A DNA stretch of 32,000 nt from Opitutales bacterium. GTDB taxonomy: Bacteria > Verrucomicrobiota > Verrucomicrobiia > Opitutales > PNEW01. Every line of letters begins with the position of its first letter. Within the stretch, counting starts at the first letter, position 1. Shown here piece after piece: positions 1 through 32,000 of this stretch. The stretch spans positions 30,001 to 62,000 of the forward strand of contig CBDCNV010000001.1 in the NCBI GenBank assembly GCA_965219535.1, in the 5' to 3' direction. Under the pieces are notes generated by a model. It had not been told where the DNA came from and ran no database searches. It worked only from the letters and a program-made list of their open reading frames with translations. A program made the translations under genes and the position numbers.

Positions 1-258
1 ATAGAGTTCTTTATAATATGCCAAGAGTTCCTCTTTTCCATTCGCCAGCGATTTATTATTGTTCCAGAAGGTTGCATTCTCATCATACCCCTTCATTGCT
101 TCTTCAACATTCCCCGTTTTGAAGTAATCATAATGGATTTTTTCCCAGTAATTTTTCACTTCGTTTTCAAAAGATGACGAATCATTTCCCAGTGATGCAC
201 TGAAAGGAATTCCAATAACGGCCAGCAAGTTAAAGCTTATATATACTATTGCTTTCAT
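1..258 (-). CDS. NTF2-like (SnoaL/DUF4440-type) secreted protein, N-terminal part; the ORF runs off the left edge
   Basis: Not in the ORF track because it is open-ended. My reverse translation from ATG 258..256 gives 86 codons with no stop: MKAIVYISFNLLAVIGIPFSA... (signal-like) then ...EAMKGYDENATFWNNNKSLANGKEELLAYYKELY. The ATG overlaps the upstream NUDIX stop (ATGA). Confidence 0.4.
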   Translation of the reverse strand, partial: MKAIVYISFNLLAVIGIPFSASLGNDSSSFENEVKNYWEKIHYDYFKTGNVEEAMKGYDENATFWNNNKSLANGKEELLAYYKELY

Positions 259-647
259 AAATAGCTCTCGAAAAGATTTAGATATTGATCGGACACCAGA
301 TTAACGCAAGAGAGCTCTCCGGAACTGAACCATCTGATCTCGGAATGCTCTTTAGATGCATTGTCTGGTTTACCTTTCCACGCAAGGATGGCGTAAACGT
401 AGTGTCGTGCCTGCCCATACCGATTAGGATTGGGTTCATCGATTATACCCACTCGATCGTATTGAAATGTTTGTATACCTAATTCCTCCTCACATTCTCG
501 CTTTAACGTTTGCTCAATGGATTCACCCTCTTTGCAATGTCCACCGAATATGTCCCAAACACAGGGGTGATACACGAGTTCGGAACTGCGCAGACCAAGA
601 AGAATCTTCTTATTCACAATAAGGGCACCACCTGCTGTTGTTCTCAT
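255..647 (-). CDS. NUDIX hydrolase
   Basis: Complete Nudix box GX5EX7REUXEEXGU: GHCKEGESIEQTLKRECEEELGI. Confidence 0.85.
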   Translation of the reverse strand: MRTTAGGALIVNKKILLGLRSSELVYHPCVWDIFGGHCKEGESIEQTLKRECEEELGIQTFQYDRVGIIDEPNPNRYGQARHYVYAILAWKGKPDNASKEHSEIRWFSSGELSCVNLVSDQYLNLFESYL

Positions 648-694
648 TAGTTAGATTAGAATCAAAAAAGGTGGTCAGCTTTTATTGAACCCTT

Positions 695-1276
695 TCAAGC
701 AATCCTGCTCATTATTTTTTCGCACTCTGATAACATTGAGTTATCCAGAGATTCTTTTGGGATCCGCTCCCAGATTTTTGTGAACTTTTCTCTCGCAGGA
801 ACTCCGTCTCCGGGTAATTGGAAAAGCCTATGATAAACAATGTCTATTTTGTTTCTTTCCTGATCATTTCGAATTTCTTGTTTGATGTTACAAATCCATA
901 ATTTCAAAAGGTGTTCCGCATAGTCCTGCGGTAATTCTTCCTTATTTATAGCTCTAAAATTCGGATCTCGATAACAGGAGATGTCCACGTACCAAAAAAC
1001 GGACACCCCCTTCAAATAAATGGATATCAAATGCTTTTCAGGTAAAAGTGATCTAGCCCAATCGTAGAAGATGACTTTCTTACAATTCCCGATCGCATCC
1101 AGGGCAATCATAACATTCTCTAAAGGGCTCCTACTCTTTCCCTCTACGACGATATTGATATCAGAGAGTTCATCCCATGAATCCAAAGTCAGACTGCCAT
1201 CGAGGGATACAGAATCAAAATGTCCGGATACCTGTAGGAGTTGAACAATTTCTTCTGCAATATGTTTTTGGTTCAT
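695..1276 (-). CDS. Nucleotidyltransferase-fold protein (Pol-beta superfamily-like) with helical C-terminal half
   Basis: N-terminal GS-x10-D-I-N-I (LDGSLTLDSWDELSDINIVV) resembles the hG[GS]x9-13Dh[DE]h NTase motif, but the second carboxylate is Asn. Substrate unknown. Confidence 0.5.
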   Translation of the reverse strand: MNQKHIAEEIVQLLQVSGHFDSVSLDGSLTLDSWDELSDINIVVEGKSRSPLENVMIALDAIGNCKKVIFYDWARSLLPEKHLISIYLKGVSVFWYVDISCYRDPNFRAINKEELPQDYAEHLLKLWICNIKQEIRNDQERNKIDIVYHRLFQLPGDGVPAREKFTKIWERIPKESLDNSMLSECEKIMSRIA

Positions 1277-1285
1277 GCGCTGAGC

Positions 1286-2131
1286 TTATTTGGTCCAATC
1301 CTCGGTAATAAATTTAACCACACTGTCTTCATCATTTGTTCCAATGATATGGTCCGCATGGGATTTTAACTCGTCAGCGCTGTTTGCCACCGCAATTGCA
1401 CGGTCCGATAACTTAAACATTTTAATATCATTCATGTTGTCGCCGAAGGTAACGAGCTCCTGAACATCATGCTCCCCGTTTCTTAAGACAGTCTGTATCC
1501 CCTTATCCTTAGAGGCCTCCCGATCATGAACGGTCAACCAATACCATCCCGGGGAATAGGCATTTTCAAAACAATGAATCTCGACCATGGGATTAAAATT
1601 TTCTTCGATCGCACGAGTTAATTCTAACAACTCTTCTTTTTTACCAATCGTCGTAATACAAACCACATCATCGACGAAAGATTCAGTAATGTTGCCGATT
1701 TTTCTCAATCGCGGATCTTTGTGTGCGACACGATTATTGTAATACCAATCCATTCCCTCATTGGTAATCTCTGAAAAATAAAGGCAATCCTCTTCACCAT
1801 TATAGGTAGAAATAAAAGGAGAGTATCCCTCGTTATTTATAAGCCGGTAAATAGCATCAACCAAATCCCGGTTCATTTGATTGATAACTTCATGATGACC
1901 TGTTTTGAGATCTGAAATGAAGGCCCCATTAAATTCAATAATCGGTAAACTAATTTCTAACCCGTCTAGTATATGACGCATTGAGACTACGCTTCTGGCG
2001 CTGGCTACTGTGAATTGCAGCCCATCGGCAATCATTTCGTTAAGACAACTTTTACTATAAGTAGAAAGACTCGCGTCACTTCGAAGCAATGTGCCGTCCA
2101 AGTCGGAAATATAGAATACTTTCTCTCCCAT
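1286..2131 (-). CDS. HAD-IIB (Cof-type) phosphatase
   Basis: Motif I FYISDLDGTLL, motif IV GDNMNDIKMF. The length and cap region are typical of Cof-like hydrolases. Confidence 0.85.
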   Translation of the reverse strand: MGEKVFYISDLDGTLLRSDASLSTYSKSCLNEMIADGLQFTVASARSVVSMRHILDGLEISLPIIEFNGAFISDLKTGHHEVINQMNRDLVDAIYRLINNEGYSPFISTYNGEEDCLYFSEITNEGMDWYYNNRVAHKDPRLRKIGNITESFVDDVVCITTIGKKEELLELTRAIEENFNPMVEIHCFENAYSPGWYWLTVHDREASKDKGIQTVLRNGEHDVQELVTFGDNMNDIKMFKLSDRAIAVANSADELKSHADHIIGTNDEDSVVKFITEDWTK

Positions 2132-2368
2132 TATTTAATCTTATGAATTGGAAGGATTCAGATCCTGCATATTTACCTTGTATTAAAAATGTCAGATCCG
2201 AGAACCCCAATCGCCTAAGCTCAGGACAGGGCGGCTACGGGACAACATCCATGTAAGGTATGACCTTTATTGGAGTCGTTTTGCAAAACTAATTTACGAT
2301 TCGAGATTGAATCGTAAATATTTGTGGGAATTCTGAACAATTCCAGGAGTGTGATGTCCGTATATTTT

Positions 2369-2641
2369 ATGAAAAAAATAGTTGTTCTTCTCTTAATATT
2401 CTCTTCCGCAATCGTTTTTACGGCCGCAAAAAATAAAGCTACAGTTGTGCACGACATCCCTTCAGGCTTACCGCATGACAATTGGTTCCCCGTTGGAGAA
2501 AATCATGGGCTTGCGGTTGTAGGTTATGAAAAATCTGGATTTCAAAATCTGGATTACGCAAAAGGGATATACTTTGTGAAAAAAAATGACAAATGGTACC
2601 CCTTATATTTTGAAATTGGACCACCTATGGACTCACAGTAG
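2369..2641 (+). CDS. Small secreted hypothetical protein
   Basis: Internal ATG at 2369 gives MKKIVVLLLIFSSAIVFTAAKN (signal-peptide-like). It competes with the antisense ORF 2221..2481, which has no such features. Confidence 0.35.
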   Translation: MKKIVVLLLIFSSAIVFTAAKNKATVVHDIPSGLPHDNWFPVGENHGLAVVGYEKSGFQNLDYAKGIYFVKKNDKWYPLYFEIGPPMDSQ

Positions 2642-2840
2642 CCTGAAAGAATATACAATCCTATAGGTGAACTACAAATGTGATGTAGTTAAATTCCAAA
2701 TGTAGTCAGATATTCATCTGCGTCGCTCAAAAATTAACAACATTTGCGGTAATTTTAAGTCTGAGAGGAAGACGTAGAGACTGACCCATCTTCGTCCCTC
2801 TACTGAGGACTACGCCGTGGCAAGCGAAGACGAAGATTGT

Positions 2841-3257
2841 TTATACGCACAGAGGGGAGAAATAGGTGCCCCCGGTCGATACGGCGTTTACCGCTTTAGC
2901 CAATTCTTTGACGCCTGCTTTTTTATTCACGAAGCCATCAGCGCCCCCTTGAATCGCAACATCCACCGTTGCGCGGTGAGACAGTCCGGAATAGACAATG
3001 GTCTTAACGCGAGGGAGATTGCTCTTTAGAAGGTGTAATATTCTCAAGCCATTCTGTCGAGGCATTCGAAAATCGATAATCGCGAGGTCGGGTCTTTGCT
3101 CTATACACTCTTCAATTATATCTGGCTGGTCACTTTCAGACTCAAATACATCAAGCTTGGGAAAGATCTCCGACAATAGATCACCCACGGTGTCTACTGC
3201 ATTATCCATTATCCCATTCTCTTCAACGATGTATACTTTCCTCATAATCTTATCCAA
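2841..3257 (-). CDS. Stand-alone response-regulator receiver (CheY-like, NarL/FixJ-type receiver without an output domain)
   Basis: PDLAIIDFRMP (phospho-acceptor Asp), TIVYSG, GADGFVNKK (conserved Lys). The protein ends right after ...GGTYFSPLCV, where NarL-type regulators continue into a linker and HTH. Confidence 0.8.
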   Translation of the reverse strand: MDKIMRKVYIVEENGIMDNAVDTVGDLLSEIFPKLDVFESESDQPDIIEECIEQRPDLAIIDFRMPRQNGLRILHLLKSNLPRVKTIVYSGLSHRATVDVAIQGGADGFVNKKAGVKELAKAVNAVSTGGTYFSPLCV

Positions 3258-3489
3258 TTAGTGAATGCCTCTGATATCGGCCGCTTTTCACTTTTTTTAA
3301 TACTAAATCAGGAGAGTTATTATTGAGAAACAGGATCGATTAGTAGTCTTAAATTTCTATAAATATTTAATATTAAACTGGTTGCATATTCGATATCCGC
3401 ACGAGACACCTCCTCTTCAGCTGATAATATATTTTATTGTTCGACCACTTTTCAGGTATTTTTAACAATAAAAGCAGCAACTATTATAC

Positions 3490-4215
3490 ATGGATTTAAA
3501 AGGGAAAGCAGCATTAGTCACGGGCGGCAACAGTGGAATTGGTAAGGCAATTGCGCTCGGTCTGGCCAGCCAGGGGGCAGAAGTATTAATAGGTAGTCGC
3601 CGTGAAAATCTGAACCGGCAAGCCGCGCTGGAAATTAATAAAAAAACCCAGTCTCGCGTGGCGTCAGTGGCCGCTGATGTCAGTCGCGAAGAGGACTGTG
3701 AAATGCTGATCAGCCGAACGGTAGAACTTTTTGGACGAATCGACATCTGCATCAATAACGCAGGTATCTATACTGGTAGCACGATCACGGATCTATCGAC
3801 CGAGGATTTTGATCAGGTGCTTAAAACCAATCTTTACGGATCGTTCTGGTGCGCCCGCGCTGCTTTTAACGCGATGCGCTACAATAAACCTGACCCACCG
3901 GATGAGATTCGTGGTTATATCATTAATATATCCTCTGTAGCGGGACTGGACTCATGGAGTGGGTCCGGAGCTTACAGTATTTCCAAGTTTGGACTGATGG
4001 CGCTCACACGAGCGCTTGCTGATGAGGGGAAGAAGGCGTTAATTAAAGTTACCGCGATATGCCCCTCAACCGTGGCTACACCGATGACGGGCAAAAAAGG
4101 TGCTGATTTTATTCAGCCCGAAGATGTGGCGGAAACGGTGCTCTACCTCATGCGCCTCTCCCCCGCCGCCTGGCCGGTGCAGGAAGTGATAAAAAGACGC
4201 GATGACGAAAGATAA
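3490..4215 (+). CDS. SDR-family oxidoreductase
   Basis: TGGNSGIGKAIA (TGxxxGxG), NNAGI, YSISK (YxxxK). Confidence 0.9.
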   Translation: MDLKGKAALVTGGNSGIGKAIALGLASQGAEVLIGSRRENLNRQAALEINKKTQSRVASVAADVSREEDCEMLISRTVELFGRIDICINNAGIYTGSTITDLSTEDFDQVLKTNLYGSFWCARAAFNAMRYNKPDPPDEIRGYIINISSVAGLDSWSGSGAYSISKFGLMALTRALADEGKKALIKVTAICPSTVATPMTGKKGADFIQPEDVAETVLYLMRLSPAAWPVQEVIKRRDDER

Positions 4216-4216
4216 G

Positions 4217-4258
4217 CGCTACGCGGTAATGTGGAAATGCGATAAAGCGGATACGCGG
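4217..4258 (+). repeat. Repeat R7 (ACGCGGTAA..AAATGCGATAAAGCGGATACGCGG), post-stop unit
   Basis: Related copies at 5471..5493 and 16410..16450. All three start within ~15 bp after a plus-strand stop codon. Confidence 0.7.
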
Positions 4259-4316
4259 GTATGTATCTACATGATTTGGTGGAGAAATAAATTGTCGATT
4301 GAGTAATTGTTATTCT

Positions 4317-4361
4317 ATTGTCATTGAGAAGAAGGCGGTAGCCGACTGCGGCAATGACAAT
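4317..4361. repeat. Repeat R2, short beta-arm variant (ATTGTCATTG...CAATGACAAT hairpin)
   Basis: ATTGTCATTGAGAAGAAGGCGGTAGCCGACTGCGGCAATGACAAT. The termini are perfect 10-bp inverted repeats. The interior matches the variant arm of the 17662..17769 copy. Confidence 0.7.
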
Positions 4362-4388
4362 TAATATTGATGTTTTATCCCCAACACT

Positions 4389-4883
4389 GTGCTAAGTGCT
4401 AAAGTCATACTTGAAGAATTAAAGAAGCAGGGTATTACACATATCGTCGGTCTTCCTGATAACGGATCACGGGTGCTCTTTGAGTTGTTGTGGGTTACAC
4501 CTGAAATTGAAGTCATTCAAGTCAGCCGCGAGGGGGAGGCATTTGCGATAGCTTCCGGTCTTTACCTGGGAGGAAAAAATCCGGCCGTACTTATTCAAAA
4601 TACCGGATTTTTAGAATCGGGAGATGCCTTTCGTGGCACCGTTTATAATATGAGAATCCCTGTTCTCCTATTTATCGGTTACCGTGGATACAAAACGTTA
4701 ACCCCGGGTGCCACGCGTGTGGATTCCGTGGCCACATTTCTCGAACCGACCCTGAAAGCCTGGGATATCCCCTACTCCATTCTCACTGATGATAAGGAGG
4801 CTGATCAGATCTCAAGTGGTGTGAAAAAAGCCTGTGATACTTCACGCCCCACAGCGGTTTTAATAGCCGAGGAGACAACTTAA
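4389..4883 (+). CDS. TPP-dependent decarboxylase, alpha subunit (sulfopyruvate decarboxylase ComD-like; N-terminal pyrimidine-binding domain only)
   Basis: GTG start. LPDNGSRVLFELL, SREGEAFAIASGLYLGGKNPAVLIQNTGFLESGDA. At 164 aa it has the size and architecture of split ComD. Confidence 0.75.
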   Translation: MLSAKVILEELKKQGITHIVGLPDNGSRVLFELLWVTPEIEVIQVSREGEAFAIASGLYLGGKNPAVLIQNTGFLESGDAFRGTVYNMRIPVLLFIGYRGYKTLTPGATRVDSVATFLEPTLKAWDIPYSILTDDKEADQISSGVKKACDTSRPTAVLIAEETT

Positions 4884-4885
4884 CG

Positions 4886-5455
4886 ATGCTTAATAAATAT
4901 ACCTGCCTTGAAAAGTTGGCCGCTCGTCGCAAGGACGAAATAATTATCACCAACATGGGGATCGCCAAACCCTGGGAAAATTTATCCGACGGCCCCTTTG
5001 ATTTTGCCTCCGTAGACAGTGGCATGGGACACGCCGCCGATCTGGCGCACGGTCTGGCTATCGCCCAACCCGATCGCCGTGTCATCACGCTCAACGGGGA
5101 TGGCAGTATGCTCATGTGTTTAGGAACGCTCGTTACCATCGCTCAACGACCGGTTGATAATTATGCCCTCGTGATTATTGAAAACGGCACTTATGAAATT
5201 ACCGGTAATCAATTCGTGCCGGGCGCCGGCAAAATAAATTATAAAACAATTGCTCGCGGTGCTGGAATTGAAGCGGTTTACACTGTTACTGATGACAGTG
5301 ACTTTGACCATAAGCTCGACCTTCTCTTTGAAGGGAAGGGCCCCCTCGTGTTCGTCTGGAAAGTTGATCAAGCCAATGAACCCGTCCCCAACTTCCAACT
5401 TCCCCTCTGGGAGCGCGCTCACCGCCTCCGCAAAACTTTGGTTGAAAATGCGTGA
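4886..5455 (+). CDS. TPP-dependent decarboxylase, beta subunit (ComE-like; TPP/Mg-binding domain)
   Basis: TPP-binding motif GDGSMLMCLGTLVTIA...IIENGTYEITGNQ. Starts 2 nt after the ComD-like stop. 189 aa. Confidence 0.75.
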   Translation: MLNKYTCLEKLAARRKDEIIITNMGIAKPWENLSDGPFDFASVDSGMGHAADLAHGLAIAQPDRRVITLNGDGSMLMCLGTLVTIAQRPVDNYALVIIENGTYEITGNQFVPGAGKINYKTIARGAGIEAVYTVTDDSDFDHKLDLLFEGKGPLVFVWKVDQANEPVPNFQLPLWERAHRLRKTLVENA

Positions 5456-5470
5456 ATGAGTTAACCTGTG

Positions 5471-5493
5471 TATGCGATGATGCGGATACGCAG
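5471..5493 (+). repeat. Repeat R7 copy
   Basis: TATGCGATGATGCGGATACGCAG, 16 bp after the stop at 5455. Confidence 0.65.
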
Positions 5494-5506
5494 ATATATC
5501 CATCAA

Positions 5507-5518
5507 CGATTTCGATTG
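5507..5518 (-). repeat. Heptad array, CGATTG orientation on the plus strand (short)
   Basis: CGATTTCGATTG, at the left side of the spacer. Confidence 0.5.
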
Positions 5519-5527
5519 TTCCCTTTA

Positions 5528-5579
5528 GTCATTGCGAGGAGCAAGGCGACGCGGCTACCAACTCCCTCGCAATGACAAT
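5528..5579. repeat. Repeat R2, short hairpin form
   Basis: GTCATTGCGAGGAG-20 nt-CTCCCTCGCAATGACAAT. Confidence 0.75.
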
Positions 5580-5660
5580 AAGGTGAATGTGTTAATGTGT
5601 GTATGAGATTAGGTAGGGAAGGCTGTACTCAATGCCTTTTATTACGACATATCTTTAAAC

Positions 5661-5783
5661 GCGGTAGGGACACCGCGTTCCACCTTATTGCATTATTCAT
5701 TGTTACAGGGTGGAGCGGGCTGTCCCAGCACGCTTCTTTATTAATTATTTACGATTAACGCGGTAGGGACACCGCGTTCCACC
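5661..5783. repeat. Repeat R3 triple: variant arm (5661-5684), inverted canonical arm (5709-5733), variant arm (5760-5783)
   Basis: GCGGTAGGGACACCGCGTTCCACC / GGTGGAGCGGGCTGTCCCAGCACGC / GCGGTAGGGACACCGCGTTCCACC. The middle arm can pair with either flank. The loops are AT-rich. Confidence 0.8.
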
Positions 5784-5864
5784 TTTTCTTAGTTTCTAAA
5801 CCCGAATAATTTTCTTGTATCTCATGCGACCAAAATAGGTAAACCAGCATTGACAGTAAGTTTA

Positions 5865-5888
5865 TGGAGGGCCACGCTCCGTCGTGGC
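5865..5888 (+). repeat. Repeat R5 (TGGAGGGCCACGCTCCGTCGTGGC), contains the GCCACG/CGTGGC palindrome
   Basis: Identical 24-mer at 20183..20206. Here it ends 35 bp upstream of ATG 5923. Confidence 0.8.
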
Positions 5889-5922
5889 CGCAGTGTTTTG
5901 AACGAAAATATAAAAACCATAA

Positions 5923-7293
5923 ATGAATTCATTAAATATCCAGAGAACTATAATGATTTTGTTAGTGCTGGGTTTTTTTACCGGACTCTCTTATGGTGAT
6001 AGGCACTCCTCTGAAGACTATATTATGGAACTATTACAATTGAATGAGCGTTCAAAAACGCTACTAAAAAAATCAGCGGGTATGCTCGAACTCGTGCCGG
6101 TCGTTTTGCCGGAAGGTGATAACCTAAAAACACATAATGATCTTTTCGGCTGGCCCGTGGCTACCTTGACCGGTGAAACCATAGTCGTTGTTTTCTATCG
6201 ACTACCTTTTCATTGGGGCGGCAATGAACCACGTGATGAATTTAGCACCTATACAATGATGACACGCTCTACGGACGGTGGAAAATCATGGTCACATCCA
6301 GTCGATCTCAAGTCTTTCATCAAAAAGGAAACCGTTGGGTGTCGATTGGACTTTGGAAATTCTATCGGAACTACTAAGGATGGCACGGTTGTCGTCGTGA
6401 CCAATTACGGAGTATTTCGCTCAGTAGATGAGGGAGAAAACTGGGAACACCTTTCCGGTGCCTATGGAGAGGAACAACTTTCCGGACCTGCAGGGAATAA
6501 CGGCCCGCGCCTTCTCGATCATCCGACCCATGGTCTCATTGTTGCCAGCCATAGCAACGCGCTGGCTGAAAAACGAAATCCTGATAGAACACCGTATATT
6601 TCTCCCGAAATCTGGGTGCGCTTTTCAAAAGACGGGGGCTATACCTGGAACGAGAAAAAACAGGATTTCCCGGACTTTGCCACTCCTATTGAACCCACAT
6701 TGTTACTACACGATGGCGCTCTATTGGTTGTCGCACGTTGCCACGGATATGAGAGTTTCGAACCCCAATATAAAACCTGGAGATACGTTCAGCTTTATGC
6801 GAAGAGCGGGTGGTTTCCTTTCAAACCTATGCTCTCAAGCATCCGCGCCACCGATGTCCGTGACATTAGCGAAAATCCTCATCACGGTGCATGGACACAG
6901 GACACCGTTGACTTGTGCTATAATCCGGTAAGCGAACGCATAGAATGCGTCGCTACGGACCGCAACGGCGACGTGGGTCAAGGGGCAGAGAATACACGGG
7001 ATGGTCAAACGCTCAACCTCTGGAGTATCGATCCCGAGGCATTGAAAAATGGAAGCAATGAATGGCGATTTGAGGGGACACTGCTTCATAGAAATGGTTA
7101 CATGAGTCGATCTGAAATTGACGGGATGCATCCCGGGGCCGCGATTGTTGATGAAAAAAACGGAGTGCAACATATTTTTGTCTATATTGGCTCACCTCTC
7201 GGACCCTCAGGAATATTCCGTGTCACCCGAACCCTCGATACCCAACGTCTCAGTGCCTTTCTCGAAAATGCGATTAAATTCCATTGTCTATAG
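5923..7293 (+). CDS. Secreted BNR/Asp-box repeat protein (sialidase-like six-bladed propeller glycosidase family)
   Basis: N-terminal signal-like segment. Three Asp-boxes SxDxGxxW: STDGGKSW, SVDEGENW, SKDGGYTW. Confidence 0.8.
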   Translation: MNSLNIQRTIMILLVLGFFTGLSYGDRHSSEDYIMELLQLNERSKTLLKKSAGMLELVPVVLPEGDNLKTHNDLFGWPVATLTGETIVVVFYRLPFHWGGNEPRDEFSTYTMMTRSTDGGKSWSHPVDLKSFIKKETVGCRLDFGNSIGTTKDGTVVVVTNYGVFRSVDEGENWEHLSGAYGEEQLSGPAGNNGPRLLDHPTHGLIVASHSNALAEKRNPDRTPYISPEIWVRFSKDGGYTWNEKKQDFPDFATPIEPTLLLHDGALLVVARCHGYESFEPQYKTWRYVQLYAKSGWFPFKPMLSSIRATDVRDISENPHHGAWTQDTVDLCYNPVSERIECVATDRNGDVGQGAENTRDGQTLNLWSIDPEALKNGSNEWRFEGTLLHRNGYMSRSEIDGMHPGAAIVDEKNGVQHIFVYIGSPLGPSGIFRVTRTLDTQRLSAFLENAIKFHCL

Positions 7294-7339
7294 TTTATAG
7301 TAAACTCACCGCCGAGTCGCAGCGTTCGCGGAGATTTTT

Positions 7340-7405
7340 CGATTGCGGATTTGGAGGATGTTGAGCTTCTCCCTTGATTCGATTGCGGATTGCAAATTGT
7401 CGATT
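7340..7405 (-). repeat. Heptad arrays, CGATTG orientation (two blocks, 7340-7354 and 7376-7405)
   Basis: CGATTGCGGATTTGG and GATTCGATTGCGGATTGCAAATTGTCGATT (period 7). Lies downstream of the stop at 7293. Confidence 0.8.
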
Positions 7406-7410
7406 TTTTT

Positions 7411-7483
7411 TTGTCATTGCGAGGAGCAACGCGACGTGGCAATCCAGGGGGACTTACATTTAGCAATAGACATCCCCCTGGAA
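7411..7483. repeat. Repeat R2, alpha arm plus inner hairpin (right arm truncated)
   Basis: TTGTCATTGCGAGGAGCAACGCGACGTGGCAATCCAGGGGGA...CCCCCTGGAAT. Confidence 0.8.
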
Positions 7484-7488
7484 TGAAA

Positions 7489-7518
7489 GATGTCGCCATC
7501 GGCTCGGAAGTGGCTATC
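7489..7518 (+). repeat. Repeat R6 unit (GATGTCGCC..GGCTCGGAAGTGGCTATC)
   Basis: Matches the units at 22529..22613. It ends in the GTGGCTATC tail shared with R4. Confidence 0.7.
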
Positions 7519-7520
7519 TC

Positions 7521-7582
7521 TTATCGACAATCGGAAATCCACAATCGGTTGTGGCTATCTTTTATCGACTATCTTCAATCGT
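7521..7582 (+). repeat. Heptad array, CAATCG orientation, abutting a start codon
   Basis: TTATCGACAATCGGAAATCCACAATCGG..TTGTGGCTATC..TTTATCGACTATCTTCAATCGTATA, then ATG 7586. Confidence 0.8.
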
Positions 7583-7585
7583 ATA

Positions 7586-8758
7586 ATGAATAAACCATTA
7601 AAAGTAGGGATACTCGGTGTGGGGCAGCGTGGTCTTCAACACTTGAAAGCGCTGTGGCAGTTGCAGTCCGAGGGGCTGGTCGAAATAACGGCGTTGACGG
7701 ATTCGTTCGCGGCCAATCTCGATGGTGATAAGATAAGAAGTTTCGTTCCCGACTACCGTGAGGATAATATAAAGTTGACGACCACTTTCGACGAACTGAT
7801 CGCCGAGAACAAACCCGATGTGCTATACCTGGCAATACCACCCAATCTCCACCGCGGGGAAGTAATTAGCGCAGCACAGGCAGGCATACATCTTTTTGTT
7901 GAGAAACCCATGAGCCTCTACCTCGACGAGGCAATCGAAATGGAAACGGCGATCAAAGAAGCCGGTGTTTATTCCGCGGTTGGTTTCCAGCAAAGATTTG
8001 AACCCCGCCATGAAATGGTAAAGGAATTTCTATCCGACAAACGCGTGATTCAGGCAAATTACACTTTTCACACGCCTATAGAATTTCACAATGTTAAACA
8101 CATGCCCACAGAAACCGTTGGTGGACCCACCAATCGGATATGGACTGCAAGCCGTGCCTGGACGGGAACAACAGCGGTTGAAAACGGGATTCACACGCTC
8201 GATCTATGGCGTTACTGGTTGGGTGATGTAAATTGGGTACAGGCGAATTATGTCAATCGTCTGCCGAACGAGATTATCGAGGGAGCCGATAATCCTCATT
8301 CTTATAATATCTTTTTTGGATTTGAGAATGGCGTAGTTGCGAACATGGCACTTTCACGTCTGCGCCGCGTCTACAACACCTATCTCGATCATCAAATTCT
8401 TTGGAACGAAGGGCGGCTTGTGCTTAATCCGGATGAATTTGTATCTTATCATTACGAGGGCGTCTATCCACCGGAAATACTTCCCGATGACTCCCAAATT
8501 CGTCATTCACTTAGTGTCGACCCGGTAAACGATACACTTTTAGATTATTCAACCTTGGGAATAAGTCGTAATTTTATAGAGGCTATTATCGCACAATCTC
8601 CAAAAAATATTCGTTCTCCATTTTCAGACGCGATGAATAGTTTGACTGCAGTGATCGCTGCCAATGTTTCAGATTCTATGGATGGTACGCGTATATATCT
8701 TGAGGATCTCATCACAGATGAAAATTATGCGCCGCATCGCGCGAAAAAAGACAGTTAA
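7586..8758 (+). CDS. Gfo/Idh/MocA-family NAD(P)-dependent oxidoreductase
   Basis: Rossmann N-terminus KVGILGVGQRGLQH and EKP motif (LFVEKPMSL). Start moved to ATG 7586 because the 7490 extension only translates spacer repeats. Confidence 0.85.
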   Translation: MNKPLKVGILGVGQRGLQHLKALWQLQSEGLVEITALTDSFAANLDGDKIRSFVPDYREDNIKLTTTFDELIAENKPDVLYLAIPPNLHRGEVISAAQAGIHLFVEKPMSLYLDEAIEMETAIKEAGVYSAVGFQQRFEPRHEMVKEFLSDKRVIQANYTFHTPIEFHNVKHMPTETVGGPTNRIWTASRAWTGTTAVENGIHTLDLWRYWLGDVNWVQANYVNRLPNEIIEGADNPHSYNIFFGFENGVVANMALSRLRRVYNTYLDHQILWNEGRLVLNPDEFVSYHYEGVYPPEILPDDSQIRHSLSVDPVNDTLLDYSTLGISRNFIEAIIAQSPKNIRSPFSDAMNSLTAVIAANVSDSMDGTRIYLEDLITDENYAPHRAKKDS

Positions 8759-9699
8759 TGAAATTATTAATCTATCCGGCATTAGACAAAAATGAGGTGG
8801 AAGAAATTGCTTCGGTATCCGACGAGGTAGAAATTCTAAATATCAACTCCGAAGAGGAAGCGCTTCAAGAAATCGAAGCCATCGATGCTATTTACGGCTC
8901 AATTACTCCCGCTTTATTGGAGAGATCGAGGAAGTTGAAATGGATTCAGACACCGATCATTGGCCTGGAAAATTATATGTTCCCCGCCTTAATCAAGAGT
9001 GATATCAAAATCACTAACATGGCCGGTATCTTCAGCGATGTGATTGCCGACCACACATTGGCTTACATTTTAATGTTCGCCCGCGGGTTTCACGTCTATA
9101 TGCGCAAACAACTCGCGAGAAACTGGGATCCCGGTGTTCCTGTCATTCATCTCGCCGATCAAACATTGGGAATTATCGGGCTCGGCGGGATCGGGATGGG
9201 AATTGCCAGTCGCGGCTCTGCCTGCGGGATGCGGGTTATCGCAACGGATGCAAAGCAGCGGGAAAAACCCGACTTCGTCAACGCATTGTGGGAGAACGAT
9301 AAGCTCAATGATCTTCTCGAGGAATCTGATTTCGTCGTCAGTTGCGTCCCCCATAGCCCTGAAACGGTTAAGCTAATCGGTGAGGAGCAACTACAGCGAA
9401 TGAAGAAGACCGCTTATTTTATCAATATTTCACGTGGGGTCGTCGTGGATTTAGCCGCATTAACGCGAGCCCTGGAAACAAAAACGATTGCCGGCGCTGG
9501 CCTCGATGTCTTTGAGACTGAACCGCTGCCCTCAGATCATCCCCTTTGGGAAATGGAAAACGTAATCATTACTCCTCACATCGCTGGGGCCAGTGCCTAC
9601 ATTCAGCGACGGCGCGTCGCTACGTTAAAAGAAAACCTGCGACGCTATATCTCGGGGGAACCGCTCCAGAATGTCGTAGACCGCAAGAAGTGGTTCTAG
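8758..9699 (+). CDS. D-isomer-specific 2-hydroxyacid dehydrogenase
   Basis: GIIGLGGIGMGIA, SRGVVVD, LDVFETEPLP, TPHIAG. The start overlaps the upstream stop (TAATG). Confidence 0.9.
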   Translation: MKLLIYPALDKNEVEEIASVSDEVEILNINSEEEALQEIEAIDAIYGSITPALLERSRKLKWIQTPIIGLENYMFPALIKSDIKITNMAGIFSDVIADHTLAYILMFARGFHVYMRKQLARNWDPGVPVIHLADQTLGIIGLGGIGMGIASRGSACGMRVIATDAKQREKPDFVNALWENDKLNDLLEESDFVVSCVPHSPETVKLIGEEQLQRMKKTAYFINISRGVVVDLAALTRALETKTIAGAGLDVFETEPLPSDHPLWEMENVIITPHIAGASAYIQRRRVATLKENLRRYISGEPLQNVVDRKKWF

Positions 9700-9743
9700 C
9701 GATTGTCGATTTCCGATTTGCGATTTTCGATTGAACCTAGCGG
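9700..9743 (-). repeat. Heptad array, CGATTG orientation, plus R9 (GATTGAACCTAGCGG)
   Basis: CGATTGT CGATTTC CGATTTG CGATTTT CGATTG (perfect period 7) starts 1 nt after the stop. R9 recurs at 22339..22353 and inverted at 20224..20239. Confidence 0.85.
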
Positions 9744-9795
9744 ATACTAAAAGCTTATATAAACACTATGACCGATAAGCGTTAGGCTCTTTCCC

Positions 9796-9830
9796 CAAAT
9801 CGACAATCGGCAATCGGCAATCGTAAATTG
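9796..9830 (+). repeat. Heptad array, CAATCG orientation, abutting the stop of the minus-strand gene
   Basis: C AAATCGA CAATCGG CAATCGG CAATCGT AAATTG. In the sense of gene 9831..12089 it reads CGATTG after the stop. Confidence 0.85.
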
Positions 9831-12089
9831 CTATGGCGTGACTGTATAATATTGATTGATGGCGGGATTGTTTACGCGTGTTGTCCGGCCATCGGGCCAG
9901 CGGACTTCAAAGTATGCAACCGATTCATCCTCACCTATACCAAAATGTTTTTGCAGGGAATGCTGGGCGAGATGGGAATCACCGGTAACCACGGATTGAA
10001 TTTGTGCACCGCTATCACTAACAACCGTGATTTTAGCCCCGAAAGGTGAGAACCCTTTTCCCTCGGGTAAACGAACGCCCACCCAGTTACTGTTCGTTGG
10101 CCATAAATTTTGATAGACGTGTAGATCTCGCGTTTGTTTCATCCAATCAACCGAAGTGACAATGAGATCGGGTCGTCCATCGTTGTCTAAATCATCCGTC
10201 ACTACAGTGCGTGAATCGTAAGCAAAAGCAGCACCCATGAGAAATGAAACATTAATAAAACCATTCCCATCGAGGTTCATATAAAGCACGTTTTTTTCAT
10301 AGGGGTTCCACCCACCTTTAGCTTCAGTTCCAAAATTCAGTCGTGTATTGCTGAATAAATTCTCGAGCGCCGGATTATTTTCGGAATTACCCGAATAGAT
10401 GTCCTGCGTCCAAAATACACTGCAGTAGTCTTCACATGTTTCCATGGAATAATTTCCATTGGCTATATAAATATCCTGCGTTCCATCCGAATCGAAATCA
10501 AATGTGCTCATCCCCCAACTCCAGCCTGTGCGATTCACCTGTTCAATGAAAACCGGTTGCCGGTAGGTCCCCTCAGCTGAGGCAAGATACATCCGGTTAC
10601 CGTAGCCCATTGGCATCCGCATATTTGTGATCTCTTCCCTATCCTCACGACCTACACCCATACTATCAAGTCTTCGGGCCGTCGTGGAACCCATGCCGGC
10701 CATGTAAAAGTCCAGACGACCATCACGATTGTAATCCCCGAATGAATGGGACATGCCAAAGGCACTGCGCTCATCTATCGCCGAGGAAGTCACATCGGTA
10801 AAAGTACCATTACCCCGGTTATAATAAACATCGGCCCCGGAAAAATCACTGACGACAAGTAAATCAAGCGTGTTATCGCTGTTGAGATCGAGAAATGAAC
10901 TGCTATAGGTTCGCCGATGGCGTTTGGCTGCAAGTCCTGCACTTTCCGTTTGGTCTTTAAATCTTCCGCCTCCCTGGTTCACCAAGAGATAGGATGGGTA
11001 GCCGTCATTGGCGTCATAAAAAGGTGTAGGCATCTGCCCGGAAAAATATGGCGGCTTATATTGTCCTACCCAAATATCAAGTAACCCGTCATTATTAATA
11101 TCCCCAGCGGTTATCGCCCATGAATTTCTAAATGGCTCGACGGTTGCCAATATTGATTTTCCCACGGAGCTGTAACGTCCCTCTGCATCCATTTCATAGA
11201 GGACCGGATACTCATCGGCGATAGTCAGGAAATCCGGGCGGCCGTCACCAGTCAGGTCTGCGATCAAACTGACACCAATCCGCCTTGTCGGATAATCGCA
11301 AAAGGTATCTCTTTCAAAATTAAAGTCCCCTTTGTTCCAATAGACTACATTTCCTTCGGGCAGAATAATTTCAGAAAGTCCGTCTTCATTTAAATCATAG
11401 ATGATAACATTGCGAAAAGCATTGTCACTTAGCGTGCTTCTCGCCCTGAGACGCTCGTGAAATACCGGACCCGCACTTCTTCGCAGGATATTAAAATCAG
11501 TGGCGTCGATTGTAAGGGGATAATAGTTTCCGTGTCTGTCCTTATCATCACTCCAGAAAATATTTAAACGGACGTTCAGGATGTATCGCTCTTTTTCATC
11601 GAGTGTCGTGACATGCAAGGTTGCTTTCACTTCCGATTGATTTCCCGTTTCAACGGTTTCGAATTTTACATGGTGCCATTCGGATTGTATCAATCGATAG
11701 CGAAGCTTCAATTCTTCCACCCAGGAAACCCAATCCTTCTGCTTGTATACTTTTCCCTCATCCTTGAATTGATATTTCAAAATTCCCCACTTCAATTCCT
11801 CTTTTGTGAATTCTTCTCCCAGGCTTAACTTCCCGAATTTAAATTCACTCAAAGCCGAAAGCTTTTCATCGCTGACACGTATGCTATCCCAAAGTTTTAT
11901 GAAGTATTTTTCATACTGCTGCGCCAATTTTTCATTCGCCCAAATAGTTTCATTTAATTGTTTGCGCTCATTCTCCAGTTGCCTGACCGTACTTTCTATA
12001 TCAGAGGTACCTGCCCCAAACAGGAGCTGGGCATAAATTGCACCGAGTATAAGGTAAAACTTAATGCGTTGGGTTCCTGTCAGGTTCAT
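9831..12089 (-). CDS. FG-GAP/VCBS-repeat protein with C-terminal ASPIC/UnbV domain (CRTAC1-like)
   Basis: Repeated Ca-binding DxNxDGxxD loops (GDINNDGLLD, GDYNRDGRLD, DFDSDGTQD, DDLDNDGRPD). UnbV-like tail ...GAKITVVSDSGAQIQSVVTGDSHLAQHS...EVRWPDG. N-terminal hydrophobic anchor. Confidence 0.85.
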   Translation of the reverse strand: MNLTGTQRIKFYLILGAIYAQLLFGAGTSDIESTVRQLENERKQLNETIWANEKLAQQYEKYFIKLWDSIRVSDEKLSALSEFKFGKLSLGEEFTKEELKWGILKYQFKDEGKVYKQKDWVSWVEELKLRYRLIQSEWHHVKFETVETGNQSEVKATLHVTTLDEKERYILNVRLNIFWSDDKDRHGNYYPLTIDATDFNILRRSAGPVFHERLRARSTLSDNAFRNVIIYDLNEDGLSEIILPEGNVVYWNKGDFNFERDTFCDYPTRRIGVSLIADLTGDGRPDFLTIADEYPVLYEMDAEGRYSSVGKSILATVEPFRNSWAITAGDINNDGLLDIWVGQYKPPYFSGQMPTPFYDANDGYPSYLLVNQGGGRFKDQTESAGLAAKRHRRTYSSSFLDLNSDNTLDLLVVSDFSGADVYYNRGNGTFTDVTSSAIDERSAFGMSHSFGDYNRDGRLDFYMAGMGSTTARRLDSMGVGREDREEITNMRMPMGYGNRMYLASAEGTYRQPVFIEQVNRTGWSWGMSTFDFDSDGTQDIYIANGNYSMETCEDYCSVFWTQDIYSGNSENNPALENLFSNTRLNFGTEAKGGWNPYEKNVLYMNLDGNGFINVSFLMGAAFAYDSRTVVTDDLDNDGRPDLIVTSVDWMKQTRDLHVYQNLWPTNSNWVGVRLPEGKGFSPFGAKITVVSDSGAQIQSVVTGDSHLAQHSLQKHFGIGEDESVAYFEVRWPDGRTTRVNNPAINQYYTVTP

Positions 12090-12169
12090 AAATAAAGGCT
12101 AAACTTTATAGTGACGCTGCTAACTGTCAATCGATAGACCGAAATCTAATATCCACGCGGTTCTGACAT

Positions 12170-14479
12170 TCACCCATCCCCCTCGTGGTGATGCCCGCTC
12201 TCAGTTTTATGAAAATCAAAAGAATGAAGCGCTAGCTTCCGGGGTTGTTTTTTATTTTCTACGATCTCGTAACAAGAGTTGGTGTCCAGATCGTGATAGA
12301 TTTGCTTTTTCCTCGAGTGTGGCCAGATAATTTCAACCGCCTCAATTGATCTCACCTTACCTAAACCGATCTCCTGTCGAAAGGGTGACGCGCCAAAACT
12401 CCCGCCCGCACTTACGGTGCGATGAATTTCGCGCTTACTGCCATCCTCGGCGGTCAGGAGAACTTTAATTCGCGATCCCAAAGCCGAACGATTAGAGGAC
12501 TCACCGACAAGTTTCAGCGTCAGCCACTTGTTTTCATTACCGGGATTTTCGAAGAGTACGTTCATATAATTATCGCCGGTAAAAGCACCACCGATGACTG
12601 AATATATATCTTGATCGCCATCGTGATCTATATCACCAAAAGAAACACCGTGCCCTTTTTGTAAATGCCCAAACCCACCGGATGTTGTAACATCCTGAAA
12701 AAGCATCCCTTTTTCATTACGAAACATACGGTTGGGGACAAGCATGGCAAAACTAGGGTTCCCCGTTCCAACATAAAAATCCAACCATCCATCGTTATCC
12801 AGATCACCATAATTACAACCCATACCCAGTACGACCTTGTCCAGGTTCATCGATTCTGAAACCTCAGCGAAAGTACCATCACCCTTGTTGCGATAGAGGC
12901 GCATCGTTTCCGCGTTATGGGGTTGATCTAAATAGTCCGCTACGATACCGCCCACACCATTATTTATGTATCCTCCCCCGTCTGTCCGATACCCACAGAC
13001 AAAAAGGTCTTCCCAACCGTCATTGTTAAAATCCCAAAACCAGGTGGGAAAACTGTACTTCGGTTCAGACAGGCCGGCTGTTTTACCGAGTTCGGTAAAA
13101 TTCCAGGCGCTGGGATCATCGGCAGAATCTTTAATCGGACCATCATTGCGGAAGAGCAAATTTGCATCGCCAAAAATGGATAAAAAAAGATCAGGCCGCC
13201 CGTCATTGTTATAGTCCCCACTGGTAACGCCCTTCACAAATTTACTCACATCAATCCCGACAGACTTTGCGCATTCGGTAAATGTTCCATCACGATTATT
13301 ACGGTACAATTCGCAGGGATTTTTTTCATTATCGTTTAGGGTTTCGTTTCCGATAAAGAGATCCAGCCAACCGTCATTGTTATAATCCCACCATACCGCG
13401 GTTTGCGTTGGATGAGAACTCAGCAATCCCGCCGCTTCTGTTAGATCGGAAAAAGTACCGTTACCATTATTGCGCAAAAGCGAGTTGGGGATATTACCTA
13501 GTTCACCAAATTCTGAAAACCACCCGCCGCGCAAAATAAAAATATCCGTATGCCCGTCGTTATTGTAATCAGCGTGCACCATATTTAATCCGCCTACCAG
13601 TCCCTCTAGTCCGGCCTCGATTGTTTTTTCATCAAAAGTGCCGTCGCCATTATTTCTGAAATACCTGACCTGATCCTTAACGCCCATCGATGAGACGATA
13701 AGATCGAGAAAATTATCCCCATCGAAGTCCTCCATTACGCTGCCCCCTGCTAGTGCGTTGACATCAAGACCTAGATCCGGCGCCCGATCATAAAACCGAT
13801 TCATCTCATAGTCGGAGACAAATAATTCAGGTGGCAGGGTCCAGCGCGAATAAAGTTTTTTCGGATACTCCCCCACCGTCATTGAAGCGATATTAAGCAG
13901 CCAAATGGCTTCTAAATCGTTGGGATGGAGCAAAAGGTAATCGTTTAAAATCGCAATTGCTCCGCGCGAACCCCGTTGCTGCTTATGGATACCTGCTTTT
14001 GTAATCGGGAAAAGACAGGAATCCGGATTGTGAAGCGATATACAGTTTTCCTGTTCTCCGAGCCGAAGATAGCTCACTGCGAGCGTGAGATGTATAGCAC
14101 TCTCTTCTGTTTCCTGAAGGACGATGATATGCTCATCGATTTCATTTAACACTTCTTCAATTACTTCAATCGCCACTTCACTCTGACCGGATTGGAGTAA
14201 TTGCCGACCATACTCATATTTTAAAATGATGTAGTCTTTAGATCCTCGCGGCGGGGTCCCATTAGCTTCCGCTTCTTGAAGGAGTTGATGAAGGTAATCT
14301 ACCCTCGCATCATTATAATAAGCGTTTAAGCGATTGTCCGGGTGCTCGGCAATTTCCTCAAGACGCTGAACCATGGCCAATGTGCCCTCAACATCGTCCT
14401 GGGCATTTTTTCGTCCGCATCCCATCACTAAGATCGCACAAACGAGATACGCGCATCGCCATTTATGAAATTTAATCAT
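12170..14479 (-). CDS. Probable lipoprotein: TPR-like N-region plus FG-GAP/VCBS repeats plus ASPIC/UnbV domain (CRTAC1-like)
   Basis: AILVMGC lipobox-like signal. Many DxNxDGxxD loops. UnbV tail ...GSRIKVLLTAEDGSKREIHRTVSAGGSFGASP...IIWP. Confidence 0.85.
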   Translation of the reverse strand: MIKFHKWRCAYLVCAILVMGCGRKNAQDDVEGTLAMVQRLEEIAEHPDNRLNAYYNDARVDYLHQLLQEAEANGTPPRGSKDYIILKYEYGRQLLQSGQSEVAIEVIEEVLNEIDEHIIVLQETEESAIHLTLAVSYLRLGEQENCISLHNPDSCLFPITKAGIHKQQRGSRGAIAILNDYLLLHPNDLEAIWLLNIASMTVGEYPKKLYSRWTLPPELFVSDYEMNRFYDRAPDLGLDVNALAGGSVMEDFDGDNFLDLIVSSMGVKDQVRYFRNNGDGTFDEKTIEAGLEGLVGGLNMVHADYNNDGHTDIFILRGGWFSEFGELGNIPNSLLRNNGNGTFSDLTEAAGLLSSHPTQTAVWWDYNNDGWLDLFIGNETLNDNEKNPCELYRNNRDGTFTECAKSVGIDVSKFVKGVTSGDYNNDGRPDLFLSIFGDANLLFRNDGPIKDSADDPSAWNFTELGKTAGLSEPKYSFPTWFWDFNNDGWEDLFVCGYRTDGGGYINNGVGGIVADYLDQPHNAETMRLYRNKGDGTFAEVSESMNLDKVVLGMGCNYGDLDNDGWLDFYVGTGNPSFAMLVPNRMFRNEKGMLFQDVTTSGGFGHLQKGHGVSFGDIDHDGDQDIYSVIGGAFTGDNYMNVLFENPGNENKWLTLKLVGESSNRSALGSRIKVLLTAEDGSKREIHRTVSAGGSFGASPFRQEIGLGKVRSIEAVEIIWPHSRKKQIYHDLDTNSCYEIVENKKQPRKLALHSFDFHKTESGHHHEGDG

Positions 14480-14527
14480 GATCTAATAAAGTAGTACTGA
14501 GAAGAACATGAAAATTAAAGCAAGAAA

Positions 14528-14554
14528 CGATTTTCGATTGCCGATTTTCGATTG
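14528..14554 (-). repeat. Heptad array, CGATTG on the plus strand (CAATCG in the sense of the divergent gene 12170..14479)
   Basis: CGATTTT CGATTGC CGATTTT CGATTG, perfect period 7. Confidence 0.85.
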
Positions 14555-14575
14555 TCATTGCGAGGAGCAATCCAG
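14551..14575. repeat. Repeat R2, truncated alpha arm
   Basis: ATTGTCATTGCGAGGAGCAATCCAG (internal deletion relative to full copies). Confidence 0.7.
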
Positions 14576-14617
14576 AAAGCAAAATAAATAAGGTTAGGTA
14601 CATGATAATAGCAAATG

Positions 14618-14689
14618 GGTGGAACGGGCTGTCCCAAGCGCGTTCTTCTTATTACTTTTAATAAGCGTGCTGGGACAGCCCGCTCCACC
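14618..14689. repeat. Repeat R3 inverted pair
   Basis: GGTGGAACGGGCTGTCCCAAGCGCG - AT-rich loop - GCGTGCTGGGACAGCCCGCTCCACC. Confidence 0.85.
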
Positions 14690-14765
14690 AATATCAATCT
14701 AATCCCTTTGAAAGAAGTCATCCCGCATCGGTGTGACTTAATCGTGACATTCATCTATAAAAATC

Positions 14766-14797
14766 ATCTTGTGTTTTTTGTGCCTCTTGTGGCTATC
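14766..14797 (+). repeat. Repeat R4 32-mer
   Basis: ATCTTGTGTTTTTTGTGCCTCTTGTGGCTATC, 35 bp upstream of ATG 14832. Confidence 0.85.
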
Positions 14798-14798
14798 T

Positions 14799-14831
14799 CT
14801 TCAATCCTCATTCGCAAATCGTAATTCGTAA
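14799..14831 (+). repeat. Degenerate heptad array, CAATCG orientation, abutting a start codon
   Basis: CTTCAATCCTCATTCGCAAATCGTAATTCGTAA, then ATG. Confidence 0.7.
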
Positions 14832-16409
14832 ATGGTAAAAATGCGTCCTAATTTCCTGATCATCATCACTGATCAATGGCACCCGCGTTGCTTCGGTTAT
14901 GCGGGTCATCCCATCGTTCGCACGCCTAATATCGATAGCCTTGCCTCAGGAGGTATCTATTTTTCTCGTGTCTACAGTCCGCAACCACTTTGTATGCCAA
15001 CACGCGCATCCCTGTTTACAGGACTCACTCCACGTGGTCATGGCGTACGTATGAACGGTATTCCGCTGAACCCATCCATCCCTACCTTTACTGACGCGCT
15101 GCGACAAAGCGGGTACACAACTTACTGCTCGGGAAAAATACATTTAAATTCAAGCAACACTCCTAATGACATTCCTTTAGAAAGCCTCGATCCAAATAAA
15201 TATCCGGAGAGCTCAAGGCTTTGGAGAGAGGGAATAATTAAAGACCTCCCACTCCCGTATTACGGCCTCCAAGAGATAGACCTCTGCAACGGCCATGGTC
15301 ATGGCTCTGTTGGTCATTATGAAACCTGGCTTAAATCCGAGCACCCTGACAAAGCGCACCTATTTTACGATCACGTAGAATGTGAAAAATCAAGTCCGGC
15401 CAAAGTTCTTTTCAATCGTCAATCCTACAAATGGGCGCTGCCAGCGGAACTTCACCCCACAACTTATATCGCCGATCGGACTGTCAATTTTCTAAATAAC
15501 ACTAAAGAGAAAAGGGGCAATCAACCCTTTTGCGCGATGTGCAGCTTTGGTGATCCCCATTCTCCCTTTGCTCCGCCCGCTCCTTATTGTTATGACTACG
15601 ACCCGGCTGATGTTCCACCTCCTCTATCGAGAGAGGGTGAGTTGGATGATTTACCCCCACACTTCCGTGCGATGGTAGAACAAGATGTTATGACAAGCGG
15701 GAATAAATCTCAGGCGATGAATGCTACTGCGCCTTACTACGCAGAATGCGCCGCGCATTATTATGGTGTCATCAGCCTCGTAGATGAACAGGTCGGTCGC
15801 GTCATGGATGCGTTACGAAAAAATGAACTGGATGAAAACACGGTAGTGATTTTTCTCGCTGATCATGGCGAAGCGCTTGGTGATCACGGTTTGTGGGGTA
15901 AGGGCCCCTATCATTACGACAGTGTCATACGGGTCCCTTTTCTCATAAACTGGCCGGGTAAAATCGAACCGGGAACGGTTCACGCTGGCGTTTGCAGCCT
16001 GCTCGATTTTGCACCAACGGTATTGGATATCGCGGGAGTCCCGATTCCTGAAGGTGATCTCCCCGGATCAACTGAAGCTCCCGGCGCACCATCCCCCTGG
16101 CCCGGTCGCAGCCTCCTACCGGTGCTTACGGGAGAGGATAAATCGACGGACACATGCGCTTTAGTCGAAATGGATGAAGATTACCTCGGATTTAAAATGC
16201 GTACTCTTGTAACCGAACGCTACCGATTAACCTGTTACTCCGGTCAGGATTACGGAGAACTTTTTGACCTCCATGAAGATCCCGATGAGTATTTTAACCT
16301 CTGGGACAAACCGGAACACCAGAAATTGCGCGATGAATTACGCATTCAACTGTTGGATAAGATTATGCAGACCGACATTTCACTTCCCCGGCAACTGTCA
16401 CGGTCATGA
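14832..16409 (+). CDS. Sulfatase (formylglycine-dependent, Cys-type), no signal peptide
   Basis: IIITDQWH and CMPTRASLFTG (CxPxR). LADHGE. An in-frame TAA immediately precedes ATG 14832, so the N-terminus MVKMRPNFLIIITDQ cannot be extended. Confidence 0.9.
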   Translation: MVKMRPNFLIIITDQWHPRCFGYAGHPIVRTPNIDSLASGGIYFSRVYSPQPLCMPTRASLFTGLTPRGHGVRMNGIPLNPSIPTFTDALRQSGYTTYCSGKIHLNSSNTPNDIPLESLDPNKYPESSRLWREGIIKDLPLPYYGLQEIDLCNGHGHGSVGHYETWLKSEHPDKAHLFYDHVECEKSSPAKVLFNRQSYKWALPAELHPTTYIADRTVNFLNNTKEKRGNQPFCAMCSFGDPHSPFAPPAPYCYDYDPADVPPPLSREGELDDLPPHFRAMVEQDVMTSGNKSQAMNATAPYYAECAAHYYGVISLVDEQVGRVMDALRKNELDENTVVIFLADHGEALGDHGLWGKGPYHYDSVIRVPFLINWPGKIEPGTVHAGVCSLLDFAPTVLDIAGVPIPEGDLPGSTEAPGAPSPWPGRSLLPVLTGEDKSTDTCALVEMDEDYLGFKMRTLVTERYRLTCYSGQDYGELFDLHEDPDEYFNLWDKPEHQKLRDELRIQLLDKIMQTDISLPRQLSRS

Positions 16410-16450
16410 TGCGAATACGCGTAAATGCGATGATGCGATAAAGCGGCTGC
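16410..16450 (+). repeat. Repeat R7 copy (extended)
   Basis: GCGAATACGCGTAAATGCGATGATGCGATAAAGCGGCTGC, directly after the stop. Confidence 0.7.
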
Positions 16451-16536
16451 TGGTTGAAATTTAGAAATCAGGATAATACCGAGTTTATAATTATAAATGA
16501 TTGGATATTTGTAGACACGGACATTGCACTCCTCCT

Positions 16537-16646
16537 ATTGTCATTGCGAGGGAGGCGATTGCCTACCACGGCAATCTAGGGGAATGTCTATTGCGTAATT
16601 TAGTCCCCCTGGATTGCTTCGTCGCGTTGCTCCTCGCAATGACAAT
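16537..16646. repeat. Repeat R2, full ~110-bp imperfect palindrome
   Basis: ATTGTCATTGCGAGGGAGGCGATTGCCTACCACGGCAATCTAGGGGA...TCCCCCTGGATTGCTTCGTCGCGTTGCTCCTCGCAATGACAAT. Confidence 0.9.
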
Positions 16647-16654
16647 TTGAATAC

Positions 16655-16669
16655 ATTCGACAATCGACA
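16655..16669 (+). repeat. Heptad array, CAATCG orientation, abutting a start codon
   Basis: ATTCGACAATCGACA, then ATG 16670. Confidence 0.7.
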
Positions 16670-17629
16670 ATGTTTCGCATCTTACTCACGACGACATCGT
16701 ACCAGGATACTCCGGGTGAACATCACCAATTGCTGGAAGACGCTAACTTTGACATTGTGCGTGAACGCGGACCGCTCAGCGAAGAGCAGATTCTGGAATG
16801 TGTCGGTGATATCGATGGCTTCCTCTGCAGCGATGATGCGATCACGCGCGCGGTAATTGATAAATCTCTCCCCCGGCTTAAAGTCATCAGTAAATACGGT
16901 ATCGGTCTCGACAAGATCGATGTAAACTACGCCACAGAGAAAAAAATTCCCGTCCTTTTCACTCCGGGAGTTAACCATACGACGGTAGCAGAACATACAT
17001 TCGGCCTTCTCTTGGGCCTGGAACGTAAAATAGTTACCGAGGCAAATTTTACCCGCGGGGGAGATTGGAAACGACTCACCGGTAACGAAATTATGGGGAA
17101 GACGATAGGCATTGTCGGACTCGGAAGAATTGGTCAGGAAGTAGCCATACGCGCAAAAGCATTCGGTCTGAATGTCATCGCTTATGGTAATTACTGGGAT
17201 GAAAGCTTTGCCAGTGATTTTAAAATTGAGCGTTGTGAATCATTAAAAGACCTTATTAAAAACGCGGATATAATAAGTCTTCACACTAAACTGAATGATA
17301 AAACCCGTCACATGATTGATGCGGAGTGCATCGATTTAATGAAGCCGGGTGTGATTATTTTAAATACCGCGCGCGGTGAACTCATCGATACTGCCGCACT
17401 GCTCCAGGCATTAGAAAGTGATCATGTCGGGGGTTATGGCGCCGATGTTCTCGATCAGGAACCACCCCCACCCGATCACCCGCTGTTAACGGCAAAAAAC
17501 TGTATTATCACCCCCCACATCGGTTCGCGCACCTACCAAAGCGTAGAGCGACAGGCCGGTATGGCTACCCGTAATCTCATCAATTTCTTAGAGGGAAAAC
17601 CACCCCTCGCGCAGGCCAATGATTGCTGA
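16670..17629 (+). CDS. D-isomer-specific 2-hydroxyacid dehydrogenase (phosphoglycerate/glyoxylate-reductase-like)
   Basis: GIVGLGRIGQEVA, TARGELID, ADVLDQEPPPPDHPLL, TPHIGS. Confidence 0.9.
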   Translation: MFRILLTTTSYQDTPGEHHQLLEDANFDIVRERGPLSEEQILECVGDIDGFLCSDDAITRAVIDKSLPRLKVISKYGIGLDKIDVNYATEKKIPVLFTPGVNHTTVAEHTFGLLLGLERKIVTEANFTRGGDWKRLTGNEIMGKTIGIVGLGRIGQEVAIRAKAFGLNVIAYGNYWDESFASDFKIERCESLKDLIKNADIISLHTKLNDKTRHMIDAECIDLMKPGVIILNTARGELIDTAALLQALESDHVGGYGADVLDQEPPPPDHPLLTAKNCIITPHIGSRTYQSVERQAGMATRNLINFLEGKPPLAQANDC

Positions 17630-17639
17630 TTTGGGAATG

Positions 17640-17660
17640 CGGATTGCGGATTGAAATCAA
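17640..17660 (-). repeat. Heptad array, CGGATTG x2 plus AAATCAA
   Basis: CGGATTG CGGATTG AAATCAA, 11 bp after the stop at 17629. Confidence 0.75.
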
Positions 17661-17661
17661 T

Positions 17662-17769
17662 TTGTCATTGCGAGGAGCAACGTGACGAAGCAATCCAGGG
17701 GGATACCGGACACGCATTGACAGCTCCCTGGATCACCGCAGTCGGCTTCGCCTCCTTCGCGATGACAAT
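17662..17769. repeat. Repeat R2, full ~108-bp imperfect palindrome (alpha arm plus beta arm)
   Basis: TTGTCATTGCGAGGAGCAACGTGACGAAGCAATCCAGGGGGA...GCTCCCTGGATCACCGCAGTCGGCTTCGCCTCCTTCGCGATGACAAT. Confidence 0.9.
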
Positions 17770-17796
17770 TTAGATTATATCACGGACGCGATCAAC

Positions 17797-17837
17797 CGTC
17801 GCCCGTTGGGCTATGGCCGACAGGCAGCCCGCTCCAC
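17797..17837 (-). repeat. Repeat R8 (reverse orientation) fused to a partial R3 arm
   Basis: The reverse complement of 17797..17824, CCTGTCGGCCATAGCCCAACGGGCGACG, matches 21235..21260. GACAGGCAGCCCGCTCCAC resembles the R3 right arm. Confidence 0.65.
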
Positions 17838-17869
17838 TTATGAGCAAAGTAATTTAATTCACTCTTTTC

Positions 17870-17901
17870 ATCTTGTGTTTTTTGTGCTTTTTGTGGCTAT
17901 C
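17870..17901 (+). repeat. Repeat R4 32-mer
   Basis: ATCTTGTGTTTTTTGTGCTTTTTGTGGCTATC, 18 bp upstream of ATG 17919. Confidence 0.9.
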
Positions 17902-17918
17902 TAATTCGACAATCGCTC
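17902..17918 (+). repeat. Heptad array, CAATCG orientation, abutting a start codon
   Basis: TAATTCGACAATCGCTC, then ATG. Confidence 0.7.
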
Positions 17919-19010
17919 ATGCTTGAAAAATTTTACGCCGTTCCGGAAAGCACACATAACACACTGGTAGAGGCCGCTTATCTCAAGCGTGGTTACACCA
18001 GGGACGAGGTAATACACGCCGTCCGTGTTGCGGCCAATGCATCACGCCATGGTATTCGCACTCACAATGCGATTAAGGCATTACATCTCGATCTCCACTA
18101 CGGAAGCGGGGCAGGCGGATGCCTGCCAGGCGCAGTTATTGAAAAAAAGCCCTCGCGTTTTGCTGCGGCAGAAATTTGGAACTGCAATCAAAAACTGGGG
18201 CAAGCCGTTGCTTCTGAAGCGATGGAAAAATGTATCGAAATGGCGGAAAAATACGGTGTGGGGTTAATCAGCGTCGATAACGCTTTTCATTATCTGTGGG
18301 GCGGCGGTTATGTCATGGAAGCCGCGAAAAAAGGTTATATCGCTTATACAAATTGTACCGCCGCTTTAGCTGAGGTCGTTCCTTTCAAAGGTGTGACCGC
18401 TACCCTCGGAACTAATCCACATAGTTGGGGATTCCCCACCACCGAGGTGATTGGTTTTCCCCTCGTTATCGATTGGGCAACCTCGGTCATATCCACCGGT
18501 AAAGTGCAGCAACTCAGTCGTGAGGGGTTGCCCCTTCCTCCCAATGCTGCGGTCGATAGTGATGGCAACGTTACCACTGACCCGTCGCAAGTCGCGGCCA
18601 TGCTTCCCTTCGGGGAGCACAAGGGTTATGCATTGTGCCTCATGGATGAGCTCATCGCTGCTTTAATCGGAGGGAGCCTCCCCACACTGCGCGGTCGATG
18701 GACCGATGATGACGAAAAACATACTCCCTGCTTTTTCTTTCAAGTTATTCACCCCGATGCGCTCAACGCCGGTGCCTTTGCCCGGGGTCGGACGCAAACA
18801 GAAAATGTAAAAGCCGTCTTTGACGACATATTCGGTCACGGCAATGAAGACTGTATGTTCCCCGGTCAACTCGAGGCCGAAGCGGCTCAGCGGTCGGAGA
18901 AGCACGGCGGCCTTCTCTTTAGTGAAAATGAGATCCAGGCTTTTAATGAAATTGCTAACGAATGCGATCAGCCACCCTGGAAGATTGATAATTTTAAAGT
19001 GGCTGAATAA
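17919..19010 (+). CDS. Ldh_2-family (malate/L-lactate/sulfolactate/diketogulonate-type) NAD(P)H-dependent dehydrogenase
   Basis: GTNPHSWGFP and FGEHKGYALCLMDELIAALIGG, typical of the Ldh_2 family. The substrate cannot be assigned from sequence alone. Confidence 0.85.
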   Translation: MLEKFYAVPESTHNTLVEAAYLKRGYTRDEVIHAVRVAANASRHGIRTHNAIKALHLDLHYGSGAGGCLPGAVIEKKPSRFAAAEIWNCNQKLGQAVASEAMEKCIEMAEKYGVGLISVDNAFHYLWGGGYVMEAAKKGYIAYTNCTAALAEVVPFKGVTATLGTNPHSWGFPTTEVIGFPLVIDWATSVISTGKVQQLSREGLPLPPNAAVDSDGNVTTDPSQVAAMLPFGEHKGYALCLMDELIAALIGGSLPTLRGRWTDDDEKHTPCFFFQVIHPDALNAGAFARGRTQTENVKAVFDDIFGHGNEDCMFPGQLEAEAAQRSEKHGGLLFSENEIQAFNEIANECDQPPWKIDNFKVAE

Positions 19011-19035
19011 ACATTTATTGTAGATATATAAAATT

Positions 19036-20121
19036 ATGGCCATTCAAACACTCGACTCCTCACAAACAAAATATGATCTACTCTCCCTCGGCGAGTGCAT
19101 GATCCGCCTGTCGCCCGGTGGTCACGGACGCCTTGAATATGCTCAAAATCTGGAGGTATGGGCTGGCGGCGGTGAATATAATGTTGCCTATGCTGTTACG
19201 CGCCTGGGACTGCGAGGAGGATTTGTCAGTAAGTTGCCCGACAACCCTGTAGCCAGAATCTTAATTAACCACGCACGCGCGGTGGGCTTGGATACTTCCA
19301 ACATCATCATGGAAGAATACGACGGTATCGGACGCGCAGGTCGCGTCGGTCTTAATTTTACCGAAGTAGGCACAGGAGTGCGGGCTTCAGTGACGATGTA
19401 TGACCGTGGACAAAGCGCGATATCCCTCGCCGATGCATTAGAATTTGATTATAAAGATATCTTCGAAAAACAGAAAACGCGTTGGTTACATACGGGTGGC
19501 ATAATGAGCGCGCTCAGTCCCCAGTGCGCGAAAATAGTCAATGAAGCGGCGGCGGCGGCACACGCAAACGGCACCATAGTCAGTTACGACCTCAATTTCC
19601 GCTCAAAGTTATGGAGTTCTGAAGATGCCATCGCCGCGAACACAAAAATCGCGCCCCATGTAGATGTCCTCATCGGTAATGAAGAGGATTTTCAAAAAGC
19701 GCTGGGATTTGAAGTCGAAGGCGTGGATGAAGATTTAAAGGAACTCCCGATTGAAAGTTTTAAAAGGATGGTAGAACGGGTCGTCGAAACCTACCCTAAT
19801 ATCAAAGTCGTCTGCACAACACTGCGCGAAGTTAAAAGTGGCCTGATCAATAATTGGAGCGGTATTCTCTGGCACGAAGGCAGTTTTTATGAATCGAACC
19901 GATTCGAAGATCTTGAAATTGAGGACCGAGTCGGAGGAGGTGACGGATTTTCCAGCGGTGTCGCTTATGGATTTCTCAATAATATGGACCCGCAGGAAAT
20001 CGCGAACTTCAGCGCCGCCCACGGTGCACTCTTGCAATCCACCGGTGGAGATACTTCACAAATTACCCTCGAAGAAGTCGAACACGTCGCCCAAGGCGGC
20101 AGCGCCCGGATCAAAAGATAA
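19036..20121 (+). CDS. PfkB-family sugar(-acid) kinase, 2-dehydro-3-deoxygluconokinase-like
   Basis: GECMIRLSP, GGGEYNVAYAVTRLG, PfkB signature DRVGGGDGFSSG. Lies 25 bp after the Ldh_2 gene, so they probably form an operon. Confidence 0.85.
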   Translation: MAIQTLDSSQTKYDLLSLGECMIRLSPGGHGRLEYAQNLEVWAGGGEYNVAYAVTRLGLRGGFVSKLPDNPVARILINHARAVGLDTSNIIMEEYDGIGRAGRVGLNFTEVGTGVRASVTMYDRGQSAISLADALEFDYKDIFEKQKTRWLHTGGIMSALSPQCAKIVNEAAAAAHANGTIVSYDLNFRSKLWSSEDAIAANTKIAPHVDVLIGNEEDFQKALGFEVEGVDEDLKELPIESFKRMVERVVETYPNIKVVCTTLREVKSGLINNWSGILWHEGSFYESNRFEDLEIEDRVGGGDGFSSGVAYGFLNNMDPQEIANFSAAHGALLQSTGGDTSQITLEEVEHVAQGGSARIKR

Positions 20122-20138
20122 ATCGATTGCCAAATTGG
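20122..20138 (-). repeat. Heptad block, CGATTG orientation, directly after the stop
   Basis: ATCGATTGCCAAATTGG. Confidence 0.65.
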
Positions 20139-20170
20139 GATAGCCACAAAAGGCACAAAAAACACAAGAT
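20139..20170 (-). repeat. Repeat R4 32-mer, inverted orientation (the only inverted copy in the window)
   Basis: GATAGCCACAAAAGGCACAAAAAACACAAGAT is the reverse complement of ATCTTGTGTTTTTTGTGCCTTTTGTGGCTATC. It has 1 mismatch to 17870..17901. Confidence 0.9.
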
Positions 20171-20182
20171 AGATTTAGAGAA

Positions 20183-20206
20183 TGGAGGGCCACGCTCCGT
20201 CGTGGC
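20183..20206 (+). repeat. Repeat R5 copy
   Basis: TGGAGGGCCACGCTCCGTCGTGGC, identical to 5865..5888. Ends 46 bp upstream of ATG 20252. Confidence 0.85.
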
Positions 20207-20223
20207 TGATTAAGCTTTTAATA

Positions 20224-20247
20224 ACCGCTAGGTCCAATCAACAATTG
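20224..20247 (+). repeat. Inverted R9 plus weak CAATC block
   Basis: ACCGCTAGGTCCAATCAACAATTG. ACCGCTAGGTCCAATC is the reverse complement of GATTGGACCTAGCGGT, which compares with GATTGAACCTAGCGG at 9729 and 22339. Confidence 0.6.
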
Positions 20248-20251
20248 AAAC

Positions 20252-21031
20252 ATGGCATATTTAAACAAACTTTTTGGGCTTGAGGGTAAAACTGCGGTCA
20301 TTGTCGGGGGGACGGGTGTGCTCTGCGGGGCGATGGCTGAGGGGTTGGCTGGGGCCGGTGCCGAAGTGGTGCTCGTCGGACGTGACGAAGATAAAGCTAA
20401 TACGCGTCTCAGCGCCATTCATGAATACCAGGAGAAAGCCTACTTTGAACGCGCTGACGTGACACATAAAGAGGAAATCGAAGATTTGCTCACACGTGTA
20501 ATTAAGAAATCGGGGAAAGCGGACATTCTCGTAAATGGGGCAGGAACGACTGCACCCACTCCTATTGTAGATATTAAAGAAGATGAGCTGGATAATATTC
20601 TCAACATTAACTTGAAATCGATTTTTTTCGCGAGCCAGGTATTTGGAAGCTACATGATCGAAAATAATATTAAAGGGAGCATGATTAATATCGGCTCGAT
20701 GTCAGGACTCGTACCCCTTTCACGCGTTTTTGCCTACTCAGCAACTAAAGCTGCCGTCCATAATATATCAAAAAATCTCGCCCGCGAATGGGCTGCACAG
20801 AACATCCGCGTAAATACAATCGTCCCTGGATTCTTTCCCACCGATTTAAACCGTAAATACCTCGTCGGCGAACGGCTCGAAAATATAATGCGGCACACAC
20901 CCATGAATCGGTTTGGCGATGCCAGTGAACTTATTGGCGCAACCTTACTTCTTGCCAGCAATCAAGCGGGGTCATTCATCACCGGCAGCGAAATTGTCGT
21001 CGACGGCGGGTTTTCCTCAATGACGATTTGA
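20252..21031 (+). CDS. SDR-family oxidoreductase (KduD/gluconate-5-dehydrogenase-like)
   Basis: GGTGVLCG glycine-rich loop, NGAG, YSATK (YxxxK), PGFFPT. Confidence 0.85.
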
Positions 21032-21035
21032 CAAT

Positions 21036-21054
21036 TTTCGATTGTCGATTTGGT
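21036..21054 (-). repeat. Heptad array, CGATTG orientation, after the stop
   Basis: TTTTCGATTGTCGATTTGG. Confidence 0.75.
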
Positions 21055-21101
21055 GTTAAAATTTATGTGATTAAGTATTATTTATATGATTAAGGCGTTT
21101 G

Positions 21102-21180
21102 GGTGGAACGGGCTGTCCCTAGCACGTTTTATCTATTATTAAAGTTAAATAAAAAGCGTGCTGGGACAGCCCGCTCCACC
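21102..21180. repeat. Repeat R3 inverted pair
   Basis: GGTGGAACGGGCTGTCCCTAGCACG - AT-rich loop - GCGTGCTGGGACAGCCCGCTCCACC. Confidence 0.9.
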
Positions 21181-21212
21181 TATGATTAATATAATATATT
21201 TCGCTATTCACT

Positions 21213-21272
21213 CTTATGTTTTATGTGCCTCTTACCTGCCGGCCATAGCCTTGGCGACGGCTGGTGGCTATC
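21213..21272 (+). repeat. Repeat R4 interrupted by R8 (21235..21260)
   Basis: CTTATGTTTTATGTGCCTCTTA | CCTGCCGGCCATAGCCTTGGCGACGG | CTGGTGGCTATC. The R4 head and tail are separated by a nested unit. Confidence 0.7.
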
Positions 21273-21276
21273 CCTT

Positions 21277-21320
21277 CACTCGCAAATCGCAAATCGACAA
21301 TCGGCAATCGCAAATCGAAT
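21277..21320 (+). repeat. Heptad array, CAATCG orientation (longest copy), abutting a start codon
   Basis: CACTCG CAAATCG CAAATCGA CAATCGG CAATCG CAAATCG AAT, then ATG 21321. Confidence 0.9.
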
Positions 21321-22307
21321 ATGTCTTCCTTAGCCATTCGCTATCATCAGTACGGTAATCCCGCAGAGTGTCTGGTTGCGGAGGAAGTATCGCTGCCCGA
21401 AGTGGGGCCGGACCAAGTGCTCATTAATCTGTTGGCAGCGTCAATCAACCCATCGGATTTCGGTATGATAATGGGTAGCTACGGCCGAAAGAAGGAACTT
21501 CCCGCTGTAGCCGGTCGTGAAGGCGTCGGTGAAATCATGGAGGTCGGAAAAAATGTGAATCACCTAAAACCCGGCCATTGGGTGCAATTCCCTGATGCTC
21601 TCGGCACCTGGCAGGAAACCTGTATAGCCGATGCTGTGGGTTTGAAAGTTTTACCCGAAGGTCTTCCTCTCGAAATGGCGGCAACGTTATTTATCAATCC
21701 GCCGACCGCATGGCGGTTACTACACGGTTTTGTCGAATTAAAAAGTGGCGATTGGATAATTCAAAACGCAGCTAACTCCGCGGTGGGCATCTTTGTCATT
21801 CAGCTCGCGAAAAAATTAGGGGTTAAAACGCTGAACATCGTGCGCCGAAAAGAGCTTGAGAGTGAACTCAAAGAGCAGGGGGCTGATGAAGTATTTACCG
21901 AAGAGGATGATTACTGGAAATTGATAAAAGATATTACCGACGGGAAAGGAATTAAGCTCGCGCTGAATTCTGTCGGCGGTGAAAGCGCGATCAATCTTCT
22001 TAAAGCACTGTCTCCGGGTGGAACACATGTCACTTTTGGCGCGATGAGTTTTGACTCCATTCGTTTTCCTACGCGCCAGTTAATTTTCGATGAAATAAAA
22101 CTCACCGGTTTCTGGGTGGACGGCTGGCTGCGCTCCCATTCCAAGGAGGAAGTCGACTTCATGTTCGAGGAGATCTATGCCCTCATCAAAGAGGAAACGT
22201 TTTCCACAATCGTAGAAAAATGGTATTCCTTATCCGCGTTCAAAGAGGCCCTCGAACACGCAGCAAAGCCCCGCTTCGGAAAAATTCTTTTCCACGGAAA
22301 AGCATGA
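21321..22307 (+). CDS. MDR-superfamily NAD(P)H-dependent reductase (quinone oxidoreductase / 2-enoyl thioester reductase-like)
   Basis: AGREGVGEIMEVG, NAANSAVGIFVIQLAKKLG. Start moved to ATG 21321 because the 21264 extension (..NRKSTIGNRKS..) only translates the heptad array. Confidence 0.85.
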   Translation: MSSLAIRYHQYGNPAECLVAEEVSLPEVGPDQVLINLLAASINPSDFGMIMGSYGRKKELPAVAGREGVGEIMEVGKNVNHLKPGHWVQFPDALGTWQETCIADAVGLKVLPEGLPLEMAATLFINPPTAWRLLHGFVELKSGDWIIQNAANSAVGIFVIQLAKKLGVKTLNIVRRKELESELKEQGADEVFTEEDDYWKLIKDITDGKGIKLALNSVGGESAINLLKALSPGGTHVTFGAMSFDSIRFPTRQLIFDEIKLTGFWVDGWLRSHSKEEVDFMFEEIYALIKEETFSTIVEKWYSLSAFKEALEHAAKPRFGKILFHGKA

Positions 22308-22353
22308 TTCAATTGTCGATTTGCGATTGTCGATATCCGATTGAACCTAGCGG
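22308..22353 (-). repeat. Heptad array, CGATTG orientation, plus R9
   Basis: TTCAATTG TCGATTTG CGATTGT CGATATC CGATTG AACCTAGCGG, directly after the stop. Confidence 0.85.
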
Positions 22354-22390
22354 TCACCCAAAATTATTCCCTTATTTAGTAATTCTCCTC

Positions 22391-22495
22391 TTGTCACCGC
22401 GAGGTTGCTTGTCAGCCGTGGCGATCCAGGGGCCTGCCAATACGTGACCGTTATCCCCCTGGATTGCTTCGTCGCGTTGCTCCTCGCAATGACAT
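22391..22495. repeat. Repeat R2, full ~105-bp imperfect palindrome
   Basis: TTGTCACCGCGAGGTTGCTTGTCAGCCGTGGCGATCCAGGGGCC...TCCCCCTGGATTGCTTCGTCGCGTTGCTCCTCGCAATGACAT. The right arm is identical to that of 16537..16646. Confidence 0.9.
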
Positions 22496-22505
22496 AATGA
22501 AATTA

Positions 22506-22613
22506 TTCTTTGTGTTTCTTGTGTGTTCGGAAGATATCGTCCAGCAACAGTGGGGCTCGGAAGTGCCTTTGGAAGATGTCGCCCCACAGCTGTAGGGCTC
22601 GGTAGTGGCTATC
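22506..22613 (+). repeat. R4-like head followed by two tandem R6 units, ending in GTGGCTATC
   Basis: TTCTTTGTGTTTCTTGTGTG, then GGAAGATATCGTCCAGCAACAGTGGGGCTCGGAAGTG and GGAAGATGTCGCCCCACAGCTGTAGGGCTCGGTAGTGGCTATC. Confidence 0.75.
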
Positions 22614-22679
22614 TCAAATCAATAATTGACGGAATAAAGAGATTTTGTCTATATCCACGCATTTCCAGTCGGAATTCAA

Positions 22680-22755
<76 letters not shown>

Positions 22756-23124
22756 TTGATAATCAATTAGTTATGGAAGTATGACAAATATCAATTATAT
22801 TAACTGATCTATTAATGATCTATTTTTAACTCGCAGTTCTTAACACATCTAATGTGCCAGGCGCATTGGAATACTATTAGGATCCCTCCCGAATAATCTC
22901 AATTGGTGATTTTTAGGAGAGAGGGGTCTTTTTCGCCCTCTTAACCTTTAGATTTATGATATAAGCCCCATACGAAGTCTCGGAAAATGATTAGAGCGAT
23001 CGATCAATTAATCGATAATTATTGCGATTTTCCGCTTGGTTTTATCAGCTTATGATATATAATATACTGATAATTAATGATTTATCATATAGATATCGAG
23101 AGTCTAGTTTTCGCCGTGGTCAGG

Positions 23125-24196
23125 TTACGCAAACTGGTCCACCGGGAGAGTTAGTCTGGAGAGGTTAATGTTGAAGTTAAGTGGGTAGAGGAAGTCAAGG
23201 CTTGGGCGCAATGAGGGCGTAGCCCGAATGGAGCCCAAGCCTTCGGTATTAATGTCTTCAGCGAAGCACCGTGGGGTGATATTGCCGTGGCTGCGGTGGG
23301 GTCGGACATTATTGTAAAGCCAGCGCCAGTCCTCGATCACCACGCGGGCTTCGGTCAAAGTCCATAGCTGTTCACGGTTTAAACACTCCTCGCGGAAACG
23401 GGCATGGAACGATTCGATGTATCCGTTTGTTATTCTCGCTTTGGCTCGTTGAGGTGTCGCTTCGCTCGGTAGCCAGGGACTACCCGGATCGATATATATC
23501 GCCTTGATCTTTTTTTCGCGCAACCACCGCTGTACTTGATGAGCGATAAAGGGCTTCGCATGTCGTCGCTTTGCTCCTCGGAACACTGCCATTATCACTG
23601 CGGATATAGCTGGGAACTCCCTCCTTTTCAATGGCCTCGCTAAGCACAGAGAGGACATCCGATGAGGGGAGTTGACGAGCTACCCGGATATCCAGACATT
23701 CACGCGTATATGTCTTCGCTTCGCTTGAGTGTCGTCGCTTTCAGCTCCTCGGTACATCGATCAGAGTCATCATTTTTAATGGACCGCCATTGTCTGTGCG
23801 ATCATGGACAAAGTCCCAGGACCAAACGTGATTGCGTCCTTTTGCTTTAGTAGGAGACCCTGTAGAGGCCCCTTGACGGTGGCTGCGCTTTACCTTTATT
23901 TTACCTGCAGCCCTTCTGAACGTCGTACCGTCTGGACAAACTTCCTGCTTGTTGCCGTGCCTTCCTTTACCAGCAAGGCACGGATGCGCCGGTAACCGTA
24001 GCAGGGATGTTCCCAGGACAGGGTTACAATCCGCTCGGCCAACCTCTGAGCTTTCTTACTGGCTTGCTTGGGCCGGTAGCTGTACGTTGACCAACTGAGG
24101 CTGAGATAAGCACAAGCCCTCTAAAACGAGCACAGCCCTCTCTCAGCCGCATCTTTTACTGCTCGCTTCTTCTGCTTTGGGCTCACCATTTTTTTT
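23125..24196 (-). pseudogene. IS3-family transposase orfB (DDE), inactivated
   Basis: Collinear with intact OrfB (..NHVWSWDFV.., ..YTRECL.., ..IRSDNGS.., ..DPGSPW..NGYIESF.., ..YNNVRPHRS..). Defects: an in-frame TAG (24121-24123), a 1-nt frame change near 23895-23915, and three short insertions (23711-23755, ~23557-23584, 23428-23472). Confidence 0.8.
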
Positions 24197-24451
24197 TGAG
24201 AGCGTTTCCTCCAACACCCGATGCTTGAGCTTTTGATCTGCGCGCTGCTTTTTTAGCTCGGTGTTTTCTGTTTCCAGCTCTTTAAATCGCTTCGCATCGG
24301 CCAGTTCCAAGTTGCCATATTTCTTACCCCAGCGATAGAAGGTCTGTTCGCTTAGGTTGTTGCCACGGCAGATTTCCTGCACCGTCTTGCCAGTATCAGC
24401 CTGCCGTAATATTAATATGATCTGTTCTGTTGTATGTATTTTTCTTTTCAG
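24143..24451 (-). pseudogene. IS3-family orfA (HTH), no canonical start codon
   Basis: ..KRKIHTTEQIILILRQADTGKTVQEICRGNNLSEQTFYRWGKKYG..ENTELKK.. parallels intact OrfA. Leu (CTG) sits where the intact copy has Met. Confidence 0.65.
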
Positions 24452-24711
24452 TGAGGTTATCTGTTTATCCCGATAACCTGTCCCTGTTAATGATATGATT
24501 TTTGGAGGTCACATCACCTTTTTCTTCGGCTTGCTGTAACCTCTCTCGCTGGTTTGTAAGAAACGGATTTTACGGTGAAAAGCAGCAACACAAAATAGGA
24601 GAGGGAGTTTAAGTATTTTATGGTATTGAATCGGCATGAATAATTCCAACTATAGTTCTCGCCTGTAATTTGATGATGGTTAGGTTGGAACTCCACCCTA
24701 ACTAACAAGTA

Positions 24712-26400
24712 ATGCTTCGAAAGCTCATATTTTTTGCGGTTGCTGCTTTAATGTTAAGCAGTTTCCAGTGTCTTTACGCCCTTAATGCGTCCTTTCCTTT
24801 ACCCAGTGATAAGATCAATGAATACCCTTTTAACATGGCGGGCAAAGTTCAGTCAGGAGAAACAATAACAGATTTAGGCGTGTCAATAAGCTCCAGTTCA
24901 GGCGTGGCAATATCGCAAAAGGTCGTTCTCTCCGCTGCGCACACGTTTTTCAATGATGAGATTCTGGATTGGCGCCCGGAACCCTATAGATGGAACTTAC
25001 GCCATTCTCCATCAGATCCATATTACGATATGAGTGCGCGATCTTACCTATATTTTAGCGACTATGCAGAAGCCACACGCCGTTTTTACTTCGGGGGGTC
25101 ACCTTCACAGGAACAACAAAATCGCGATGTAATTGTTCTTATATTTTATGAAGATGTAGCCGATGGGGGATGGGCGGGGCGGGGCGTCAATCGAATTGAC
25201 ACTAACATTGACAAAATGATCGTCGGCTACCCTTCAGGACTCTATTCCTATAGCGATAATGATCCTAGAATGGACACGATGCATTCTACCAGTCTAGAGG
25301 GAAGTCCTGCCAAATTTACCCTTATCCCCTATGCAGACAAGGACAGATTGGGTGCTACAACCCGGGTTTTTGAGACTCATGATTTGTCTACAGGTCCGGG
25401 TGGCAGTGGTGGACCTGTATTCGGGTTAATACCATTTACAGATGGAACCTTTGATTGGGGTGTAGTGGGGATTGTTGTGGGTGGATATGAGGCTTCATCA
25501 ACCATCGCGGTAAACTTTGACGAGGATGTTTATGAGTTATTAAAAGAAGCGGAAGCCACTACATACGCTGATGGAACCTTAATACTTGGTGGTTCAGGCG
25601 ATATTGTTGGAGAGAATATTCAGCACCCCAATGGAAACGTCTTCAACCAGGTACTGCTCACGGGTCCACACATCACGTTTAAGGCCAATCCGAGGCAGAT
25701 TACAAGGGCGTCGTTCATGGATGAAGACGGGGACATTGTGCAGGTCGAATTTTCTGGTGCAGGACGTGTTACTGTGATTTTAGACCCGGCCACCTATCTA
25801 CCCCCTTCCCGGCCATCGCGTTACAACCAGCAGGTTAAGTACGTCACTGGTAAACCAAGCGTGCTCATCGAGGGAGCAGACTCCACTTCCTTTCTCAGTA
25901 TCTTCACTGTGGGAAGGATCAACGCGGTGAACCAGACTTTATTTCCTGAAGGTCAGGTCTATGACGCCATGGCCGACGTGACGTTAGTGGAAGTGAAACA
26001 CTCAAAAGGCTTTGGGGGAATGCAATTATCTAACACGGTATTCAGTCGCGGTGGTAACTCACCAAGATATGGAGTGATTGCAAGACGGATACCGATTGCA
26101 GTAAGGTTAACGATAGGAGATATTAACCCTCGTAATGGTGGGGTCGCGCATATCCTTTTTGGGTCGGGTTCCTTCACTGTGCCAGCCGCTAACTCGGGGG
26201 TGCGGATCACGGGCGGAGTCTTAGGGCAATACAGCGGTACCCTAATCGTCGTCGCGGAGAGCGGATCGCTGACTCCCGGTTTTGATACCTTGATCACGAA
26301 GGACAACTTTAAATCAGACGGTTCTTATCAACCAAAACAAAAGATTAATGCCGTGTTCATTAATGAAAATGCTACTAGAATACCTATTGACATTAGGTAA
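24712..26400 (+). CDS. Secreted trypsin-like (S1-family) serine peptidase fused to a ~275-aa uncharacterised C-terminal module
   Basis: Signal-like N-terminus. Catalytic-triad contexts VVLSAAHTF (His), NRDVIVLIF (Asp), GPGGSGGPVFG (Ser). The C-terminal module (nt 25573-26397) is paralogous to 30501-31334. Confidence 0.8.
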   Translation: MLRKLIFFAVAALMLSSFQCLYALNASFPLPSDKINEYPFNMAGKVQSGETITDLGVSISSSSGVAISQKVVLSAAHTFFNDEILDWRPEPYRWNLRHSPSDPYYDMSARSYLYFSDYAEATRRFYFGGSPSQEQQNRDVIVLIFYEDVADGGWAGRGVNRIDTNIDKMIVGYPSGLYSYSDNDPRMDTMHSTSLEGSPAKFTLIPYADKDRLGATTRVFETHDLSTGPGGSGGPVFGLIPFTDGTFDWGVVGIVVGGYEASSTIAVNFDEDVYELLKEAEATTYADGTLILGGSGDIVGENIQHPNGNVFNQVLLTGPHITFKANPRQITRASFMDEDGDIVQVEFSGAGRVTVILDPATYLPPSRPSRYNQQVKYVTGKPSVLIEGADSTSFLSIFTVGRINAVNQTLFPEGQVYDAMADVTLVEVKHSKGFGGMQLSNTVFSRGGNSPRYGVIARRIPIAVRLTIGDINPRNGGVAHILFGSGSFTVPAANSGVRITGGVLGQYSGTLIVVAESGSLTPGFDTLITKDNFKSDGSYQPKQKINAVFINENATRIPIDIR

Positions 26401-26493
26401 CTTTCAATGACCCTGTCACTGAAATTGTTTTGATAGAACTCATTTCTTGAACTGGCCTAATTTACTCCTACTCATTTCAAATCAAAATCAATC

Positions 26494-26630
26494 CTAGGCT
26501 GGTCTGGACATGATAAGACGTGTTCGAGCGTAGCCAAGATCAGAAAGGAATCTGACAAACTCTAGTGGGCTTTTAAAGCCTAAACGATTGTAGGTCTGAT
26601 GCCATTGTTCGATTACCACGCGTGGTGTTT
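26494..26630 (-). pseudogene. C-terminal fragment of a DDE (IS3/integrase-core type) transposase
   Basis: Minus-strand translation ..PRVVIEQWHQTYNRLGFKSPLEFVRFLSDL..* resembles the ..W..YN..RPH..LG..SP.EF tail of rve-domain transposases. It is bounded upstream by a stop, and there is no N-terminal part. Confidence 0.5.
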
Positions 26631-26748
26631 AGCACCACTAAAGAACACAGCAAATATTTTAGGAGTGAGTCATACAACGGTCATGAATTGGCGTAATGAA
26701 ATGGAAAAAGAAAGGGGCTTAAACTTTAATAACAATTATTTACGCTAG
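26599..26748 (+). other. 49-codon ORF with an HTH-like segment (possible transposase/regulator remnant)
   Basis: MPLFDYHAWCLAPLKNTANILGVSHTTVMNWRNEMEKERGLNFNNNYLR. ..ILGVSHTTVMNWRN.. looks like an HTH recognition helix. It falls below the ORF-track size cut-off. Confidence 0.25.
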
Positions 26749-26878
26749 ATTTATATTCAACGTGTTACACTATGTAGATAGTATTATTTCATGTAAGCAA
26801 ATTTAGTGGCCCCAGTGGTTGGGTCCCAATAAACTGGTCCATTGCTAATGAGACGATTTTCCAACAAAAGGAAGGAAA

Positions 26879-27154
26879 ATGATCATGAAGCAAACGCGAC
26901 ACACGACCGAAAATATCATTCGTATACTGCGAGAATCGGAGGCCGCCGGGCTGACGACCGATGAGGTCTGCCGCCGGCGCAACATCAGCCGGCAGACTTA
27001 CTACCGGTGGAGGAGCAAGTATGGCGGCACGAACGTAAAGGAAGCACGAAGGTTGAAGGAACTGGGGAAAGAGAACACTGAACTTAAAAAACTGCTCGCT
27101 GACCAGCTTCTGAATATAAAGGCCCTGGAGCTAACCTTGGGAAAAAACATCTGA
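26879..27154 (+). CDS. IS3-family transposase OrfA (HTH)
   Basis: ..TTDEVCRRRNISRQTYYRWRSKYGG..ELGKENTELKKLLADQ (HTH plus leucine-zipper-like). Confidence 0.85.
   Translation: MIMKQTRHTTENIIRILRESEAAGLTTDEVCRRRNISRQTYYRWRSKYGGTNVKEARRLKELGKENTELKKLLADQLLNIKALELTLGKNI
27142..27148 (+). promoter_or_regulatory. Programmed -1 ribosomal frameshift heptamer A_AAA_AAC
   Basis: In the orfA frame it reads GGA AAA AAC. The -1 frame continues open as KKHLSPERQRGIAKKVQRAL.. into OrfB. Confidence 0.75.
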
Positions 27155-28062
27155 GCCCGGAGCGACAGCGTGGCATCGCCAAAAAAGTTCAGCGAGCTTT
27201 GTCGTGTTCCGGGCGGGCCATATGCCGATGGCTGGGATTCAACCGCTCGACCCTGCGCTACGGCTCCAAGGCTGTGCCTGAAAAGAAGCAGTTGCTGGAG
27301 ACTGCGATCGTTCGCCTGTCGCGGAAGCACCCGACTTTTGGCTACAAAAAAATCAATCAAATGCGGGGTGAAATGGGCTACCGGGTAAACAAGAAACAGG
27401 TGCAGCGCATACGCCGCAAAGAGGGACTGCAAGTACCGCCGCCCAAACCTCGAAAACGCCGCCGCGGCCTGTCCACGGGTTTGCCTCAAGAGGCCAAACA
27501 CAAGAACCACGTGTGGGCGTGGGATTTCGTTTCGGACTACACCCAGCGTGGCGGCAAACTGCGTGTTTTGAGCATCATCGATGACTATACGCGGGAGTGC
27601 CACGTTCTTCATGCTCACCGCGCGATCAAAGCAGCCGAGGTACTGGTTCTGTTGCAGCGGATGATTTCCCGGCATGGCGCACCCCTGTTTATTCGTTCTG
27701 ACAATGGTCCAGAATTTATCGCGCAAGCTATACAGCGCTGGTTGCGCGAGAACCAGATCGAATCGATTTACATCGATCCTGGCTGTCCCTGGCAGAATGG
27801 ATATATCGAAAGCTTCAACAGTCCTTTACGAGCGCAATGCCTTGATCGCGAGCTGCTCTACACCCTCACTGAATCCCGCGTGGTGATAGGAGACTGGCTG
27901 GAATATTATAATAAGATTCGTCCCCATCGCTCCTTGGGCTTGCTAACTGCGGCCCAATATGCCAAGAAAATTACAGACCCAAGGTTCCGGCTCCGGTCGT
28001 CCTCCGGACTCCCTCCGCCGGTACCTTTACTGAAACCACAATCACGGAGATTGTCTCATTGA
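27142..28062 (+). CDS. IS3-family transposase OrfB (DDE), expressed as an OrfAB fusion by -1 frameshifting
   Basis: DDE contexts HVWAWDFV, IRSDNGPEF, PWQNGYIESFN, then YNKIRPHRSLG. The track ORF begins at TTG 27199, but the frame is open back to the slippery site. Confidence 0.85.
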   Translation, partial: KKHLSPERQRGIAKKVQRALSCSGRAICRWLGFNRSTLRYGSKAVPEKKQLLETAIVRLSRKHPTFGYKKINQMRGEMGYRVNKKQVQRIRRKEGLQVPPPKPRKRRRGLSTGLPQEAKHKNHVWAWDFVSDYTQRGGKLRVLSIIDDYTRECHVLHAHRAIKAAEVLVLLQRMISRHGAPLFIRSDNGPEFIAQAIQRWLRENQIESIYIDPGCPWQNGYIESFNSPLRAQCLDRELLYTLTESRVVIGDWLEYYNKIRPHRSLGLLTAAQYAKKITDPRFRLRSSSGLPPPVPLLKPQSRRLSH

Positions 28063-28138
28063 AAGTGGACTAAAACGCGGGGTCCAACCATAAGTTTAAT
28101 GGATTATCCCTTTATTTCCATAAATCATTGATTATTAA

Positions 28139-28183
28139 TGGTGGGTCCTGTAGGATTCGAACCTACGACCAAAGGATTATGAG
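28139..28183 (-). pseudogene. Orphan 3' fragment of a tRNA with CAU anticodon (Met or Ile2 type)
   Basis: Minus strand: CTCATAA-TCCTT-TGGTC-GTAGG-TTCGAAT-CCTAC-AGGACCC-A-CCA. This covers the anticodon loop, T arm, acceptor 3' strand and CCA. The sequence 5' of it cannot form a D arm or the acceptor 5' strand. Confidence 0.7.
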
Positions 28184-28265
28184 TTCATAGCAAGTCAGCA
28201 TCATCTTAGCCCTCCAATCCTGGGGAACACATTATTGCTGCAGAACATTAACCTTTTCGTTCGAC

Positions 28266-28620
28266 TTAACTACTTGCTCCGTTACAGTTTGAACTATAGC
28301 TTAAGTAGTCCCCAATCAACCGAGTCATGACAATTCGTACCTCATCTTTGGTATCTGGAAACTCATTTGTTCCTTGTGGATAAGTTTCATCAAGGAGGAA
28401 GACTACCCCCGTGGTTGTGTTGAAACCCACGGTACAGAAGAGTATTGGCTCCACAGTCCTTCAGGGACTTGTCAAGATCAGACCCGATGAAGCCGCTCAG
28501 TCCTCGATTCGCCCATGACAAGACCTCTTGGGTGAAGTCTGATGATTTTAGCCCAACCCGGCGATTGGGGATCCGAAACGATGGAACTGATTGGTTTGCC
28601 TCGTGAATTTCGCAAGCCAT
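28266..28620 (-). pseudogene. Hypothetical gene split by a frameshift (ORFs 28390..28620 and 28266..28454)
   Basis: Two overlapping same-strand ORFs in different frames. I recognise no motif. Confidence 0.25.
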
Positions 28621-29105
28621 GTTTTGAGATCCGTTCGGCAGTCGGTTAATGACGGTGCAATGAGTGATTCGACGATAGGATTAAAATAGGGGCAGCAATC
28701 GTTGTCACAATCAATGAGCTAAATTTATGGGTTTCTGGATTTAGAGTCAGAATTGTGTTTGTAAAATCTTAGATTCGATCATCTATGAATTGAACTGGTA
28801 GTTGCATCTTCTTAATTTTAAGAGCAAACTTATGAGTGTAAGAGATAGGTGTAGTTAAAAATAAACAATAAGATATGGTGATACCCGCTCCCCCAATGTT
28901 CCCCCATTTACGCTATTGCACGCTATATGCGACTATTTAATTTCTCGAGGATTATGAGAAATACTGATTCATAAGTACTTAATAATTAATATATAGTGTT
29001 AGCTAATAGGTAGTTATATATTGGAGAGTTGAATTACATAACAAAGGCTTCATAAGCACAAATTCCTCACCACATCTTTGACATCGCTATAATCGTTATA
29101 ACAGC

Positions 29106-31337
29106 ATGAAAAGAAAACCTATAAAAATAATTCCGATTCTGATTCTCTTGCTCTATTTCCCGGTGCGCCTGTCAGCCTTGCCTCAAGACCTCGATACTTT
29201 TTTCGATTTCGAAAATGTCATAGGTGAAGAGGGAGAGTTCATAATCGGGAAAGCGCCTTTTACGATCCGGGTTATTGGCTTCATATTGCAAGATGTAGAA
29301 AACCCCTCCCTCACACACTCAGGCACTCGGGCCCTGGTTCTCGACCAGAATGCCCCGGATCATAAAATCTTATTTGAACGGGGCGTCAACTTGCTTCAGT
29401 TTTACGCCGTCGACACCTTGGGCGGTAGTAGAATCGAGCTCAGGGATCTTAATTTTATAGTATTGTCTGATCAAGGCGTCGTCAACGGTTTACCGACTAC
29501 TCCCGGTCTACAAAGTTTCGTCTCTTTCAGTGGAGATATCCAGGATTTAACGGATCTTAATTTTACGAATGGGATAAAGGAAATTAAGATCGTCAATCCG
29601 GGAGGACAAGTCGCCATCGATGACCTGGGATTTACTTATGTCGAGGGGCCGGCGAATAATACGGTGTTTGAAGAATTTAGTTATTATACAGAGCGTGCTA
29701 TCTTTTTACCCCCTGATGGCAGTCGAACTAATTTTACCATAGGTTTTCCGCCTTACACCGCCACCTTTACCGGTGGTGTTGTCCCTGGGACGCCCAATTT
29801 TGGGCCTTTTAATCACTCGATACCTGGTGGGGGTGCGCATTGGGGAATTATAGCTTCAGAGCTCTCAGGCCAACCAGTTAAAGAGGTTACCGGAGTGATC
29901 GAATTTGAAACCCCGGTTGCTCAAGTACAGTTCTATGCCGCCGTATTTTTCGAAAAAGATGGCTTTATCGAAATCTTCGATCCTGAAGGTAACTTGCTCA
30001 CCTCGACCGACGACGTCGGATTGAATATAAGTATTAACTTTAGTCTACCTTTTACTTATTTCGACTTCAATGCGGTGGAATTAGGCGCCCCGGGTGGGAT
30101 TGGCAGTGTCCACTATACGAACCGGACGATCACCTCGACAACGGGAGATGTCGATGGTATCAGTTTGGACGACATCGGGTATACCCCGGTCGGTGCTCCC
30201 GGAAGTGGTTCCGAGGGACCACCCCCTGTAACCGGTCCCTCTATCACTACCCAACCTGCGAGCCAGGAAGTGCAGTCTGGTACCGCAGTTGTATTGTCCG
30301 TCGCAGCCAGCGGTGACGATCTTACTTACCAGTGGTATACCGGCAACAGCGGTGACACTTCCAGTGCTATCGCGGGTGCTACCGGAAGTACTTTAACCAC
30401 GGGTGCACTCACCGCGAGCACGAGTTTCTGGGTGCAGGTAACTAATGCGGGAGGTACCTCTGACAGTGATACCGCTGTTATCACCATCGCAGCACCGACC
30501 GTGCCCCTGGTTCTCGAAGGAACAGGAGATATCGCCGGTGAAAACATCCAACACTCCAACGGCAACATCTTCGACCAGGTCTTATTAACTGGAGAGTCCA
30601 TCCAACTACAAGCAAGACCGAATCAGATCACCCGGGTATCGTTCATGGACGAAGACGAGGACATTGTGCAGGTAGAGTTCTCAGGCGCAGGTACCTTTAC
30701 CGTTACTCTGGACCCGGCCACCTTCCTGCCCGCGGCGTTGCCCCCGCGTTATAACCAGTCAGTAGATTACGTGACGGGCAAACCGAGTGTGGTCATTGAA
30801 GGAGCGGATTCCAGCACCTTCTTCAGTATCTTCACCGTGGGATCAATCAACGCCGTGAACCAGGCCTTGTTCCCCGAGGGGCAGGTCTATGATGCCGAGG
30901 CCGACGTGACGTTAGTAGAGGTAATTAACTCTACGGGGATAGGAGGCATGCAGCTGTCGAACACGGTGTTCAGTGGAAGCACTGGAAGGATAGGCGTGGA
31001 TGCGAGAGGAGTGCCGATCGCGGTGCGCTTAACCTTAGGCGACATCGATGCCAGTGGCGATGCAGTACCGCACCTCTTATTTGGAGAAGGCTCCTTCACG
31101 GTAGCAGCCGGCAACCCCGGATTGAGGATCACTGGAGGAGACCTTGCGCAGACAAATGGAGCTTCAATCGTAGTTGCGGAAAGTGGATCGACAACACGTG
31201 GATTTGATCGATTAATTACGCAGAACAATTTTAAATCCGATAATACCCCTCAACCTACGCGGAGCATCAATGCCACCTTCGTAAATGAAGATGACGAGGT
31301 GATTACCGTCGAGGTTGATGAGATAACAATTGAATAA
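29106..31337 (+). CDS. Secreted multidomain protein: two lectin-like beta-sandwich modules, an Ig-like domain, then the same ~275-aa C-terminal module as 24712..26400
   Basis: Signal-like N-terminus. Two ~170-aa modules end in ..VAIDDLGFTYV and ..ISLDDIGYTPV. Ig-like segment ITTQPASQEVQSGTAVVLSVAASGDDLTYQWYTGNSGD..FWVQVTNAGGTSDS. C-terminal module at nt 30501-31334. Confidence 0.8.
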   Translation: MKRKPIKIIPILILLLYFPVRLSALPQDLDTFFDFENVIGEEGEFIIGKAPFTIRVIGFILQDVENPSLTHSGTRALVLDQNAPDHKILFERGVNLLQFYAVDTLGGSRIELRDLNFIVLSDQGVVNGLPTTPGLQSFVSFSGDIQDLTDLNFTNGIKEIKIVNPGGQVAIDDLGFTYVEGPANNTVFEEFSYYTERAIFLPPDGSRTNFTIGFPPYTATFTGGVVPGTPNFGPFNHSIPGGGAHWGIIASELSGQPVKEVTGVIEFETPVAQVQFYAAVFFEKDGFIEIFDPEGNLLTSTDDVGLNISINFSLPFTYFDFNAVELGAPGGIGSVHYTNRTITSTTGDVDGISLDDIGYTPVGAPGSGSEGPPPVTGPSITTQPASQEVQSGTAVVLSVAASGDDLTYQWYTGNSGDTSSAIAGATGSTLTTGALTASTSFWVQVTNAGGTSDSDTAVITIAAPTVPLVLEGTGDIAGENIQHSNGNIFDQVLLTGESIQLQARPNQITRVSFMDEDEDIVQVEFSGAGTFTVTLDPATFLPAALPPRYNQSVDYVTGKPSVVIEGADSSTFFSIFTVGSINAVNQALFPEGQVYDAEADVTLVEVINSTGIGGMQLSNTVFSGSTGRIGVDARGVPIAVRLTLGDIDASGDAVPHLLFGEGSFTVAAGNPGLRITGGDLAQTNGASIVVAESGSTTRGFDRLITQNNFKSDNTPQPTRSINATFVNEDDEVITVEVDEITIE

Positions 31338-31566
31338 CTCTTTAAGGAGTATCCCAGGTATACCCCCACTCATCAATTCCTCGTCACACCTCCACAGCAC
31401 TCGCCCTCACTTCGCCAAGATCTCTCATATAAATCAATTCTAAAACCATTAACACCCGGTAACTCTCTTACTTAAAAATTGGGAATTATAGTGCAAAGTA
31501 ACAATTTCACTTGACTTCCCCGCCCATTTTTTGTTACTATAAGTCCGAAATTAAGGAGTGCAAATC

Positions 31567-32000
31567 ATGTCACAAAAAGCACCAGGCAAAGCATTTCGGA
31601 CCGGCATTTCTCTTCGCAAAGTCTTTCAAATGTTCCCAGATGATGCAACGGCGGAAGCGTGGGTTATCAAGGTGCGGTGGCCGGACGGAGTGACCTGCCC
31701 TTACTGTGATTCTACCAAGGTGCAAGACGGGGCCAAGCATCCGACCATGCGGTTCCGGTGCCGAGGCGGAAACGGAAAACGCTGCTACAAATTCTTCTCG
31801 CACCGCACCAAGACCCTAATGGAAGGCTCCAAGCTCGGGCCTCAAACGTGGGTGCTCGCCACTTATTTACTTTCGACCGGCATTAAGGGTACATCCAGCA
31901 TGAAGCTGCACCGCGACTTGGATATCAGTTATACGGCAGCCTGGTACCTGTCACACCGGATTCGAGAGGCATGGGAAAAAGGGAATGGTCTCTTCTCAGG
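31567..32000 (+). CDS. IS1595-family transposase, N-terminal part (runs off the right edge)
   Basis: Not in the ORF track because it is open-ended. My translation from ATG 31567: MSQKAPGKAFRTGISLRKVFQMFPDDATAEAWVIKVRWPDGVTCPYCDSTKV..RFRCRGGNGKRCYKFFSHRTKTLMEGSKLGPQTWVLATYLLSTGIKGTSSMKLHRDLDISYTAAWYLSHRIREAW. This is the typical zinc-ribbon/HTH N-terminus of IS1595/ISXO2-like transposases. Confidence 0.8.
   Translation, partial: MSQKAPGKAFRTGISLRKVFQMFPDDATAEAWVIKVRWPDGVTCPYCDSTKVQDGAKHPTMRFRCRGGNGKRCYKFFSHRTKTLMEGSKLGPQTWVLATYLLSTGIKGTSSMKLHRDLDISYTAAWYLSHRIREAWEKGNGLFS

Follow-up and report, generated by a model that had tools for sequence, protein, structure and literature searches.

The closest known system to the spacer repeats described here is the mosaic of REP, REPIN and BIME elements. 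In E. coli, BIMEs are REPs mosaically combined with other motifs, and a comparable architecture is seen in REPIN dimers and in the intergenic mosaics of Neisseria (PMC2817692, PMC3333891, PMC3733652), so that the statement in an earlier note on this DNA, that no such system has been described, does not hold. REP/REPIN/BIME elements, with their RAYTs (Y1 HUH), are known from E. coli, Pseudomonas and the GTAG super-family including Opitutus terrae (PMC2817692, PMC3116915, PMC3333891, PMC3733652), and they share with this locus extragenic palindromes, 20-40 nt long and bearing a tetranucleotide tag that is unpaired, inverted dimers with short spacers between, clustering with other motifs as mosaics, several families per genome, and sites between co-directional and convergent genes. 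Opitutus terrae is highly enriched in GTAG REPs, and in one of its families the tag is mutated to GTGG (PMC3733652). However, the mosaics here are bracketed by mirror-image tandem arrays of 7-9-nt units, which BIMEs do not have, the composites reach 400-800 nt, and the modules R2 and N9 are nearly unchanged in distant phyla. REPs are inherited mostly vertically within a lineage; near-identical R2 and N9 arms across distant phyla are not typical of them. Both reach far beyond the Opitutales lineage: R2 is also found in Alphaproteobacteria, Cyanobacteria and viral contigs, and about ten phyla have the R4/N9 hairpin.

The small dispersed repeats (SDR) of Nostoc and other cyanobacteria, reportedly 21-27 nt long, are also very small hairpin-capable non-coding elements, precisely inserted within repeats and conserved sequence and mutually nested, but they differ in sequence and phylum, and R8 here is 30 nt. 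The cyanobacterial STRR heptamers are also tandem heptamer repeats beside genes. TAACTGA heptamers occur in Beggiatoaceae, Cyanobacteria and Bacteroidetes (PMC4679880). Shared with both heptamer types are intergenic period-7 direct repeats, often a few nucleotides from a start codon, where Shine-Dalgarno sequences are rare, and a patchy spread over phyla with suspected horizontal transfer. Here, however, the unit is CGATTGN, inverted pairs of arrays bracket the whole spacer and lie as often beside stop codons, and the heptads form a nested hierarchy with arrays of octads and nonamers. MITEs and the Neisseria mosaics (Correia elements, dRS3, RS repeats) are similar in their terminal inverted repeats, non-coding nature, insertion into repeats and presence or absence between strains. 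In contrast to these, R8 shows no target-site duplication, the inverted termini here are tandem arrays of variable copy number instead of a fixed terminal inverted repeat, and a parent insertion sequence was not found here.

The window is a stretch of 32,000 nt from an Opitutales bacterium. Ten of its eleven spacers of at least 80 nt between 4216 and 22679 are built from a shared small set of repeat modules:

4216-4388, spacer: R7 octad array 4217-4262; heptad pair 4290-4301; short R2-type hairpin 4318-4367.
5456-5922, spacer: R7 5472-5497; heptads 5507-5518; short R2 hairpin 5526-5580; GTGG-tagged REP units 5658-5684 (-), 5709-5733 (+) and 5757-5783 (-); R5 hairpin 5866-5889.
7294-7585, spacer: heptads 7338-7350 and 7377-7406; R2 with truncated right arm 7411-7485; R6 mini-module ending GTGGCTATC 7489-7518; reverse heptads and a second GTGGCTATC 7520-7581.
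9700-9830, spacer between convergent genes: five heptads 9700-9733; R9 9733-9743; core; four reverse heptads 9797-9823.
14480-14831, divergent spacer: four heptads 14528-14554; mini R2 arm 14552-14575; REP dimer/REPIN 14617-14691; R4/N9 14764-14798; reverse heptads 14800-14838.
16410-16669, spacer: R7 array 16410-16452; full R2 hairpin 16535-16648; reverse heptads 16654-16666, abutting the ATG at 16670.
17621-17918, spacer: heptads over the stop codon 17621-17653; full R2 hairpin 17661-17766; R8 within a half REP 17786-17838; R4/N9 17868-17902; reverse heptads 17905-17915.
20122-20251, spacer: heptad 20124-20129; R4/N9 in reverse orientation 20139-20170; R5 hairpin 20184-20206; R9 reverse 20225-20235; degenerate reverse heptads reaching the ATG at 20252.
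21027-21320, spacer: heptads over the stop codon 21027-21051; REP dimer/REPIN 21101-21182; R4/N9 21212-21272 with a 30-nt R8 insertion 21235-21264; six reverse heptads 21277-21317.
22308-22679, spacer: heptads and R9 22310-22353; full R2 hairpin 22390-22497; head of an N9 array 22506-22527; two R6 copies ending GTGGCTATC 22535-22613; then tRNA-Phe 22680-22755.

A fuzzy-pattern scan of the window placed 46 of 48 module matches within true spacers between 4216 and 22679, the other two being weak and coding, and found none in 1-3489 or past 22700. Three of the 46 lie inside an ORF that was called too long (7490-8758); its real start at 7586 is supported by a Pfam domain whose first residue is number 37 of the called frame. 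In the mechanical ORF list two starts extend into repeats, and the true ones are 7586 and 21321. Nine CGATTGN arrays of at least two units are present, against 0.14 expected from composition-matched shuffles. The earlier note had described nine repeat families filling the spacers of 4216-22679 and lacking in 1-3489, and both this observation, with the named modules at or near the positions it gave, and the module content of its seven example spacers are confirmed. Its claim that every spacer is modular goes slightly too far, since modules are lacking in two spacers, 12090-12169 (80 nt) and 19011-19035 (25 nt).

The layout of the spacers is a mirror. Heptads read CGATTGN on the left side and NCAATCG on the right, with the other hairpin modules nested between them, and this is alike in co-directional, convergent and divergent spacers. 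The same module grammar is found in 13 regions of OY829953.1, an Opitutales genome of about 94-95% identity. Over these regions (160 kb) and the window, 87 arrays are concordant in polarity and 9 discordant, in a sample skewed to repeat-rich regions since the OY829953.1 blocks were chosen via an N9 pattern match; the pattern is the same for gene pairs ++, --, +- and -+. The brackets are inverted arrays of short units, CGATTGN heptads in the window and, in other parts of the sister genome, octads (AGTCAAAA) or nonamers (CACAAAAGG), and with the palindromic modules nested inside them each spacer is thus a single large composite hairpin. Predicted RNA folds of the window spacers have z-scores from -2.3 to -7.8, the outer heptads pairing with each other in most; the strongest is 21027-21320 (z = -7.8; start codon 21321), and z is -6.1 for 5456-5922 and -5.7 for 9700-9830, a minimal closed element whose two ends are paired in the fold. 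Single hairpins are also predicted for nested inverted arrays and for composites of about 450 nt. The collinear order proposed earlier stands as an arrangement shared across spacers, but it is a mirror symmetry, not a grammar that runs left to right with the direction of the genes; at 20139-20170, for example, R4 is inverted beside the left heptads. Module order is not random genome-wide, nor are the modules restricted to this locus; they are present in the 13 dispersed regions and in other metagenome-assembled genomes.

Several modules have the features of individual elements. R3 is a REP with a GTGG tag, made up of GGTGG, a 9-bp stem and a TCCC loop, and occurs in inverted dimers with tags outward, REPIN-like; among its 17 copies (8 variants) 88.9% of cells are paired and two pairs show compensatory changes. 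R8 is a discrete 30-nt hairpin, whose 19 copies have exact boundaries and are inserted, without target-site duplication, into three unrelated host repeats, i.e., nonamer arrays, octad arrays and a REP loop. GTGGCTATC lies directly 3' of both R6 and R8, and in the nonamer module these two share one site. Whole composites of 150-500 nt, among them ones of 400-500 nt, are repeated in other spacers and other genomes, with 73-91% identity over 200-480 nt. Clean insertion boundaries are seen for R8, R6 and one possible filled/empty site only.

Comparison with four related genomes (OY829953.1, L230, L231 and L234) shows that gene order is syntenic over all five and that change is confined to the spacers. 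The heptad brackets are mostly kept, while 5-6 of the 7 orthologous spacers that bear modules have other inner modules in OY829953.1, and inner modules differ again in L230, L231 and L234. Third codon positions diverge by about 9%, and turnover at orthologous spacers is much faster than at synonymous sites. Besides the module-free 12090-12169, the sole conserved orthologous spacer is 16410-16669 (96.9% identity over 258 nt, OY829953.1). At the position of 20122-20251 there are four different cores among the five genomes, and in L230 and L231 it holds the R2-R6 composite of window 7294-7585. Other modules replace those of 17621-17918 in OY829953.1, L230 and L234, the counterpart of 21027-21320 in L230 is a 61-nt version only, and in OY829953.1 the core of 9700-9830 lies in inverse orientation, with only 70% identity.

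We suggest that the spacers are probably BIME-like mosaics of small hairpin-forming non-coding repeats that colonise Opitutales intergenic DNA, being continually inserted, nested, copied and exchanged among spacers. The hairpins could be mobilised as single-stranded DNA by a HUH/Y1 transposase of the RAYT or IS200-IS605 type, slippage would lengthen and shorten the arrays, and ectopic recombination or gene conversion at the shared outer arrays may exchange the inner cores; much of the spacer turnover could be recombination rather than transposition. The insertions of R8, the GTGGCTATC-adjacent R6 and R8, and the recurring composites support what had been offered only as the alternative reading, stepwise nested insertion with strong target preference. 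On that view, what looks like a fixed order arises secondarily, as palindromes nest, insertions favour other repeats as targets and composites are copied, and the spacer repeats behave as small mobile DNA, unlike a fixed regulatory scaffold. A transposase of the required kind is lacking in the window, and a tblastn search with an IS200 TnpA query, a weak test, gave no match in 2.58 Mb of retrieved loci. Purely selfish insertion does not predict that arrays persist at most gene boundaries of the related genomes, often abutting or overlapping start and stop codons; if the repeats serve to stabilise mRNA 3' ends or as bidirectional attenuators, that would be a secondary role.

The persistence of the arrays also fits another reading, which we regard as possible but rather improbable, that the outer inverted arrays would form a functional closing stem, of RNA or DNA, looping out an interior of passenger modules. 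The spacers would then be tolerant landing pads, and the stem might place a stop codon close to the start codon of the neighbouring gene, allowing reinitiation or translational coupling, or might serve convergent genes as a bidirectional attenuator. It is consistent with the pairing of both ends of most spacers in predicted folds, with arrays kept at most orthologous boundaries as cores change, and with arrays that overlap the stops at 17627 and 21029 and reach the starts at 16670, 17919 and 21321. However, complementarity between the arms is imperfect, genomes of about 94-95% identity differ by about 26% in array sequence, and the divergent spacer has both arrays in the window while the left one is lacking in OY829953.1 and L230, in OY829953.1 together with the mini R2.

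This extra left array at 14528 with its mini R2 is flanked by a duplication-like direct repeat, AAAGCAAGAAA / AAAGCAAAATAAA. It would suit a somewhat less likely origin without dedicated mobility, in which a few ancestral composites spread via segmental duplication and ectopic gene conversion, and arrays and palindromes arose in place by slippage and quasi-palindrome template switching. The long collinear similarity among composite copies, the exchange of cores between conserved flanking arrays and the variable heptad number between genomes, e.g. 2 versus 7 at 21032, point the same way, but conversion of composites leaves the exact R8 boundaries in three unrelated contexts unexplained, and the canonical REP tag and stem-loop of R3 and the dispersal of modules over the 13 regions and other genomes also argue against it.

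Less plausible still is a designed cassette in each spacer, with terminator or insulator hairpins after the stop codon and promoter or leader modules before the start, as the earlier note had favoured. Six start codons have heptads 0-5 nt away, too close for a Shine-Dalgarno sequence to fit, much as TAACTGA repeats lie just 5' of Beggiatoaceae start codons (PMC4679880), and the brackets are kept at most orthologous spacers. Against such a cassette stand array polarity independent of gene direction, with the identical mirror layout in convergent and divergent spacers, inner modules that differ at orthologous positions, and arrays equally near stop and start codons. Sigma-70-type promoter consensus sites (33 observed, 30.0 expected) and intrinsic-terminator consensus sites (24 versus 19.5) are near shuffle level. 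R5 is a good terminator-like hairpin, and its copy in 5456-5922 is the top such match, but a start codon follows it after 30 nt, within a co-directional gene row. An integron-like cassette array with attC-type palindromic spacers, suggested by unrelated single genes each parted by a similar palindromic repeat at 2.04-2.07 Mb of OY829953.1, is hardly credible, as spacer ends read directly lack RYYYAAC / GTTRRRY core sites, both strands bear genes, synteny holds over five genomes with spacers alone changing, and the window has no integrase, its sole recombinases being IS3- and IS1595-type transposases downstream of the tRNA.

Returning to the mosaic of mobile hairpins, its nesting varies. R7 is an octad/nonad array (GCGATNNN) from the family of the sister genome's CGCGGATAA arrays; it lies inside nonamer arrays there and outside the heptads in the window, so the hierarchy is specific to each composite family and not universal. 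The density of period 7 and 8 arrays in OY829953.1 is as high as 6.8 per 10 kb, whereas 741 kb of homologue-anchored control loci gave a median of 1.3 per 10 kb.

The spacers lie between genes of a block for sugar/acid catabolism and reach to a tRNA gene:

3490-22307, mostly + strand: catabolic block encoding SDRs, a split TPP decarboxylase, a BNR protein, GFO/IDH/MocA, two 2-hydroxyacid dehydrogenases, two FG-GAP/ASPIC proteins (- strand), a sulfatase, Ldh_2, PfkB and Zn-ADH
22680-22755: tRNA-Phe, followed by IS3-type and IS1595-type transposase remnants

Most spacers of this block are modular. Direct and inverted repeat searches recovered all the repeat families described in the earlier note, and the seven spacers that it used as examples have the content it listed. 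The restriction of the modules to 4216-22679 also holds, with 46 of 48 fuzzy-pattern matches lying in true spacers there, none in 1-3489 and none after 22700. However, it is slightly too strong to say that every spacer is built in this way, as the small spacers 12090-12169 and 19011-19035 contain no modules. Heptad arrays of the type CGATTGN with at least two units are observed nine times, versus 0.14 in composition-matched shuffles. In an Rfam cmscan of the whole window (E <= 1), tRNA-Phe alone passed the gathering score, and dimers of the R3 module gave sub-threshold microRNA noise. Full-text literature searches with six repeat-derived 11-12-mers returned unrelated papers only, mostly eukaryotic, and those on intergenic repeats of Verrucomicrobia returned nothing relevant.

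The left end of a spacer carries CGATTGN and the right end NCAATCG, irrespective of whether the flanking genes are co-directional, convergent (9700-9830) or divergent (14480-14831), and at 20139-20170 the R4 module is inverted next to the left heptads. The conserved left-to-right order that had been claimed is thus an order, but not a directional one; it is a mirror-symmetric nesting, with outer arrays enclosing palindromic modules, which enclose a core. The predicted folds of the repeat spacers have z-scores between -2.3 and -7.8. Most of these folds join the two outer heptad arrays by pairing, so that the spacer is closed as one multi-branched hairpin.

The same organization is found far outside the window. 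A contig scan with a 20-mer of R4, the module with the nonamer arrays and hairpin referred to as N9, returned more than 109 blocks, of which 20 (160 kb) come from 13 separate regions of the sister metagenome-assembled genome OY829953.1; the modules are thus not confined to one locus. In these blocks, which were chosen for containing N9 and therefore over-represent repeat-rich DNA, and in the window, Tandem Repeats Finder detects 221 non-redundant arrays with periods from 6 to 10, among which 7, 8 and 9 are sharply over-represented. Before removal of redundancy, 172 of 227 arrays were outside coding sequence, versus 21% non-coding bases. Five array families have one polarity in the left half of the spacer and are reverse-complemented in the other half (87 concordant versus 9 discordant arrays), alike for ++, --, +- and -+ gene pairs, so the order is not random genome-wide. 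The hierarchy of the arrays is universal only in part: octads enclose nonamers (5:0) and nonamers enclose the C9 family (3:1), while R7, a member of C9, is outermost in the window. As a control we used 741 kb around Ldh_2 homologues of other bacteria, an unbiased set of 80 loci. The density of period 7 and 8 arrays is 6.8 per 10 kb in OY829953.1 versus a median of 1.3 per 10 kb in the control, where N9 occurs in 5/80 loci and R2 in 1/80. About one fifth of the lineage DNA in the N9-selected sample is non-coding, and much of it is repeat mosaic, a large and fast-evolving genome compartment in this uncultured group of polysaccharide degraders.

The most extended form is seen at 2.04-2.07 Mb of OY829953.1. 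Here, the spacers are 300-800 nt long and read AGTCAAAA(n), GATAGCCAC(AAAAGGCAC)n, CGCGGATAA(n), core and then the mirror image. Each folds as a single long hairpin, and they share 73-91% identity with each other over 200-480 nt. Between 2,040,001 and 2,072,000 (loci L042, L075, L044 and L106), such composites separate about 20 genes, which are unrelated to each other, stand mostly singly and use both strands. The layout looks like a cassette array, and no integron features were seen in this region. The repeats are also a hazard for annotation, as start codons are called within them and spurious ORFs are made of arrays. Mechanical ORF calls run into repeats at 7490-7585 and 21264-21320 (the true starts are 7586 and 21321), and a 97-aa ORF of OY829953.1 (2,055,873-2,056,163) consists wholly of arrays (..LLVPFVAI..LRALRVSAV..).

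Orthologous spacers reveal how these composites turn over. The coding DNA of the window is ~94-95% identical to OY829953.1 1,136,001-1,152,000, with ~9% differences at third-codon positions. OY829953.1 is an Opitutales genome, and this identity places the source of the window among uncultured Opitutales (Verrucomicrobia). Three further operon relatives came from a metagenome scan with the Ldh_2 protein, namely L230 (~92% identical nucleotides), L231 and L234 (~89%). A search for contigs encoding the sulfatase retrieved only a Logan contig of 1,973 nt, which matches the window exactly, and listed a carrying contig of more than 1 Mb. Between the window and OY829953.1, the inner content differs in 5-6 of 7 module-bearing orthologous spacers, and only 16410-16669 is conserved (96.9%). 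At the position of 20122-20251, four different cores are present among five genomes, and the core of L230 and L231 is the R2-R6 composite found at 7294-7585 in the window. The spacer at 21032-21320 is 289 nt long in the window and as short as 61 nt in L230. The heptads adjoining stop and start codons are kept at most of the compared boundaries, with drift in copy number and sequence (2 versus 7 units at 21032, ~26% differences at 9700); the left heptads of the divergent spacer (14528) are absent from both OY829953.1 and L230. Five related genomes, with different cores at the same sites, provide a natural test case for REP-like nesting and turnover. The core at 9700-9830 is inverted between genomes, but a simple inversion switch is rejected, since identity is only 70% for the inverted core and ~94-95% for the flanking genes.

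A separate change is found in L230 at 4700-4830 (contig Ga0315339_1000472; 15041-16660 in the window), where the sulfatase ends after ~70 codons and most of the gene is gone. The junction consists of R5 (reverse), an N9 array, GTGGCTAT and then heptads up to the next start codon. Judging from these repeats at the junction, the modules appear to have mediated the deletion.

Individual insertion events can also be recognized. R8 is an exact 30-nt unit, CCAGCCGTCGCCAAGGCTATGGCCGGCAGG, with 19 copies in three types of host:

nonamer arrays, interrupted at ..AGCA^CAAG..
octad arrays, interrupted at ..GTCA^AAAG..
loop of the R3 right arm, interrupted at ..GGGA^CAGCCC..

Taking out the 30 nt restores the host repeat in every case, and there is no target duplication. 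R6 occupies the position of R8, directly 5' of GTGGCTATC. A block of four heptads and a mini-R2 (14528-14582) is absent in OY829953.1. It is flanked by AAAGCAAGAAA and AAAGCAAAATAAA, a possible direct repeat of ~11 nt, and is a possible filled/empty site.

R3 has the anatomy of a REP. Each arm is a small hairpin in which GGTGG is followed by a 9-bp stem that closes on a TCCC loop. Its 17 copies in 8 variants have the palindromic form of a REP (20-40 nt, stem of 6-13 bp, short loop), with 88.9% of cells paired and two pairs with compensatory changes, and GGTGG is invariant at the 5' side of 8/8 variants, like the unpaired GTAG-like tag. Within the sampled loci, R3 has the high copy number and extragenic location of REPs: all seven R3-type units of the window are in spacers, and further copies are found in OY829953.1, CBDANS01 and L234. 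The R3 inverted pairs at 14617-14691, 21101-21182 and 5709-5783 are dimers with the tags pointing outward and an AT-rich linker of ~20-25 nt, the same arrangement as in a REPIN. Di Nocera et al. report a high enrichment of GTAG-tagged REPs in Opitutus terrae, one of whose families, GTAG-20, has a GTGG tag in most members (PMC3733652). BIMEs are clusters of REPs combined with other motifs (PMC2817692, PMC3333891). In the module maps, spacers likewise share alternating REPs and other conserved motifs in a recurring intergenic arrangement; the particular motifs known from E. coli (Y, Z, S, L and others) are not applicable here, so the match is one of architecture and not of homology. Hence, although the earlier note knew of no described system, a comparable architecture is known. 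Our analysis supports the spacers as a BIME/REPIN-like mosaic, and it also supports the stepwise nested insertion that had been offered as the alternative. Unusual additions to the BIME/REPIN plan are the mirror-image arrays of 7-9-nt units, the 30-nt insertion of a repeat in a repeat and the modules found across phyla. No RAYT (Y1 HUH transposase) is encoded within the window, and tblastn found no match to an IS200-like TnpA in 2.58 Mb of fetched loci, a weak test with an approximate query sequence.

The spacers were also compared with other kinds of element. MITEs have fixed terminal inverted repeats and a target-site duplication. The spacer ends here are inverted arrays of variable copy number, R8 has no duplication, and one possible direct repeat flanks the extra heptads at 14528. 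The TAACTGA or STRR heptamers, which lie mostly just 5' of start codons, resemble the arrays in their period of 7 and in the proximity to ATG at six window genes. The unit sequence is another one, and in the wider sample arrays are equally close to stop codons. The functional scaffold of terminators followed by promoters that had been proposed from the module order is not supported: scans for sigma-70 promoter and intrinsic-terminator consensus in 4000-23000 gave no enrichment over shuffles, no Rfam family matches, and arrays lie within 10 nt of 16/64 start boundaries versus 17/68 stop boundaries, i.e., without bias toward starts. An integron attC array is rejected, as the ends are CGATTG... 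and ...CAATCG without the R''/R' core sites (RYYYAAC ... GTTRRRY), synteny is also against it and no integrase is present in the window. As the bracketing arrays persist, touch stop and start codons and pair with each other in the predicted folds, they may have a structural role as a closing stem.

REPs are usually lineage-bound, and the breadth of R2 and N9 is therefore not explained by the REP/BIME model that we favour. N9 hairpins of fixed polarity were detected in Acidobacteriota, Latescibacterota, Dehalococcoidia, Planctomycetota, Victivallales, NC10, Marinimicrobia and further groups. An inverted partner is found upstream of 55/121 N9 anchors versus downstream of 2/121; the search pattern selected for the anchor arm but not for its partner. 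In IMG/VR, there is no match to the N9 20-mer, and 119 contigs (L111-L229) contain the R2 arm. This arm, GTCATTGCGAGGAGCRAMGCGACG..GCAATCC, is nearly unchanged in these contigs and in alphaproteobacterial and cyanobacterial plasmids. It is ~92% identical in plasmid pOB3b1 of Methylosinus trichosporium OB3b (L310 2500-2585), where it forms an 80-nt hairpin between convergent genes, and in a plasmid of Calothrix sp. PCC 6303 (L311 2505-2615). Outside the lineage, R2 is either a full hairpin or a lone arm just 5' of a ribosome-binding site, and it is unannotated everywhere. In three loci of Latescibacterota OZ242010.1 (L005, L008 and L020), TTGAACGGGCTGTCGCC lies beside N9 arrays and resembles the R3 stem GGAACGGGCTGTCCC of the window, so, going by this resemblance, more than one module may be common to distant phyla.

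Current REP/RAYT models account neither for arrays that persist at gene boundaries nor for R2 and N9 arms that are nearly identical in distant phyla; these observations could be a sign that very small non-coding elements spread horizontally. It can be speculated, though we consider it improbable, that the mirror arrays, R2 (GTCATTGCGAGGAGC...GCAATCC) and N9 (GCCAC(AAAAGGCAC)n...(GTGCCTTTT)nGTGGC) form an undescribed class of single-strand hairpin elements that extends across phyla, in which the arrays would persist at gene boundaries and serve there as closing stems or landing pads. If so, the arrays would turn intergenic DNA into a safe harbour, and their shared homology would let spacer cores, and possibly the genes between them, exchange within and between lineages.

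Some features of the genes themselves can be added. TPP_enzyme_N and TPP_enzyme_C domains are on adjacent ORFs at 4389-5455, a pair that resembles a split sulfopyruvate/phosphonopyruvate decarboxylase. Together with the sulfatase and several dehydrogenases in one block, these ORFs may indicate a pathway for sulfonated or sulfated sugars.

The region 3' of tRNA-Phe (22756-32000) contains IS remnants, namely an rve fragment (23125-23658, - strand), an IS3-type pair (26879-28062) and an IS1595 zinc ribbon from 31567. A 79-nt inverted repeat (23472-23550 and 27715-27793) suggests two IS copies in opposite orientation, and the region is probably an integration hotspot that closes off the repeat-rich block. 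A direct repeat of 300 nt with 76% identity (25690-25989 and 30618-30917) lies within the large ORFs 24712-26400 and 29106-31337, the latter with an Ig-like CHU_C-associated domain, and is probably a common protein domain and not a mobile repeat. Directly after tRNA-Phe there are two AT-rich short tandem repeats of period 11-12 (22798-22824 and 22999-23021), one of which includes TAACTGA.

Follow-up and report, generated by a model that had tools for sequence, protein, structure and literature searches.

The closest described counterparts of the sequences treated here include the ORF-bearing intervening sequences (IVS) of 23S rRNA, known from Coxiella, Leptospira and Brucella. In Coxiella, the 23S rRNA IVS has a 28-bp terminal stem with strain-variable tandem heptamers and an S23p ORF in the loop, the first repeat being the site of RNase III cleavage (PMC4990558). 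In Beggiatoaceae, Cyanobacteria and Bacteroidetes, TAACTGA repeats precede start codons (MacGregor 2015, PMC4679880), and a role like that of the TAACTGA repeats was proposed in a preprint for the TTTTGAA/TTCAAAA heptamers of Nostoc.

Heptad arrays were analyzed in a 32,000-nt stretch of an Opitutales contig, hereafter the window. The elements that they form resemble the rRNA IVS in complementary ends that form a closing stem (about 28 bp in the IVS), in arms of tandem heptamers varying in number between strains, in a loop able to hold a PF05635 gene, and in presumed passive carriage inside a host transcript. They differ in position (between protein-coding genes, not in rRNA helix 25 or 45) and in their unit (xGATTKN here, GACAGAT in the IVS); furthermore, the window copies are ORF-less with other small repeats in the loops, and their cleavage by RNase III is putative. 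With the TAACTGA repeats they share short one-orientation heptamer arrays (2-6 units) a few nt from start codons, genomes with few SD sites, occurrence in ribosomal-protein operons, and a scattered distribution across distant phyla. The TAACTGA unit is different, however, its sets are nearly all direct repeats (169 versus 1 indirect) without a complementary partner past the preceding stop, and a link to PF05635 was not reported there. Cyanobacterial STRR and other long heptanucleotide repeats are likewise intergenic, slippage-variable and near start codons or promoters (Mrazek 2007, as summarized in PMC4679880; Nostoc preprint). Unlike the present arrays, these repeats are not known to form pairs of inverted arms at the two ends of a spacer or to lie directly against stop and start codons. 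Heptanucleotide repeats of the STRR type were reportedly described in cyanobacteria by Mazel in 1990. REP/BIME/REPIN, Correia and ERIC sequences are, like the window elements, small palindromic intergenic repeats; as the window elements would on read-through, they are transcribed together with the flanking genes, fold into hairpins and influence the processing or stability of mRNA. They are fixed unique sequences, unlike the tandem heptamers of the window. The GTAG head of REP is recognized by RAYT transposases, and no RAYT gene was seen here.

The arrays were present in the window where the preliminary description had placed them. Exact CGATTNNCGATT was found in 17 copies on both strands (0.20 expected from dinucleotide shuffles), and a three-unit pattern with at most one mismatch in 18 copies (0.01 expected). 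A motif-blind period-7 detector applied to the window and three relatives returned 16 segments, all intergenic, and none within coding sequence in 66 kb. A strict caller returned four CGATT arrays in the window, each of them at the left edge of a spacer, and four AATCG arrays, three at right edges and one intragenic (3064-3082). In the four genomes (window plus three relatives), CGATT arrays were at left spacer edges in a ratio of 15:0 and AATCG arrays at right edges in a ratio of 20:1, the lone exception being an AATCG array preceding a tRNA-Phe gene; wrong-polarity heptads at gene edges amounted to one unit at most. The GCGGATT (left)/AATCCGC (right) family followed the identical rule. These edge counts bear out the fixed left/right polarity claimed at the outset. 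The arms of the window are listed below.

7340..7405, plus strand: left arm of the BNR/GFO spacer; degenerate CGATTGC/GGATTKN units, 46 nt past stop 7293; sequence also in relatives L122/L123
7521..7582, plus strand: right arm before GFO; NMAATCG units interleaved with two GTGGCTATCT modules, 3 nt before ATG 7586
9700..9733, plus strand: left arm; five exact CGATT units directly after the 2-hydroxyacid dehydrogenase stop (9699)
9796..9830, plus strand: right arm; four exact AATCG units and AAATTG, directly before the minus-strand FG-GAP stop (9831)
14528..14554, plus strand: left arm; four exact CGATT units, 48 nt from the minus-strand FG-GAP start (14479); kept at the same place in relatives L126 and L128
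14555..14798, no strand: example of loop content; nested unrelated repeat modules
14799..14831, plus strand: right arm; AATCC, ATTCG, AATCG and ATTCG units, reaching the sulfatase ATG 14832; array at this 5' edge in 4/4 genomes
16655..16669, plus strand: right arm; two units ATTCGAC AATCGAC, then AATG, with the start codon in heptad phase
17637..17660, plus strand: left arm variant; GCGGATT twice, then GAAATCA, beginning 8 nt past stop 17629
17902..17918, plus strand: right arm; two units ATTCGAC AATCGCT before the Ldh_2 ATG 17919
20122..20138, plus strand: left arm; one exact and one degenerate unit directly past the PfkB stop (20121); five exact units at this edge in relative L122
20231..20251, plus strand: right arm, degenerate; CCAATCA ACAATTG AAAC before the SDR ATG 20252
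21032..21054, plus strand: left arm; CAATTTT CGATTGT CGATTTG directly after the SDR stop (21031); five units at this edge in L122, about seven in L128
21277..21320, plus strand: right arm; six units, five of them exact AATCG, the last core followed by AAT and then by the ADH ATG 21321
22308..22343, plus strand: left arm after the ADH stop (22307); TTCAATTGT, then CGATT units, then GAACCTAGCGG, which also occurs at 9733

Several arrays of the original list have two units or are degenerate (16655, 17902, 20122), the one at 17640 is a GCGGATT variant, and the right arm 20231..20251 was missing from that list. The loop 14555..14798 holds a truncated GTCATTGCGAGGAGCAA hairpin, a GGTGGAACGGGCTGTCCC...GGGACAGCCCGCTCCACC hairpin (14617-14691) and a TTGTG period-9 repeat (14764-14798); in relatives, other modules are found between the same arms.

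The arms are confined to the edges of long spacers, where they reach or enter stop and start codons. The statement that every gene is bracketed without exception was too strong, as short spacers lack arrays: the GFO/2HA1 overlap (8758), the 80-nt FG1/FG2 spacer (12090-12169) and the 25-nt Ldh2/PfkB spacer (19011-19035) have none. At the sulfatase 3' edge, a repeat of another kind is present. Direct contact with codons was confirmed at 9700, 9830, 21320 and 22308 (the last array starting no more than 2 nt from the ADH stop), but not at 7340 and 14528, which are 46 and 48 nt away. In 27/33 elements the host stop falls within -3 to +10 nt of the first unit, and in 39/52 the host start follows the last unit by 1-24 nt. 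An SD-like 4-mer was present upstream of only 3/43 genes of the lineage.

The arrays are the two arms of a spacer-wide inverted repeat, [CGATTKN]n - loop - [NMAATCG]n, and their polarity belongs to the spacer, not to the gene. Polarity had originally been read in gene sense; gene strand is uninformative, because [CGATT...AATCG] is its own reverse complement, and this palindromic, strand-symmetric design accounts for the fixed polarity. PF05635 genes located inside such arms show the opposite gene-centred polarity, and the unit is therefore the spacer rather than the bracketed gene. The 5' and 3' arrays are indeed mutually complementary, as first described, and would fall in untranslated RNA beside the codons. 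In MFE folds the arms paired in 6/7 window spacers; 9700..9733 paired with 9796..9830, and the whole 131-nt spacer 9700-9830 had a predicted folding energy of -42.9 kcal/mol (z = -5.5). This complementarity is generic, without a tie between one gene's own 5' and 3' arrays: arm-arm duplex energy was -21.0 kcal/mol within a spacer and -21.2 kcal/mol between spacers (p = 0.51), and array-array pairing gave about -21 kcal/mol compared with -10 kcal/mol for shuffled arms. The two variable positions of the arms often mismatch, and the stems are therefore interrupted. In 35/40 elements (19.8 expected), the base preceding GATT complements the one following AATC, phylogenetic relatedness being ignored in this count. 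The natural partners are the two arms of a single spacer, which are separated by 9-300 nt and would be transcribed one after the other; the two ends of an mRNA lie 1-2.3 kb from each other. The divergent spacer 14480-14831 would be on one mRNA only with read-through.

Across relatives the arms keep their place and polarity, with slippage altering the number of units and other sequence taking over the loop. For the gene at 16670, the 5' edge has two units in the window, three in L122, eight in L126, seven in L127 and about five to six in L128; the eight versus seven units come from two assemblies with identical protein sequence. Spacer interiors were wholly different between genomes at 95% protein identity with the arms persisting; with protein identity as low as 86%, orthologous edges still retained core and polarity while other spacer sequence was replaced. 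The same module of about 130 nt lies within the arms of spacers that are not orthologous, at 20122-20251 in the window and at 10961-11098 in L122. Within the lineage, arrays were retained more consistently at 5' than at 3' edges.

The CGATTKN/AATCG architecture was found in at least eight phyla, as judged from record titles, with more than 120 heptad-unit matches compared with about one expected by chance in 596 Gb by our own estimate. Units of the CGATT[K]N class across phyla formed 19 CGATT..AATCG pairs versus two reversed ones; a second class, CGATT[C/G]A, is arranged in reverse. Past stop codons, polarity across phyla was split 11 versus 11 and is not universal. Minimal ORF-less versions occupy stop-to-start spacers within a ribosomal-protein operon: in the Chloracidobacterium S10 operon (rpsJ-rplC-rplD-rplW-rplB), arm hairpins of -24 to -39.5 kcal/mol were found in three spacers, with the arms 9-10 nt apart.

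In many phyla, the same kind of arms also flanks genes of the PF05635/TIGR02436 family ("23S rRNA intervening-sequence protein"), whose product is a small four-helix bundle. Among array-selected loci, such genes were located between arms in L039 (twice), L118, L004 and the relative of the window L126. In a survey of 80 metagenome loci selected by protein similarity, CGATT arrays were upstream in 37/74 and AATCG arrays in 3/74 cases, and downstream AATCG arrays were present in 50/76 and CGATT arrays in 0/76. Both arms were present in 28/70 loci and the reverse arrangement in 0/70; loci scored "none" contained TGATT/GGATT variants. With a background of 5 arrays in 114 kb, the enrichment beside PF05635 genes was roughly 50-fold or more. 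The survey query has an array-encoded C-terminal tail, and tail-less matches have arms, too. No PF05635 ORF or remnant was detected in any window spacer; the connection between the window and these genes would thus consist only of the shared arm architecture, plus one pseudogene in L126.

On balance, the spacers are probably ORF-less IVS-like or MITE-like palindromic intergenic elements whose arms are slippage-prone heptanucleotide microsatellites. Alternatively, the right-edge arrays could serve as SD-less translation leaders or as sites for single-strand nucleic-acid-binding proteins (S1, Csp-like or other), with the left arrays as a by-product. Such a function is compatible with the element on the 5' side and agrees with AATCG preceding start codons 14 times across phyla (19 with ambiguous cases; CGATT 2 and 5), with stops lacking polarity there, and with the steadier 5' edges and scarce SD motifs of the lineage. 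The start ATG keeps the phase of the last unit, and the AATCG strand is free of ATG, GTG and TTG, whereas CGATTG contains TTG. Comparable roles have been proposed for other heptamers (MacGregor 2015, PMC4679880; Nostoc preprint). As a full account it is unlikely, since it leaves the 15:0 left-edge arrays, the paired arms around PF05635 genes (CGATT never downstream) and the arm covariation unexplained; genes behind short spacers manage without arrays, and no binding protein is named.

Arms acting at the DNA level, either as terminal inverted repeats for a transposase or as homology handles by which spacer contents including PF05635 genes are swapped, could coexist with an RNA-level reading. 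The generic arms, constant around replaced interiors, and the module shared by non-orthologous spacers point in this direction. However, neither a transposase or other mobility enzyme nor a target-site duplication or a pair of empty and filled sites was found, the window's IS genes (23125-23658, 26879-28062) have no relation to the arrays, and at 14-40 bp the arrays are short for RecA-dependent exchange; we consider an action at the DNA level distinctly unlikely.

Neutral heptanucleotide microsatellites, favoured by slippage and filling free non-coding DNA up to the first constrained base, would need neither an RNA role nor an element identity. The unit number differing beside identical protein sequence, the absence of spacer-specific complementarity, and other heptads at similar sites (GGGTTCA, GATGCAG, GCGGATT, and many more in other phyla) fit this view, and heptanucleotides are the commonest long prokaryotic simple-sequence repeats (Mrazek 2007, as summarized in PMC4679880). 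It is nevertheless very doubtful in view of the conserved core and polarity at orthologous edges, the same unit in at least eight phyla far above chance, and the strict inverted pairing with enrichment beside PF05635 genes. The end-to-end pairing of the 5' and 3' arrays of one mRNA, initially suggested and here taken to protect or regulate that transcript, is most improbable: any 5' array could pair with any 3' array, and a transcript starting in a spacer loop would hold only its own two arrays, but the nearer spacer partner is made just before the 5' arm, S10-operon arms are almost adjacent, PF05635 genes have the opposite gene-centred polarity, and many genes have one array only.

As IVS-like or MITE-like elements, the spacers would have [xGATTKN]n as their left and [NMAATCx]n as their right boundary, and any content between. 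Upon read-through, the arm past a stop would pair with the arm before the next start, and the resulting interrupted duplex of 20-35 bp would shut off the spacer interior. The RNase III processing raised in the preliminary description has a direct precedent in the Coxiella IVS. The likeliest consequence, by analogy with the ORF-bearing rRNA IVS, would be an RNase III cut in the arm stem, by which the cistrons would be separated and the loop removed; the downstream gene would then keep a short heptad leader without SD motifs. As a second possibility, a ribosome terminating upstream may unmask the start, resulting in translational coupling. Spread between spacers would probably occur via recombination between the generic arms, or through a trans factor.

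The heptad arrays of the window are best read as the arms of ORF-less, palindromic spacer elements resembling an intervening sequence (IVS) of 23S rRNA. Direct reading of the spacers gave runs of CGATTNN at left edges (left arm, xGATTKN) and runs of NNAATCG at right edges (right arm, NMAATCx). In dinucleotide shuffles of the window, CGATTNNCGATT was expected 0.20 times and the three-unit pattern at up to one mismatch 0.01 times; they were found 17 and 18 times, respectively. Tandem Repeats Finder reported period-7 arrays at 9707, 9798, 14528, 14812, 16653, 17621, 21280 and 22312. A strict caller, which asked for three or more period-7 units, two or more of them exact, and tolerated no more than one mismatch, gave four CGATT arrays, all at left edges, and four AATCG arrays, of which three were at right edges and one within the response-regulator gene. 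The latter array (3064-3082, ATTCGAAAATCGATAATCG; ORF 2841-3257, minus strand) was the sole intragenic one in the window. No heptad arrays were found in the 22.8-32 kb part.

A preliminary description of the window had listed these arrays and stated that they bracket every gene and abut start and stop codons. Re-reading of the window, the caller and Tandem Repeats Finder agreed with its array coordinates, the weak entries being 16655 and 17902 (two units each) and 20122 (one exact unit); the array at 17640 is a GCGGATT variant. The observation as a whole was confirmed in part, and the words "every gene" and "abut" went too far. The window belongs to a 362,819-bp contig of an ENA metagenome assembly, and its genes code for sugar- and sulfatase-type enzymes; the nearest homologues with a name, for one of these enzymes, were from Verrucomicrobiota (Opitutales) at about 69%. 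Arrays are absent where the spacer is short (the overlap at 8758, the 80-nt spacer at 12090, the 25-nt spacer at 19011) and at the 3' edge of the sulfatase gene, where the repeat is a different one. In the four genomes compared below, the distance of most arrays to the codon is 0-3 nt for a stop and 2-4 nt for a start; the window arrays at 7340 and 14528 are 46 and 48 nt away. Directly after three stops (16410-16446, 4216-4262 and 5456-5506), a repeat of period about 7-8 (ATGCGAT / GCGGATA type) was seen; the orthologous sulfatase stop of relatives is followed by three to four GGGTTCA units instead (L122 9758, L126 9787, L128 9581).

The fixed polarity relative to genes, as described previously, was reformulated. 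A spacer of the type CGATT...AATCG is its own reverse complement, and thus the gene-centred claim equals an inward-pointing inverted repeat bounding each spacer. The strand of the genes is not independent evidence; the sole free variable is inward versus outward orientation, which was the same throughout. Polarity was compared in syntenic relatives (loci L122 and L123 at 95%, L126/L127 and L128 at 86% identity of one protein). Fixed polarity was upheld in four genomes: left versus right spacer halves had 15:0 CGATT arrays, and right versus left halves 20:1 AATCG arrays. Opposite polarity did not exceed one unit at any gene edge of the window and its relatives. Gene order was kept between the window and the syntenic relatives. 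Spacer interiors were not kept and were mosaics of small hairpin repeats differing from genome to genome.

Whole genes also differ between the genomes at the borders of spacers. The GFO gene is missing from L128 (L128 1193-1582 versus window 7294-8758), where the gene that comes next carries a 5' array itself. L126/L127 have an additional PDDEXK_3 gene, inserted between repeat copies of the CTCTGCG...CGCAGAG type (L126 13651-14641). For the sulfatase gene, two ORFs were called in each of three relatives (L126 8198-9777, L127 8207-9786, L128 8002-9572), owing either to a pseudogene with a frameshift or to an error of long-read assembly.

As a first alternative, the 5' arrays might be a leader replacing the Shine-Dalgarno sequence, or a protein-binding site. 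Shine-Dalgarno motifs are scarce in the window's lineage (3 of 43 genes), and the heptads and the start ATG mostly share one phase (..AATCGAC AATG..). This alternative concerns the 5' arrays and is compatible with the IVS-like reading. A scan for sigma-70 promoters gave no enrichment (27 versus 24.8 expected), nor did a scan for intrinsic terminators (20 versus 18.7 expected).

As a second alternative, the arrays could be neutral microsatellites. They have the properties of heptanucleotide SSRs of the LSSR/STRR type (tandem 7-nt units, at least three copies, above chance), and copy number varied between close relatives, edges spanning 2 to 8 units. At the 5' edge of the gene at 16670, 2, 3, 8, 7 and about 5-6 units were counted in five genomes, the 8 units of L126 and the 7 units of L127 standing beside identical protein sequences. 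Against neutrality, arrays were retained at orthologous gene edges with unchanged polarity in the window and its relatives, while unit number changed as by slippage. A motif-blind period-7 detector returned 16 segments in four genomes, all intergenic (16/16); the 66 kb of coding sequence gave no segment. Further families obtained with this detector were GCGGATT (left) / AATCCGC (right) and GGGTTCA (left). Heptads of the GATGCAG/GATCCAG family after stops and of the CTGCATC type before starts (L126 374-410, 15434-15470 and 3165-3195; L122 8095-8135) were inward-pointing too, and merge in phase into AATCG units.

The following features were recorded inside and beside the spacers of the window.

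7410-7490, 16535-16645, 17661-17760 and 22390-22500, also 5525-5580 and 4316-4360: long-hairpin repeat (GTCATTGCGAGGAGCAACGCGACG..GCAATCCAGGGGGA ... TCCCCCTGGATTGC..CGTCGCGTTGCTCCTCGCAATGAC), dispersed
14617-14691, 21101-21182 and 5708-5745: second hairpin repeat (GGTGGAGCGGGCTGTCCCAGCACGC ... GCGTGCTGGGACAGCCCGCTCCACC)
14764-14798, 17868-17902 and 21212-21233, inverted at 20139-20183: three TTGTG motifs at period 9, ending in GTGGCTATCT
22680-22755: tRNA-Phe (GAA), downstream of a degenerate right arm
23125-23658 (rve_3), 26879-28062 and 31568-32000 (transposase-like ORFs): IS remnants

Copies of the long hairpin (GTCATTGCGAGGAGCAACGCGACG..CGTCGCGTTGCTCCTCGCAATGAC) are nested immediately within the heptad arms, in one orientation or the other, and are 88-95% mutually complementary. 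The TTGTG/GTGGCTATCT module is located just within right arms, and its inverted copy just within left arms. A promoter might be present in this module, but it was not singled out by the sigma-70 scan. An Rfam search of the window at permissive E-values returned nothing but the tRNA-Phe and, for one loop hairpin, spurious microRNA matches. The latter were weak, sub-threshold matches of the GGTGGAGCGGGCTGTCCCAGCACGC/GCGTGCTGGGACAGCCCGCTCCACC hairpin to animal models and were taken as chance. At about 28135-28190, among the IS remnants, a T-arm-like motif (GGATTCGAACCTACGACC) resembles a truncated tRNA and was not called by ARAGORN; this may be an old integration site. A 300-nt direct repeat with 76% identity (25690-25989 and 30618-30917) is located within ORFs 24712-26400 and 29106-31337, the latter with Ig-like domains; the two ORFs are probably paralogues.

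Arm pairing was assessed by folding. The arms paired in the MFE folds of 6 of the 7 window spacers, a predicted counterpart of the stem of about 20-30 bp by which complementary termini close an rRNA IVS. For the 131-nt spacer 9700-9830, the predicted fold had -42.9 kcal/mol, z = -5.5 and 26 end-to-end pairs. Duplex energies were -21.0 kcal/mol for arms of the same spacer, -21.2 kcal/mol between spacers (p = 0.51) and -10.2 kcal/mol for shuffled arms. Arm complementarity is therefore generic, and spacer-specific co-evolution of arms was not found by this comparison in the window's lineage. The interrupted and non-specific nature of the predicted stems is among the main weaknesses of the IVS-like reading. 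A third alternative, pairing of the 5' and 3' arrays of a single mRNA end to end, had been proposed in the preliminary description beside RNase III processing. The interpretation given there is supported in part: the complementarity it called for was found, but the predicted duplex spans the spacer instead of the message.

The exact four-unit pattern was found at more than 120 places among the matches listed from species-representative genomes, with about one match expected by chance according to our own estimate. Acidobacteriota, Planctomycetota, Verrucomicrobiota, Chloroflexota, Bacteroidota, Cyanobacteria, Armatimonadota, Nitrospirota, Sumerlaeota and others were among these matches, and the design of the window with a short loop was seen at many of the loci from other phyla. 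Units of the CGATT[K]N class formed 19 pairs of the arrangement CGATT..AATCG versus 2 reversed; a second class, CGATT[C/G]A, showed the opposite arrangement (0 versus 8). A crude gene-edge test was chosen for these loci because the arrays are stop-free and let open frames run through, so that 5' arrays would be scored as intra-ORF. It gave AATCG 14 versus CGATT 2 before starts, and both orientations equally (11 versus 11) after stops. On the Chloracidobacterium contig L054, nearly the whole spacers rpsJ|rplC, rplC|rplD and rplW|rplB consist of such a predicted hairpin (-24 to -39.5 kcal/mol, z down to -7.2), whose end is 2-3 nt upstream of the following ATG. Since these hairpins lie inside the S10 cluster of ribosomal-protein genes, which is conserved and presumably co-transcribed, they are probably within a polycistronic mRNA and cannot be strong terminators.

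To our knowledge, PF05635/TIGR02436 has been known since the 1990s from rRNA intervening sequences only. A gene of this family, annotated as "23S rRNA intervening-sequence protein" or four-helix-bundle protein, was present in the loop between arms at five array-selected places (twice in L039, and in L118, L004 and L126, the L126 copy at 20442-20934 being frameshifted). For a sample independent of arrays, metagenome contigs were searched by protein similarity with a two-sequence alignment query, and the flanks of 80 loci were scored. CGATT was found upstream of the gene in 37/74 and AATCG in 3/74; downstream, AATCG was found in 50/76 and CGATT in 0/76. Both arms flanked the gene in 28/70, and the reverse arrangement occurred in 0/70. 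The background was 5 arrays in 114 kb of remaining locus sequence, and the loci scored as "none" had the sister units CTGATTG/CAATCAG and GGATTTT/AAAATCC. An array encodes the ten C-terminal residues of the query; arms were also found beside matches ending before that tail. Frames of PF05635 genes run into the right arm and have heptad-encoded C-terminal tails (..SAIANRKSE..; L039 3780-3806, L118 2277-2311, and many of the metagenome loci L129-L208).

In 35 of 40 elements, versus 19.8 expected, the variable base preceding GATT was the complement of the one following AATC, relatedness of the elements being uncontrolled. In 27 of 33 elements, the host stop stood between -3 and +10 nt relative to the first unit, often as the TGA of a TGATT unit, and in 39 of 52 the host start followed the last unit by 1-24 nt, often as ..CAATG. 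The gene-centred polarity of PF05635 genes is thus opposite to that of host genes, and their position is inside the spacer unit. Another main weakness of the IVS-like reading is that the window itself is without PF05635 sequence: a profile search over every open frame of at least 25 codons gave neither an ORF nor a remnant.

The 23S rRNA IVS of Coxiella measures 428 nt; its loop encloses an S23p (PF05635) ORF, and its terminal inverted repeats make up a 28-bp stem. Its 5' arm carries two or three strain-variable tandem GACAGAT heptamers, RNase III cuts at the first repeat, and related ORFs are carried by the IVSs of Leptospira and Brucella (PMC4990558). Whereas the rRNA IVS is located in helix 25 or 45 of 23S rRNA, the window copies are between protein-coding genes, with no rRNA by Rfam. 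The rRNA IVS has the PF05635 ORF in its loop; the window copies are without it, but L126, L039, L118, L004 and the 80 metagenome loci have it. TAACTGA heptamers, as direct repeats only, stand directly before start codons, also in ribosomal-protein operons, of Beggiatoaceae, Cyanobacteria and Bacteroidetes (PMC4679880), and TTTTGAA/TTCAAAA repeats were described at Nostoc start codons (preprint). In contrast to the TAACTGA repeats (MacGregor 2015), which have no inverted partner, the xGATTKN/NMAATCx units of the window form inverted pairs. The literature searched, with incomplete coverage, contained no xGATTKN arms, cross-spacer pairing or PF05635 link outside rRNA, and six exact array strings gave nothing relevant.

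A fourth alternative is that the arms are DNA-level handles. Inverted termini as in a MITE are present; no flanking duplication was seen in the minimal L054 copies or the window copies, and no transposase is linked. REP/REPIN elements have a conserved REP sequence and come with a RAYT transposase; no Y1-transposase domain was among the Pfam hits in about 100 kb of the lineage. Integron attC sites were dropped, since the genes are conserved and syntenic, encode housekeeping-type enzymes and lie in both orientations, and an integrase is lacking. Repeated insertion and excision with 7-bp target duplication was dropped because it predicts direct, not inverted, flanks.

Under the IVS-like reading, both arms would be transcribed together and pair with each other. 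RNase III would then cut the arm stem, or a terminating ribosome would unmask the next start; by analogy with the rRNA IVS, RNase III processing of the arms is plausible. The elements might spread by recombination between generic arms or through some further factor. Avd of diversity-generating retroelements (DGRs) forms a pentameric, positively charged, RNA-binding barrel "similar to S23 ribosomal proteins" (bioRxiv 10.1101/2023.10.23.563531). A wider proposal, which we regard as improbable, is that xGATTKN arms mark pan-bacterial intervening elements, between mRNA cistrons and in rRNA, that are excised by cuts in the stem. Their own factor would be the TIGR02436/PF05635 four-helix-bundle protein, which in structure resembles Avd, the RNA-binding partner of DGR reverse transcriptases; it would bind the arms or the excised RNA and promote spread, and the ORF-less window copies would be non-autonomous derivatives.

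If the IVS-like reading is right, PF05635/TIGR02436, a family of unknown function, would gain a defined genomic setting, invariably between two heptad arms and mostly flanked by co-directional host genes, and the arms and RNase III would be candidate partners of its protein. The heptamers near starts in Beggiatoaceae and Nostoc and in the Coxiella IVS would have a common explanation in repeat-built stems reaching from a stop to the next start. A stem ending 2-4 nt before a start would have to affect the downstream gene, by cleavage or coupling, in lineages lacking Shine-Dalgarno motifs, such as that of the window. Ribosomal-protein operons would be affected, which would bear on operon expression in Acidobacteriota, Planctomycetota, Verrucomicrobiota and their relatives. 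Carriers are found in Ereboglobus, Terrimonas and the cultured genus Chloracidobacterium; with these cultured carriers, the idea is testable.
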